A DNA stretch of 64,000 bases from Eledone cirrhosa (taxonomy: Eukaryota). Below are positions 1 through 64,000 of this stretch, in pieces (positions within the stretch are counted from its first letter, which is position 1; each line of letters begins with the position of its first letter). The translations under genes were made by a program, and so were the position numbers. The notes under the pieces are model-generated. The model saw nothing but the letters and a program-made list of their open reading frames with translations, was not told the DNA's origin and searched no databases. The stretch is from the NCBI GenBank assembly GCA_964016885.1, contig OZ024740.1, forward strand, positions 248,682,001-248,746,000. Reading direction: 5' to 3'.

Positions 1-130
1 AAGGTCCCACCTTCCCATGGGCGCAGGCTGAATCTGAAGCATGCATATATATATAGTATGCACCACCCCCACTCCACCCTCCCAACATCTCTCACGAGAA
101 CAGGCTATAGCATACATCTAGTGAAGCCTC

Positions 131-431
131 CAGCCCACACTGTAAAGAGGTCGTGATGGTTACATGACAAAAAGCGCCCAGCCCACACTGTAAAGTGGTC
201 GAGATGGTGACACGGCAAACAGCACCCAGCCCACACTGTAAAATGGTCGTGTATGAGTCACGACAAAAGGCACACACTGTAAATGTAGTTGGTATTAGGA
301 AAGGCATCCAGCCGTAGAAACTAAGCCAGAACCAGTTCTGTGTGAGCAGGACACGGTCATCTGACCCAACTAACCTTAAACGAGACAACTCGTCTAACCC
401 ATGCCAGCGTGAAAAAATGGACGTTAAACGT

Positions 432-480
<49 letters not shown>
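131..480 (+). mobile_element. SINE 3' portion with internal ~48-bp tandem repeats and RTE-like 3' end with (GAT)n tail
   Basis: Three ~48-bp units (CAGCCCACACTGTAAA...) at 131-280, then AAGGCATCCAGCCGTAGAAAC...CATGCCAGCGTGAAAAAATGGACGTTAAACG and (GAT)n; a related 3' end recurs at ~14810-14930. Confidence 0.6.
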
Positions 481-1211
481 ATATATATAAAAGAAGATAG
501 GGTCTTTTCACTTTTCGTTGGTAAAATCAAATTTGTGGAGTGATTCTACAACTATTAATGAAGAAGCAGCTTACCAAATATTTTTCTCAACATGTATAAT
601 TGAGTCCTGTGATATAATATTCCAGGTGTTAATCAACAAGTATTTTACTGGTTCCAAAAATTCACAAAGTACGTATAAATCAATTTTAGGAAAAACAGAT
701 AAGGCATGAGTAGAAAAACGTATTTAATTACACATTCTAACACGTGTTTCACCATCAAGTTGCGTCACAAGGTCTATGAGAGCTGTTTAGAGATATTAAT
801 GGCTCCAATCACTCACTTGTATAACATCATTACTCAATGAATCCTCAGAGAATAAATGCAATAATTAGATTTTCTAGTGATATTAGTATAAAAGGAAAGA
901 AAAGGAAGAACTGTTAAGTTTACCCATGGGCTTCCAGCAATTTTGGTGCTACATAAATAAGATATGTCATTGTCTGAGAAATGGTTAATCCATAGATCTA
1001 AGGGGGTCATATAAGTGGTGATGACTGTTGTGATAAAAAATAAACAGGCCATAAATTCATTAATTCTAGTAGTGTCAGGATGACAGTTACGGATAAGATG
1101 GAAGCTGAAATGGTGGAATTGGCGTCATTCGTCTAGGTAAGAAAAACCAGCGATTTCAAAGAGATAAAAACAGAGACAACTGGAAGTAGAGTAATAGGTA
1201 CTAATCATGGG

Positions 1212-1607
1212 CTAGCTAGGATTATAATTAGAAAACGTTTTAAGGTATTTGTGCTTACAGTTGAATACCCTAGCCTGTCTAGAATTTAGTAAGTTCTTTC
1301 GTGTCAAGATTTCTAGTACTTCAATTGCACAAAGAACACATTCCTTTCTTTCGCGTCGATAGGGGTGGGCGAATAGTAGAATTGACCACGACAGTTTATA
1401 TTCTACTTTTTTCATTTGTTAATTCCCATATTTTTGTAGCCAACGTGATAGATTTTCGAAGCTACAAATTTTTAAATGACGGATATGCACATACCGTCTT
1501 TTCTTTAAAAAGTTGGATGTGGACCTCACATATCTAAATGTCCCTTGGTTTGTTATTTCGTACTGGCATGCAATGTTGTTACTCATGCATTTTCCCGATA
1601 TCAGCAA
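1212..1607 (-). pseudogene. Penelope-like element GIY-YIG endonuclease region, degraded
   Basis: Frameshifted ORFs 1419-1607 and 1212-1415 give YEITN..YVRSTSNFLKKR and WSIL..AHPY...CVLCAIE..IL...LLNSR...CKHK, matching the PLE GIY-YIG C-terminal pattern. Confidence 0.75.
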
Positions 1608-1689
1608 CTATCAGGTTTTCTACAGTTACAATGTACATGTCGATTAAAATCTGTATTTGTTCTGTCGTTTAGGATAAATGCATTGGTAG

Positions 1690-1856
1690 GACGGCGGTGG
1701 ATTGGCAGTATCGGTAGAGGGTCGGACGCCATGCTTTGACGCATAGAGTTACGGCCCTTGCCATTTTGAGTTCAAATCCCGCCGAGGTTAACTTTGCCTT
1801 TCATCCTTACGGGGTCGATAAAATAAAGTACGAGTAATACACTGGGTAATTGCTGG
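1690..1856 (+). mobile_element. tRNA-derived SINE
   Basis: A-box-like TGGCAGTATCGG, B-box GAGTTCAAATCC, core GCCTTTCATCCTTACGGGGTCGATAAAATAAAGTAC; paralogues at 11860, 33781 and 54020. Confidence 0.85.
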
Positions 1857-2002
1857 GTTGAAATGAAGATGAACACGAGGTCGAATTATTGCTTCGAATT
1901 GAGGTTTGATTACTGTTATTGTGTTATCGGAGGCGCTTATTATTTAGTCATGCTGTGTATCGTTGTAGTTGTGTATGATAGTCTGACTGCTTTCCTGTTT
2001 AA

Positions 2003-2218
2003 CACTTTAGCATTTAACCGGTCATATCCGGCCAGAATTCTCTCACTCATTCTGTTCAAACCGGCCATAACCGGTTGCTCATACTGACATTAAGGTATTG
2101 TACTCAAAATAAATAATATCATCAAAATCTCATATGTTCAATATTATGTGAGATAATTATGTGAGATAAAGCCTTTACTATGAAAATATTATAGTAGGGT
2201 AATGTAAATACTAAAGGG
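2003..2218. mobile_element. piggyBac-type MITE
   Basis: TTAA at 1999-2002 and 2219-2222 flank 14-bp TIRs CACTTTAGCATTTA / TAAATACTAAAGGG (12/14 match). Confidence 0.75.
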
Positions 2219-2260
2219 TTAACATTTCGTGGTACCTCTGTAATAGCAGAACATTCTTAT

Positions 2261-2880
2261 CTAGTATTTTGAATAATATATAGGGTAATTTAGTCTTAAG
2301 TTATTGTGTGGAGGATTATACCATAGGTATGATCTGCTTCGGGATCGTTCAGGTATTTTACCAGCCAGAGATTTTTTTCGAGATTCATCCGTTGTTTCAA
2401 CCGGTATATTTTCCGGATTGTAGGTCATGGGATTAATGTTTCTACCCAATTTACGATGGTGTATTTGCCCTTGTTCCGAGGCGTTTCGGAAATTGGTAAT
2501 GATGTTGAACATCATTAATAAGAGGAATAAATTATTTTCCTTCCTCATAACCAACTTTCCGTAGATTATTATGATGCGGAGGCATTGTAATAATCGGCAT
2601 TTGCGTCGAATGTATCTATGGAGATAGAAAGTCTGGAGATCCTAAGTGATTCACTCTTGGTGATGGATTTAGGGTGATTGGAGTATCGGGTAATATATGT
2701 TAGATTTTCGTTAATTTTATGGTATGGTTTAAACAGAAATTAGCTAATCTTATTTTCAGACCAATACATTTGAAGAAGGATCTTATAGCCTTTCGTCTTC
2801 TTTCTATCTAACTTTTGAGCATTAAAATTATTAACTACTAAAAGAGCATGATCTCTATAAAGTCCTCCTTGGAAGTCAAC
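2261..2880 (-). pseudogene. Penelope-like element RT thumb and linker region, degraded
   Basis: Minus-strand translation gives FKPYHKINENLTYITRYSNHPKSI..RISRLS and RSRSYLWYNPP, typical PLE motifs. Confidence 0.7.
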
Positions 2881-2933
2881 AAATTCAGTAAGGGGGGTTA
2901 TGCAGTAGGTAAACTCCAACTAAGTCTGCAACC

Positions 2934-3234
2934 TGTGTGGAGTCACTAGACCCTTTAGTGAATTGGTCACAGGGTTATTTACTTTGGTTAAACGCCACTG
3001 CAGGCCAGCCACTAATTTGATTCAATACAGATATAATAAGGTTAACAAACTCGCTCGTGAGTGAACTGTCCGAGAGCCGGTCGCCAAATAAGCCAAGATG
3101 TCTCTTTTCTTCCCTCCTTTATAATCCCTAGACCGGAAGTTCAAGGAATCTTCTAGAATTCAACGGGAAGTAACTCCAATTAGTTTTTTCTCCCCGGGCA
3201 AGGTGGCGCTAGTCGCTACAAGGCTCCCCTCCAG
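2934..3234 (-). mobile_element. Gypsy 3' LTR with upstream polypurine tract
   Basis: On minus, CTGGAGGGGAGCCT (3234-3221) directly precedes TGTAGCG at 3220; TATAAA near 3120; left boundary uncertain. Confidence 0.6.
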
Positions 3235-3508
3235 ACGATAGTTTATAATAACCGTAAGGTCATTGTAGCGAGGAGACGTAGAATAAGGAGCAAGCAAAAC
3301 AAAAGGTACATAAACTACAATGGTTTGCAACAGAAGCAAGATATGAAAATAAACATGCAGAAAAATGTAACTGGAACAATACAATTCAAAACAGTACAAG
3401 GGAGCAAGGAAAATAGTGCTCAAAATAAGTTCAAAATTTTTCAAAGTCAAATAGTTAATGCTACTAGGGGTTAGATATATATTGTTTTTTAGAGTTTCCG
3501 TGGCCATA

Positions 3509-4426
3509 TTACTGTCCTGCCACTTCGCGTGACATATGGTTGTGTGGTATGTGGTGTTTGCGGTGGAGGTGAAGGTGTTTGTGTGGGAGTGTATGTGCGA
3601 GGTATGTCAGGCAATGATGTGAGACTTTCAGAGAAAGCCTTCTTTGCTCTGTCAACGGATTTACCTCTTTTCGACCATTGACAGCCACTGTAAAGTGTTT
3701 TGGTGTGTGCGAAAGCACACGAAAAGGTCCATTATAAGGTGACGTAAGAGGTCCCGTGACGGAATCATTCCGTATGAAAATGTGTGTCCACGTAGAGATG
3801 TCCGATGGGACAGCAGAAGAAATAGATTGGTCACGAGGGTTCATTGGTGGAAGATCCGAGAAATACGAACGAATCCTGGTGACATATGATGCTGGGTCAA
3901 GATGTGAGGAATCCACTGGTGCTAACATTTGTCCAGGAAGAGACAATGTGGAACCATAAAGAAGTTCAGCAGAAGAAAAACCTAAATCTGTCTTAATGGC
4001 AGAACGACAACCAAGAAGCACGATTGGCAAACATTCGGTCCAACGTTGCGGATCAGGAGTAGCGCGAAGTGCAGCTTTCAACTGTCTATGAAACTTCTCG
4101 ACCATTCCATTGGAGGCTGGATGATAGCTGGTCGTATGAATGTGATGAGCACCCAAGAGTCGAGATATTTCACGAAATAAGGAAGCTTCAAATTGGCGTC
4201 CACGATCCGTAGTTATTTTAGTAGGAACACCGAAACGAGCAATCCAATTGGAAATGAACGCTCGGGTAACGGACTCTGCTGTTATGTCCACGAGAGGTAT
4301 GGCTTCAGGCCACCGAGAGAAACGATCGATACAAGTCAATATGTATGTGAACCCACGACTAACGGGCCATGGACCAACAATATCCATGTGAATATGACGG
4401 AAACGTGCGTCTGGCGGGCTGAACAT
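3509..4426 (-). pseudogene. Ty3/Gypsy integrase core, N-truncated
   Basis: HIHMDIVGP, IDRFSRWPEAIP, TTDRGRQF, YHPASNGMVEKFHRQLK (DDE core) and a C-terminal PYNGPF (GPY/F) motif. Confidence 0.92.
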
Positions 4427-4494
4427 ATAATTTCTACCGACGTTTGAACATATAATTTCTACCGACGTTTGAACAAATAATTTCTACCGACGTT
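4420..4494 (+). repeat. 25-bp tandem repeat x3 upstream of Gypsy gag
   Basis: TGAACATATAATTTCTACCGACGTT at 4420, 4445 and 4470 (one mismatch). Confidence 0.95.
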
Positions 4495-4532
4495 TTGAAA
4501 AAGAAAATCATCTCTCTCGACCAAATTTCATC

Positions 4533-5281
4533 ATGAGCAACACATCGTTACCAGCGTATTCTGGCGATGCCAAATTGTGGTTCGCCCAGCTGGATGCGTA
4601 TTTTGCGGTCAACGGGGTACAGGAAAAACAGGAAAAATTAAACCTGCTAATCAGCGGAATTCCAGCTTCACTAGCGATTACAGTAAAAGACATAATCACG
4701 AACCCTCCCCGAGACGTTTCCTACGAGTCTCTGAAAACAGTGGTACTGCGTACGAACTGTAGGTCGCCTGAGAGTAAATTTCGTTCCTTATTAGAGGATG
4801 AAAATCTGGGGGACAGAACTCCTACAGAGTTTTTACGGCGTATCCGTGAACTCAGTCATGCTGCGCCCGAAGACAGTTCCTTCGTAAAAAGTTATGCTTC
4901 TCCCGTTTGCCAACTAATGTGCAAACCATATTAGCGAATACGGTTGACACCAGTTCGATAGAACAAATTGCTGCCTCTGCAGACAGAATTATGGAATTTT
5001 CTAGAGAACCTACCTCGGCTGATTCGGTCATTGCCTCTTCTGCTTTCAAAACCCAGCCTGCTTCACCTCGTGAGGACTCAATGTTGAGAGCCATTGACGC
5101 GCTAACTAGGCAAGTAGCTAAACTATGTAGGGATCAAACGCCATCTAGACGGCGTCAGTTTTTTTTCCTTTCACCGTTGCGCCAACCTCCCCGCCAACAA
5201 CTCGTCTTTGTGTTGGTATCACATGCGTGAAAAGGCGAAACATTATATTCAGCCCTGCTCTTTCGAGACCTCGGAAAACTA
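4533..5281 (+). pseudogene. Gypsy gag, frameshifted
   Basis: LPAYSGDAKLWFAQLDAYF, LGDRTPTEFLRRIREL, LPTNVQTILA and a CWYH-type knuckle remnant near 5210. Confidence 0.85.
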
Positions 5282-5336
5282 AAATTGGAGAGTCTGGGCA
5301 CGGCAGATCTCTCCTTCATTAATTCACCTTATCGTG

Positions 5337-6132
5337 CTTTTTTCATCAGAGACCGAGTTTCAAACAAATCATTCATGGTCGACACAGGATCAAGTTGCAG
5401 TATTTGGCCCTAACGGTTCAACTCTACCAAGCCAACTTTTTCCGGCATTTCTTTGTATGCAGTAAACCAGTCTCCTATAAAAACTTATGGACAGATATCT
5501 TTAACATTGGACCTAGCTTTAAGTCGAGATTTCAAATAGATTTTTGTCATTGCCGACCTACCTCATCCTATTCTAGGTGCGGATTTCTTACAGCACTTTT
5601 CACTTTTGGTAGATGTCAGGAACCAGAAACTTGTGGATAGTACCACATCCTTATCTACGCCTACTCGTAAATCTACCACTACTGCTGTCAGTTCGTCATT
5701 TTTTGTGGCTGCCGCTAGAAACCAGTTTCATGCACTCCTTACTTGGTTTCCCGAGTTAACGTATATTTCATTTAAACCTACTCAGGCAGCCCACTCGACT
5801 CAACACTTCGTTACAACAACTGGTCCACCTGTTTTCTCTCGTCCATGAAGGTTGGCTCCGGATAGACTAAAAAAGAGCACGAAACGAGTTCGAGCATATG
5901 CTCCAGCTCGGTCTTATACGACCATCCACCAGCCCATGGGCATCACCGCTTCACTTGGGTTGTAAGAGTGAAGCGGATTTTAGGCCTGTGGGAGATTATC
6001 GACGACTTAATGCCATCAACACGCCGGACCGTTATCCTCTACAAAATTTACAGGATTTTTCATCCGTTCTGCATGGATGCAAGATATTTTCCAAAATACA
6101 TCTAATACGTGCATACTACCAGATACCCATGA
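5337..6132 (+). pseudogene. Gypsy protease and N-terminal RT, disrupted and truncated by an L1 insertion
   Basis: VDTGS protease motif, PILGADFL, IRPSTSPWASPLH, DYRRLNA, PDRYPL, FSKI.LIRAYYQIPM; stops and frameshifts. Confidence 0.88.
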
Positions 6133-9100
6133 AGTTGGAATTCCGCAAGGCAAATGCAAGGGCCTTGTTGAGAAGAATAGGTGAAATAGATGAACAAGAG
6201 TCGTCAAAGTCAAACTGTATAAACTTAGGCGCTTTTTTATCTCCTATCTTATTCAATGGGACTAGCATTGAAGTTCTGGTGCAAATGAGCCCAGAGCGAA
6301 TAGCTATGATCCCACAGCGTGTACTCCTGGACGGACTCACCTACATAAACCTTTCGGTTGAGGGTAGGCGGCCTTCATGTTACCATTGCTTTAGCAGGGG
6401 TCACCTGAGGGCTTCCTGTTCTAAACTAATGAACCAAAAAAAGGCTCTTCTGCCGACACCCATCAAAACAACACAACCACCAACACCACCACAACAACAA
6501 CAACACCAACACACAAAAATAACCACAACAAACACAGTCCCACCCAACCCCACTCCACCTAAAACCACTGCAAAATCACATACAGATACAACAGCTCCCC
6601 AAGACATACCCCTCCCCAATCACACAGACGATACAACAGATGAGGCTATCTCGCCATCACCCAGTGAAGACGAGGGAGAACCCCATCGCTCGAAAAGAAA
6701 GAAAAGATATCACAAAAGCAAAAAACCAGCAAACACTACCACAAACATACAACCACCAACACAAACAACAAAAATATCACAAACAAAACCCCCACCTCCT
6801 GAAAACAAAATACCTACAACAAAACGAAAGCACACACAAGAACTACAAACAAAAACAAACACAACACAAGAAAATTACACTTACACTTACATAAACACTG
6901 AAAACAAAACACTAATGGAGACCATCACGAACGACCCTTCGGTGAAAACCGAAGGGAAAACTTTCGCCTAAAAATAGTTTGAGAAGGATGTGGGTAATTC
7001 CTGCGTGAAACCACTCAACCGCGTCCTTCTCAAATGCCTCCCCACCCAGACACCCCCATCCCACCAGACCCCACCCCACCAAACATCTGCGTCCCCACCC
7101 CGCCGGAAACCACCACCCATCCAGACAACCCCTCCAACACCCCCATGGAAATCGTGCGGCCTGGTCCCCAGGAGGCGAAGGGTGAGTGATCTCTTTTCCT
7201 CTTTTAACATTTCAACATGGCCAATATAAGAGTTGGATGTGTGAACGTACGCGGCCTGGGGATGCCCTGGAACCAGGGCAAACTCTTAAACGACCTCAGG
7301 TCGCACAGTATGGATGTGGTAGCCATTTGCGAGTCCAGGATCCACGGCGAGCGACAGCTGGCCCCCATCTTCGATGACTTTGAGATCTACGCATCTCTCT
7401 GTCAACCGGGGGGGTGGGGGCGGAGTTGCCGTTTTGCTGCGGAAACACCTGGGCCTCGTAACACAGACGGTACATCTGGACCCGGAGGGTCGACTGGTGG
7501 TCCTAGACGTTGACGGTAGTGAAGGTGGAGCCTTCAGGCTGGTGGCCGCATATGCCCCATCCGGGACACCGCGGCCAGACTTCTTCAAACGTCTAGAGAC
7601 TTTTCTGGGAACGTCCCGCTCCTTGCTTTTAGTGGGGGACTGGAATGGAATCCTAGATGCACGTTGGGACTATGTGGGAGCATGTCCCGATAAAGGGGGG
7701 GGGGGGGGGGTAACAGCCTCAAACAGTTAATCGACCGATTTGACCTGGCCGATAGATATCGACTAGATTTTCCGACTGCGCCACTGTGGACGTGGAGTAA
7801 TCGTAGCGGAACATCTAGATCGTACCTAGATAGGGTTCTAGTTAGAAATAAGGATAGGGACATGTTAAGCTGTCCACAAATGTTCATGGTTGCCTATTCA
7901 GATCACAAACTAGTGACCTGCATGGCCAACCTTGATAGAACCCATAGACAAGGACCCGGCTACTGGAATCTGAACTTGTCGTTACCGACAAGCAAAGCCT
8001 ACAGTAGACGGATTAGCACTTTAGTTAAACAGCACTTGACAGGGGCCATTGTCAACAACAGATGGTGGTACTCTCTCAAGAGGGCAGTTAGATTAGACTC
8101 GATAGTTTTTAGTAAAGAATTAGCGTTAGATAGAAATAGAACCGAGAAGGAACTGGTAGATAAAGTAGAAGAGGCAATTAGAAGTGGCAACGTAGCCAGC
8201 GTGCTAGCAACGAGAACGGCCTTGGACCAGTTCTTCGACGCAAAGCACGAGGGCTGCGTTGTCAGAAGCAAAATACGTGCTCTGGGAAACGAGGGAGCCA
8301 AAGCTGTTAGCTGGGCCCGAGTGACGGAGGCAAAAAGTGGCAACAAGTCCACGATTCGGTCTTTGAAGGACCAAAACGGACGCGTGATACGTGAGCCGAA
8401 GCAGATGTGTGCGGCTTTTCAGCGGCACTTTGCTCGGCTGTTCGGGGGGAGCGGCGCGCCGGGAGAGGCTATGGATTTCGGTCCATACCTCGACGGCCTA
8501 CCGCGACTCTCGGACAGCGAGGCAAAGTTCTGCGAAAAGCCGATATCAGCCACTGAGATAGGGGACGCGCTGAGCCAATGCGGCAAACGCAAATCTCCAG
8601 GTCTCGACGGTCTACCCTACGAATTTTACGTAGCAATGCCGGACTTATTCTCCGGTCTCCTGGAAGCGGTCTACTGCAACTGGCAACAGAACGGGATAAT
8701 TCCCAGTTCTGTAACCGGGGGCGTGGTCACACTAATCAGGAAGGACGAGAATAAGGGGGATGACATAGGCAACTTCCGGCCCATAACTCTGCTAAACACA
8801 GAGTTACAGATTTTGGCCAAGGTGTTGGCAAAGAGGCTGGCGCTTGTCGTCGAGAACCTGGTGGGAGAAGCGCAGACATGCGCAATCCCGACCAGGTCCA
8901 TACACGACAACCTCCACCTCATGCGATACATCATACAGAGGGTAGGGTGTAAACCCGGCTTCGGTGGGGCCCTGATCAACTTGGATCAGTCTAAGGCTTT
9001 CGATAGGGTTGACCATCGTTACCTGGATGCGGTGCTCGAGGCGGCAGGCTTCGGACCCGTGTTCAGGGGCTGGATTGCTGCAATGCACAACAGCAACATC

Positions 9101-10907
9101 TGCTCAAGGGTCAAGGTGAACGGCTACCTCTCGGAGCCGTTCCATATTACACGATCCATTCGACAGGGATGCCCTCTCTCCTCCCTTCTGTACGTACTGA
9201 CTCTCGAGCCACTACTGCAGAAGCTGGAGCTATTGCAGGGCATCCCTCTGGAACCGGGACTGCGGAAAGCGGCGTCGGCCTACGCCGACGACGTGACAGT
9301 AATGGTGTCGAGCGCCTCCCAAATCGAGGAAGTCGGCACCTTACTGAAGGAATACGAAAGTTTCACAGGAGCGAAGCTGAACCGGGACAAGTCCATCGGT
9401 TTGCAACTCGGATCGTGGAGAGGCAAACCGATGCCTTCCGATGGCGTCGTCGGACGCTGGACGGAAGGACCGGTAAAGCTGCTCGGGGTCTGGTTTGGTC
9501 CGGACCTCCAGGTGGAGAAGAACTGGAACGAAGTGACGGCCAAGGTGTTTGCACTCACCCAGAAGTGGGCCGATTGCAAACTATCCTTGAAAGGTCGAGC
9601 GGAGGTGGCGAACACTTTTATAGCGTCCGCCATCTACTACCGCTTGACCGTCGTGCCTTGTCCAGCCAAAACGCTCGCCAAAATGGAGCGCGCGCTCTTC
9701 CGATTCCTTTGGAAGAGGCGGGCTCCTTTGGTGAGAAGATCCATCTGCTGCCAACACCCTTCTAACGGAGGGCTGAGGATGCCGTGGTTGACGATGCGCA
9801 AACACGCGCTCAGGCTGCGGCATCTCTACGTATTCCTCACCGGACAACCGGTGTGGGCCCCGTTCGTGAGGCGAGCCTTCCCACGACTCGTCTCGCTGAC
9901 CGATCTGCAGTCCTGGGTCAAGCAAAGACCGAGGAAAATGGGCGACTGGCACATCGAATGTGCTCAGGCGCTCACAGCCCTCTGGCAGGCGGACCCGGAG
10001 ATCAGTGGAGACTCCACTTCGTCATTCTATAGAGGGTTGGTCCGCAGCAAGTGCGACGACGCGCTCGGTGAAACTCTAGGCGTAGAGGAAGATGAACTGG
10101 CCAGTCTGTTCGGTAGGACCTTCCGCCCGGGACCGATGGACAACTTCCAAAAGTCCCTGGCCTGGCCGTGCTACCGAGGAGCTCTACCAGTTCGAGACAA
10201 GCTCTACAGACATGGGCGCCCGGGCAGGGACCCTGCAAAAAAGATCTGTCCGAGGTGCGTGCGAGACGAAGAAACCGTCGCGCACGCATTCATACACTGC
10301 CCGGGCGTCACTGACCTGTGGGGCTATGTAGAACGACTATTGTCGCGGGTGGGACCAATCCAGTTGACCACCGAGTCCATCGTCATGATCAAACCGCCAC
10401 CCTCCTTCAAAAACGAAGGAGAGGCGGTTTTCCTTTTTGTGATAGCTATGGCGAAAGAGGTTGTATGGTGGACAAGGTTGAAAGGGCTGAGGTCAGACAC
10501 CTTTCTCTCCGGCCAACAACTGATTCTTTTTTTCAAATACCACTTTGGAAGAAGAATCAGGATGGAGAGAGAGGTGCTGTACCCCAGCAAGTTTTATGAA
10601 AGGTGGGTGAAAGTGGCGAGAATGGCCAGAGTGAATGGGCCTTCTCTCTATATCAGCCTGTAGGTTGAGGAAAAGGAGGAGGAGAGGAAAGGAGTACAAA
10701 CTCTTCGTACTCCTGGAGATGAGGGTTGCACATTTTTTTTCGGGGGTATGTGTTACCCATATAAACTGTCTCCCTCTATTGGGGAAAATCGACTAACTTT
10801 TTAAATTCCATTTGTGATAACATTTTACACGTTTTTATTGTATGTAAACTTCCCCCTTTGTATTTGTCCCCTTCTTTTGTGCCCCTGTGGCTAATAAAGA
10901 AATATAT
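6133..10907 (+). mobile_element. L1/Tx1-clade non-LTR retrotransposon (family L1-a), 5'-truncated within ORF1
   Basis: ORF1 zinc knuckle CYHCFSRGHLRASC, APE-RT ORF2, 3' UTR ending AATAAAGAAAT with no poly(A). Confidence 0.92.
7217..10663 (+). pseudogene. L1/Tx1 ORF2: APE endonuclease (frameshifted), RT and C-terminal CCHC
   Basis: NVRGL, YAP, VGDWN, YLDR, SDH; KSPGLDGLP, FRPITLLN, DQSKAFDRV, RQGCPLS, AYADD; CPRC..ETVAHAFIHC; open from 7862 to 10663. Confidence 0.92.
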
Positions 10908-10908
10908 C

Positions 10909-11420
10909 TTAGTAACCCAGTCAATAACCTCATCTGTGTTGCCCCAAAGTTTAATTGATAATCTACTTTTTATTTGAGTTAATACTCTATCTAATATATT
11001 CTTACTAATACGACTTATAACTAATTTAGATGGGCATATGAGTCTAATAGTGGGGTTGAATTCAAAGTTGTTTTTATGGTCCTTTAAATTAAAGGTTGGA
11101 TATCTTGGATCAAATGGTCCAGTTCGGTTAGCCAGGCCTAATTTATTTACTATCACTGCACCTTCGTTGTTGATATCATTAGTGGTGGTTTTTTTTTTGG
11201 TTTTTTTTTGTATTTCTTCTATAGTTCCTTAAGTATAAAATTTGTATAATTGTTAATGTCCATGGAGTAGATATTGCCAGTTTTGTCGGCATTAACGAGT
11301 ATTCCTTTAGTAATTGTAAGTCTGTTCATAATTGATTGGAGATTTTCTTGGCGATTTTTAAATTTAATGTTACTGACCATATCCACGAGAGATGGATTAT
11401 GCGGTGGATTTCTATAGGAT
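10909..11420 (-). pseudogene. Penelope-like element RT N-terminal region
   Basis: VNADKTGNIY, LKDHKNNFEFNPTIRLICPSK, ISKNILDR, WGNTDEVIDW are PLE RT N-terminal motifs. Confidence 0.8.
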
Positions 11421-11436
11421 TTAAATTGATGATGAA

Positions 11437-11467
11437 ACACACACACATACACACACGCATGTGCGCG

Positions 11468-11560
<93 letters not shown>
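11437..11560. repeat. (CA)n microsatellite with a short (CG)n run
   Basis: Direct inspection. Confidence 0.97.
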
Positions 11561-11565
<5 letters not shown>

Positions 11566-11859
11566 AGTACACAAACAGTGTGCTTTAATGATAATAAAAG
11601 ATACATTTGCTACAATAATCCATGTAATTATACATAGGAAAATAATACAATACAGACAATAACAATTACAATTCCAACTATAAAATTACAGACATGGGAG
11701 TTGCTCCCTTTGAATAACAAAAACACAAAATTATTATTACATTGCAGTTAATAAGATCTCATATAAAGAGAGAGAGAAGGATGAATCTATTGTATCATTT
11801 GTATTCATAAAATTCACTCCCTAAATCTGACTCCATGTTCCATTATTTATGTTACAGAC

Positions 11860-12043
11860 GGCGGTGGGTTGGCAGTATCGGTAGAGGGTCGGACGCCATG
11901 CTTTCCAGCATAGTTACGTCCCTTTACGATCTGAGTTCAAATCCCGCCGAGGTTGACTTTGCTTTTCATCCTTACGGGGTCGATAAAATAAAGTACCAGT
12001 AATGCACTGGGTAATTGCTGGTCTTGTGCCTAAAGTAGAAACA
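11860..12043 (+). mobile_element. tRNA-derived SINE with 18-bp target-site duplication
   Basis: Same family as 1690; ATTATTTATGTTACAGAC at 11842-11859 and 12044-12061. Confidence 0.9.
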
Positions 12044-12059
12044 ATTATTTATGTTACAG

Positions 12060-12148
12060 ACAATCAAGATTTAGATGCCAGTTGCTTAGAATACTTAAAG
12101 GTGTTTTCAGAGCTCAAGTACTTAGACCTATCAAATACTGCAATATCT
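12060..12148 (+). CDS. LRRC42: Internal exon (89 bp, phase 1 to 0) of a leucine-rich-repeat gene, LRRC42-like
   Basis: TTACAG acceptor and GTGAGT donor; encodes NQDLDASCLEYLKVFSELKYLDLSNTAIS (LxxLDLSxT LRR), colinear with recalled human LRRC42 NPEITDAGIGYLFSFRKLNCLDISGTGLK. Confidence 0.75.
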
Positions 12149-12767
12149 GTGAGTTTTTCTTCTTTTATTCACTTTATTGTGTGTACATGTGGGTGAGTGC
12201 ATAAGAGAACATGTGTGTGTATGTTAGTGTGTATGTGTGGCTTTGCATGTATGTGAATGCGTCTAAGTGTGTCTTTTTATTGTCTGTGGTTATGTGTGTA
12301 CATGCATGTGTATATATGTGTGTGTGTGAGAGAGAGAAAGGGAGAGAGGTAGAGAGAATGAGATAGAGAGAGAGAGTATGCATGTGTTTATATCTATGTC
12401 TATCTGTATCTGTGTGTGAGAGAGAGTGTGTGACTGTGTATGTGTGTCTGTGGTTTTCTCCATGTGTGTGTTTGTATGAGTAACATGTCACCCAGTTTAA
12501 CACCACACCATATATCGAACATATCCATTGTATACTTTTACTGGAGTTCACTTTCAACTGCAAGCATTTGGATCACGTCTCTGGTCTGAGAACAGCTCAA
12601 TATTTTGATATGTTGCTTATTACAATTACCCATGAGTTGTGGTTTCTTTCTTCCTACCTTTCCACCAGTCTCTGAAACTGCATAAAGGTCCTGAACACTA
12701 ACTACACTGCCTCTCCTGATTAGGCCTTAGAAATTAAAAAAAAAAAAAAATTTAAACCGTGATTTAA

Positions 12768-13013
12768 CTCTTCTGATACCAAACCACATGAAACCACCCC
12801 TGGTTCTATGATACAGTACCGTTTATTTTAAAGTGATTATATTTATCTACAAACCTTTATCATTTTATGTAAGAAGCTTTCTTAAATTATATTTTTAAAA
12901 TAGCTTAATAATGAGAAAATTAATTATATTACTAAATCCTCCAAATTCTTGATTATTTTCAAAGTCATTAATCACATGTTGTGTCTTTCATTAGAAATAT
13001 GGTGATGAAAGGA
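12768..13013. mobile_element. Degenerate TTAA-flanked MITE
   Basis: TTAA at 12764-12767 and 13014-13017 with imperfect TIRs (CTCTTCTGATACCA / TGGTGATGAAAGGA). Confidence 0.4.
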
Positions 13014-13898
13014 TTAAATTTCAAGTGCAAAAATGGAAATAAACTAAAGTGCCCTGGATTGGCCGAATTGTTAAAACATTGAATGAAATACCTTGCAGTA
13101 TTTTTTTAGATCTTCATGTTCTAAGTTGACTTGTGACAAAATCTATGCAAAGCAGTATTGACCCTTGTCTTTCCCTTGGGTAACATTGGTGCCATAGAGA
13201 GGGGAAGATTTGCATGCATGTTTAGCGATCATCAATAAAAAATAATTTCTAAATACCCAAAACTGTGTCAAAAATGAAAAAATACAATTAAGCCAAACTT
13301 AGGTTTAAACCTTAAATTTAGCAATGAATTGTGTCCTTGAACAAGGCACTTCATTTCACATTGCTCCAGTCAACTCAGCTGGGTGTTAACTTTGTGAAAG
13401 ACTGGTTTCTCATCCAAAGAGGAATCCTGTACTCTCTGTCTCTTCGCATCTCATAAAACCAGGATAACCTCTTGTCTGATGAGTCTTTTGGCTGGACAGA
13501 CTTCAATTTTGCTTTATTAATCTCAAATAAAGAAGGAAACATTGAACCATGTTGTTCCTTATATAAGAAATGGGATGGTTACTATTTTGATGAAAGGTAT
13601 GTTCTATCAGGGCTGACCAAGGGTAAACCAATAACAACAACACTAGGGTATTGGGTTTACCTATATTTCACTGGCATTTTGCAGTGTTGCACAAAATGCA
13701 TTGTAGTATTCATTCTAGTTCTTTATGTTCTGAGGTGAAATCCTGCCAATGTCAACTTTGCCTTTTATCTTTTCAAAATCAATGACATAAAGTATCAATC
13801 AAGTACTCAGGTTGATTCAATTGATTAACACTTCCCCACAAATTTCTGGTCATGTGTCTAAATGAGAAACTAATATTTTTGTTTTTGTTTCTTTGCAG

Positions 13899-14082
13899 AA
13901 TAAAAATAATGCTTTGAGAAAATTTCCTTTAAAGATATTTCTGTCATCAGAAGAGAAATATGAAATGAAGGAAGATGTATTTCAGATTGAAACCCAAGGC
14001 TGGGCAAGCCATGTCTTCAGTTCTTGGTCAACGTGGTACAAAAACAAAACAAAACGATCACAACGGAAACAACATATCCCTT
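13899..14082 (+). CDS. LRRC42: Next internal exon (184 bp, phase 0 to 1) of the LRRC42-like gene
   Basis: T-rich tract plus TTTGCAG acceptor and GTAAGT donor; phase-compatible with the 12060 exon; IETQGWASHVFSSW resembles recalled LRRC42 CKTEGWADQIVLQW. Confidence 0.75.
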
Positions 14083-14113
14083 GTAAGTAATTTACCTCAC
14101 CTTATTTAAAAAA

Positions 14114-14657
14114 TACTATATATACTCATGTAGAAGTCGAATTTTTTAAGATTCAATTTGACAAGTGGAGAGATGCTGTGCTGAATAGGACCTATCCCAC
14201 CCTTGCAAGCAGGGAAAAGTGGACGTAAAATGATGATGATGAATCCAAAGTACCGTATCAGTAGCAGAAGCCCAACTAAATGAATAAAAACAAAAACACA
14301 TTGAATTACTGTAATTACCGATTCTATACATCAAAACACACATCCTAGTGAATAACAAAATACATAAACAAGGTTGTGAAGCTCTTATAAATATTTACAT
14401 TTGTTTTTTACTCGTATCCATCAAACTTAACAGACTAGCATAGTGCAATCAATTTATATCTCATAATTACTCTATATTACGATGGTTAATATATATACTG
14501 GTATGCCACTACCTTGACCCACAAATGTTGACCTGTTATAGGTGAAACACTAGGGTCGACTTTTATATGAGGTCTATGGAAAATTCCATAAATTTTTTGC
14601 CAAAAATAGGGGGTCAACCTTTACATGAGATCAACTATTACTTGAGTATATATGGTA
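14114..14657. mobile_element. Tc1/mariner-pogo-type MITE with TA ends
   Basis: 27-bp terminal inverted repeats TACTATATATACTCATGTAGAAGTCGA / TCAACTATTACTTGAGTATATATGGTA (22/27 match); a SINE 3' fragment is nested near 14190-14245. Confidence 0.65.
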
Positions 14658-14674
14658 ATTTATACATGCATTGT

Positions 14675-15042
14675 TGTGTAATTAGGAAATTTGCTTTGCA
14701 ACCACAGGGTTTAGGGTTTGATTCCCTGTCTGTCTCTGTGCATCTTCTCTATCTCTGTGAAGATGATTGGTATATATCATAGTTAAAAATCAAATATGGG
14801 TTAGTTTCGAGAAGGGCATCCAGCTTGAGAAATTCTGCTTAAAAAAAGAATCTTTGTCTAACTCATGCCAGCATGGACAAACAAATATAAAATTAATGAT
14901 GGCAGTGATGGTGATGATGATGATGGTTTGGTAATGATGATGATTATGATGGTGGTGGTTGTGGTGGTGGTGGTGGTGGTGGTGGTGATGGTCGTCGTCA
15001 TCGTCATCGTCGTCGTAGTCGTCGTAGTCGTGGTGATGATGA
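14675..15042 (+). mobile_element. Degenerate SINE with RTE-like end and expanded (GAT/GGT/CGT)n tail
   Basis: GGTTTGATTCCC B-box-like motif, AAGGGCATCCAGC and CATGCCAGCATGGA shared with 131-480. Confidence 0.5.
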
Positions 15043-15435
15043 TTTCTTTCTTTTCTTTATTGACAGATACCAAGAAAAAAACAAAAAACAAATGCAAAGG
15101 AAATTTCCAATTGATACTAATTAAATAAACAGGTTGGAATATAAGAATAGTAAAGAAAAATGAAGTTGTTACTGATGAAGTGGGTGGATATAGTGGTGAT
15201 GATGGTTATGGTTGTAATGGTATAGAGATGATGATGAGGCGGAAAATGATAAGGATGATAGTGGTGTTGGGGTGATGATAGGGATGCTAGTGAGGATGGT
15301 GGGAGTGTTATTTAGCCCCAGAGCAGCCCTAATTGAGCAAATCTGTAGAGAATGGCACTTCAGCTAGGATCATTCTATTTTCAAACACAGTGTATCATTG
15401 TTTAGATGGTAGGTTGTAATTTGAGGGTGAGTTGG

Positions 15436-18400
15436 CTGTGAGCGCCTGAAGACATTCCAGTCTCCAAGCGCTCCCTCTCGGTCTTCGCTTGACCCAGGAC
15501 TGCAGCTCCGTCAAGGAGACGAGCTGGGGAAAAACGTGTCTAGCAAACGGCGACCACACCTGATCACCGTCGAGGAAGAGGTGGAGATGTCGTAGCCTGA
15601 GCGCGTTTCTGCGCATCATCAGACACGGCATGCCCAGCCCTCCACGTAGCGGGTGTTGACAGCAGATGGACGCCTGACCATCGGAGCGCGTCCCTTCCAC
15701 AAAAAGCGAAAGAGCAAACGCTCCAGCGCAGTCAGGCGGGGCTTAGGACAAGGTACGACGGTCAGGCGGTAGTAGATGACGGACGCGATGTACGCGTTGG
15801 CCACGTCTGCTCGACCTTTCAGGGATAGCTTCCTCTCCGCTCATTTCTGGGTGAGAGAAGCCACCCTGCTCGTCACCTTGTCCCAGTTTTTGTCCGTCTG
15901 GAAGTCCGGACCGAAACAGACCCCTAGCAATTTAACCGGTCCGTCCGTCCAGCGCCCGACGACGCTGTTGGACGGCATGGACCTGCCTCTCCAGGTGCCG
16001 AGCTGCAGGCCCAGACTTTTCCTGGTTGATCATTTCTCCTGTCACCGCTTCGTATTCTCTTAGTGTATTGCCGATCGCCTCGATGTGTTTGGCGTTCGAC
16101 ACCACTACGGTGACATCGTCCGCATATGCTGGCCCGGATCTTCCGCATCCTAGTTCGCGCGGGACTCCCCTCAACGTCTCCAGTTTGTGCAGTAATGGCT
16201 CAAGAGTCAATACGTACAAAAGGGACGAGAGGGGACATCTTGGAAAACCCTCTCGTCCCTATACGATGTATCGCATGAGGTGGAGGTTGTCGTGGATGGA
16301 TCTGTCGGGAATGGCACATGTCTGCGCTTCTCCCACCAGACCACCAACGACAAGCGCCAACCTCTTTGCTAGCACCTTGGCCAAAATCTTGAACTTTGTG
16401 TTTGAACTCTGAGTTATGGGCCTAAAATTATCTGTTATCCCCCTTGTTCGGATCCTTTCTCAGCAGTGCCACCGCTCCTCGGCTCACAGAGCTGGGAATT
16501 CTCCCGTTCTGTTGCCAGTTGCAGTAGACGTCCGCCAAGAGGCCTCCGAACAAGTCTGGCATCTGTACGTAAAGTTCATAGGGCAGACCATCCAAACCAG
16601 GCGATTTACCCCTTGTGCAGCCAGTCATTGCCTCCCGTACTTCAGCGGTTGTTATCGGCTTTTCGCAACACTCCGCCTCAGTGGCCGAGAGCCGCGGCAG
16701 TCCGTCGAGGTAGACACTAAAGTCCATCCCTCGATCCGGCCCGCCGCTGCCCCAGAACAGCTGAGCGAAGTGTCGCTGAAAAGCTTCACACATTTGCCAG
16801 GGATCGAGTAGCATGCGCCCGTTGTGGTCCACCAAAGACCGGATCGTGGCTATATTGCCACGACGCGCCTCCGCCACTCGGGCCTATTGAACGGCTTTCG
16901 TCCCCTCGTGTCTGAGAGCACGCACCCTAGCTCTGACAACGCAGCCTTCGTGCTTTGCATTGAAGAATTGGTCAAGGGCCAATTTCGTCGGTCGCGATGT
17001 CTTTGCCAAGCGCCTCGTCTAATTTTCTAACTAGTTCTCCGTCTGCTCTATTTTTCTCTATTGCTAAAGCCTTACTAAACCTAATGGACTCTATTCTAAT
17101 TGCTCCTTTCAGAGCAAACCACCACTTGTTGTTGACGATGGCCCCCGTCAACGCCCGCTTAACTAGTTCGCTAATCCGGTCTCTGTAGGCCTTGCGCGCT
17201 GGTAAGGACGCGTTTAGCTTCCAGTAGCCGGGTCCTCGTCTATGAAGCCTATCTAAGTCAAGCACACAGATCACGAATTTGTGGTCCGTGTAGCTGACTA
17301 TCTTGAATTGTGGACAGCCTATGCTAGACCTATCTATTTCCCTACAAAATACTCTATCTAGATATGATCTGGATGACCCTATGTGATTTGTCCAAGTCCA
17401 TATTGGCACATTCGGGAAATCCAATCGGTACCTGTCAGACAGTTCAAAACGCCTGAGCAGGTTGGTGAGGCTCTTGCACCCTCCTCCCCTATCCGCTAAT
17501 CCCACACAGTCCCAGCGTGCATCTAAGATCCCGTTCCAGTCGCCCACTAACACTAAAGAGCGGGACGTTCCAAGAAATGTCTCCAGACGCCGGAAGAAAT
17601 CACACCGCCCTGCTCCTGTCGGGGCATAGACGGCCACTAGCCTGAAAGCTTGCCCGTCTCCGCTGGTCACGTCCAGCACCACCAACTTACCTTCTGGGTC
17701 CAGGAAGATGGCCCGTATGGCAAGATCCAAACCTCTCCGAAAAAGCACACGTAGCCGCCGAAGATCGGTGCGAAGGCCTGTGCTTCGGAGATTCTGGTCT
17801 CGCTGATGGCCACTACATCTATGTTTAGTGACCTGAGGTCGTTGAGCAGGTGGCCCTGCTTCCATGACGACCCCAAGCCACGCGCATTTATGCTGCCTAT
17901 TCTGAGTGAGGTCATGTTGAAATGGAGTGGGAAAGATGGGAAAGACCACTTACCGTACTTTTCGTAGAGGAAGGATGGTTTCTCTATCCCTTTTCACTTG
18001 ATCGTCTGGTGAAGGGACCGTTGAATCGTCCCTTCGGCTGGTCGTCGGCTCTTCTATGAGTATGTCCGAATATATTCTCCGGTTGAGAGTCCCTCCTAGG
18101 TCTCTGAAATCACCAACTGCGTTGGGGAATTTCGTTTTAATGTTTGTGTATTGTTTCTGTGCTATTTTTACCAGTCTTATGTTCGTTGGCGTTTTGATTG
18201 GTGCTGGTATTATGTAGTCGTGCTGTGAAATGTCTGTGTGTTCAATTATGTAAGTCATTAGTTTCTTGTTGTATGTATTTATTGCCGTGCATTTGTTTTT
18301 CTGGAGGTGGGGTGTGGTTCTGCTATTTTCTTGTCGTTGTTGCTGGGTGTGTGTGTTTTGTTGTTGTGTTTGCGATGTTGGTGCTTGTGGTGGTGGTGTT

Positions 18401-19483
18401 GAAGGTGTTTTTGTTGTTGGGGATGTTTGCAGTAGAGTCTCTGTTGCAGCTGCAGTTGGTATTACTGTTGTTGTTGTTAATACTTCCACTGCTGCTGCTG
18501 TTCTTGATTTCCGTGGCGTGGGTATGGGTGCCATGGACCTATCCTTCCTGGTTGCCGCCTGTCCTGTTGCTGGTAGCAGTGGAGCCGGTTCCGGAAGGAG
18601 GGGGGTTTTCTCCTTTCTCAGGGTCTTCTCGTTGCAGATGGCCCTGAGGTGAGTCTTCGATCCACAGCGAAAGCATTTCGGGCGTTTGCCCTCAACACTT
18701 ATGGGCTGTTGAGTGCCGTTATCGAAGTCTATCACATCCGGGATAGCTTCGATGCACTCCTTTGTTGGTTTGGATTAACATCTCAATGGAGGTGCCGGCC
18801 CAATCTTCTCTTACTCTTTTCTGTACTTGCAGTACAGTTGTTTTGTCCTCGATTCCGACGAGGACAGACGCGGCCAGCCAAGAAGGGACCATCCCGGGGG
18901 GGACGTGGGTCAGTTTGACCCTCACAATTTTTTGCCCGCAGTAGGAGGGCACCAACACCATTTCCTCGCTCCTTAGGGTCACTAAGGATTGAGCCTTTGC
19001 CTCCTGGGGTGTGGCAAAAAGCACGTCTACGGTGGCATATTTCTTGCCTCGGGTGATATGCGTTTTCCGCTGCCACACCGACCCTAAGGCTTTTTGTATT
19101 TGAGCCTCTGTGGCACTTACAACCCTACGGGATTTTGTGCTTACTGTACGGTACGTGACCGTACAGTGCTGTTGGGTTTCGAAAAGTTTTTCGGTTGCCT
19201 TGCAGATTGCTCGGTGTCCGGTCTTTGTCACCATCTTCTTCGCTTCCTGTAATTCCTCATTTGTTATAAGGATGATGTCCAGGTTCTTTGCGATACCTGC
19301 AAACGAGATTGGTTTTTCTTTTCTGCTGTTGTTGTTGTTGTTGTCGTCAGAGCTGCTGTTACTTTTGTTGTTGCTGGAGGTACTACGACTACTGCCGCCG
19401 TCGCTGTTGCTGTGGTTGTTGTTGTTGTTGCTGCTGCTGCTGCTGTTGTTGTTGCTGTTGCTGCTAATGCTGTTGTTGTTTAT
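15436..19483 (-). mobile_element. L1/Tx1 family L1-b, truncated at both ends with internal deletions
   Basis: Closely matches 42959-48970; ORF1 CFRCGSKTHLRAIC, APE (INARGL, VGDWN, TDH) and RT pieces; 5' end abuts (AAT)n. Confidence 0.92.
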
Positions 19484-19484
19484 A

Positions 19485-19548
<64 letters not shown>
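19484..19548 (+). repeat. (AAT)n tract, first of the array junction tracts
   Basis: Similar tracts at 23251-23289, 27976-28049, 30320-30366, 32969-33042, 38044-38060, 42908-42958, 48971-48997 and 53737-53758. Confidence 0.97.
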
Positions 19549-19550
<2 letters not shown>

Positions 19551-22500
19551 CTAAGTCAGACATTCGAACACTACATTACAATGAAACTTATGCTTATTCA
19601 TTTTTGGGGCCCTTTCTGCCTGTGTGTTTGTTTGTTTATGTGTGTTCGTATACAGCGTGGTGATAATACCACACAAGGGCCAAGTGGAATGGCGGATCCA
19701 TAGATGGATATGTAACCATACATTCGCCAATCCTCGATAAGAGTGTTTAAATATCGAACATAAACAGTTCGAATAACGGTGAAATGGAGACTAGAACGAC
19801 ATGTGACACACTCTCACCCAACAGGTGCCCCCTGGCTCAGCAGCAGGAACCTGACTGTCAACCAAATACTGCTGATGTTGGAGGAAGGAGAAGAAGGAAA
19901 GGGGCCAGAACCAACTGGACGAAAGAATTGAATAGAACTGTTATGCAATGTTACCTGAAAAGTAACCCCAAGGAGAGGGGCTACAGGAGACGGATGCATA
20001 ACATCTGGAACGAGATTGGTTTATTTAAATTAGATGAACAAAGATTGGCCGGGCAGGCTCGGGTAATAAGAACTAATGGATGAATAAGCGAGCTGGAACT
20101 GGAGGAACTGAGCAGAGAGAATGGCTTGGAGATGGCGGGTGTAGTATGCCAGACAAGCGAGCCAGTGGGAAATGAAGGTGAAGAGGTCCTGAGAGCGGAG
20201 GAACCACCCGAAGCAGACAATGATCTGAATACTGAGATAAATAATACCTGGAACAGAGATACGGCCACTGAGGAGATGAATGCTGACGGGCTAGGACAAG
20301 ATTCGGTTGACATCCTAAATTTAGTGGTAGATGAATTGAACAATGATAGTGGGAGACCTATGAACCTAAGATTTGTAGACAGGAAAAAGTTAAAAGAAAC
20401 AACAGCTAAGGTAAACAAAGTCATCCCATACCTTGAGGCGAGGAGCCTTCACCAGTGCAACAATATCCTCAAAGCAACAGCAAATACGGTGAGGAAACTA
20501 CTTGGTATAAAAGCGAGAGGAAACAACAGACAAGAAAGAGCAGAGCCGTGGTGGAAGAAGCGACTGAGTGGGCAAATCGGGGAAATGAGAAATGACATAG
20601 GAAAGCTTGAGTCACTACTGAATGGGACACTAAAAAACATAGGCACTAAAAATAGACTGGAAATAAAATACAAAACTAGGAGGAAAAAGCTAAATATTAT
20701 CATAGAGGAACTGAAGCAACGCATTGTAGCAAAGAGTGCAAAAATCAGGCGATACGAGAACAGAGTCAGTCAGTATAAACAGAACCGCATGTTCGACAAC
20801 AACCAGAAGATGCTGTTTGGACAGCTTGAGGGGAAAGAAAGAGGCAACGACTTGATCCCTGGGGCGGAGCAAACTAAAACATCCTGGAGAGGAATATGGG
20901 AGCAGGATGTTAGACACAATGCCCAGGCAGGGTGGATTGAGACAGTACAGAGGGAGATCGGTGAGCAGGCACAACAACAAACTGATTTGAGTATCACAGT
21001 TGAAACTCTTAAGGGGCAGGCCAAAAAACTAACCAACTGGAAATCACCAGGCCCAGATGGTGTGCAGGGGTATTGGATTAAACATTTAACATCCCTCCAC
21101 CCGAAGCTGACGGCCATGTTCAATGACTGCTTGGTGTCGGGTGAGGTGCCAGAGTGGTTGACAAAAGGTACCACAGTTCTGATAATGAAAGACCGAATCA
21201 AGGGTAATGATGTTACCAACTATAGACCTATCACATGTCTGCCCGTAATGTGGAAACTGTTGACGAGCATTGTGTCTGAGGAAATCTACCATCACCTCCA
21301 CACAAACAACTTGTTACCGGACGAACAGAAAGGATGCCGAAAGAAGTCACGTGGTACAAAGGACCAGTTACTTATTGATAAGATGGTAATGGGGAATTGC
21401 AGGAGGAGACACACTGATCTTGCCATGGGATGGATAGACTACAGAAAGGCATTTGACATGGTGCCTCATTCCTGGATCACCAAAAGCCTGGAGATCTTCA
21501 GGGTGGCAGATAACATCAGACAGTTGCTAGGCAGGAGTATGGGGTCCTGGGAGACAGAGTTGACATCAACTGGAGTATCCTTGAGAAGCGTGAAGATCAA
21601 GAGAGGTATCTTCCAGGGAGATAGCCTGTCCCCTCTGTTGTTTGTCCTTGCCCTGATGCCCTTGACCATTATGCTGCGAAAAGTGAGAGCAGGATACAAG
21701 TTGGGAAGGGGAGAGCTTACCATCAATCACCTCCTCTTCATGGACGATCTTAAGCTCTTCGGGAAAAGTGAGAAGGAGTTGGATGTGCTTGTTGACACTG
21801 TCCGTATTTTCAGCAGTGATATATGTATGCAGTTTGGTATTGGTAAATGTGGAGTCATTGTGATGAGGAGGGGTAGGTTGAGCAGAAGTAACGGGATCCA
21901 GATACCAACAGGTGAGATGATAAAGGAAATTGACTCTGAGGAAGGATACAAGTATTTGGGCGTTCTGGAGGCTGATGGCATAAAGAACAAAAAAATGAAG
22001 GAATTGTTAAGAACTGAATACATTCGGAGAGTAAGGAGCGTATTGAAGTCACATCTGAACAGCAGAAATGCCATAAGCGCAGTAAATTCCCGAGCTGTGT
22101 CTATTATTAGGTACAGTGCGGGAATTCTGAGATGGAATGTTGCTGAACAAAAAGAAATGGATAGGAAGACTAGGAAGCTATTGACTATCTACAACATGTT
22201 CCACAAGAGGAGTGATGTCGATAGACTCTACCTAAGGAGATCTGAGGGTGGAAGAGGTCTTATCAGCATAGAGGACTGTGTTCAGATGGAGAAAAACAAC
22301 CTATACAAATACGTGACCTATAGTAAGGAGCCAATGCTCAGAACAGTACTGAAGGAGGGGACAGTAGGCCAGGGGATGTCCAAGGAGGAAATAACATCAA
22401 GGAGGAAGAGCAGCCTTAAGGGAAAATCCCTTCATAGTACCTTCTTTGAGAAAACTGAATTTAGAGATCCACAGACATGGAACTGGTTGAGAAGAGGAGA

Positions 22501-23250
22501 CCTCAAAAAGGCTACAGAAGGAATGCTAATGGCTGCGCAGGAGCAGGCCCTCAAAACGAAGTGGTTGAAGCACCATATCTACAAGGAGGAGGCTAGCCCA
22601 CTGTGCAGGATCTGTGGAGAGAGAGAGGAGACTGTGGCTCACATTGTGTCCGAGTGTAAACACCTAGCCCAGACCCACTATAAGGGCTGGAGACACGATG
22701 TGATGGGCAGGGTGATCCACTGGCACCTGTGCAAAGTAAACAATTTACCACATTCTGAGAAATGGTATGAGCATAGGCCAGAGGCGGTGATGGAGAACAA
22801 TCAGGTGAAGGTGCTGTGGGATTTTAGGATACAGACGGACAAAAAACTGGAACACAATAGACCTGACCTGGTGGTTGTGGACAAAGAAAAAAGATCGTGT
22901 CTGATTGTGGATGTGGCCTGCCCGTTCGACACGAGAGTGCAAGAGAAGGAGAGGGAGAAAATTAACCGATACCAGGACCTAAAGTGGGAGGTGAAAAGGA
23001 TTTGGAACTGCCATGAAGTCAAAGTGATACCGATTGTCATAGGCGCACTGGGGACTATCTCCAAAAGTTTCCAGGGATGGTTAAAGAAAATCGGCCCCTT
23101 CACGCTTTTTGGAACGCTTCAAAAGGCATGCTTGCTTGGAACAGCAAGAACCCTCCGATACGTCCTGAATATCTGAGGCTGCAGGTAGTGGCTTGATATT
23201 CAATCCAACGGACTTTCCAGTTAACCAACATCAATGACTGAGATTCAAGG
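19549..23250 (+). mobile_element. R4/Dong-clade non-LTR retrotransposon, family A copy 1 (leader truncated)
   Basis: Single RT-RLE ORF, short 3' UTR, flanked by (AAT)n on both sides. Confidence 0.92.
19784..23176 (+). pseudogene. R4-A1 ORF (Myb-like N-terminus, RT, CCHC, restriction-like endonuclease) with one in-frame stop
   Basis: NWTKELN..CY, KSPGPDG, YRPITCL, DYRKAFD, GIFQGDSLSP, FMDDLKL, CRICGEREETVAHIVSEC, RHD, RPDL..D..K; TGA at 20081-20083 where A2 and A4 have TGG. Confidence 0.92.
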
Positions 23251-23291
23251 AATAAAAACAATAATAATAATAATAATAATAATAATAATCA

Positions 23292-26200
23292 GGGAGAAGA
23301 CGCACGTGGTGGATAGAAGGTCGTGAAATCGCTCCCGTAAGTTTTGAATTTTTAGCATATTTAAATCATTTGTGAAATAACAACTCTTAGTACAAATGCT
23401 ACGTAAAGCACCCGGCTTGAGCCCCAAAAAAATTCGGACCCAAAATATATTGTTATAAGGCTCAAATATTCAAATATTCAACTTTATATTGTACATTGTA
23501 TATTCAAAAAAGAAAATGGCTATAAATGGAAGAAGAAGAACCCCCCCTCCTCTGTCTACACTATATAGAACAGCCAAACAACACCAATCTCACCAACACC
23601 AGAAACTAGATACACCAACTACCCCATCACCTCTCTGTGTACACTAAACACAACAACCAGATAACGGCAACTTCACTACCACCACAACCAATCTCAATGA
23701 TAATAATAAATACTATTATTATTGTCCCAAGTTTTAACAAAATGTTTAATTCCAACATTAAGGGAATTTATGTCAACACATGTACGCGACTAACCCCATA
23801 GATTCACCGAACGGACATCAGTAACGACAACGCCATCACTACAGTCACCGCCGCCGCCGCCCATCCATCATTACTACCACTATCCCGCCACCACTCCTTC
23901 ATTGCTACCACCGCTACAACACCTTCACTACAGTAATACGATCACATCACCACCACCACTGCCTCAGTATCGACATCACCACCACCACTGCCTCAGTATC
24001 GCTACCGCCGCTATTCTCTCCCATTGCTTCCTGCTAGTTGCTGCTAGCACAGCACTGCCACCACATTATAGAATTCCTACTAAAAAAGAGGAAGGCATCA
24101 AAATATATAGATAGACTCAAAAGAAAAAACAAAAATCAAAACCAAAGCAGCACAGCAACAACAACAACAAAAAAAAAACAGAGAAAAACAAAAACAAAAA
24201 AACGTAAAGAAAATAAGAATGAAGAGAGAAACAAGCGGACGGACAGAGAAGAGAAGGGGAAAACTAAGTCAGACATTCGAATACTACATTACAATGAAAC
24301 TTATGCTTATTCATTTTTGGGTTTTTTTCTGCCTGTTTGTTTGTTTGTTTATTTGTGTTCGTCTACAGCGTGGTGATAATGCCACACAAGAGCCAAGTGG
24401 AGCGACGCAACCACCGGAGACGGTGAATCCACAGATGGTTATGTAACCATACATTCGCCAATCCTCGATAAGAGTGTTTAAATATCGAACCTAAACAGTT
24501 CGAATAACGGTGAAATGGAGACTAGAACGTCATGTGACAGACTCTCACCCAACAGGTGCTCCCTGGCTCAGCAGCAGGGACCTGGCTGTCAACCAAATAC
24601 TGCTGGTGTCGGAGGAAGAAGAAGGAAAGGGACCAAAACCAACTGGACGAAAGAATTGAATAGAACTGTTATGCAATGTTACCTGAAAAGTAACCCCAAG
24701 GAGAGGGGCTATAGGAGACGGATGCATAACATCTGGAACGAGATTGGTCTATTTAAATTAGATGAACAAAAATTGGCCGGGCAGGCTCGGGTAATAAGAA
24801 CTAATGGGTGGATAAGCGAGCTGGAACTGGAGGAACTGAGCAGAGATATTAGCTTGGAGATGGAGGGTGGAGTATGCCAGGCAAACGAGCCAGTGGGAAA
24901 TGAAGGTGAAGAGGTCGAGAGAACGGAGGAACCACCCGAAGCAGACAATGATCTGAATACTGAGATAAATAATACCTGGAACAGAGATACGGCCACTGAG
25001 GAGATGAATGCTGACGGGCTAGGACAAGATTCGGTTGACATCCTAAATTTAGTGGTAGATGAATTGAACAATGATAGTGGAAGACCTATGAACCTAAGAT
25101 TTGTAGACAGGAAAAAGTTAAAAGAAACAACAGCTAAGGTAAACAAAGTCATCCCATACCTTGAGGCGAGGAGCCTTCACCAGTGCAACAATATCCTCAA
25201 AGCAACGGCAAATACGGTGAGGAAACTACTTGGTATAAAAGCGAGAGGAAACAACAGACAGGAAAGAGCAGAGCCTTGGTGGAAGACACGACTGAGTGGG
25301 CAAATCAGGGAAATGAGAAATGACATTGGAAAGCTTGAGTCACTACTGAATGGGACACTAAAAAACATAGACACTAAAATTAGACTGGAAATAAAATACA
25401 AAACTAGGAGGAAAAAGCTAAATATTATCATAGAGGAACTGAAGCAACGCATTGTAGCAAAGAGTGCAAAAATCAGGCGATACGAGAACAGAGTCAGTCA
25501 GTATAAACAGAACCGCATGTTCGACAACAACCAGAAGATGCTGTTTGGACAGCTTGAGGGGAAAGAAAGAGGCAACGACTTAAAACCTGAGGCGGAACAA
25601 ACTAAAACATTCTGGAGAGGAATATGGGAGCAGGATGTTAGACATAATGACCAGGCAGTGTGGATTGAGACAGTACAGAGGGAGATCGGTGAGCAGGCAC
25701 ACCAACAAACTGATTTGAGTATCACAGTTGAAACTCTTAAGGGGCAGGCCAAAAAACTAACCAACTGGAAATCACCAGGCCCAGATGGTGTGCAGGGGTA
25801 TTGGATTAAAAATATAACATCCCTCCACCCGAAACTGACAACCATGTTCAATGACTGCTTGATGTCAGGTGAGGTACCAGAGTGGTTGACAAAAGGTACC
25901 ACAGTTCTGATAATGAAAGACCGAATCAAGGGTAATGATGTTACCAACTATAGACCTATCACATGTCTGTCCGTAATGTGGAAACTGTTGACGAGCATTG
26001 TGTCTGAGGAAATCTACCATCACCTCCACACAAACAACTTGTTACCGGACGAACAGAAAGGATGCCGAAAGAAGTCACGTGGTACAAAGGACCAGTTACT
26101 TATTGATAAGATGGTAATGGGGAATTGCAGGAGGAGACACACTGATCTTGCCATGGGATGGATAGACTACAGAAAGGCATTTGACATGGTGCCTCATTCT

Positions 26201-27974
26201 TGGATCACCAAAAGCCTGGAGATCTTCAAGGTGGCAGATAACATCAGACAGTTGTTGGGCAAGAGTATGAGGTCCTGGGAAACAGAGTTGACATCAACTG
26301 GAGAATCCTTGGGAAGCGTGAAGATCAAGAGAGGTATCTTCCAGGGAGATAGCCTGTCCCCTCTGTTGTTTGTCCTAGCCCTGATGCCCCTGACCAGTGT
26401 ACTGCGAAAAGTGAGAGCAGGATACAGGTTGGGAAAGGGAGGGCTTACCATCAATCACCTCCTCTTCATGGACGATCTTAAGCTCTTCGGGAAGAGTGAG
26501 AAGGAGTGTGCTTGTTGACACTGTCCGTATTTTCAGCAGTGATATATGTATGCAGTTTGGTATTAGTAAGTGTGGAGCCATTGTGATGAGGAGGGGTAGG
26601 TTGAGCAGAAGTAACGGAATCCAGATACCAACAGGTGAGATGATAAAGGAAATTGACTCTGAGGAAGGATACAAGTATTTGGGCGTTCTGGAGGTTGATG
26701 GCATAAAGAACAAAAAAATGAAGGAATTGTTAAGAACTGAATACATTCGGAGAGTAAGGAGCGTATTAAAGTCACATCTGAACAGCAGAAATGCCATAAG
26801 CGCAGTAAATTCCCGAGCTGTGTCTATTTTTAGGTACAGTGCGGCAATTCTGAGATGGAATGTTGCTGAACAAAAAGAAATGAATAGGAAGACTAGGAAG
26901 CTATTGACTATCTACAACATGTTCCACAAGAGGAGTGATGTCGATAGACTCTACCTAAGGAGATCTGAGGGTGGAAGAGGTCTTATAAGCATAGAGGACT
27001 GTGTTCAGATGGGGAAAAACAACCTACACAAATACGTGACTGATAGTAAGGAGCCAATGCTCAGAACTGTACTGAAGGAGGGGACAATAGGCCAGGGGAT
27101 GTCCAAGGAGGAAATAACATCAAGGAGAAAGAGCAGCCTTCAGGAAAAATCCCTTCATAGTACCTTCTTTGAGAAAACTGAATTTAGAGATCCACAGACA
27201 TGGAACTGGTTGAGAAGAGGAGACCTTAAAAAGGCTACAGAAGGAATGTTAATGGCTGTGCAGGAGCAGGCCCTCAAAACGAAGTGGTTGAAACACCATA
27301 TTTACAAGGAGGAGGCTAGCCCACTGTGCAGGATCTGTGGAGAGAGAGAGAAGAGACTGTGGCTCACATTGTATCCGAGTGTAAACACCTAGCCCAGACT
27401 CACTATAAGGGCTGGAGACATGATGTGATGGGCAGGGTGATCCACTGGCACCTGTGCAAAGTAAACAATTTACCACATTCTGAGAAATGGTATGAGCATA
27501 AGCCAGAGGCGGTGATAGAGAACGATCAGGTGAAGGTGCTGTGGGATGTTAGGATACAGACGGCCAAGAAACTGGAACACAATAGACCTGACCTGGTGGT
27601 TGTGGACAAAGAAAAAAGATCGTGTCTGATTGTGGATGCGGCCTGCCCATTCGACACGAGAGTGCAAGAGAAGGAGAGGGAGAAAATTAACCGATACCAG
27701 GACTTAAAGTGGGAGGATAAAAGGATTTGGAACTGCCATGAAGTCAAAGTGATCCCGATTGTCATAGGCGCACTAGGTACTATCTCCAAAAGTTTCCAGG
27801 GATGGTTAAAGAAAATCGGCCCCTTCACGCTTTTTGGAACGCTTCAAAAGGCATGCTTGATGGAAACAGCAAGAACCCTCCGATACGTCCTGAATATCTG
27901 AGGGTGCAGGTAGTGGCTTGATATTCATTCCAACGGACTTTCCAGTTAACTAACATCAATGACTGAGATTCAAG

Positions 27975-27975
<1 letters not shown>
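23292..27975 (+). mobile_element. R4/Dong family A copy 2, full length with ~1.2-kb leader; ORF 24515-27901 frameshifted twice
   Basis: Leader starts GGGAGAAGACGCAC immediately after (AAT)n; frameshifts near 26505 and 27350. Confidence 0.92.
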
Positions 27976-28049
<74 letters not shown>

Positions 28050-28050
<1 letters not shown>

Positions 28051-30318
28051 GACATACAATCCCAAAAATTACAGACCGATAAGACAAACAATCCCAAAAA
28101 TTACAGACCGATATCTTGCTTGACCACAATGTATAAAATTTTAACATCAGTACTAACTGAATACACATATGACCACCTGATAACAAATGACCTATTTCCC
28201 ATTGAGCAGAAAGGGTGTAAACGAGGCTCATATGGCTGTAAGGATCAGCTTTTGGTTAACAAAATGATACTGGAAGATTGTCATAATAGACACAAAAATA
28301 TATCAATTGCTTGGATTGATTATAAAAAAAGCATTCGATAGTTTGCCACACAGTTGGATTGAAAAATGTTTAGAGATTTTCAAAATATCCCCCGTTGTCA
28401 GGAGGTTTTTGTCATTCAGTATGAAGACATGGAAAACGACACTCCTTTTGATTAGTGAAACAAAATCACTGGAAGCTGGAGAAGTTAATATTAATTGCGG
28501 AATTTTTCAGGGTGACTCTTTATCACCGCTTTTATTCTGCATCGCACTTATACCATTAAGTAAAATGCTCAATGAAACAAAACATGGATATAAAGTCTAT
28601 GACAAAACTATTAATCACTTGTTCTACATGGATGAGCTGAAACTATTTGCAAAAAATTATGAACAATTGCAAGGGCTATTATCCACTGTGGAGCAGTTCA
28701 GTGATGACATTAAAATGGAGTTTGGACTAGATAAATGCGCCAAAGCAACGTTCACCAGAGGAAAGCTGCTGAAAAGTTCAGACATTAATCTTGATCGGGG
28801 GAATGTGATAAGAGAACTTGATCAAGAGGAAACTTACAAATATCTAGGTGTTTGTGAAGGAGACGGAATCAAGCACTCGACAATGAGGGAAAGGATAAGG
28901 AAGGAATATTACCGCAGAGTAAGAGCAATCTTAAGAACGGAATTGAATGCAAGGAATAGGATCGATGCCATAAACACGCTTGCCATACCAGTAGTAACCT
29001 ACAGTTACAATGTCATCAACTGGTCAAGCACAGAGATCCGTAGGCTCGATACAAAAATTCGAAAATTCTTAACCATGCACAGAATGCATCACCCTAAGGC
29101 AGATATAGATAGAATATATCTCCCTAGGAAAGAAGGAGGACGTGGGTTAATCCAGTTAGACATTGCGTTGAAAACTGCAACAATTGGATTATCTACATAT
29201 CTAAGGGAATCACATGATTGGATGATCAAACTCGTTTTGAAACACGAAAGCATCAAAAGATCATATTCCATTACAAAAGATGCACAAAGATACAGTAATG
29301 GACTACAAATTTCAGAAGTCCCATTTACTGCTGAAATGGAAAACACAGAAAAAGCAAAGCAGGTAAAAGTAACTGCAAAGAAAGAACTGCTACAGAAACT
29401 GGCTAAGAAATGGCAAGAAAAGCCTCTGTATGGAAAATACCCAGAGCGAGCTAACAATCCTGATGTTGACAAAACTTTAACCCATCAGTGGTTGGCATCC
29501 TCTGGACTGAAATCGGAGACTGAAGGACTGATTATATCAGCACAAGATCAGTGTCTGCCAACAAAAAATTACCAAGCCAACATAATAAAAAATGGATGCA
29601 GCCCATTATGCCGTGTATGCAAAAAACAACCAGACACCATTGACCATATAATTTCAATGTGCAGTCCTATAGCTCCAACCGAATACCTAAACAGGCATGA
29701 CAGAGCTGCACAATACATACATTGGATAATGTGTAAGCATTTTGACCTGCCCCATCAAAAGAATTGGTGGGAGCATCAACCACCTCCCATACTTGAAAAA
29801 GATCACATCTCAATCTTGTGGAACTTTAGCATCCAAACAGACCGAAAAATAGATGCAAATAGACCTGATATAATATTGAAGGACTTTAAAAAGAGGGTAT
29901 GCCTGCTAATTGATATGTCTGTTCCAATAGACAAGAATGTATCTATAAAAACATTTGAAAAATTGAGCAAGTATAAGGACCTGGAGATAGAAATTGGAAA
30001 AATGTGGAAATTGAGAACTAAAACAATACCAGTGGTTGTAGGCGCTCTGGGAATGATACCTAAGGGGTCTAATGATTACTTATCGCAAATCCCAGGAAAC
30101 CCGTGTATAGGAGAAATACAAAAGATAGTACTAATGGGAACTGCCCATATACTAAGGAAGATTCTGTCAATATAATTACATCACAAGTCTAAACACTAAA
30201 GATGCATTTGTGAGTATGTATGTTCTTTCTTGAACATGGCGGACCTTGTTGTCTCTTGAGGTCACTGGTTGTGACTTGGTGATAACTCGTATGAACATAA
30301 AGCAAGATAAATGCAACT

Positions 30319-30320
<2 letters not shown>
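28050..30320 (+). mobile_element. R4/Dong family B copy 1, 5'-truncated
   Basis: Starts at NPKNYRP; YMDE instead of YMDD; CRVCKKQPDTIDHIISMC, RHD, RPDI; stop at 30175; (AAT)n tail. Confidence 0.92.
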
Positions 30321-30366
<46 letters not shown>

Positions 30367-30368
30367 TA

Positions 30369-32967
30369 GGGAAGAAGACGCACATGGTGGATAGAAGGTC
30401 GTGAAATCGCTCCCGTAAGTTTTGATTTTTTAACATATTTAAATCAATTGTGAAATAACAATTTTTAGTACAAATGATGCATAAAGCATCCGGCTTGAGT
30501 CCCAAAAAAATTCGGATACATAATATATTGTTATATCGCTCAAATATTCAATTTTGTATTATACATTTTATATTCAAAAAAGAAAATGGTTATAAATGGA
30601 AGAAAACCTCCTCTGTCTACACTATATAGAACAGCCAAATAACAGCAATTTCACCAACACCAAAAACTAGATACACCACCTACCCCATCACCCCTCTGTG
30701 TACACTAAACACAACAGCCAGATAACGGCAATTTCACCACCACCACCACCAATCTCAGCATAATAATAATAATTACTATTATTATTGTCTCAAGTTTTAA
30801 CAAAATGTTTAATAACAAAATGTTTAAATCCAATATCAAGGAAATATGTCAACACATATACGCGTCTAACCCCATAGATTCTCCGATCAAACAAAAATAC
30901 AGTCTATTTAACAAAACTCAGTAACGACAACGCCATCACTACAGTCACCGCCGCCGCCGCCCATCCATCATTACTACCACTATCCCATCACCGCCGCCAC
31001 CACTCCTTCATTGCTACCACCGCTATCCCCCCATTACCTTCTGTTAACTTACGAAAGGGGAAGATGGCGGTATCACTAGACAATATTAATAAACAAGATT
31101 AATATTTAATTTTGGATCAGGAATGTTAGAGTCGAAAAGGAGGAAAATGACAAAATGACTAAATAACTAAAGATAATTTCACCACCAACACCACCACCAC
31201 TACCACGATGAAAACTATGGTCAAGTCGACTCAACCGCTATTTCTACTCCAACTTCAACACCATCACTACACTAATGCGAACACATCACCACCACCACTG
31301 CCTCATTATCACTACCGCCGCTATTCTCTCCCACTACCTCCTGCTAGTTGCTGCTAGCACAACACCGCCACCACCACCACCACCACTGCCTCAATATCAC
31401 TACCGCCGCTATTCTCTCACCGCTGCCCCCTGCTACATTGTAGAATCCACACTAAAAGAGGAAGGCATCAAAATATATAAATAGACTGAATTGATGACCC
31501 GGTCAAAATCAAAAAAACAAAAATCAAAATCAAAGCAGCACAGCAACAACGAAAAACGTAAAGAAAATAAGAATGAAGAGAAAAACAAACAGACGGACAG
31601 AGAAGGGAAGGGAAAAACTAAGTCAGACGTTCAAACACTACATTACAATGAAACTTATGCTTATTCATTTTTGGGGGTTTTTTTTGCCTGTTTGTTTGTT
31701 TGTTTATTTATGTTCGTCTACAGCGTGATAATGCCACACAAAAATCACGTGGAGTGACGAAACCACCGGAGTTGATAAATTCACCGGTGGTTATGTAACC
31801 ATACATTCGCCAATCCTCGATAAGAGTGTTTAAATGTTGAACCTAAACAGTTCGAATAACGGTGAAATGGAGACTAGAATGTCATGTGACAGACTCTAAC
31901 CCAACAGGTGCTCCCTGGCTCAGCAGCAGGGACCTGGCTGTCAACCAAATACTGCTGGTGTCGGAGGAAGAGGCCTTATCAGCATAGAGGACTTTGTTCA
32001 GATGGAGAAAAACAACCTGCACAAATACGTGACTGATAGTAAGGAGCCAATGCTCAGAACTGTACTGAAGGAGGGGACAATAGGCCAGGGGATATCCAAG
32101 GAGGAAATAACATCAAGGAGAAAGAGCAGCCTTCAGGAAAAATCCCTTCATAGTACCTTCTTTGAGAAAACTGAATTTAGAGATCCACAGACATGGAACT
32201 GGTTGAAAAGAGGAGACCTTAAAAAGGCTACAGAAGGAATGTTAATGGCTGCGCAGGAGCAGGCCCTCAAAACGAAGTGGTTGAAACACCATATTTACAA
32301 GGAGGAGGCTAGCCCACTGTGCAGGATCTGTGGAGAGAGAGAGAAGAGACTGTGGCTCACATTGTATCCGAGTGTAAACACCTAGCCCAGACTCACTATA
32401 AGGGCTGGAGACATGATGTGATGGGCAGGGTGATCCACTGGCACCTATGCAAAGTAAACAATTTACCACATTCTGAGAAGTGGTATGAGCATAAGCCAGA
32501 GGCGGTGATAGAAAACGATCAGGTGAAGGTGCTGTGGGATTTTAGGATACAGACGGACAAGAAACTGGAACACAATAGACCTGACCTGGTGGTTGTGGAC
32601 AAAGAAAAAAGATCGTGCCTGATTGTGGATGTAGCCTGCCCATTCGACACGAGAGTGCAAGAGAAGGAGAGGGAGAAGATTAACCGATACCAGGACTTAA
32701 AGTGGGAGGTAAAAAGGATTTGGAACTGCCATGAAGTCAAAGTGGTCCCGATTGTCATAGGCGCACTAGGTACTATCTCCAAAAGTTTCCAGGGATGGTT
32801 AAGGAAAATTGGCCCCTTCACGCTTTTTGGAACGCTTCAAAAGGCATGCTTGCTGGGAACAGCAAGAACCCTCCGATACGTCCTGAATATCTGAGGCTGC
32901 ATGTAGTGGCTTGATATTCATTTCAACAAACTTTCCAGTTAACTAACATCAATGACTGAAACTCAAA

Positions 32968-32968
<1 letters not shown>
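30369..32968 (+). mobile_element. R4/Dong family A copy 3, internally deleted (no RT), both ends intact
   Basis: Leader and ORF start (ATG 31867) joined at GGAAGA (~31966) to the post-RT region; RLE and 3' UTR retained. Confidence 0.9.
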
Positions 32969-33043
<75 letters not shown>

Positions 33044-33780
33044 GTTTTTTGATTTTTAACATATTTAAATCAATTGTGAAAGAACAATTCTTAGCACAAA
33101 TGTTGCATAAAGGCACCGAATGAGGTCCCATAAAGTTTCGGATCCATATTATATTGTTGTATCCATATTATATTGTTGTATCGCTCAAATATTCAATTTT
33201 GTATGATATATTTTGTATTCAAAAAAAGAAAATGGTTATAAATGGAACAAAACACCCTCTGTCTACACTATATAGAACAGCGGCAATTTCAATTTCACCA
33301 ACACCAGAAACTTGATACACTACCTATCCCATCACACTAAATATAACGGCAACTTCACCGGCATCATAATAATAATTACTATTATTATTGTCTCAAATTT
33401 AAAAAAATGTTTAATTCAAATTTTACGGGAATATGTCAACACAAAATATAATGAAAATATATATTAAACATACGAACACAAACTCATAGATACTATATCA
33501 GTAACCACAACACCACCGCTGCCACCATTCCACCACATCCATCATCGCCGCCACCACTCATTCAATGCTACTGACACTATTCCCCTGTTAACTTGAGAGA
33601 GAAAAGGGAAGGTGGTGGTAGCACTAGACAAGAGAGAGGCTAGCAAAAGATATAAATAGATTGACTTGGTGACCTTGCCACGGACAAACGTCTACATCAA
33701 CAATTATGGGACTGCTGGCTCACCCCTTCCTCACCAACAATATAAAAAGCCCCGGCACCACCACCGACATAGCCAGCACG

Positions 33781-34005
33781 GTAGAGGGTCGGACGCCATG
33801 CTTTCCAGCATAGTTACGTCCCTTTACGATCTGAGTTCAAATCCCGCCGAGGTTGACTTTGCCTTTCATCCTTACGGGGTAGATAAAATAAAGTACCAGT
33901 AATGCACTGGGTAATTGCTGGCCTTGTGCCTAAAGTAGAAACAATTATATTATTGTAATGCACTGGGTGATTGCTGGCCTTGTCCCTGGAGTGGAGACAA
34001 TTATT
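33781..34005 (+). mobile_element. 5'-truncated tRNA-derived SINE in the B2 leader, with a duplicated 3' segment
   Basis: Nearly identical to 11881-12043; GTAATGCACTGGGT..GCTGGCCTTGT occurs twice; absent from the B3 leader. Confidence 0.85.
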
Positions 34006-34252
34006 AATAATTTCATTCTTAAGCCACGCAATGCTCACATTAAGGAACCACTCATGATAATAACAATTTAAAAAAAAACAACAAAAATAAAACCCCGTGA
34101 CCAAGAAATACCGGGATGGCGGCCGGCGGGGAATAGCCATGTCTCTAGGGGAGAACGACCCCTCTAGTCTTGGTTGACACTCGTTCTAGAAGTGGTAACA
34201 CGAAAAGATTACCCCTTGGCGGATAAGGATAAAACGCGACAAAATAAAGTAG

Positions 34253-37200
34253 ATGTCTAATGATGAAATCTCATACCGGATCGGCCGTCACCCGGGTAAA
34301 AAAGGGCCGCGTCCCTCAGAGAGGAACCAGACTGGGGTCGAAAAATCAGCTAATGGTTCAAACCTTCCCATCACTTCGGAGCTGGAGACCTCCCATAACC
34401 GGAATACTCCTACTGTTGGCCCTCCATGCTCACCACCAAGAAATCCAAAGAAAAAGAGAGAAAAATGGTCAAGGGAAGATAATAAAGAAGTCCTTGAGGC
34501 TTTCTATACTGCCATGTACTACCCATCAAATACATCGAATACAGAGCAAACATATATCAACTGGAAAAAGAAACATCCCGAAAACAGAGGCTATATTGAC
34601 AGTAACAAACTAGCCAATATACGAAGAAATATTGTAAGAAAAAAGTTACTAACTGATATAGAAATTGATCAGATCAAGCTAGTAGCACAAAGTCAGCGAA
34701 GGGAAAATGAAGCACGTGTCAGTGAAAACGAGGTAAACTGTAACACTTCGAATCCCAGAGTTGGGGCGGAATCACTGGCAACAGAACAAATTAAAGAAAG
34801 GAGCGAAAAAATGGAGGGAGTGCATGCTCAGGATGAAACTCCAAATGAAAATAATGAGATCGTAAATGATAAAGAAATGAATGAGAATGAACTTGCCAAC
34901 TTGAAGGATGAAATTATGATCGAATGGATGAAAATGAAAGAAACTGACATGGGGGAACGAGACACCCTCCCTAAGATCCAGAACTCCAAACAGAACCAAA
35001 AGATAATACACAAGACTAACATAATTCTCAAAAACATTATCATCACAAACAAAATAAACATTACTGACTTAAATCATCTCTATTATGCATCGGCTAAAGT
35101 CACCACTCACTTATGTGGAGTGAAGATGAAAAAACAAAGGAATTCCCACAAGAAATCTACTTGGCAAGATAACATCAATCGCCAAATAAACCTTCTCCGA
35201 TCTGACATAGAAATTTTAACAAACTATAAAGTAGGTGAACATGTTAAACAAACTAAACTTAGAAAATTGAAAAAAAAGTACAGTATAAGATCAACATGTG
35301 ACATAGACATGCTGATAGAAACAATCAAGCAAAAAGTGTCGGCCAAAGCTGCTCGTATAAGGCGCTTTGAAAAACGATCTAGATTCTATAAGGACAATAA
35401 TATGTTCAAAAACAACCAAAGAAACTTCTACAGAAAAATTGGTAAGTCAACAATAACTGCTAAATCAATACCACCCAAGGAGGAAGTGCAAGAATTCTGG
35501 GAAAAGATCTGGGCCGAAGAAAAAGTTCATAACATACATGCCCCATGGATAGACAGACAAATGAAAGAAACAGCTCACCTTGAAGAACAAACATGGGAAA
35601 ATATAACAGTTGAACAGCTGCGCTTGGCTCTAAGAAAAACCAGCAAATGGAAATCCCCAGGAAAAGACAAAATACAAAACTTTTGGATAAATGCCTTCAC
35701 AGAGTCTCATGAGCTGTTGGCCCAACTTTACAATGAAATAGTTAAGGAGCCAGAAAAGATACCATCATGGCTAGTTAACGGCATTACATTCCTGCTACCG
35801 AAGAATGATGAGACAAACAATCCCAAAAATTACAGACCGATAACCTGCTTGACCACAATGTATAAAATTTTAACATCAGTCCTAACTGAATACACATATG
35901 ACCACCTGATAACAAATGACCTATTTCCCATTGAGCAGAAAGGGTGTAAACGAGGCTCATATGGCTGTAAGGATCAGCTTCTGGTTAACAAAATGATACT
36001 GGAAGATTGTCATAATAAACACAAAAATCTATCGATTGCTTGGATAGATTATAAAAAAGCATTTGATAGTTTGCCACACAGTTGGATTGAAAAATGTTTA
36101 GAGATTTTCAAAATATCCCCCGTTGTCAGGAGGTTTTTGTCATTCAGTATGAGGACATGGAGAACGACACTCCTTTTGAATAGTGAAACAAAATCACTGG
36201 AAGCTGGAGAAGTTAATATTAATTGTGGAATTTTTCAGGGTGACTCTTTATCACCGCTTTTATTCTGCATCGCACTTATACCATTAAGTAAAATGCTCAA
36301 TGAAACAAAACATGGATATAGAGTCTATGACAAAACCATTAATCACCTGTTCTACATGGATGACCTGAAACTATTCGCAAAAAATGATGAACAATTGCAA
36401 GGGCTATTATCCACTGTGAAGCAGTTCAGTGATGACATTAAAATGGAGTTTGGACTGGATAAATGCGCCAAAGCAACGTTCACCAGAGGAAAGCTGCTGA
36501 AGAGTTCAGACATTAATCTTGATCGGGGGAACGTGATAAGAGAGCTTGATCAAGAACAAACTTACAAATATCTAGGTGTTTGTGAAGGAGACGGAATCAA
36601 GCACTCGACAATGAGGGAAAGGATAAGGAAGGAATGTTACCGCAGAGTCAGAGCAATCTTAAGAACGGAATTGAATGCAAGGAATAGGATCGATGCCATA
36701 AACACGCTTGCCATACCAGTAGTAACCTACAGTTACAATGTCATCAACTGGTCAAGCACAGAGATCCGTAGGCTCGATACAAAAATCCGAAAATTCTTAA
36801 CCATGCACAGAATGCATCACCCTAAGGCAGACATAGATAGAATATATCTCCCTAGGAAAGAAGGAGGACGTGGGTTAATCCAGTTAGACATTGCGTTGAA
36901 AACTGCAACAATTGGATTATCCACATATCTAAGGGAATCACATGATTGGATGATCAAACTCGTTTTGAAACACGAAAGCACCAAAAGATCATATTCCATT
37001 ACAAAAGATGCACAAAGATACAGTAATGGACTACAAATTTCAGAAGTCCCATTTACTGCTGAAATGGAAAACACAGAAAAAGCAAAGCAGGTAAAAGTAA
37101 CTGCAAAGAAAGAACTGCTACAGAAACTGGCTAAGAAATGGCAAGAAAAGCCTCTGTATGGAAAATACCCAGAGCGAGCTAACAATCCTGATGTTGACAA

Positions 37201-37903
37201 AACTTTAACCCATCAGTGGTTGGCATCCTCTGGACTGAAATCGGAGACTGAAGGACTGATTATCTCCGCACAAGATCAGTGTCTGCCAACAAAAAATTAC
37301 CAAGCCAACATAATAAAAAATGGGTGCAGCCCATTATGCCGTGTATGCAAAAAACAACCAGAGACCATTGACCATATAATTTCAATGTGCAGTCCTATAG
37401 CTCCAACCGAATACCTAAACAGGCATGACAGAGCTGCACAATACATACATTGGATAATGTGTAAGCATTTTGACCTGCCCCATCAAAAGAATTGGTGGGA
37501 GCATCAACCACTTCCCATACTTGAAAAAGATCACATCTCAATCTTGTGGAACTTTAGCATCCAAACAGACCGAAAAATAGATGCAAATAGACCTGATATA
37601 ATATTGAAGGACTTTCAAAGGAGGGTATGCCTGCTAATTGATATGTCTGTTCCAATAGACAAGAATGTATCTATAAAAACATTTGAAAAATTGAGCAAGT
37701 ATAAGGACCTGGAGATAGAAATTGGAAAAATGTGGAAATTGAGAACTAAAACAATACCAGTGGTTGTAGGCGCTCTGGGAATGATACCTAAGGGGTCTAA
37801 CGACTACTTATCGCAAATCCCAGGAAACCCGCGTATAGGAGAAATACAAAAGATAGTACTAATGGGAACTGCCCATATACTAAGGAAGATCCTGTCAATA
37901 TAA
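34253..37903 (+). CDS. Intact R4/Dong RT-RLE polyprotein, 1216 aa
   Basis: Uninterrupted ORF: KWSREDNKEVLEAFY (Myb-like), KSPGKD, YRPITCL, DYKKAFD, GIFQGDSLSP, YMDDLKL, CRVCKKQPETIDHIISMC, RHD, RPDI..D..K. Confidence 0.93.
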   Translation: MSNDEISYRIGRHPGKKGPRPSERNQTGVEKSANGSNLPITSELETSHNRNTPTVGPPCSPPRNPKKKREKWSREDNKEVLEAFYTAMYYPSNTSNTEQTYINWKKKHPENRGYIDSNKLANIRRNIVRKKLLTDIEIDQIKLVAQSQRRENEARVSENEVNCNTSNPRVGAESLATEQIKERSEKMEGVHAQDETPNENNEIVNDKEMNENELANLKDEIMIEWMKMKETDMGERDTLPKIQNSKQNQKIIHKTNIILKNIIITNKINITDLNHLYYASAKVTTHLCGVKMKKQRNSHKKSTWQDNINRQINLLRSDIEILTNYKVGEHVKQTKLRKLKKKYSIRSTCDIDMLIETIKQKVSAKAARIRRFEKRSRFYKDNNMFKNNQRNFYRKIGKSTITAKSIPPKEEVQEFWEKIWAEEKVHNIHAPWIDRQMKETAHLEEQTWENITVEQLRLALRKTSKWKSPGKDKIQNFWINAFTESHELLAQLYNEIVKEPEKIPSWLVNGITFLLPKNDETNNPKNYRPITCLTTMYKILTSVLTEYTYDHLITNDLFPIEQKGCKRGSYGCKDQLLVNKMILEDCHNKHKNLSIAWIDYKKAFDSLPHSWIEKCLEIFKISPVVRRFLSFSMRTWRTTLLLNSETKSLEAGEVNINCGIFQGDSLSPLLFCIALIPLSKMLNETKHGYRVYDKTINHLFYMDDLKLFAKNDEQLQGLLSTVKQFSDDIKMEFGLDKCAKATFTRGKLLKSSDINLDRGNVIRELDQEQTYKYLGVCEGDGIKHSTMRERIRKECYRRVRAILRTELNARNRIDAINTLAIPVVTYSYNVINWSSTEIRRLDTKIRKFLTMHRMHHPKADIDRIYLPRKEGGRGLIQLDIALKTATIGLSTYLRESHDWMIKLVLKHESTKRSYSITKDAQRYSNGLQISEVPFTAEMENTEKAKQVKVTAKKELLQKLAKKWQEKPLYGKYPERANNPDVDKTLTHQWLASSGLKSETEGLIISAQDQCLPTKNYQANIIKNGCSPLCRVCKKQPETIDHIISMCSPIAPTEYLNRHDRAAQYIHWIMCKHFDLPHQKNWWEHQPLPILEKDHISILWNFSIQTDRKIDANRPDIILKDFQRRVCLLIDMSVPIDKNVSIKTFEKLSKYKDLEIEIGKMWKLRTKTIPVVVGALGMIPKGSNDYLSQIPGNPRIGEIQKIVLMGTAHILRKILSI

Positions 37904-38060
37904 GTACATCACAAGTCTAAACACTAAGGATGCATGTGTGAATATGTGTGTTCTTTCTTGAACATGGCGGACCTTGTTGTCTCTTGAGGTCACTGGTTGT
38001 GACTTGGTGATAACTCGTATAAACATAAAGCAAGATAAATGCAAATAATAATAATAATAA

Positions 38061-41000
38061 GGGGAAGAAGACGCACGAGGTGACGGAGGTCATGAAATCG
38101 CTCCCGTAAGTTTTGAATTTTTAACATATTTAAATCATTTGTGAAATAACAACTCTTAGTACAAATGCTACGTAAAGCATCCGGCTACAGCCCCAAAAAT
38201 ATTCGGACCCAAAATATATTGTTATAAGGCTCAAATATTCAAATATTCAACTTTGTATTGTACACTGTATATCCAAAAAAAAATGGCTATAAATGGAAGA
38301 AGAAGAACCCCCCCCCCCCTCCTCTCCTCTGGCTACACTATATAGGACAGCTAAACTCACCAACACCAGAAACTAGATACACCACCCACCCCATCATCTG
38401 TGTACACTAAACACAACAGCATTTTCACCTTCACCGCCACCGCTCACTACGGCCATCATTACCACCACTATCCCATCACCGCCGCCACCACCCCTTGACT
38501 CCTTCACTGCTGCTGCCACCGCTACAGCACCATCACTACAGTAATACGGCTCAAATATTCAAATATTCAACTTTGTATTGTACACTGTATATCCAAAAAA
38601 AAAATAAAATGGCTATAAATGGAAGAAGAAGAACCCCCCCCCCTCCTCTCCTCTGGCTACACTATATAGGACAGCGAAACTCACCAACACCAGAAACTAG
38701 ATACACCACCCACCCCATCATCTGTGTACACTAAACACAACAGCATTTTCACCTTCACCGCCACCGCTCACTACGGCCATCATTACCACCACTATCCCAT
38801 CACCGCCGCCACCACCCCCTGACTCCTTCACTGCTGCTGCCACCGCTACAGCACCATCACTACAGTAATACGGTCGCATCACCACCACCACTGCCTCGGT
38901 ATCGACATCACCACCACCACTGTCTCAGTATCGCCAACGCCGCCAGTCTCTGCTGGCTACCACTTCCACATTATAGAATCCCTACTACTAACAAAGAGGA
39001 AGGCATCAAAATATATAGATAGACTCAAAAGAAAAAAGAAAAAACAAACAACAAAAGCAGCACAGCAACAACAGTAAAAAACGAGAAAAACAGAGAAAAA
39101 CAAAAACAAAAAAAGAAACCCCAAAAACGTAAAGAAAATAAGAATGAAGAGAGAAGCAGGCGGACGGACAGAGAAGAGGGGGGAAAAAGTAAAACTTAAA
39201 AAACAAAAACTAAGTCAGACATTCGAATACTACATTACAATGAAACTTATGCTTATTCATTTTTGGGGCCCTTTCTGCCCGTGTGTTTGTTTGTTTATGT
39301 GTGTCCGTATACAGCGTGGTGATAATGCCACACAAGGGCCAAGTGGGATGGCGGATCCACAGATGGATATGTAAACATACATTCGCCAATCCTCGATAAG
39401 AGTGTTTAAATATCGAACATAAACAGTTCGAATAACGGTGAAATGGAGACTAGAACGTCATGTGACAGACTCTCACCCAACAGGTGCCCCCTGGCTCAGC
39501 AGCAGGAACCTGACTGTCAACCAAATACTGCTGATGTTGGAGGAAGAAGAAGAAGGAAAGGGGCCAGAACCAACTGGACGAAAGAATTGAATAGAACTGT
39601 TATGCAATGCTACCTGAAAAGTAACCCCAAGGAGAGGGGCTACAGGAGACGGATGCATAACATCTGGAACGAGATTGGTTTATTTAAATTAGATGAACAA
39701 AAATTGGCCGGGCAGGCTCGGGTAATAAGAACTAATGGGTGGATAAGCGAGCTGGAACTGGAGGAACTGAGCAGAGAGAATGGCTTGGAGATGGCGGGTG
39801 TAGTATGCCAGACAAGCGAGCCGGCGGGAAATGAAGGTGAGGAGGTCCTGAGAACGGAGGAACCACCCGAAGCAGACAATGATCTGAATACTGAGATAAA
39901 TAATACCTGGAACAGAGATACGGCCACTGAGGAGATGAATGCTGACGGGCTAGGACAAGATTCGGTTGACATCCTAAATTTAGTGGTAGATGAGTTGAAC
40001 AATGATAGTGGGAGACCTATGAACCTAAGATTTGTAGACAGGAAAAAGTTAAAAGAAACAACAGCTAAGGTAAACAAAGTCATCCCATACCTTGAGGCGA
40101 GGAGTCTTCACCAGTGCAACAATATCCTCAAAGCAACAGCAAATACGGTGAGGAAACTACTTGGTATAAAAGCGAGAGGAAACAACAGACAAGAAAGAGC
40201 AGAGCCGTGGTGGAGGAAGCGACTGAGTGGGCAAATCGGGGAAATGAGAAATGACATAGGAAAGCTTGAGTCACTACTGAATGGGACACTAAAAAACATA
40301 GGCACTAAAAATAGACTGGAAATAAAATACAAAACTAGGAGTAAAAAGCTAAATATTATCATAGAGGAATTGAAGCAACGCATTGTAGCAAAGAGTGCCA
40401 AAATCAGGCGATACGAGAACAGTCAGTCAGTATAAACAGAACCGCATGTTCGACAACAACCAGAAGATGCTGTTTGGACAGCTTGAGGGGAAAGAAAGAG
40501 GCAACGACTTGATCCCTGGGGCGGAACAAGCTAAAACATTCTGGAGAGGAATATGGGAGCAGGATGTTAGACACAATGCCCAGGCAGGGTGGATTGAGAC
40601 AGTACAGAGGGAGATCGGTGAGCAGGCACAGCAACAGACTGATTTGAGTATCACAGTTGAAACTCTTAAGGGGCAAGCCAAAAAAGTAACCAACTGGAAA
40701 TCACCAGGCCCAGGTGGTGTGCAGGGGTATTGGATTAAACATTTAACATCCCTCCACCCGAAGCTGACGGCCATGTTCAATGACTGCTTGGTGTCGGGTG
40801 AGGTGCCAGAGTGGTTGACAAAAGGTACCACAGTTCTGATAATGAAAGACCGAATCAAGGGTAATGATGTTACCAACTATAGACCTATCACATGTCTGCC
40901 CGTAATGTGGAAACTGTTGACGAGCATTGTGTCTGAGGAAATCTACCATCACCTCCACACAAACAACTTGTTGCCGGACGAACAGAAAGGATGCCGAAAG

Positions 41001-42907
41001 AAGTCACGTGGTACAAAGGACCAGTTGCTTATTGATAAGATGGTAATGGGGAATTGCAGGAGGAGACACACTGATCTTGCCATGGGATGGATAGACTACA
41101 GAAAGGCATTTGACATGGTGCCTCATTCCTGGATCACCAAAAGCCTGGAGATCTTCAGGGTGGCAGATAACATCAGACAGTTGCTGGGCAGGAGTATGGG
41201 GTCCTGGGAGACAGAGTTGACATCAACTGGAGTATCCTTGGGAAGAGTGAAGATCAAGAGAGGTATCTTCCAGGGAGATAGCCTGTCCCCTCTGTTGTTT
41301 GTCCTTGCCCTGATGCCCTTGACCATTATGCTGCGAAAAGTGAGAGCAGGATACAAGTTGGGAAGGGGAGAGCTTACCATCAATCACCTCCTCTTCATGG
41401 ACGATCTTAAGCTCTTCGGGAAAAGTGAGAAGGAGTTGGATGTGCTTGTTGACACTGTCCGTATTTTCAGCAGTGATATATGTATGCAGTTTGGTATTGG
41501 TAAATGTGGAGTCATTGTGATGAGGAGGGGTAGGTTGAGCAGAAGTAACGGGATCCAGATACCAACAGGTGAGATGATAAAGGAAATTGACTCTGAGGAA
41601 GGATACAAGTATTTGGGCGTTCTGGAGGCTGATGGCATAAAGAACAAAAAAATGAAGGAATTGTTAAGAACTGAATACATTCGGAGAGTAAGGAGCGTAT
41701 TGAAGTCACATCTGAACAGCAGAAATGCCATACGCGCAGTAAATTCCCGAGCTGTGTCTATTATTAGGTACAGTGCGGGAATCCTGAGATGGAATGTTGC
41801 TGAACAAAAAGAAATGGATAGGAAGACTAGGAAGCTATTGACTATCTACAACATGTTCCACAAGAGGAGTGATGTCGATAGACTCTACCTAAGGAGATCT
41901 GAGGGTGGAAGAGGTCTTATCAACATAGAGGACTGTGTTCAGATGGAGAAAAACAACCTATACAAATACGTGACCTATAGTAAGGAGCCAATGCTCAGAG
42001 CTGTACTGAAGGAGGGGACAGTAGGCCAGGGGATACCCAAGGAGGAAATAACATCAAGGAGGAAGAGCAGCCTTAAGGGAAAATCCCTTCATAGTACCTT
42101 CTTTGAGAAAACTGAATTTAGAGATCCACAGACATGGAACTGGTTGAGAAGAGGAGACCTCAAAAAGGCTACAGAAGGAATGCTAATGGCTGCGCAGGAG
42201 CAGGCCCTCAAAACGAAGTGGTTGAAGCACCATATCTACAAGGAGGAGGCTAGCCCACTGTGCAGGATCTGTGGAGAGAGAGAGGAGACTGTGGCTCACA
42301 TTGTGTCCGAGTGTAAACACCTAGCCCAGACCCACTATAAGGGCTGGAGACACGATGTGATGGGCAGGGTGATCCACTGGCACCTGTGCAAAGTAAACAA
42401 TTTACCACATTCTGAGAAATGGTATGAGCATAGGCCAGAGGCGGTGATGGAGAACAGTCAGGTGAAGGTGCTGTGGGATTTTAGGATACAGACGGACAAA
42501 AAACTGGAACACAATAGACCTGACCTGGTGGTTGTGGACAAAGAAAAAAGATCGTGCCTGATTGTGGATGTGGCCTGCCCGTTCGACACGAGAGTGCAAG
42601 AGAAGGAGAGGGAGAAAATTAACCGATACCAGGACCTAAAGTGGGAGGTGAAAAGGATTTGGAACTGCCATGAAGTCAAAGTGATCCCGATTGTCATAGG
42701 CGCACTGGGGACTATCTCCAAAGGTTTCCAGGGATGGTTAAAGAAAATCGGCCCCTTCACGCTTTTTGTAACGCTTCAAAAGGCATGCTTGCTTGGAACG
42801 GCAAGAACCCTCCGATACGTCCTGAATATCTGAGGCTGCAGGTAGTGGCTTGATATTCAATCCAACGGACTTTCCAGTTAACCAACATCAATGACTGAGA
42901 TTCAAGG
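38061..42907 (+). mobile_element. R4/Dong family A copy 4, full length; ORF 39443-42833 with one frameshift near 40420
   Basis: Leader starts GGGGAAGAAGACGCAC; ORFs 39443-40435 and 40395-42833 together give the complete protein. Confidence 0.92.
38228..38873 (+). repeat. ~320-bp tandem duplication within the A4 leader
   Basis: GGCTCAAATATTCAAATATTC...CAGTAATACGG starts at 38228 and again at 38548. Confidence 0.9.
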
Positions 42908-42919
42908 AATAACAATAAC

Positions 42920-42958
<39 letters not shown>

Positions 42959-42960
<2 letters not shown>

Positions 42961-45900
42961 TTTCTTTATTAACCACAAGGGTTTACATAAAGTAGACATT
43001 AAGGACAGTGCAGGACAATGCAGGACGGTACAAATGGGCATTTCTGCGTGTAAAAAACAAAAACAGAGGATGTAACAAAAATAACAATGAAAATAACAAT
43101 GAAAAATTCCCCAATAGGGGGGAGACTTCGGAGGGACATTTGTGGAGAAAGCCCAGTAAAAAGCCACAATGACCCTGACCACCAAGGCAAGTGCCCTCTC
43201 CCAGTTTTCCACCTTTAATTTACAGATATATACTCAGAGTAGGCCCATTCACTCGGGCCATTCTTGCTTCTCTCACCCATCTTTCAACAAAATGCTGGGA
43301 AGAGAGCACTTCCCTCTCTACTCTGATTTTCCTTTTCAAATGAAATTTGAAAAAGTCAATCAGAGCATCACCGAAGAGGTAAGTGCTCGTCTTCAGCCCT
43401 TTCAAACGTGTCCACCATACTATCTCTTTCGCCATGGCCACCAGACAGATAAAAACTGCCTGCCCTTCCCGGCTAAAGGAGGAGGGCGGGGCAATCCTCA
43501 CGATGGACTCAGATGATAGCCGGATCCGTCCTAAACGCGACAGCAGGTGTTCGACATAAACCCACAAGTCAGCAATTTTCGGACACTGGACGAGTGCGTG
43601 CAGGTCGGTTTCGTCGCCCTGCGCGCATCTCGGACATGCCCGGCTGACGGCACCTCCATGCCTGTAGAGTTTATCCCGAACTGGCAAGGCTCCTCGGTAG
43701 CACTGCCAGGCCAGAGATTTCTGGAAGTTGTCCATAGGCCCTGGCCCGAAAGTTCTTCCGAAGAGATTGGCTAGTTGATTTTCGTCGACGCCTAGAGTTT
43801 CCCCAAGTACGTCGTCGCTCTTCCCCTCCACTAATCCTCTATAGAACGCCGAGGTGGAGTTTCCACCGATCACATTGCCCGATTGGTCGAGGGCTGTGAG
43901 CGCCTGAAGACATTCCAGTCTCCAGGCGCTCCCTCTCGGTCTTCGCTTGACCCAGGACTGCAGCTCCGTCAAGGAAACGAGCTGGGGAAACACGCGCCTA
44001 GCAAACGGCGACCACACCTGATCACCGTCGAGGAAGAGGTGGAGATGTCGTAGCCTGAGCGCGTGCCTGCGCATCATCAGCCACGGCATGCCCATCCCTC
44101 CACGTAGCGGGTGTTGACAACAGATGGACCGCCTGACCATCGGAGCACGTCCCTTCCACAAAAAGCGAAAGAGCAAACGCTCCAGCGCAGTCAGGCGAGG
44201 CTTAGGACAAGGTACGACGGTCAGGCGGTAGCAGATGACAGACGCGATGTACGCGTTAGCCACCTCCGCTCGACCTTTCAGGGATAGCTTCCTCTCCGCC
44301 CATTTCTGGGTGAGAGAAGCCACCCTGCTCGTCACCTCGTCCCAGTTTTTGTCCGTCTGGAGGTCCGGACCGAACCAGACCCCTAGCAATTTAACCGGTC
44401 CGTCCGTCCAGCGTCCGACGACGCTGTTGGACGGCATGGACCTGCCTCTCCAGGTGCCGAGCTGCAGGCCCACTAACTTTTCCTGGTTGATCATTGCTCC
44501 TGTCACCGCTTCGTATTCTCTTAGTGTAGTGCCGATCGCCTCGATGTGTTTGGCGTTCGACACCACTACGGTGACATCGTCCGCATATGCTGACACGGAT
44601 CTTCCGCATCCTAGTTCGCGCGGGACGCCCCTCAACGTCTCCAGTTTGTGCAGTAATGGCTCGAGAGTCAATACGTACAAGAGGGACGAGAGGGGACATC
44701 CTTGGCGGACCGAGCGCATGATGTTGAACGGTTCCGACAGGTGACCGTTCACTCTCACCACAGAGCAGATGTCGTTGTGCATGGCAGCGATCCAGCCTCT
44801 GAAGACGGGCCCAAAGCCAGCCGCCCTCAGGACTGCCGCTAGGTAACGATGGTCGACCCTATCGAAAGCTTTCGACTGATCTAAATTGATCAAGGACCCA
44901 CCCGTGCCAGGTTCCTTAGCTACCCTCTCTACGATGTATCGCATGAGGTGGAGGTTGTCGTGGATGGATCTGTCGGGAATGGCGCATGTCTGCGCCTCTC
45001 CCACCAGACCACCAACGACAAGCGCCAACCTCTTTGCTAGCACCTTGGCCAAAATCTTGAACTCTGTGTTTAGCAGAGTTATGGGCCGGAAATTATCTAT
45101 GTTATCCCCCTTGTTCGGATCCTTTCTCAGCAGTGCCACCGCTCCTCGGCTCACAGAACTGGGAATTCTCCCGTTCTGTTGCCAGTTGCAGTAGACGTCC
45201 GCCAAGAGGCCTCCGAACAAGTCTGGCATCTGTACATAAAGTTCATAGGGCAGACCATCCAAACCAGGCGATTTACCCCTTGTGCAGCCTGTCATTGCCT
45301 CCCCTACTTCAGCGGCTGTTATCGGCTTTTCGCAACACCTCGCCTCAGTGGCCGAGAGCCGCGGCAGTCCGTCGAGGTAGACACTAAAGTCCATCCCTCG
45401 ACCCGGCCCACCGCTGCCCCCGAACAACTGAGCGAAGTGTCGCTGAAAAGCTTCACACATTTTCCCGGGATCGAGTAGCATGCGCCCGTCGTGGTCCACC
45501 AAAGACCGGATCGTGGCTTTGTTGCCACGATGCGCCTCCGCCACTCGGGCCCATTGAACGGCTTTCGTCCCCTCGTGTCTGAGAGCACGCACCCTTGCTC
45601 TTACAACGCAGCCTTCGTGCTTTGCATTGAAGAATTGGTCAAGGGCCAATTTCGCCGCAAGCACGTCGGTCGCAATGCCTTTGCTAAGCGCCTCGTCTAA
45701 TTTTCTAACTAGTTCTCCCTCTGCTCTATTTTTCTCTATTGCTAAAGCCTTACTAAACCTAATGGATTCTATTCTAATCGCTCTTTTCAGAGCAAACCAC
45801 CACTTGTTGTTGACGATGGCCCCCGTCAACGCCCGCTTAACTAGTTCGCTAATCCGGTCTCTGTAGGCCTTGCGCGCTGGTAAGGACGCGTTTAGCTTCC

Positions 45901-48900
45901 ACTAGCCGGGTCCTCGTCTATGAAGACTATCTAAGTCAAGCACACAGATCACGAATTTGTGGTCCGTGTAGCTGACTATCTTGAATTGTGGACAGCCTAT
46001 GCTAGACCTATCTATTTCCCTACAAAATACTCTATTTAGATATGATCTGGATGACCCTATACGATTTGTCCAAGTCCACATTGGCGCATTCGGGAAATCC
46101 AATCGGTACCTGTCAGACAGTTCAAAGCGCCTGAGCAGGTTGGTGAGGCTCTTGCACCCTCCACCCCTATCCGCTAATCCCACACAGTCCCAGCGTGCAT
46201 CTAAGATCCCGTTCCAGTCGCCCACTAACACTAAAGAGCGGGACGTTCCAAGAAAGGTCTCCAGACGCCGGAAGAAATCAGGCCGCCCTGCTCCTCTCGG
46301 GGCATAGACGGCCACTAGCCTGAAAGCTTGCCCGTCTCCGCTGGTCACGTCCAGCACCACCAGCTTACCCTCTGGGTCCAGGAAGATGGCCCGTATGGCA
46401 AGATCCAAACCTCTCCGAAAAAGCACAGCAACTCCTCCCCCCGATCCAGGACGGCTGGGAGATGCGTACACATCGTAGCCGCCGAAGATCGGTGCGAAGG
46501 CGCGTGCTTCGGAGATTCTGGTCTCGCTGATGGCCACTACATCTATGTTTAGTGACCTGAGGTCGTTGAGCAGGTGACCCTGCTTCCATGACGACCCCAA
46601 GCCACGTGCATTTATGCTGCCTATTCTGAGTGAGGTCATGTTTAAAATAGAGTGGAAAAGATGGGAAAGACCACTTACCGTACTTTTGGTAGAGGAGGGA
46701 TGGTTTTTACATCCCTTTTCACTTGATCGTCCCTTCGGCTGGTCGTCGGCTCTTCTAAGAGAATGTCTGAATATACTCTTCGATTGATAGTTCCTCCTAG
46801 GTCCCTGAAATCAACAACTGCGTTGGGGAATTTCGTTTTAATGTTTGTGTATTGTTTCTGTGCTATTTTTACCAGTCTTATGTTAGTTGGCGTTTTGATT
46901 GGTGCTGGTATTATGTAGTCGTGTTGTGAAATGTCTGTGTGTTCAATTATGTAAGTCATTAGTTTCTTGTTGTGTGTATTTATTGCCGTGCATTTGTTTT
47001 TCTGGGGGTGGGGTGTGGTTCTGCTATTTTCTTGTCGTTGTTGCTGGGTGTGTGTGTTTTGTTGTTGTGTTTGCGATGTTGGTGCTTGTGGTGGTGGTGT
47101 TGAAGGTGTTGTTGGCGGTGGGGTTGTCGCCGGTGGTGATGGTGGTGCTAGTGTGGGTGGTGATGGTGTTGGTGGTGTTGCTGCTGTGGGTCTCTTTGCA
47201 GTAGATTTTACCCTTTTCTCATATCTTTCCTCCCTTTTCAAAGGCGACGATGCGCTGCTTCTGCGTTTGTGCCTTCTTACGACCTTTTGCCATCTCTCTC
47301 CCACCTCACACTCCATGTCTGATTCTGTGAGGTCGGGGAGGGGTACCAGCTCCACTCTTTCACTTGTTGTTGTTGGTGATGTTTGCACTGGAGTCTCTGT
47401 TGCAGCTGCATTTGGTATTGCTGTTGTTGTTGTTAATATTTCCACTGCTGCTGCTGTTTTTAATTTCCGTGGCGTGGGTATGGGTGCCACGGACCTATCG
47501 TTCCTGGTTGCCGCTTGTCCTGTTGCTGGTAGCAGTGGAGCCGGTTTCGGAAGGAGGGGGGGGGGTTCTCCTTTCTCAGGGTCTTCTCGTTGCAGAAGGC
47601 CCTGAGGTGAGTCTTCGATCCACAGCGAAAGCATTTCGGGCGTTTTCCTTCAACACTTATGGGCAGTTGAGTGCCGTTATCGAAGTCTATCACATCCGGG
47701 ATAGCTTCGATGCACTCCTGGTTGGTTTGGATTAGCATCTCAATGGAGGTACCGACCCAATCTTCTCTTACTTTTTTCTGTACTTGCAGTACAGTTGTTT
47801 TGTCCTCGATTCCGACGAGGACAGACGCGGCCAGCCAAGAAGGGGCCATCCCGGGGGGGACGTGGGTCAGTTTGACCCTCACAATTTTTTGCCCGCAGTA
47901 GGAGGGCACCAACACCATTTCCTCGCTCCTTAGGGTCACTACGGATTGGGCCTTTGCCTCCTGGGGTGTGGCAAAAAGTACGTCTACGGTGGCATATTTT
48001 TTTCCTCGGGTGATGTGCGTTTTCCGCTGCCACACAGACCCCAAGGCTTTTTGTATTTGAGCCTCTGTGGCTCTTTCCACCCTACGGGATTTTGTACTTA
48101 CTGTACGGTACGTGACCGTACAGTGCTGTTGGGTTTCTAAAAAATTTTCCGCTGCCTTGCAGATTGCTCGGTGTCCAGTCTTTGTCACCATCTTCTTCGC
48201 TTCCTCTAATTCCTCATTTGTTATGAGGATTGTTTCCAAGTTTTTCGCAATACCTGCAAATGAGATTGGTTTTTCTTTGCTGCTGTTGTTGTTGTTGTCG
48301 TCAGAGCTGCTGTTACTTTTGTTGTTGCTGCAGGTACTACGACTACTGCCTCCGCCGCTGTTGCTGTGGTTGTTGTTGGTGTTGCTGCTGCTAATGCTGT
48401 TGTTGTTTATGCTGCTGGTGATGCTGTTGCGGCTGCTACTGTTGTTTTCATTGTCACTGTTGCTGTTGTTATTACGGCTGCTACTGCTATTATTCCTGAC
48501 GTCAGACGAATGAACTGAGTTTTCGTATTTCCCGCACACCTGTTTCGTCGCTGTCGTCGTCGTCGTGGAGAAACCTTGCACGCTTTGCACGAGACTTTTC
48601 TTTTCTTTCGTCGCTTGCGAAAGAGAAGGGAGGGAGAGAGACACATTTAAAGAAGGGAGGGAGAGAGACAATCTTCTCTCTGCTGTAGTGACGATTGAGG
48701 AAAAAGAAGACGGAATGAGTGGGAGTGACCTATGCAAATTCTTTTTCGTAGCCATGTTGTTTTTTTGTTAAAAATAAATATTGGGTACAAAACCCCAATA
48801 AGCAGTTATTTAACCCCGAAGGGCCAAATAACGGGCAGAAAGACCCCTCTCACGAGGAGGAGGGTGTTTTTGTCTACAAGTTGGTCTAAGTTTTAAACAA

Positions 48901-48970
48901 TTTACAATTGTTAAAGCGTTCAAAATTTACAGTACCTTACAGAGCCGAGCCTCCGTCAACCATAGCATTC
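42959..48970 (-). mobile_element. L1/Tx1 family L1-b, apparently full length, inserted in (ATT)n
   Basis: 5' UTR, ORF1 48755-46675 (CCHC, one frameshift), ORF2 46639-43220 (APE, RT, CCHC; premature stop near 45902), 3' end AATAAAGAAATC; (AAT)n on both sides. Confidence 0.93.
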
Positions 48971-48997
48971 AATAATAATAATAATAATAATAATAAT

Positions 48998-49195
48998 AGA
49001 AACTGGAACACAATAGACCTGACCTGGTGGTTGTGGACAAAGAAAAAAGATCGTGTCTGATTGCGGATGTGGCCTGCCCATTCGACACGAGAGTGCAAGA
49101 GAAGGAGAGGGAGAAAATTAACCGATACCAGAACTTAAAGTGGGAGGTAAAAAGGATTTGGAACTGCCATGAAGTCAAAATGATCCCGATTGTCA
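48998..49195 (+). mobile_element. R4/Dong family A RLE fragment (copy 5)
   Basis: KLEHNRPDLVVVDKEK...KMIPIV, fused directly to the middle of a leader. Confidence 0.88.
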
Positions 49196-52100
49196 GCAAT
49201 TTCACCAACACCAGAAACTAGATACACCACCTACCCCATCACCCCTCTGTGTACACTAAATACAACAGCCAGATAACGGCAATTTCCCCACCACCACCAC
49301 CACCAATCCCAGTATAATAATAATAATTACTATTATTATTGTCTCAAGTTTTAACAAAATGTTTAATTCCAATATTAAAGAAATATGTCAACACATATAT
49401 TAAACATACGCGACAAATGCATAGATACACAGATCAAACAAAACTACAGTCTATTCAACAAAACTCAGTAACGACAACGCCATCACTATAGTCACCGCCG
49501 CCACCACTCCATCCATCATTGCTACCACTATCCCATCACCGCCGCCACCACTCCTTCATTGCTACCACCACTATTCCCCCATTACCTTCTGTTAACTTAA
49601 GAAAGGGGAAGGTGGCGGTATCACTAGACAAGGGAGAGGCTAGCAAAGATATAAATAGATTGACTTAGTGACCCGGCCACCGGCCAAACGTCAACGACTA
49701 TGACACTGCTGGCTACCCCCTTCCCCACCAACAATAGAAAAATCCCCAGCACCACCACCGACATAGCCAACAACAATAACAGGCAACTTCAGCAAAAAGT
49801 ATATTATATTATTAATAATTTCATTCTTAAGCCACGCAATGCTCACATTAAGGAACCACTCATGAGAATAACAATTTAAAAAACAACAAAAAAGAAAACC
49901 CCGTGACCAAGAAATACCGAGATGGCGGCCGGCGGGGAATAGCCGTGTCTCTAGGGGAGGGTGACCCCTCTAGTCTTGGTTGACACTCGTCCTAGAAGTG
50001 GTAACACGAAATGATTACCCCTTGGCGGATAAGGATAAAACGCGACAAAATAAAGTAAATGTCTAATGATAAAATCTCATACCGGATCGGCCATCACCCG
50101 GGTCAAAAAGGGCCGCGTTCCTCAGAGAGGAACCAGACTGCGGTCGAAAAATCAGCTAATGGTTCAAACCTTCCCATCACTTCGGAGCTGGAGACCTCCC
50201 ATAACCGGAATACTCCTACTGTTGGCTCTCCATGCTCACCACCAAGAAATCCAAAGAAAAAGAGAGAAAAATGGTCAAGGGAAGATAATAAAGAAGTCCT
50301 TGAGGCTTTCTACACTGCCATGTACTACCCATCAAATACATCGAATACAGAACAGACATATATCAACTGGAAAAAGAAACATCCCGAAAACAGAGGCTAT
50401 ATTGACAGTAACAAACTAGCCAATACACGAAGAAATATTGTAAAAAAAAAGTTACTAACTGATATAGAAATTGATCAGATCAAGCTATTAGCACAAAGTC
50501 AGCGAAGGGAAAATGAAACATGTGTCAGTGAAAACGAGGTAAATTGTAACACTTCGAATCCCAGGGTTGGGGCGGAATCACTGACAACAGAACAAATTAA
50601 AGAAAGGATCGAAAAAGTGGAGGGAGTGCATGCTCAAGATGAAACTCCAAATGAAAACAATGAGATCGTAAATGATAAAGAAATGAATGAGAATGAACTT
50701 GCCAACTTGAAGGATGAAATTATGATCAAATGGATGAAAATGAAAGAATCTGACATGGGGGAACGAGACACCCTCCCTAAGATCCAGAACTCCAAACAGA
50801 ACCAAAAGATAATACACAAGACTAACATAATTCTCAAAAACATTATCAACACAAACAAACTAAACATTACTGATTTAAATCATCTCTATTATGCATCGGC
50901 TAAAGTCACCACTCACTTATGTGGAGTGAAGATGAAAAAACAAAGGAATTCACACAAGAAATCTACTTGGCAAGAGAACATCAATCGCCAAATAAACCTT
51001 TTCCGATCTGACATAGAATGTTAACAAACTATAAAGTAGGTGAACATGTTAAACAAACTAAACTAAAATTGAAAAGAAAGTACAGTATAAAATCAACAAG
51101 TGACATAGACATGCTGATAGAAATAATCAAGCAAAAAGTGTCGGCCAAAGCTGCTCGTATAAGGCGCTTTGAAAAACGATCTAGATTCTATAAGGACAAT
51201 AATATGTTCAAAAACAACCAAAGAAACTTCTACAGAAAAATTGGTAAGTCAACAATAACTGCTAAATCAATACCAACCAAGGAGGGAGTGCAAGAATTCT
51301 GGGATAAGATCTGGGCCGAAGAAAAAGTTCATAATATACATGCCCCATGGATAGACAGACAAATGAAAGATACAGCTCACCTTGAGGAACAAATATGGGA
51401 AAATATAACAGTTGAACAGTTGCGTTTGGCTCTAAGAAAAAACAGCAAATGGAAATCCCCAGGAAAAGACAAAATACAAAATTTTTGGATAAATGCCTTC
51501 ACAGAGTCTCATGAGCTGTTAGCCCAACTTTACAATGAAATAGTTAAGGAGCCAGAAAAGATACCATCATGGCTAGTTAACGGCATTACATTCCTGCTTC
51601 CGAAGAATGATGAGACAAACAATCCCAAAAATTACAGACCGATAACTTGCTTGACCACAATGTATAAAATTTTAACATCAGTCCTAACTGAATATACATA
51701 TGACCACCTGATAACAAATGACCTATTTCCCATTGAGCAGAAAGTGTGTAAACGAGGCTCATGTGGCTGTAAGGATCAGCTTTTGGTTAACAAAATGATA
51801 CTGGAAGATTGTCATAATAGACACAAAATTCTATCAATTGCTTGGATAGATTATAAAAAAGCATTCGATAGTTTGCCACACAGTTGGATTGAAAAATGTT
51901 TAGAGATTTTCAAAATATCTCCCGTTGTCAGGAGGTTTTTGTCATTCAGTATGAAGACATGGAAAACGACACTCCTTTTGAATAGTAAAACAAAATCACT
52001 GGAAGCTGGAGAAGTTAATATTAATTGTGGAATTTTTCAGGGTGACTCTTTATCACCGCTTTTATTCTGCATCGCACTTATACCATTAAGTAAAATGCTC

Positions 52101-53737
52101 AATGAAACAAAACATGAATATAAAGTCTATGACAAAACCATTAATCACTTGTTCTACATGGATGACCTGAAACTATTTGCAAAAAATTATGAACAATTGC
52201 AAGGGCTATTATCCACTGTGGAGCAGTTCAGTGATGACATTAAAATGGAGTTTGGACTAGATAAATGCGCCAAAGCAACGTTCACCAGAGGAAAGCTGCT
52301 GAAAAGTTCAGACATTAATCTTGATCGGGGGAATGTGATAAGAGAACTTGATCAAGAGGAAACTTACAAATATCTAGGTGTTTGTGAAGGAGACGGAATC
52401 AAGCACTCGACAATGAGGGAAAGGATAAGTAAGGAATATTACCGCAGAGTAAGAGCAATCTTAAGAACGGAATTGAATGCAAGGAATAGGATCGATGCCA
52501 TAAACACGCTTGCCATACCAGTAGTAACCTACAGTTACAATGTCATCAACTGGTCAAGCACAGAGATCCGTAGGCTCGATACAAAAATTCAAAAATTCTT
52601 AACCATGCACAGAATGCATCACCCTAAGGCAGATACAGATAGAATATATCTCCCTAGGAAAGAAGGAGGACGTGGGTTAATCCAGTTAGACATTGCGTTA
52701 AAAACTGCAACAATTGGATTATCTACATATCTAAGGGAATCACATGATTGGATGATCAAACTCGTTTTGAATAAAGAAAGCATCAAAAGATCATACTCCA
52801 TTACAAAAGATGCACAAAGATACAGTAACGGACTACAAAATTTAAGAAGTCCCATTTACTGCTGAAATGAAAAACACAGAAAAAGCAAGTAAAAGTCACT
52901 GCAAAGAAAGAACTGCTACAGAAACTGGCTAAGAAATGGCAAGAAAAGGCTCTGTATGGAAAATACCCAGAAACAGCTAACAATCCTGATGTTGACAAAA
53001 CTTTAACCCATCAGTGGTTGGCATCCTCTGGACTGAAATCTGAGACTGAAGGACTGATTATATCAGCACAAGATCAGTGTCTGCCAACAAAAAATTATCA
53101 AGCCAACATAATAAAAAATGAGCTGCACAATACATACATTGGATAATGTGTAAGAATTTTGACCTGCCCCATCAAAAGAATTGGTGGGCGCATCAACCAC
53201 CTCCCATACTTGAAAAAGATCACATCTCAATCTTGTGGAACTTTAGCATCCAAACAGACCGAAAAATAGATGCAAATAGACCTGATATAATACTGAAGGA
53301 CTTTAAAAAGAGGGTATGCCTGCTAATTGATATGTCCGTTCCAATAGACAAGAATGTATCTATAAAAACATTTGAAAAATTGAGCAAGTATAAGGACCTG
53401 GAGATAGAAATTGGAAAAATGTGGAAATTGAGAACTAAAACAATACCAGTGGTTGTAGGCGCTCTAGGAATGATACCTAAGGGGTCTAATGATTACTTAT
53501 CGCAAATCCCAGGAAACCCGCGTATAGGAGAAATACAAAGATAGTACTAATGGGAACTGCCCATATACTAAGGAAGATTCTGTCAATATAAGTACATCAC
53601 AAGTCTAAACACCTAAAGATGCATGTGTGTGTATGTATGTTCTTTCTTGAACATGGCGGAACTTGTTGTCTCTTGAGGTCACTGGTTGTGACTTGGTGAT
53701 AACTCGTATGAACATAAAGCAAGATAAATGCAGCTGT
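49196..53737 (+). mobile_element. R4/Dong family B copy 3; ORF 50059-53591 frameshifted with the zinc knuckle deleted
   Basis: Matches B2; frameshifts near 51020 and 52840; deletion near 53120 removes CCHC and RHD; (AAT)n then (TA)n tail. Confidence 0.92.
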
Positions 53738-53935
53738 AATAATAATAATAATAATAATTATATATATATATATATATATATATACCCCAGCCAGCTTACA
53801 ATCACCAATGCCAGCAACAATACTGTCTCCCACCCATAATATAACCGCTACAAGAGGAATCTAGCCATATGGGTACTGGGCGGCGAGGTTAACGACACGT
53901 CGGACTTGCAGCATATCAATGGAAAATTACATCTC

Positions 53936-54007
53936 GATTCGTCTGAAGAGAACGTGTAAGGTGGTTATTATATAACTACCTTACGTCTTCGAAATACGTA
54001 TAACGAT
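53936..54007 (+). ncRNA. Type I hammerhead ribozyme, PLE-type with palindromic minimal stem III
   Basis: UCGU-CUGAAGA-[stem II GUAAGGUGGUUAU/AUAACUACCUUAC]-GAAA-UACGUA-UA-ACGA; all core nucleotides present. Confidence 0.8.
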
Positions 54008-54019
54008 CTAGATATTAAT

Positions 54020-54200
54020 TGTTTCTACTTTTGGCACAAGGCCAGCAAATACACAGTACATTATTGATATTTTATTTTATCGACCCCGTATGAAAGGCAA
54101 AGTTGACCTCGACGGATTTGAACTCAGAATGGAAAGGGCCGTAATTCTATGCCTGAAAACATGACGTCCGACCCTCTACCGATACTGCCAATCCACAATG
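54020..54200 (-). mobile_element. tRNA-derived SINE with 13-bp target-site duplication
   Basis: Reverse complement of the 1690 family; TCTAGATATTAAT at 54007-54019 and 54201-54213. Confidence 0.88.
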
Positions 54201-54375
54201 TCTAGATATTAATATGAAGATTAACGAATAAAACCGTCTCTCTTATTTATTATACTAAAATTCCGGACGATACTTTACAGAAAAAATCCTAAGGGACACA
54301 AACCGTGGAGTGCTTCACGTCTGTTTAAGAATAAGTGGCCAGATTTTTTAACAACCAACTTTCTTCAACTGAATA

Positions 54376-54384
<9 letters not shown>

Positions 54385-54468
<84 letters not shown>
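54385..54468. repeat. (TA)n(TG)n compound microsatellite
   Basis: Direct inspection. Confidence 0.97.
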
Positions 54469-54469
<1 letters not shown>

Positions 54470-54559
54470 TCTTCGTCGGCTCTGTAGCCAGGATCACTCA
54501 TTTCCTTCACATGGTTTCCCGCTTCATCCACTGTGGATATCCCCACCTTGATCCAAGCT

Positions 54560-55720
54560 GCCCACACCCGCGCCCGTGAACCCGACCGTTACACGGCCCT
54601 CTCACACCAACATCCACTTTCCTTTCCTCCTCACCTACCATCCCATCACCCTATCTCTCCGGTGACATATCCTCCTTTGCTTCCGCACCCTTTCTTCTAA
54701 CCACGTCACATCTCGCTTTTTCCAAACCCACCTATCACCGCCTTTAAGCGCGCCCGTAATTCCCTCAACCTCATGGTACGTATTTCCTTCCCTTCATCTC
54801 CTACGACTCCACCCGACTCTCGTCCCCGCTGTAACACCTGTTCCTTCATTTCTAACCTTCTCACAGGCACCAATGGTCCATTCCGTTTCCGCAACTCCTT
54901 CACCTGCACATAGTCTATGCCCTCGGGTGTTCCATTTGCGGGTCCTTATGCATATCTCTTCCATACATATCTCAGTCCTTGGTGTTCTTTTATATCACGG
55001 ATCACAGGCCTCGAACACCAGGACTGAGCAGAGTCGGATTTTCTGTCTTGGGACCAGTTTCCCCAATGGACTGTACTCCCCTCCCCAATTTCTGTAATAT
55101 TACACACATAAGCTCGTGGTTACTTCTCTACCTCTTCCCACCTCACCTTTACCCCGTCCGTTGTCACACGCGCACGTACATTCACCCCCAAGGTTCCTAT
55201 GGCTCTGTTAGGGTCAGAAACATACATTCATGCAGCTTGTACAGACCAACAAAAAACGCACACACTTCTATATTTACCTTCACAGCTCTGTACACATACA
55301 CACACACAAACACACACACACACACACACATACACGCACTTATATATCATACACATTTGCTCACTTCTTACTTACAAACACACACTCCTTTACTTACATA
55401 TACACCCACATATCCTCTTAGCTGCGAACGGACGTATAAAAACACATACACACAAGCACACGTACAGCTCTATATACAAAACTATTTTTTTTTCTTTCAG
55501 AAAGACGCGCTCGATCACCACCTTTTCAAAAAGTGTATCATACACAAAATTCCAGCCCCAAGTTTTCTAAGAGATGGTAACATGAATGAACCTGTTAGTT
55601 TTTTCTCGTTTCCACCCTGCTCGTCTCAATCTTTCTATTTCTTCTTTAATTTCTCATTCTATCATATGATGAAGGACTAGCGTCCAAAACGTTAAGACAC
55701 TTTTCCTAGTATATCAAGCG
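54560..55720 (+). mobile_element. Degenerate Penelope-like 3' region (GIY-YIG linker plus hammerhead remnant)
   Basis: PPITAFKRARNSLNLMVR..PRCNTCSFISN..FTCT; ATGATGAAGGAC-TAGC-GTCCAAAACGTTA at 55666-55694. Confidence 0.55.
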
Positions 55721-56002
55721 AGAAACTAATAATATATTTCTTCATTGTACTGTGTCGATTGCTTTGTTATTTCTATTTGCCTTTTGCATATATATATATA
55801 TATACAAAATTTAGTACAGCATCAACGAAGCCATGGCTGCAGCCAAGCTAATGAATGCAGTTTCGGTGTGTAGCTAAGCACTCGGATAGGTTATATAACC
55901 CTAGAGTTATAACATTACGTTTAGACAGCTTTGCAAAATGAAGACACCAACCGATAGAAGGGCCGCAGTGACCATAACCACGAAAAAGACTGAACTCAGG
56001 AA

Positions 56003-56033
<31 letters not shown>

Positions 56034-56491
56034 TTCTGTGTCTATCTGTCTCTGTGCCTTCTTCTTTTGCATTTCCAAGCGGCTCGACCAAATCAAATCA
56101 AATATTTAGAATTAGACCCCGGGAGTGTCAACATACAATTTTTATTTTCATTTGAATTAAAGCAATATGACATTTTAACTAAAATAATCTACTATAGACA
56201 ACTGTAAGTAAACGGATATTTTATAACACGACGACGACGTCACATTTTGTATATGAGTGTGTATGTGTCTGTGAGTGTGTATGTGTGTGTGCGTTTGTTA
56301 CGTACGTTACGCGTTAGTAACTTACATACACACACATCTTTACGTAAATACTTAATTACACACACACACATCTACACATACATATACATAAATATTTCGC
56401 GGCCAACGTCTCCGATTCAAAAGCTGGTTTACACTCACACAAACACACGCACACATACACATTTATATACAATTATCTATCTATCTATATC

Positions 56492-59400
56492 ATTAGAGAA
56501 AGGGCAAGGAGATGTTAAGCTGTCCACGAATGCACATGGTTGCCTATTCAGATCACAAGTTAGTCGTCTGCTTAGTCAACCGTGATAGAATACATAGGAC
56601 CCGGATACTGGAAGCTGAACGTGTCGTTGCCGGCACGTAAAGCTTACAGTGAACAGATAAGTAGACTAGTCAAGCAACAGTTAAAGGGAGCCATCGTCAA
56701 CAATAGATGGTGGTACTCTCTCAAGAAATCAATTAGAATAGAATCGATGGGGTATAGCAGAGAGTTAGCCTTAGAGAAAAACAAAACAGAAACAGAACTA
56801 GTAGCCAATGTAGAGTAGGCACTTAGAAGTGGCAACGCGGCTAGAGTGTTAGCGTCGAGAACGGCACTGGACCAGTTCTTCGATGCGAAATACGAAGGCT
56901 GCGTGGTCAGAAGCAAAACACGTGCTCTAGGAAACGAAGGAGCGAAAGCTGTCAGCTGGGCCCGAGTGGCGGAGGCAAAAAGTGGCAACAAGTTCACGAA
57001 TCAGTCTTTGAAAGACCAAAACGGACGCGTGCTACTTGACCCCAAGCAAATGTGCGCGGCCTTTCAGCGGCACTTTGCGCAACTTTTTGAGCAGAACGAC
57101 GGTAAGCCGAACGGGGCAATTGACTTTAGTTCATACCTCGATGGCCTGCCGCGTCTCTCGAACACGGACGCCGAGTTCTGCGAAAGACCGATCACAGCCA
57201 CTGAGATACGGGACGCTCTGGGCCGCTGCGGGAAAAGCAAGTCACCCGGTCTAGATGGTCTACCCTACGAGTTTTACATAGGCACGCCGGACTTGTTCTC
57301 TGGCGTCCTCGAAGCCGTCTACTGTAACTGGCAGCAGAACGGGAGAATTCCCAGTTCTGCAGGCAAGGGCGTAGTAACGCTGATCAGGAAAGACGAGAAC
57401 AAGGGGAACGAAATTAACAACTTCAGGCCCATAAATCTGCTCAACACAGAGTTAAAGATTTTGGCCAAGGTGCTAGCTATGAGGTTGGCGCTTGTCGTCG
57501 AGAACCTGGTAGGGAAAGCGCAAACGTGTGCAATCCCGACCAGGTCCATACACAACAACCTCCACCTCATGCGATACATCATAGAGAGGGTGGGTAGTAA
57601 ACCCGTCTTCGGTGGGGCTCTGATCAACTTGGATCAGTCTAAGGCATTCGATAGGGTCGACCATCGATACTTGGAAGCGGTTCTCAAGGCGGCCGGTTTC
57701 GGTCCCGTGTTCAGAGGATGGATCGAGGCGATGCACACCAGCATCTGCTCGAGGGTCAAGGTGAACGGCTACCTATCGGAGCCGTTCGCAATCACGCGTT
57801 CCATTCGACAGGGGTGCCCTTTCTCCTCCATTCTGTATGTATTGACTCTAGAGCCACTACTGCGGAAATTGGAGCTGTTGCAGGGCATCACTCTAGAACC
57901 GGGACAACGCAAAGCGGTGGCCCTTATGCCGACGACGTGACGGTAATGGTGTCGAGCACCTCGGAAATCGGGGTGATCGGCAACTTACTGAAAGAATACG
58001 AAACGCTGACGGGAGCAAAACTAAACCCGGACAAGTCTGTCGGTTTGCAACACATGGAGAGGCAAACCGATGACGTCCGACAGCGTCGTTGGACGCTGGA
58101 CGGACGAACCGGTGAAATTGCTCGGGGTCTGGATCGGTCCAGACCTCCAGGTGGAGAAAAACTGGAACGAGGTCACGGCCAAGGTATTTGCACTCACCCA
58201 GAAGTGGGCAGAGTGCAAACTGTCCTTGAAAGGTCGAGCGGAGGTGGCGAACACTTTCATAGCGTCCGTCATCTATTACCGCTTGATTGTCGTACTTTGT
58301 CCCCGTGAACACCTCGCCAAGATGGAACGCATGCTCTTCCAGTTTCTGTGGAAGAAGCAGGCTCCGCTGGTGAGGAGATCCGTCTGCTGTCAGCACCCTT
58401 CCAACGGAGGGCTGGGAATGCCGTGGTTGATGATGCGCAAACATGAGCTGAGGCTGCGGCATCTCCAGGTATTCCTCACCGACCCCCAACCGGTGTGGGC
58501 ACCGTTTGTGAGACAGGCTTTCCCACAGCTTGTCTCGCTGACGAAGTTGCAGTCCTGGGTCAAGAAAAGACCGACAACGATGGGCGCCTGGCACATTGAA
58601 GGCGCTCAGGCGTTCACAGTCCTCTGGCAAGCGGGCACAGCAATCAGTGGAGACTCCACTTCGACATTCTATAGAGGGATTGTACGTTACAAGGGCGACG
58701 GCGTGCTCGGAGAGACTCTGGGCGTCGAAGACGATAAGTTCACCAGTCTGTTTGGTGGGGCTTTCCGCCCGGGACCTATGGACAACTTCCAGAGGTCCCT
58801 GGCCTGGCAGTGCTACCGAGGAGCTCTACCGGTTCGTGACAAGATTTACAGGCACGGACGCTCCGGCAGGGATCCTTCCGAGAGGACGTGTCCAAGATGC
58901 GCGCAGGACATTGAAACCGTCCTGCACGCAATTGTACACTGCCCGGGCGTAACCGACCTGTAGAACTATGCAGAACAACTGCTGTCGCGTATGGGACAAA
59001 TCCAGTTGACTGCCGAGTCCATAGTAAGGATCAAACCGCCAGCCTCTTTCAAAAACGAAAGAGAAGCGGTTTTCCTCTGTACGGTGGGTATGGTGAAAGA
59101 AGTTATATGGTGGACGAGGTTGAGAGGACTGAGGACAGATGCCTTTCTCTCCGGACAACAATTGATTCCCTTCTTTAAGTATCACTTTAGAAGGAGAATC
59201 AGGGTGGAGAGAGAGGCACTGCACCCCAGTAAATTTACTGAAAGGTGGGTGAATGTGGCAAGAATGACCTCTCGCCTCTCTCTCGCTTCTCTCTGTATAT
59301 AAACCTGTAGGTTGAAGAAGAGAGCAAAAGGAAGAAAGGAGCACTTGCACAACACGCTCCTGGAGTTGAGGGTTGTTCTATCGACGGGGTATTAAACAAC

Positions 59401-59554
59401 CCATTTGTGGCGCCTCCTCCCTATTGGGGATTTCGATTGTTGTAATTGTTTGTTTTTATATTTTTTACACGATTGTATGTAAAATCCCCGGCATATCTTT
59501 GTATTGTCCCCTTGTCTTGCTTGTCTTGTGCGCGCTTGTGGCTAATAAAGAAAT
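56492..59554 (+). mobile_element. L1/Tx1 family L1-c, 5'-truncated and decayed
   Basis: GPGYWKLN, KSPGLDGLP, DQSKAFDRV, RQGCPFS, CPRC; ends AATAAAGAAAT followed by (CT)n. Confidence 0.92.
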
Positions 59555-59558
59555 CTCT

Positions 59559-59636
<78 letters not shown>
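59555..59636. repeat. (CT)n(AT)n microsatellite, mirrored at 62426-62530
   Basis: Direct inspection. Confidence 0.95.
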
Positions 59637-59639
<3 letters not shown>

Positions 59640-59640
<1 letters not shown>

Positions 59641-61710
59641 ATAGGGAGAAAAAGACGATTATTAGGAAGAACATTTTTTTTTCCCTTTTATTTTTTTCTC
59701 TTTTTTCTGGGTGAGAAAATGTTTAAAACAAAATATTTTACTTTGTGTGAAGTGTTAAGGTATTAGTTAATTTATTTATTAATTAACAATCGCATTTATT
59801 TATTTATTAATTAACAATGGCATTTACTTATTTATATATTTAATAATTGTCTATTACCGGTTTCAGCGTTTTATGCATTATCAAAGGGGGAATTTGTATT
59901 GGTGTAAAATGTTGGTGATGTTGATCATGTTAAGGAAATGGTGAAGAAAAAATAATGTTATTTACAAACAAGGTTTTTGAAATGAAAAGAAAAAAGAACA
60001 AAGAAAAAAAAGGGGGGGGGGGTAATGTGGAACATAATAAGGTAATGAGAAAGAAAAAATAATATTATTTACAGGCATAGTTCTTGAAGATAAGCAGTTC
60101 GAAATGTGTTATTATGGCAAGAGCGCTTAGTTGATCCATGATGGAGGCAAATGGTAGTCTGAGGTTTGATATGATTTACCTTTTTAGAGAGTTAATATGC
60201 AGGGGGAGGTAATTCAAGGTGGTCAGGTAGGGGGGAGAGAAATGAGAGGGGGTAATTCATTTATATGAGAAAGTGGATTAGGTAGGGTGTTAAGGAGATA
60301 ACTCTTTAGAGAACATAGGAATTATGTTTTTGTTCATTGTTCGTTCCAGTTTTAGTTTAGTCCGAAGTTTAGTCCATTAAGTAGAAATTGGAATTTGTTA
60401 ATGAAGTACGTTTCCTTATTGGTACGATGGATGAAAGAAGCGTTATCTATGAACTTGTAATGAGGAACATTTTTAAATTTGGATGTTGGTTAGGTGCACA
60501 ATTGGCGATATGTTCACTAAAAGCAATCTTTCTGTATTCCTGTATTTTGATTCGTGATCTATGGACGGTCATACGTTGTCGGAGGCTGTTTTTTGTCTGT
60601 CCTATCTAGTTCTCTTGACAACCTGAACAGGTCAAAACATAGATTAGGTTTTCAGATGCACATGTAAAGTTGTGTTTAACTGTGAAATGTTGTCCTTGTT
60701 TAAAATGGAATGTTGAACCTTCTATTAGATTTATGCATATGCCACAGTTGGGCCTTCCGCGTTTTTTTACTGTAGGGTTCATTGTGAGGGTTGGTTGGAA
60801 TTTGGCTTGTGTGAGGATGTTTTTTATGGATTTAGGTTGTCTTTTGCTCTTTATGATATTGTGTGTTTGGAGTATTTTGTTCATTCTTGGGTCTCTTTTT
60901 AGTAAAGGAATGTTCTGGAGGATGGTGTCGAATGCCACATTGTTGAGGGGGTTGTGTGTGGAGATGTATGGTAGAGTTTTCTGTTGCGGTTCATTCCTGG
61001 GTTTGGGGTGTCTGAGTTCCTGGGTGTTAAGTTTTAGGGCACGTTGGAATCCATTGTTGATTAGGGATGGTGGGTAGTTTCTGCTGATAAGTGTGTTCTT
61101 TAATTCTTCTAGTCGTGTGTAGCAAGTGTATTTATCTGAAAATATAAGGGATTGCCATTTTGGTATGGCGAGGATGGCACGAGTTAAATGGAAGATATTG
61201 TTTGGAGTCTGTGGGTTTATAGTATATGTATGTTTCTATTTTGTTGTTTGTTTTCTTCATGAGGATGTCGAGGAAAGGGGGTTGTTCATGGCTGTAATCC
61301 ATTGTAAATTGTAAGTTTGTGTTGAGTCCATTCAGAAGGGTTTTGAACTCAATCAGTCTATCTATACTTTCATGCCAGAGGAGGAAGCGGTCGTCCACAT
61401 ATCTCTTCCTGTTTTTTCTACGTGTAGGTAGAAGTGGTTACCATATTTGTCTAGAACTTTGCAGTAGAGGGTGGTTTCCAAATATCCCATGACAAGGTTG
61501 GCGTATGAGGAGGCTACTTTCGTGCCCGTGGCAGTCCCGGATTTCTGTCTGTAGTATTTGGCATCGAATTCGAAGAAGTTGTTTTCCAAGATGAATTTGA
61601 GTCCCTCCAACACAAACTCTTTGGGGATGCGCTGTGGAATATCACTAGGGAAATGTTCAAGCCAGAATTGTATTGCCTCTATACCTAGGTTGTGTGGGAT
61701 ATTGGAGAAC
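59640..61710 (-). mobile_element. Penelope-like element, 5'-truncated (RT, GIY-YIG and 3' terminal region)
   Basis: NIPHNLG, GTATGTKVASSYANLVMGYLE, YVDD, YYKPTDSKQYL..SCHP, NLIYVLTCSGCQEN*IGQT. Confidence 0.9.
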
Positions 61711-61775
61711 ATACCCTACTAGTAACCTTTGATGTCTTAAATCTATATTTCAATATCCCACACAACCTAAGTATA

Positions 61776-64000
<2,225 letters not shown>

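What the first reader, a model, noticed from the sequence alone, without database searches (positions are those of the whole stretch)
15436..53784. ~38-kb retrotransposon array seeded on (AAT)n: two R4/Dong families head-to-tail plus antisense Tx1
Seen: nearly every junction is an (AAT)n tract. Eight R4 copies or fragments (order A,A,B,A,B,A,A-fragment,B) are all on +, and two L1-b copies are on minus and abut (AAT)n. Known: Dong/R4-clade elements target TAA repeats. Inference: each insertion leaves (AAT)n that serves as the next target, so three families, using two unrelated endonuclease types (RLE and APE), share one self-renewing niche. The R4 copies are sense to the LRRC42-like gene, so if the array is intronic they could be expressed from host pre-mRNA.
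Basis: partly seen in the sequence, partly recalled or inferred. Interest (0 to 1): 0.75.

Follow-up and report, generated by a model that had tools for sequence, protein, structure and literature searches.

The report
Retrotransposon array seeded on AAT repeats
A 38-kb stack of ten jumping-gene copies from three families sits on AAT repeats; across the genome two families always read the AAT strand and the third the opposite ATT strand, so each copy's repeat tail likely becomes the next landing site, which is a clear and very abundant but largely expected case of site-specific retrotransposons.

Summary
8 of 9 internal junctions are (AAT)n.

The core inference is supported genome-wide.
- 30/30 A and 30/30 B copies end in (AAT)n/(TAA)n, and 30/30 L1-b copies end in (ATT)n.
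- 13/13 A and 7/7 B visible 5' junctions, and 27/27 canonical L1-b 5' ends, abut the same repeat.
- 358 of 359 annotated tract sides obey one rule: RLE elements are sense to AAT, and APE elements and a SINE are antisense.

Window copies resemble dispersed copies (up to 99.7-100%) at least as closely as they resemble each other. Young copies lie between older ones. This fits serial insertion, not local duplication.

Not settled:
- RT phylogeny for the R4/Dong and Tx1 labels;
- long-read support for the assembly;
- whether the array is intronic (one LRR-like exon lies upstream);
- expression. No known ribozyme was detected in the 5' UTR that A and B share.

(TAA)n targeting by Dong is known. An (ATT)n-specific APE LINE that splits the two strands of the repeat with Dong-like elements appears not to be described in the papers searched. 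The scan noted a similar pile-up in another genome (e1-9959201).

The parts
15434..19481 (-). L1b_1: an APE LINE copy. It is 5'-truncated at about reference position 540 and lacks its 3' 933 bp and tail. Its 5' end abuts (AAT)n.
   Evidence: aligns to 43892-48429 at 92-96%; junctions; 95.8% median identity to 28 dispersed copies.
19482..19548 (+). (ATA/AAT)22 tract between the L1b_1 5' end and A1.
19549..23250 (+). A1: an RLE family A copy that lacks the first ~970 nt (the 5' UTR). Its open frame is 1030 aa, against 1141 aa in intact copies. Its tail is (AAT)13 at 23251-23289.
   Evidence: (99.3% median identity to 30 dispersed copies).
23292..27975 (+). A2: a full-length family A copy that begins with the shared 5' end GGGAG/GGGAAG... 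Its ORF is split into 678 + 325 aa. Its tail is (AAT)24 at 27976-28049.
   Evidence: (96.0%).
28050..30319 (+). Btrunc: an RLE family B copy, 5'-truncated at about reference position 2765, with a 32-bp duplication at its start. Its tail is (TAA)15 at 30320-30366.
   Evidence: (97.8%).
30369..32968 (+). A4: a family A copy with a complete 5' end and an internal deletion (reference 1330 joined to 3681). Its tail is (AAT)24 at 32969-33042.
   Evidence: (94.9%).
33043..38045 (+). Bfull: a family B copy that lacks only ~50 nt of the 5' UTR. Its open frame is 1216 aa (34253-37903), the length seen in many dispersed copies. It carries a nested SINE at 33779-33943. Its tail is (TAA)5 at 38046-38060.
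   Evidence: (99.7% median identity, 100% to L062 over 2 kb).
38061..42907 (+). A3: a full-length family A copy with a 324-bp tandem duplication in its 5' UTR (38224-38873). Its ORF is split into 341 + 814 aa. Its tail AATAAC AATAAC (AAT)n lies at 42908-42958.
   Evidence: (98.9%).
42959..48970 (-). L1b_2: a full-length 6.0-kb APE LINE flanked by (AAT)n on both sides. ORF1 ends in a CCHC knuckle. ORF2 is read as 302 + 893 aa across one stop, against 1204 aa in intact copies.
   Evidence: (98.5%).
48971..48998 (+). (AAT)9 tract between the L1b_2 5' end and the A5 fragment.
48999..49195 (+). A5: a 197-bp family A fragment (RLE region, reference 4278-4475). It is joined without a repeat tract to the internal 5' UTR of B3.
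49194..53736 (+). B3: a family B copy with a partial 5' UTR. Its ORF is split into 321 + 617 aa. Its tail is (TAA)7 at 53737-53758, followed by (TA)13 to 53784 and then unique flank.
   Evidence: (95.9%).
12061..12149 (+). Exon-like 89-nt segment (ttacag|...|gtgagt) that encodes an LRR-like peptide, 3.3 kb upstream of the array. It is the only support found for a + strand host gene.
   Evidence: (LRR_8 and LRR_1 at E 0.16-0.17, below the cut-off).

Best explanation
The 38-kb stretch is a stack of ten copies of three young non-LTR retrotransposon families that were most likely inserted one after another into a single (AAT)n microsatellite, each copy bringing a new repeat tail that later copies used as target.

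Shown:
- Families A and B (RT plus C-terminal CCHC/restriction-like endonuclease, 39% identical to each other) always end in (AAT)n/(TAA)n and have (AAT)n directly upstream of full-length or truncated 5' ends.
- Family L1-b (APE + RT) always ends in (ATT)n and has (ATT)n upstream of its 5' end.
- As a result, RLE elements lie sense and APE elements, with a SINE that shares their tail, lie antisense to the AAT-reading strand.
- The families are abundant. A, B and L1-b together cover about 4.5% of a random 600-kb sample, mostly in arrays.

Inferred:
- The RLE proteins nick the TTA strand and prime reverse transcription on a (UAA)n RNA tail.
- The APE protein nicks the AAT strand at AATAAT and primes on an (AUU)n tail.
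- Each insertion splits one tract into two, so the number of targets grows with the number of copies.

Order of events, inferred from identity to dispersed copies: an old core (A4, L1b_1, B3, A2 at 95-96%) was later interrupted by Btrunc, L1b_2, A3, A1 and Bfull (97.8-99.7%).
For: 3' ends:
- 30/30 A copies end ...GATTCAAGG + AATAAC-type (AAT)n.
- 30/30 B copies end ...AAATGCAA(A/CTG) + (TAA)n.
- 30/30 L1-b copies end ...AATAAAGAAA(T/A)C + (ATT)n, as do 20/20 more.

5' junctions:
- A truncated copies: 13/13 have (AAT)n upstream.
- A full-length copies: 9/9 recognised starts of 12 fetched.
- B: 7/7 real junctions of 9 visible, the other 2 being internal rearrangements, plus 8/8 further starts.
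- L1-b canonical 5' ends: 12/12 and 15/15.

Neighbours after a tail are mostly guild members.
- After A: 7 antisense L1-b-like, 3 antisense SINE, 5 truncated A, 7 truncated B, 3 full-length starts, 5 other (30 in all).
- After L1-b: 11 antisense A, 3 SINE, 4 L1-b, 2 of a second APE LINE, 10 other (30 in all).

Orientation rule: 358 of 359 annotated sides of 242 tracts obey it.

Not local duplication: A1 is 99.3% (median) identical to 30 dispersed copies and 99.1% to A3. Bfull is 99.7% (median) identical to dispersed copies, 100% to one on the same chromosome 176 Mb away, and 96-98% to its window siblings. Every copy has its own truncation or rearrangement. Each young copy lies between older neighbours.

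Random 600-kb sample: 12-13 of 17 (AAT)n tracts, including all those of 24 bp or more except one composite minisatellite, touch element ends.

SINE copies have 10-18-bp target duplications that start with ATTAT, which fits APE nicking at AATAAT.

Literature: Dong targets (TAA)n in most insects, molluscs and cnidarians (PMC7998251, passages). Tx1-clade LINEs target other microsatellites (PMC4494074, passages).
Against: - The dispersed copies were picked as the best protein matches, so they represent the youngest subfamilies, not a random census. In the random sample only 5 A, 1 B and 4 L1-b 3' ends were seen.
- 5 of 20 L1-b copies did not reach the canonical 5' end. One of them (L190) is preceded by (TTTCG)n rather than (ATT)n, and one (L204) by a SINE end with no visible tract.
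- 10 of 30 L1-b and 8 of 30 B 3' flanks look unique.
- SINE copies mostly sit at ATTAT sites in unique DNA, not in long tracts. The APE machinery may therefore need only a short motif.
- Two array boundaries (15434 and about 49194) are not repeat tracts, so deletions have also shaped the array.
- The nicked strands and the priming step are inferred, not measured.
- The assembly of this repeat-rich stretch could not be checked.
Confidence: 0.85

Rival explanations
1. The array grew mainly by local tandem or segmental duplication, or by unequal crossing-over between (AAT)n tracts or element bodies, not by independent insertions.
For: Copies of one family recur in one orientation. A2 and A3 align over 4.2 kb including the 5' UTR. 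Two junctions (15434 and about 49194) and the internal deletion in A4 show that recombination or deletion has acted here.
Against: Window copies are not each other's closest relatives: A1, A3, Bfull and L1b_2 are 98.5-99.7% identical to copies on other chromosomes, while A2-A3 is 93-96% and B3-Bfull 96%. Identity drops at the junctions. For example, B bodies at 97.6% continue into 5' UTRs at 81%. No two copies share a truncation point.
Confidence: 0.05
2. The array, or its order, is an assembly artefact of highly similar repeats.
For: The families have near-identical copies genome-wide (150 of 150 scored hits at 99-100% for each family). Public contigs laid on 30300-50000 were only ~90-140-nt pieces and bridge nothing.
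Against: Neighbouring copies differ by 1-5% and carry private features: a 32-bp duplication, a 324-bp duplication, a nested SINE and an internal deletion. Arrays of the same architecture occur at other loci, including L129 and L152 in the random sample and L1-b tandems 6 kb apart at L046/L047.
Confidence: 0.05
3. L1-b is not target-specific. It inserts like an ordinary L1 at short AT-rich sites, and its long (ATT)n tail merely offers a landing site to the Dong-like elements, so the niche is shared in one direction only.
For: The SINE with the same tail type inserts at ATTAT sites in unique DNA with ordinary 10-18-bp target duplications. 10 of 30 L1-b 3' flanks look unique.
Against: 27 of 27 canonical L1-b 5' ends are directly preceded by 6 or more ATT units, including copies whose upstream neighbour is unique DNA. 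Solitary copies L197, L203 and L205 show no unique-sequence target duplication. The truncated copy L050 is also preceded by (ATT)8. L1b_2 in the window has the tract on both sides.
Confidence: 0.07

Closest known systems
Dong (Bombyx mori) and Dong-like elements of the R4 clade
   Same: Single ORF with RT followed by a CCHC and PD-(D/E)xK restriction-like endonuclease, and no APE domain. Insertion into (TAA)n with a (TAA)n tail. PMC7998251 (passages) gives (TAA)n as the usual Dong target in insects, molluscs and cnidarians.
   Different: Dong has a proven 5' HDV-like ribozyme that cleaves at the (TAA)n/element junction (PMC3774820, passages). No ribozyme family matched the 5' ends of A or B. 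Two families only 39% identical in protein share a 5' UTR that is 76-90% identical.
Microsatellite-specific Tx1-clade LINEs (Kibi, Koshi and crocodilian Tx1 families)
   Same: An APE-bearing LINE of the L1 group that is specific for a microsatellite and has a SINE partner sharing its tail. PMC4494074 (passages) lists (TC)n, (TTC)n and (TTCC)n/(TTTC)n as targets.
   Different: The target here is (ATT)n, which those passages do not list. Membership of the Tx1 branch was not tested. 15 of 20 copies sampled without regard to ORF state are full length.
R1/R2 in 28S rDNA and TRAS/SART in telomeric repeats (both recalled, not from a call)
   Same: Several site-specific LINE lineages share one repeated target. 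R1 is APE type and R2 is RLE type. TRAS and SART occupy opposite strands of the telomeric repeat.
   Different: Here the target is a microsatellite that the elements regenerate with their own tails, so the target supply grows with copy number. The APE and RLE lineages divide the two strands of one repeat between them.
Recently active Dong-R4 and L1-Tx1 families annotated in Octopus vulgaris
   Same: The best named relatives of L1-b ORF2 are Argonauta hians proteins at 69% identity. PMC13282606 Table 1 (passages) counts 1129 recently active Dong-R4 insertions and 421 L1-Tx1 insertions. These are probably the same superfamilies.
   Different: The passages retrieved give no target site, tail or orientation. 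'AAT' has 0 occurrences in that paper, and 'microsatellite' occurs only in a figure legend.
LINEs with non-poly(A) repeat tails: the I element with (TAA)n, RandI with (ATT)n
   Same: The 3' tails are trinucleotide repeats of the same motif (PMC3747384, passages).
   Different: Those passages do not report these elements as specific for the matching microsatellite.

Membership tests
R4/Dong clade (families A and B) | Reverse transcriptase domain | tested here: met
   RVT_1 at E 2e-18 to 2e-29 in all A and B ORFs.
R4/Dong clade (families A and B) | CCHC motif plus PD-(D/E)xK restriction-like endonuclease C-terminal to RT, with no APE domain | tested here: met
   CRICGEREETVAHIVSEC...NRPDLVVVD...VDV...K in A and the equivalent in B. 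The alignment to R2 proteins 9nl3/9dou runs through the CCHC and RLE regions, E 8e-27. No Exo_endo_phos hit in A or B.
R4/Dong clade (families A and B) | Specific insertion into (TAA)n (Dong type) with a (TAA)n tail | tested here: met
   60/60 tails and 37/37 informative 5' junctions.
R4/Dong clade (families A and B) | N-terminal diverged Myb/SANT-like domain without zinc fingers (PMC7998251) | tested here: inconclusive
   A conserved KW(S/T)xE...Y..W...NKLAN(I/V)RR block with an invariant Trp is present in 12 aligned proteins and in A. No Cys/His finger is seen in the B N-terminus. Pfam gives no Myb hit. The AF2 model has pLDDT 87 and four helices. Foldseek gives no match at E<=0.001. VIA-align gives Z<=6.0, with telomere-Myb, SANT, DMAP1 and the R2 N-terminal region among the weak rows.
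R4/Dong clade (families A and B) | RT phylogeny groups with Dong/R4 rather than R2, NeSL, CRE or HERO | not testable with these tools
   No named reference sequences could be obtained.
HDV-like self-cleaving ribozyme at the 5' end (as in Dong and R4) | Nested double-pseudoknot fold with cleavage at the element's first base | tested here: inconclusive
   No Rfam ribozyme match in the window at E<=1 or in two full-length 5' regions at E<=10. RNAalifold on 8 variants gives only a weak stem (positions 1-11 with 32-48, -5 kcal/mol, 1 compensatory pair). By eye, no P2 partner for the 5' strand was found.
Tx1 clade / L1 group (family L1-b) | APE endonuclease N-terminal to RT, and a C-terminal Cys-rich zf-RVT-type motif | tested here: met
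   Exo_endo_phos E 1e-13, RVT_1 E 1e-28, zf-RVT E 4e-7.
Tx1 clade / L1 group (family L1-b) | Target-specific insertion | tested here: met
   50/50 (ATT)n tails. 27/27 canonical 5' ends follow (ATT)n.
Tx1 clade / L1 group (family L1-b) | ORF1 with a CCHC knuckle rather than the mammalian L1 Transposase_22 type (this feature is recalled, not taken from a call) | tested here: met
   ORF1 ends ...CFRCGSKTHLRAFC. No Transposase_22 hit.
Tx1 clade / L1 group (family L1-b) | RT/APE phylogeny groups with Tx1 rather than other L1 lineages | not testable with these tools
   439 homologues were found, none with a clade name. The best named are Argonauta hians hypothetical proteins.
tRNA-derived SINE (partner of L1-b) | tRNA-like head | tested here: inconclusive
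   ARAGORN finds nothing at the default setting and a tRNA-like fold at positions 15-99 only at the relaxed threshold. No Rfam tRNA hit over the window copies.

The most novel reading that the evidence does not exclude
One trinucleotide microsatellite works as a genome-wide, self-amplifying landing pad for a whole guild of retroelements. The guild holds at least two RLE LINE families, at least two APE LINE families and a SINE. Its members split the two strands of the repeat between endonuclease classes, and every insertion creates a further target. In addition, the two RLE families have exchanged a 5' UTR module whose invariant first 15 nt and conserved stem act as a processing or start signal. 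That signal would let copies in head-to-tail arrays or introns be released from read-through transcripts, as the Dong ribozyme does, but with a structure that fits no known ribozyme family.
Probability: 0.25. Interest if true: 0.7.

Novelty: new variant of a known kind. Interest (0 to 1): 0.45.

Why it matters
The finding gives a concrete sequence-level rule for where a large share of young LINE and SINE insertions land in this 3-Gb genome, which is probably that of an octopod. It explains why they pile up in oriented arrays and why long (AAT)n tracts are mostly element tails. The feedback between tails and targets is a simple mechanism for local runaway growth of repeats away from coding sequence.

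The finding also supplies natural pairs for comparing how an APE and an RLE endonuclease read opposite strands of the same repeat. It makes testable whether Dong-like elements in arrays or introns are expressed by co-transcription. For annotation, it warns that the orientation of such elements relative to a host gene is set by the microsatellite strand, not by selection.

Tried and rejected
- A DNA search of the own genome with the A 3' end found nothing, not even the window itself, because very common words are skipped. Short protein queries were used instead. The first-look candidate numbers (46,356, 58,729 and 43,347) are not copy numbers and may overlap between related families.
- Rfam gave no ribozyme or other structured RNA in the array, only low-complexity miRNA-like rows.
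- A by-eye search for an HDV-like fold found only a 4-5-bp P1 candidate (GGGA/UCCC), no P2 partner, and an L3 of unusual length. I dropped it.
- No RNA holder was listed for the B ORF. Contigs laid on 30300-50000 were ~90-140-nt pieces in three runs of one sample and bridge no junction. A fourth run, from another coded organism, holds a 3750-nt contig that is 98.6% identical to B. Depths were not used as copy numbers.
- Homologue names: none for B. Only Argonauta hians 'hypothetical protein' for L1-b. The Atlas gave only RVT_1 clusters.
- Pfam at E<=10 gave no Myb/SANT hit in the A or B N-termini. Foldseek against the PDB gave no match at E<=0.001.
- I first read a 19-nt direct repeat around copy L005 as a target duplication. 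I withdrew this because the same sequence follows the tail of another copy (L023), so it is itself a repeat.
- Scan notes by place and by sequence returned nothing for this genome.
- Downstream exons of the putative host gene were looked for by eye in ORF lists of 53785-56500 and 1-3500. None was seen.

Full report
**What is in the window.** A self-comparison of the window, a tandem-repeat scan, ORF and Pfam scans and direct reading of every junction give the following map of 15434-53784 on the + strand:

- L1b_1 (minus strand, 15434-19481)
- (AAT)22
- A1 (19549-23250)
- (AAT)13
- A2 (23292-27975)
- (AAT)24
- Btrunc (28050-30319)
- (TAA)15
- A4 (30369-32968)
- (AAT)24
- Bfull (33043-38045)
- (TAA)5
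- A3 (38061-42907)
- (AAT)~15
- L1b_2 (minus strand, 42959-48970)
- (AAT)9
- A5 fragment (48999-49195)
- B3 (49194-53736)
- (TAA)7(TA)13
- unique flank

8 of 9 internal junctions are (AAT)n. The ninth, A5|B3, is a deletion junction. The left edge is not a repeat either, because L1b_1 lacks its last 933 bp. Nine tracts in 38 kb compares with 17 in a random 600 kb of the same genome, so about one would be expected.

**What the families are.**
- A and B have one long ORF with RVT_1. It is followed by a C-x2-C-x7-H-x4-C motif and an RPD...D...K motif.
- The B protein matches R2 retrotransposon proteins in the PDB at E 8e-27. The alignment runs through the CCHC and endonuclease regions. A and B have no APE domain.
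- A and B are 39% identical in protein.
- L1-b has Exo_endo_phos, RVT_1 and zf-RVT. Its ORF1 ends in a CCHC knuckle.
- A and B are therefore RLE-type LINEs, and L1-b is an APE-type LINE of the L1 group.
- The names R4/Dong and Tx1 fit these features and the target. I could not obtain named reference sequences for a tree, so clade membership is not tested.
- The best named relatives of L1-b ORF2 are Argonauta hians proteins at 69% identity, so the host is probably an octopod (inference).
- A 2026 repeat annotation of Octopus vulgaris lists Dong-R4 and L1-Tx1 among the most recently active LINEs (PMC13282606, passages including Table 1).

**Full-length structure.** The roughly 0.7-1 kb that follows most tracts is not a separate unit. 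It is the 5' UTR of full-length A and B copies. It starts with (A)GGGAAGAAGACGCAC directly after the tract in the window (23292, 30369, 38061) and in dispersed copies. A1 and Btrunc are 5'-truncated and start directly after a tract. A4 is full length with an internal deletion. Bfull lacks only about 50 nt.

**Genome-wide test of the target.** The window lies at C1:248,682,001-248,746,000 of a 3.0-Gb assembly. Searches with short C-terminal peptides returned 150 scored hits per family, all at 99-100% identity, out of 43,000-59,000 first-look candidates. Those candidate numbers are not copy numbers. The 30 best loci per family gave these results.
- All 30 A copies end in ...GATTCAAGG followed by AATAAC-type (AAT)n.
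- All 30 B copies end in (TAA)n.
- All 30 L1-b copies end in ...AATAAAGAAA(T/A)C followed by (ATT)n on their own strand.
- Where the 5' junction lay inside the locus, 13 of 13 A copies had (AAT)n upstream.
- 7 of 7 real B junctions had (AAT)n upstream. Two further break points were internal rearrangements.
- I then fetched the expected 5' ends of 12 long-ORF copies per family. 9 of 12 A regions and 8 of 12 B regions contained a recognisable start, and every one followed (AAT)n. All 12 L1-b copies started with GAATGC(C/T)ATGG directly after (ATT)n.
- Twenty more L1-b copies were taken without regard to ORF length. 15 had canonical 5' ends, all after six or more ATT units. Five had apparent internal starts: three are probably alignment breaks, one follows (TTTCG)n and one follows a SINE end.

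**The guild and the strand rule.** What follows a tail is usually another element of the same set.
- After A: 7 antisense L1-b or close variants, 3 antisense SINEs, 5 truncated A, 7 truncated B, 3 full-length starts, 5 other.
- After L1-b: 11 antisense A, 3 sense SINEs, 4 sense L1-b, 2 starts of a second APE LINE family, 10 other.
- After B: 8 antisense L1-b-like, 4 full-length starts, 5-6 truncated A, 3 truncated B, 1 truncated 5' UTR, 8 other.
- Over all 242 tracts of five or more units in the window and every fetched locus, 358 of 359 annotated tract sides obey one rule. RLE elements are sense to the AAT-reading strand. APE elements and the SINE are antisense. The one exception is a place where an AAT tract switches directly to ATT.
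- The loci were chosen because they contain the elements, so this tests orientation, not association.
- It follows that 'all R4 copies on +' is a mechanical result of the tract's polarity.

**Serial insertion or duplication.** Over the last 2 kb, the median identity of each window copy to 28-30 dispersed copies is:

| Copy | Median identity to dispersed copies |
|---|---|
| A1 | 99.3% |
| A3 | 98.9% |
| A2 | 96.0% |
| A4 | 94.9% |
| Bfull | 99.7% (100% to one copy 176 Mb away) |
| Btrunc | 97.8% |
| B3 | 95.9% |
| L1b_2 | 98.5% |
| L1b_1 | 95.8% |

Identities among window copies are no higher: A1-A3 is 99.1%, A2-A3 is 95.9% and Bfull-B3 is 96.0%. Identity drops where an alignment crosses from one element into the next. 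No two copies share a truncation point. Each young copy lies between older neighbours. This fits an old core (L1b_1, A2, A4, A5/B3) that was later interrupted by Btrunc, L1b_2, A3, A1 and Bfull (inference). Deletions have acted too, at 15434, in A4 and at about 49194.

**Abundance.** I drew 60 random 10-kb stretches of contigs C1-C4.
- A, B and L1-b together cover 27.2 kb of the 600 kb, or 4.5%. 17.8 kb of that lies in two arrays.
- 3' ends number 5 for A, 1 for B, 4 for L1-b and 40-41 for the SINE. That suggests thousands to tens of thousands of LINE copies per family (only 1 to 5 ends were seen, so these are rough) and about 2x10^5 SINE copies (rough extrapolation).
- Of 17 tracts, 12-13 touch an element end, including all those of 24 bp or more except one composite minisatellite.

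**Mechanism.**
- Shown: the flanks, the tails and the strand rule.
- Inferred from target-primed reverse transcription, as established for R2 and L1: the RLE proteins nick the TTA strand, and its 3' end anneals to a (UAA)n RNA tail. The APE protein nicks the AAT strand, and its end anneals to an (AUU)n tail.
- SINE copies in the random sample carry 10-18-bp target duplications that begin with ATTAT. This places the APE nick after AATAAT on the other strand. It also shows that the APE machinery can use a short site. L1-b itself was nonetheless found in long tracts in 27 of 27 cases.
- Each insertion leaves part of the old tract upstream and a tail merged with the rest downstream, so the number of targets rises with the number of copies.

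**Host gene and expression.**
- An 89-nt exon-like segment lies at 12061-12149 on +. It has ttacag|...|gtgagt boundaries and encodes an LRR-like peptide. The Pfam LRR hits are only E 0.16-0.17. The segment has a donor site, so the array would lie in the following intron.
- I saw no downstream exon in the window.
- No RNA run was listed.
- Dong is known to free itself from co-transcripts with a 5' HDV-like ribozyme (PMC3774820, passages). Here Rfam finds no ribozyme. The 5' ends of eight variants share only a weak stem with one compensatory pair.

**N-terminal domain.** PMC7998251 (passages) reports a diverged Myb/SANT-like domain in R4/Dong elements.
- B and 11 homologues share a conserved block with an invariant Trp, and A has the same block.
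- Pfam finds nothing.
- An AlphaFold model of residues 60-152 is confident (pLDDT 87, four helices).
- Foldseek finds no match.
- VIA-align gives only Z<=6.0, although telomere-Myb, SANT, DMAP1 and the R2 N-terminal region are among the weak rows.
- The test is inconclusive.

**Comparison and novelty.** Known from the literature:
- (TAA)n targeting by Dong-like elements (PMC7998251);
- microsatellite targeting by Tx1-clade LINEs, for other motifs (PMC4494074);
- target-specific RLE clades (PMC4640811);
- trinucleotide tails such as (TAA)n of the I element and (ATT)n of RandI (PMC3747384).

I found no description of the following:
- an (ATT)n-specific APE LINE;
- a split of the two strands of one microsatellite between APE and RLE lineages;
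- such mixed arrays in cephalopods.

These absences rest on my searches and on the passages I read. Kojima and Fujiwara 2004 and Repbase were not available to me, so prior description elsewhere cannot be excluded. I rate the finding as a new variant of a known kind, of moderate interest.

Noticed in passing
window 23292-23990, 30369-31083, 33043-33775, 38061-38873, 49194-49769; loci L091-L113: Families A and B are only 39% identical in protein and have no detectable nucleotide similarity in the ORF. They nevertheless share a 5' UTR that is 76-90% identical over about 300-400 nt, with an invariant first 15 nt, GGGAAGAAGACGCAC. This suggests that a 5' module was exchanged between families that often lie head-to-tail, or that the start of the RNA is under strong constraint.
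   Followed up: partly
window 33779-33943 and 33944-34000; L103, L105: The young B subfamily carries a 56-nt SINE 3' fragment in its 5' UTR that the older copy B3 lacks. The window's Bfull has a second, 165-nt SINE at the same ATTATATTATT site, which is absent from the full-length B copies whose sequence I read (L103, L105), and the BLAST hits of L104, L106 and L113 skip the same stretch. A short ATT patch was therefore hit twice.
   Followed up: partly
window 11858-12060: A SINE sits immediately upstream of the exon-like segment. Its 16-bp target duplication, ATTATTTATGTTACAG, duplicates the polypyrimidine/AG acceptor, so two identical 3' splice sites lie 203 bp apart.
   Followed up: no
loci L127-L186 (random sample): Most of the 40 SINE copies have 10-18-bp target duplications that begin with ATTAT(T), followed by unique sequence, and only a very short ATT tail. 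The SINE end ...CCTTGTGCCTAAAGTAGAAACA resembles the L1-b end ...CCCTTGTGGTTAATAAAGAAATC.
   Followed up: partly
loci L187-L206: 15 of 20 L1-b copies, chosen by a C-terminal match without regard to ORF state, reach the canonical 5' end. That is an unusually high share of full-length copies for an L1-like element. 5 of the 20 are followed head-to-tail by another L1-b.
   Followed up: no
L025, L032, L055, L194, L129; upstream flanks in L091, L096, L098: A repeat that starts with GGCGACCTACGTAG directly after (ATT)n is the 5' end of a second APE LINE family. Its ORF1 resembles L1-b ORF1. Further L1-b-like 3'-end variants occur in L010, L011, L074, L077, L080 and L085.
   Followed up: partly
window 34253-37903 versus coded runs X1-X20: Near-identical 31-mers of the B ORF occur in public runs labelled with about 15 different coded organisms, with shares from 0.76 down to 0.12. 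One of them holds a 3750-nt contig that is 98.6% identical. This may reflect closely related species, shared labels or transfer. I did not resolve it.
   Followed up: no
window 7476-10903 (+), 56493-60322 (+), 61773-64000 (-): Three further L1-like copies, 73-82% identical to L1-b in nucleotides, lie outside the array. The first ends in ...GGCTAATAAAGAAAT, the same terminal motif as L1-b, but with no ATT tract. The other two form an inverted pair with internal (TC)n(TA)n.
   Followed up: no
window 3509-6971: An integrase core (rve, minus strand, 3509-4483) and a weak RVT_1 ORF (plus strand, 5871-6971) probably belong to other retroelement remnants.
   Followed up: no
window 38224-38873 and 28049-28113: There are private tandem duplications inside copies: 324 bp x2 in the A3 5' UTR and 32 bp x2 at the truncated start of Btrunc.
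   Followed up: no

What the first reader, a model, noticed from the sequence alone, without database searches (positions are those of the whole stretch)
23292..50058. Two divergent R4 families share one ~1.2-kb 5' leader module
Seen: the A and B ORFs and 3' UTRs differ strongly, yet the non-coding blocks before A2 (23292), A3 (30369), B2 (33043), A4 (38061) and B3 (49196) share long near-identical stretches. Examples are CATATTTAAATCA.TTGTGAAA, CTACACTATATAG.ACAGC and CACCAACACCAGAAACT.GATACAC. Complete copies start at the same point (GGGA(A)GAAGACGCAC) right after (AAT)n, and no (AAT)n junction separates leader from ORF. Only the portion nearest the ATG is family-specific. Inference: one promoter/leader cassette was captured or exchanged between families; alternatively it is an independent non-autonomous module that rides on both. 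A TATAAA (GGCTATAAATGG, ~23520) is conserved.
Basis: partly seen in the sequence, partly recalled or inferred. Interest (0 to 1): 0.78.

Follow-up and report, generated by a model that had tools for sequence, protein, structure and literature searches.

The report
Two retrotransposon families trade front ends
Two very different jumping-gene families that insert into the same (AAT)n repeats carry a common front section, and copies across the genome show that it passed from one family to the other at least twice, once in each direction, which likely amounts to swapping their on-switch.

Summary
Confirmed and extended. A and B are (AAT)n-targeting R4/Dong-like retrotransposons: 39% protein identity, saturated silent sites, but leaders 80-95% alike. 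The leader is the true 5' UTR of both families genome-wide, not a local product or a free module. A 21-mer at its start has 1,791 exact hits; the first 30 lead to A (20), B (9) or a stub (1). Only about 0.65-0.8 kb is shared. Older copies show repeated exchange, not one capture: (I) the oldest A and B leaders are already colinear; (II) a B leader (+1 to ~715) was joined onto a truncated older A leader (226 junction copies, one at 31082), and the younger A leaders sampled descend from it; (III) an A2-type leader was joined back onto B (at least 7 loci). A-leader monophyly is rejected (AU p=2e-5). Both joins are non-homologous with 3-4 nt microhomology, likely made during integration. A and B alternate in tandem arrays (79 of 108 pairs). 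Promoter function is untested, no ribozyme was detected, and the TATA at 23520 is not conserved in old copies. It resembles mammalian L1 5' UTR recruitment, but runs both ways between deeply diverged lineages.

The parts
19547..23250 (+). Copy A1, 5'-truncated at the start of the A-specific part of the UTR; longest open frame 20132-23176 (RT, CCHC, restriction-like endonuclease motifs)
23251..23289 (+). (AAT)n tail of A1 and target of A2
23292..24514 (+). A2 5' leader/UTR, full start; 23292-23916 is B-derived, 24260-24514 is clearly A-specific
23518..23529 (+). First TATA-like motif (+227); not conserved in old A leaders
24065..24075 (+). Position homologous to the donor breakpoint of the A-to-B graft (the chimeras lie elsewhere in the genome)
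24105..24115 (+). Second TATA-like motif, also at 31475, 33650, 39013 and 49649; found in every subfamily sampled
24515..27975 (+). A2 body, ORF broken into three frames
28049..30319 (+). Copy B1, 5'-truncated inside the ORF, with a 32-bp duplication at its 5' junction
30369..31082 (+). A3 leader, first part: a B3-type leader (+1 to ~715), 89% to B copy L064
31080..31100 (+). B-to-A graft junction: 3-nt microhomology, a short duplicated stretch and an 8-nt filler; 226 copies genome-wide
31097..31866 (+). A3 leader, second part: the older A leader from about +180 on, then the A-specific UTR
31867..32968 (+). A3 body with a large internal deletion at 31962/31963
33043..34252 (+). B2 leader, first ~50 nt missing; shared part ends at ~33680; SINE insertion 33779-33953; a ~45-nt SINE tail piece also found in other B2-type copies
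34253..37903 (+). B2 ORF, intact, 1216 aa; many near-identical intact copies in the genome
38062..39442 (+). A4 leader, full start, with a 324-bp tandem duplication (38224-38873)
39443..42907 (+). A4 body, ORF in two frames
48999..49195 (+). A-ORF fragment without its 3' end, fused directly to B3; no remainder after the B3 tail
49196..50058 (+). B3 leader, first ~275 nt missing; the type that donated to A; shared part ends at ~49679
50059..53736 (+). B3 body, frameshifted, with a short internal deletion at 53120

Best explanation
The leader is the shared 5' UTR of two (AAT)n-targeting retrotransposon families; it was joined from one family onto a 5'-shortened copy of the other at least twice, once each way, likely while a new copy was being integrated in or next to a copy of the other family, and it likely carries the internal promoter. 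Shown: the leader sits on both bodies genome-wide; the two junctions and their copy numbers; the order of subfamilies; the alternation of A and B in arrays. Inferred: the 3' end of the truncated cDNA pairs by 3-4 nt of microhomology with the leader of a genomic copy of the other family, and the DNA in between is lost. Transcription from the captured +1 then gives a chimeric RNA that ends in the newcomer's own 3' UTR and is mobilised by its own ORF. Later internal deletions trim the doubled leader (A3 type to L119, A2 and A4 types). After the B-to-A graft the new type appears to have replaced the old A leader. Odds for the joining step: capture from neighbouring DNA at integration ~45%, RT switch between RNAs ~40%, later deletion in a tandem ~15%.
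For: Linkage: 1,791 exact hits of the start motif, control 0. The first 30 give 20 A, 9 B and 1 stub; 28 of 30 have AAT/AAG-rich flanks. Discordance: in the tree of the first ~230 nt (77 of 118 rows, near-identical young rows thinned) young A leaders nest inside the B ladder, with 5 label changes and 0 of 200 bootstrap trees giving one. The AU test rejects A monophyly at p=2e-41, and at p=1.9e-5 without the two obvious chimeras. The ORF-side trees of A (32 rows) and B (38 rows) each run from old to young. Graft II: the A3 leader is B3-type +1-715 (89%; 93% for L096) plus an older A leader from ~+180; 226 junction hits, and 12 of 12 fetched lead to A. Graft III: A2-type +1-614 plus B leader from +361; 5 pattern hits on four contigs, all leading to B, plus L261 and L262 with a 14-nt duplication at the join. 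Event I: the oldest B-type leader (L301) is colinear with old A over ~520 nt at 72-73%. Joins: 3-nt and 4-nt microhomology, with a short duplication and filler at II, like ordinary 5' junctions here (4 of 30 with short extra or duplicated starts; 32-bp duplication at 28049). Young B copies are fused to the interior of clearly older A copies with no remainder downstream in 2 of 4 cases checked (L303, L304). Substrate: of 108 R4-R4 neighbours among 155 tails, 79 are A-B or B-A (p=2.4e-6). Replacement: A copies with the old start have 5' ORF identity 84-94% to A2 (18 copies), those with the new start 91-99% (19 copies).
Against: No RNA data, so the promoter role and the start site are untested. 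The junctions cannot tell an RNA donor from a DNA donor. Both donor breakpoints fall ~10 nt apart on homologous coordinates, 20-30 nt upstream of the second TATA motif; this fits a defined RNA end better than random DNA capture, although n=2. Of the four fused fragments, the window's own is young (97% to A2) and L305 is ambiguous. The direction of event I is unknown, and L301 lacks its ORF (it is typed as B by its UTR match to L278 and L178). The leader tree's bootstrap had not fully settled (0.983). The genome-order samples are the first 30 hits (C1; C1 and C2 for the old start), and the motif searches only see leaders that keep the motif. A third family with a more diverged leader would be missed, and no 5' end was found for the R4-like fragments that are 45-55% identical to B.
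Confidence: 0.72

Rival explanations
1. Same history, but the joins were made by the reverse transcriptase jumping from a broken template RNA onto a leader RNA of the other family, perhaps a short RNA with a defined 3' end just upstream of the second TATA motif.
For: The two donor breakpoints lie ~10 nt apart on homologous coordinates. Donor and recipient were active at similar times in graft III. L114/L309 has a 360-nt A piece without a 3' end in front of a full-length start, with no remainder downstream. R2 RT jumps to other RNAs in vivo (PMC3414825, passages).
Against: Fused A pieces at L303 and L304 are closest to old A copies while the B copies are younger, so capture from DNA happens here. 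The hairpin before the breakpoint has no consensus fold across 27 copies. n=2 breakpoints.
Confidence: 0.35
2. Ordinary homologous recombination or gene conversion between related leaders in A-B tandems homogenises them, with no link to retrotransposition.
For: Hetero-tandems are common and the leaders are 75-95% alike, so the substrate exists. It could explain small unmapped patches.
Against: Both mapped joins are at non-homologous positions and duplicate leader sequence (B+715 to A+180; A+614 to B+361). It cannot explain the first sharing, when the leaders were unrelated.
Confidence: 0.12
3. One capture long ago, then vertical inheritance in each family.
For: The oldest A and B leaders sampled are already related.
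Against: The AU test rejects A monophyly; two later junctions are mapped and present in many copies.
Confidence: 0.02
4. The leader is an independent non-autonomous element that rides on or inserts before both families.
For: One of 30 genome-order hits is a 100-nt stub with no body (L117/L298); 5 of 30 old-type hits had no ORF within 1.5 kb.
Against: 29 of 30 young hits run into A or B with no (AAT)n or tail between. The old exceptions are interrupted or rearranged copies with different ends. No shared 3' end for a free form was seen.
Confidence: 0.03
5. The conserved front is not a promoter but an HDV-like self-cleaving ribozyme, as in Dong and R4, which releases the RNA from read-through transcripts of the arrays.
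For: Dong and R4 cleave at their 5' junction (PMC3774820, passages). The start here is sharp and begins with G, and arrays would give read-through.
Against: No Rfam match in the leaders at E<=5 (23000-34400). The consensus fold of the first 140 nt is -0.18 kcal/mol with 0 of 7 pairs compensatory (20 rows, two from one locus). z-scores are -0.7 to +0.9 for 4 of 4 single folds. My HDV descriptor found 0 hits in 9 leaders, but it had no positive control.
Confidence: 0.1

Closest known systems
Mammalian L1 5' UTR (promoter) recruitment, mouse L1 (Sookdeo et al. 2013, PMC3600994; passages read)
   Same: Repeated replacement of the 5' UTR, re-use of a UTR from another family, recombinant families that become the active lineage, and the same candidate mechanisms (DNA recombination, heteroduplex at insertion, RT strand switch). 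The tandem duplication in the A4 leader recalls L1 monomers (recalled).
   Different: Mouse L1 families form mostly one ORF2 lineage. Here donor and recipient are 39% identical in protein and the transfer went both ways. That paper links coexistence of families to non-homologous promoters, whereas here two families coexist with homologous leaders.
R2/R1 hybrid SIDEs and R2 template jumps to U12/tRNA in Drosophila (Eickbush and Eickbush 2012, PMC3414825; passages read)
   Same: The 5' end of one non-LTR family is joined to the 3' end of another that shares its locus; jump versus non-homologous recombination was left open there too.
   Different: SIDEs are short, non-autonomous and described as rare, and the module is a ribozyme. 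Here the chimeras keep a full ORF and reach hundreds of copies.
Dong (Bombyx mori) and R4 (Ascaris), R4 clade (PMC3774820; passages read)
   Same: Single RT plus restriction-like endonuclease ORF; (TAA)n target as in Dong; sharp 5' end.
   Different: Their 5' ends carry HDV-like ribozymes; none was detected here. The passages I saw do not mention UTR exchange.
Octopus Dong-R4 LINEs (PMC13282606, passages and one supplement searched; PMC9115989, passages)
   Same: Dong-R4 is abundant and recently active in Octopus vulgaris (5 recently active families, 1,129 insertions; 51 families in all).
   Different: 'UTR', 'chimer' and 'promoter' do not occur in the main text of PMC13282606; neither paper's passages describe leader sharing. 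I could not compare sequences with their libraries.

Membership tests
R4/Dong clade non-LTR retrotransposon | Single long ORF with a non-LTR reverse transcriptase | tested here: met
   RVT_1 in A and B; intact 1216-aa B ORF; best solved relatives are R2 proteins
R4/Dong clade non-LTR retrotransposon | C-terminal CCHC knuckle and restriction-like endonuclease, no APE domain | tested here: met
   C-x2-C-x7-H-x4-C and RPD..D..P..K motifs read in the alignment (motif definition recalled); no Exo_endo_phos hit in A or B
R4/Dong clade non-LTR retrotransposon | Placement in the R4 clade by RT phylogeny | not tested
   No named R4, NeSL or Hero reference was on hand; homologue and atlas hits carry no clade names. 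The label rests on architecture and target, so 'R4/Dong-like' is the supported wording.
Dong-type elements | Insertion into (TAA)n microsatellites | tested here: met
   28 of 30 young starts have AAT/AAG-rich flanks; the tails in the window are (AAT)n
Dong-type elements | HDV-like ribozyme at the 5' end (reported for Dong and R4; not the clade definition) | tested here: inconclusive
   Negative in Rfam, consensus folding and a descriptor without positive control; a divergent ribozyme is not excluded
R2 clade | 28S rDNA target site | tested here: not met
   Copies are dispersed in (AAT)n on many contigs
L1-type 5' UTR recruitment (process) | 5' UTR tree discordant with ORF lineage, with the recombinant becoming an active family | tested here: met
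L1-type 5' UTR recruitment (process) | The recruited segment carries the internal promoter | not testable with these tools
   No RNA holder was listed; needs CAGE or a reporter assay
Independent non-autonomous element (SINE/SIDE) | Free copies with their own 3' end or tail | tested here: not met
   29 of 30 run into an A or B body, and the exception is a stub without tail

The most novel reading that the evidence does not exclude
Two anciently diverged retrotransposon lineages behave as one regulatory population: they draw on a common, fast-evolving promoter leader that is passed back and forth through their interleaved (AAT)n arrays, so leader age rather than family predicts relatedness, and each successful graft sweeps through the recipient family, for example by escaping host silencing of the older leader. 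A short leader RNA ending just before the second TATA motif may be the standing donor.
Probability: 0.3. Interest if true: 0.72.

Novelty: new variant of a known kind. Interest (0 to 1): 0.52.

Why it matters
How LINEs gain new promoters is a long-standing question, studied mostly in mammalian L1. Here both parents, the junction sequences, the intermediates and the order of events are all present in one genome, between lineages as far apart as 39% protein identity and in both directions. That makes donor route (RNA or DNA) and selective advantage directly testable. It also runs against the idea that coexisting LINE families need unrelated promoters, and it means repeat libraries built by clustering can misassign the 5' ends of these abundant, recently active elements.

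Tried and rejected
Rfam scan of 23000-34400: four matches at E 0.9-4.6, all far below their gathering scores. HDV descriptor: 0 hits in 9 leaders and 0 in shuffles, no positive control. Conserved fold of the first 140 nt: none. Hairpin upstream of the second TATA: predicted in single copies (z -1.1 to -2.7) but no consensus; not claimed. Internal start 30 nt below the second TATA: no cluster of 5' ends there among 293 mapped of 477 (AAT)n junctions (the sample is biased to leaders). Expression: no RNA holder listed. Other organisms: contigs of runs X5-X8 cover the A ORF and parts of the leader, and X6 has both A4-type and B2-type loose ends, but no listed piece spans the stretch, none listed bridges the graft junction, and I cannot tell relatives from carried-over DNA; not used as evidence. 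Search for a different ancestral B 5' UTR: 20 of 41 hits to an old B fragment were extended; the four that reached the 5' region carried the leader or its 3' part. A possible fourth exchange (a ~150-nt block in old B leaders matching the A-specific block at 65-67%, E~1e-10) is unresolved. Co-mobilisation of A-B pairs as the cause of alternation is not supported: neighbours often differ in age, for example young B before old A in 5 of 5. One extension fetched the wrong neighbour (L306) and was replaced (L309). Literature: searches returned no listing that describes 5' UTR exchange between R4/Dong families; only open-licence papers are searched, and Repbase/Dfam records were not visible. No earlier scan notes exist for this genome.
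Full report
What is in the window. From 19547 to 42958 lies an array A1-A2-B1-A3-B2-A4, each copy ending in (AAT)n, and a further B copy (B3) sits at 49196-53762. Both families have one ORF with a non-LTR RT, a CCHC knuckle and restriction-like endonuclease motifs (read; motif definition recalled). The nearest solved structures are R2 proteins. With the (AAT)n target this is R4/Dong-like; clade placement by phylogeny was not tested. A and B are 39% identical in protein and 25 of 82 four-fold sites match, so the split is ancient. The genome is 3.0 Gb. I take it to be an octopod from a recalled resemblance of the SINE at 33779; no call names it.

The observation. The leaders align at 80-95% over the first ~280 nt, and A3 matches B3 at 400/423 columns, better than B2 matches B3 at 294/337. 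The shared part ends ~0.4 kb before the ATG. B2 and B3 are 5'-truncated in the window. The TATAAA at 23518 reads TACAAA or TACGAA in four old A leaders. A second TATA-like motif (24105, 31475, 33650, 39013, 49649) was found within one mismatch in 27 of 32 copies picked across all subfamilies, but truncated copies do not cluster below it.

Genome-wide linkage. The 30 best hits to the A2 leader all lead to A, and the 30 best to the B3 leader all lead to B (six are one tandem array). Of the 30 best hits to the B 5' region, 24 have the front part of the leader and 6 are truncated. These sets are ranked by similarity, so I also took hits in genome order. A 21-mer near the start has 1,791 exact hits with control 0, and the first 30 are 20 A, 9 B and one 100-nt stub. 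A B-specific 20-mer has 1,696 hits, and of its first 30, 24 have the front part, 2 the rear part, and 4 are truncated below the leader. The leader is thus the 5' UTR of both families, not a local product and not a free module.

Older copies. Extending 40 hits to an old A fragment gave two old A copies with an older leader of the same start. A motif from that older start has 254 hits; the first 30 are 21 A, 4 B and 5 interrupted. The oldest B copies found (L178 and L278, ORF 86-90% to B2) carry the rear part of the leader. L301, typed as B by its UTR, is colinear with old A over ~520 nt at 72-73%. Sharing is therefore older than any young subfamily (event I, direction unknown).

Tree conflict. 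In a tree of the first ~230 nt (77 of 118 rows; near-identical young rows thinned), old A forms a clade, B forms a ladder, and young A leaders nest inside the B ladder; two B copies nest inside the A2 type. Five label changes are needed, starred branches force three, and 0 of 200 bootstrap trees give one; the bootstrap had not fully settled. The AU test rejects A monophyly at p=2e-41, and at p=1.9e-5 without those two B copies. ORF-side trees for A and B each run from old to young.

Two mapped grafts. Graft II (B to A): the A3 leader is a B3-type leader from +1 to ~715 followed by an older A leader from ~+180. The join at 31080-31100 has 3 nt of microhomology, a short duplicated stretch and an 8-nt filler. 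It occurs 226 times, and 12 of 12 fetched lead to A. L119, A2 and A4 types are shortened versions of this doubled leader. Graft III (A to B): an A2-type leader to ~+614 is joined to a B leader at ~+361 with 4 nt of microhomology. The pattern finds 5 loci on four contigs, all leading to B; L261 and L262 add two with a 14-nt duplication, and L177 has a deletion across the join. A copies with the old start are 84-94% to A2 in the 5' ORF (18 copies) and those with the new start 91-99% (19 copies), which fits replacement after graft II.

How the joins were likely made (inferred). Both joins are non-homologous, which argues against plain recombination. The duplication and filler at graft II resemble ordinary 5' junctions of these elements. 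Four B copies are fused directly to A pieces that lack a 3' end, with no remainder downstream (window 48999, L303, L304, L305). In two of them the A piece is closest to old A while the B copy is younger; one is ambiguous and one is young. So integration can join a new copy to the inside of an older neighbour. Substrate is plentiful: among 155 tails, 108 are followed by an R4 copy, and 79 of these are of the other family (16 A-A, 43 A-B, 36 B-A, 13 B-B; p=2.4e-6; loci were chosen by the downstream copy). Neighbours often differ in age, so the alternation is not co-mobilisation; loss of same-family tandems by recombination is my untested explanation. In favour of an RNA route, the two donor breakpoints are ~10 nt apart on homologous coordinates, and R2 RT jumps templates in vivo (PMC3414825, passages). 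I put DNA capture at integration at ~45%, an RNA switch at ~40% and later deletion at ~15%.

What the leader does (inferred). 5' ends cluster at +1 (biased sample). The first ~110 nt are the best conserved part between old and young copies (78-85%; partly selected by the search motif), and both grafts include them. They show no conserved fold and no Rfam match, unlike the HDV-like ribozymes of Dong and R4 (PMC3774820, passages); my descriptor scan was also negative but had no positive control. An internal promoter is the most likely role and is untested.

Comparison and verdict. The process works like 5' UTR recruitment in mouse L1, where 11 replacements were estimated within a mostly single lineage (PMC3600994, passages), and like R2/R1 hybrid SIDEs. 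It differs in being two-way, repeated, between autonomous lineages at 39% identity, with chimeras that amplified. Nine searches of open-licence papers listed nothing on this for R4/Dong, and the octopus repeat papers (passages and one supplement search) do not mention it in what I saw. Repeat-database records were not visible and could bear on novelty. Verdict: real, a new variant of a known kind, interest 0.52.

Noticed in passing
genome-wide loci L001-L309; window 19547-42958: A and B alternate in tandem arrays more than chance (79 of 108 neighbours are of the other family, p=2.4e-6). Cause not established; collapse of same-family tandems or a target preference are candidates.
   Followed up: partly
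window 43220-48970 (-) and 15434-19480 (-): An L1/Tx1-like element (ORF1, APE, RT, zf-RVT) has its 5' end against the same (AAT)n runs, in the opposite orientation to the R4 copies; the same arrangement is seen in many fetched loci.
   Followed up: no
window 33779-34003: A SINE inserts into (ATT)n runs, including runs inside the leader. A ~45-nt piece of its 3' end is present in B2-type and intermediate B leaders at many loci, so it was fixed in a master copy.
   Followed up: partly
window 38224-38873: The 324-bp leader duplication of A4 recurs in several A4-type copies (L092, L101, L113, L116), a monomer-like gain in the youngest A subfamily.
   Followed up: partly
L219 (G000:C19:32376196-32382288), 735-2197: A B leader in which a ~45-50-nt C-rich block has expanded into about 25 tandem copies.
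   Followed up: no
L071, L072, L080-L083 (G000:C2:353.61-353.64 Mb): Six near-identical B copies head to tail at a ~4.9-kb period, probably a segmental amplification.
   Followed up: no
L132:3376-4481; L161:2840-4493; L142; L086; L036: Fragments of further R4-like families 44-63% identical to B in protein; their 5' ends were not found.
   Followed up: no
old B leaders L230, L238, L224, +370 to +520: A block matching the A-specific part of old A leaders at 65-67%, possibly a fourth exchange.
   Followed up: partly
window 3509-4426 (-): Integrase (rve) fragment, presumably of an LTR element.
   Followed up: no
window 7000-11000, 56500-60300, 61800-64000: Copies of a second RT plus zf-RVT family, about 73% to the L1/Tx1-like element.
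   Followed up: no
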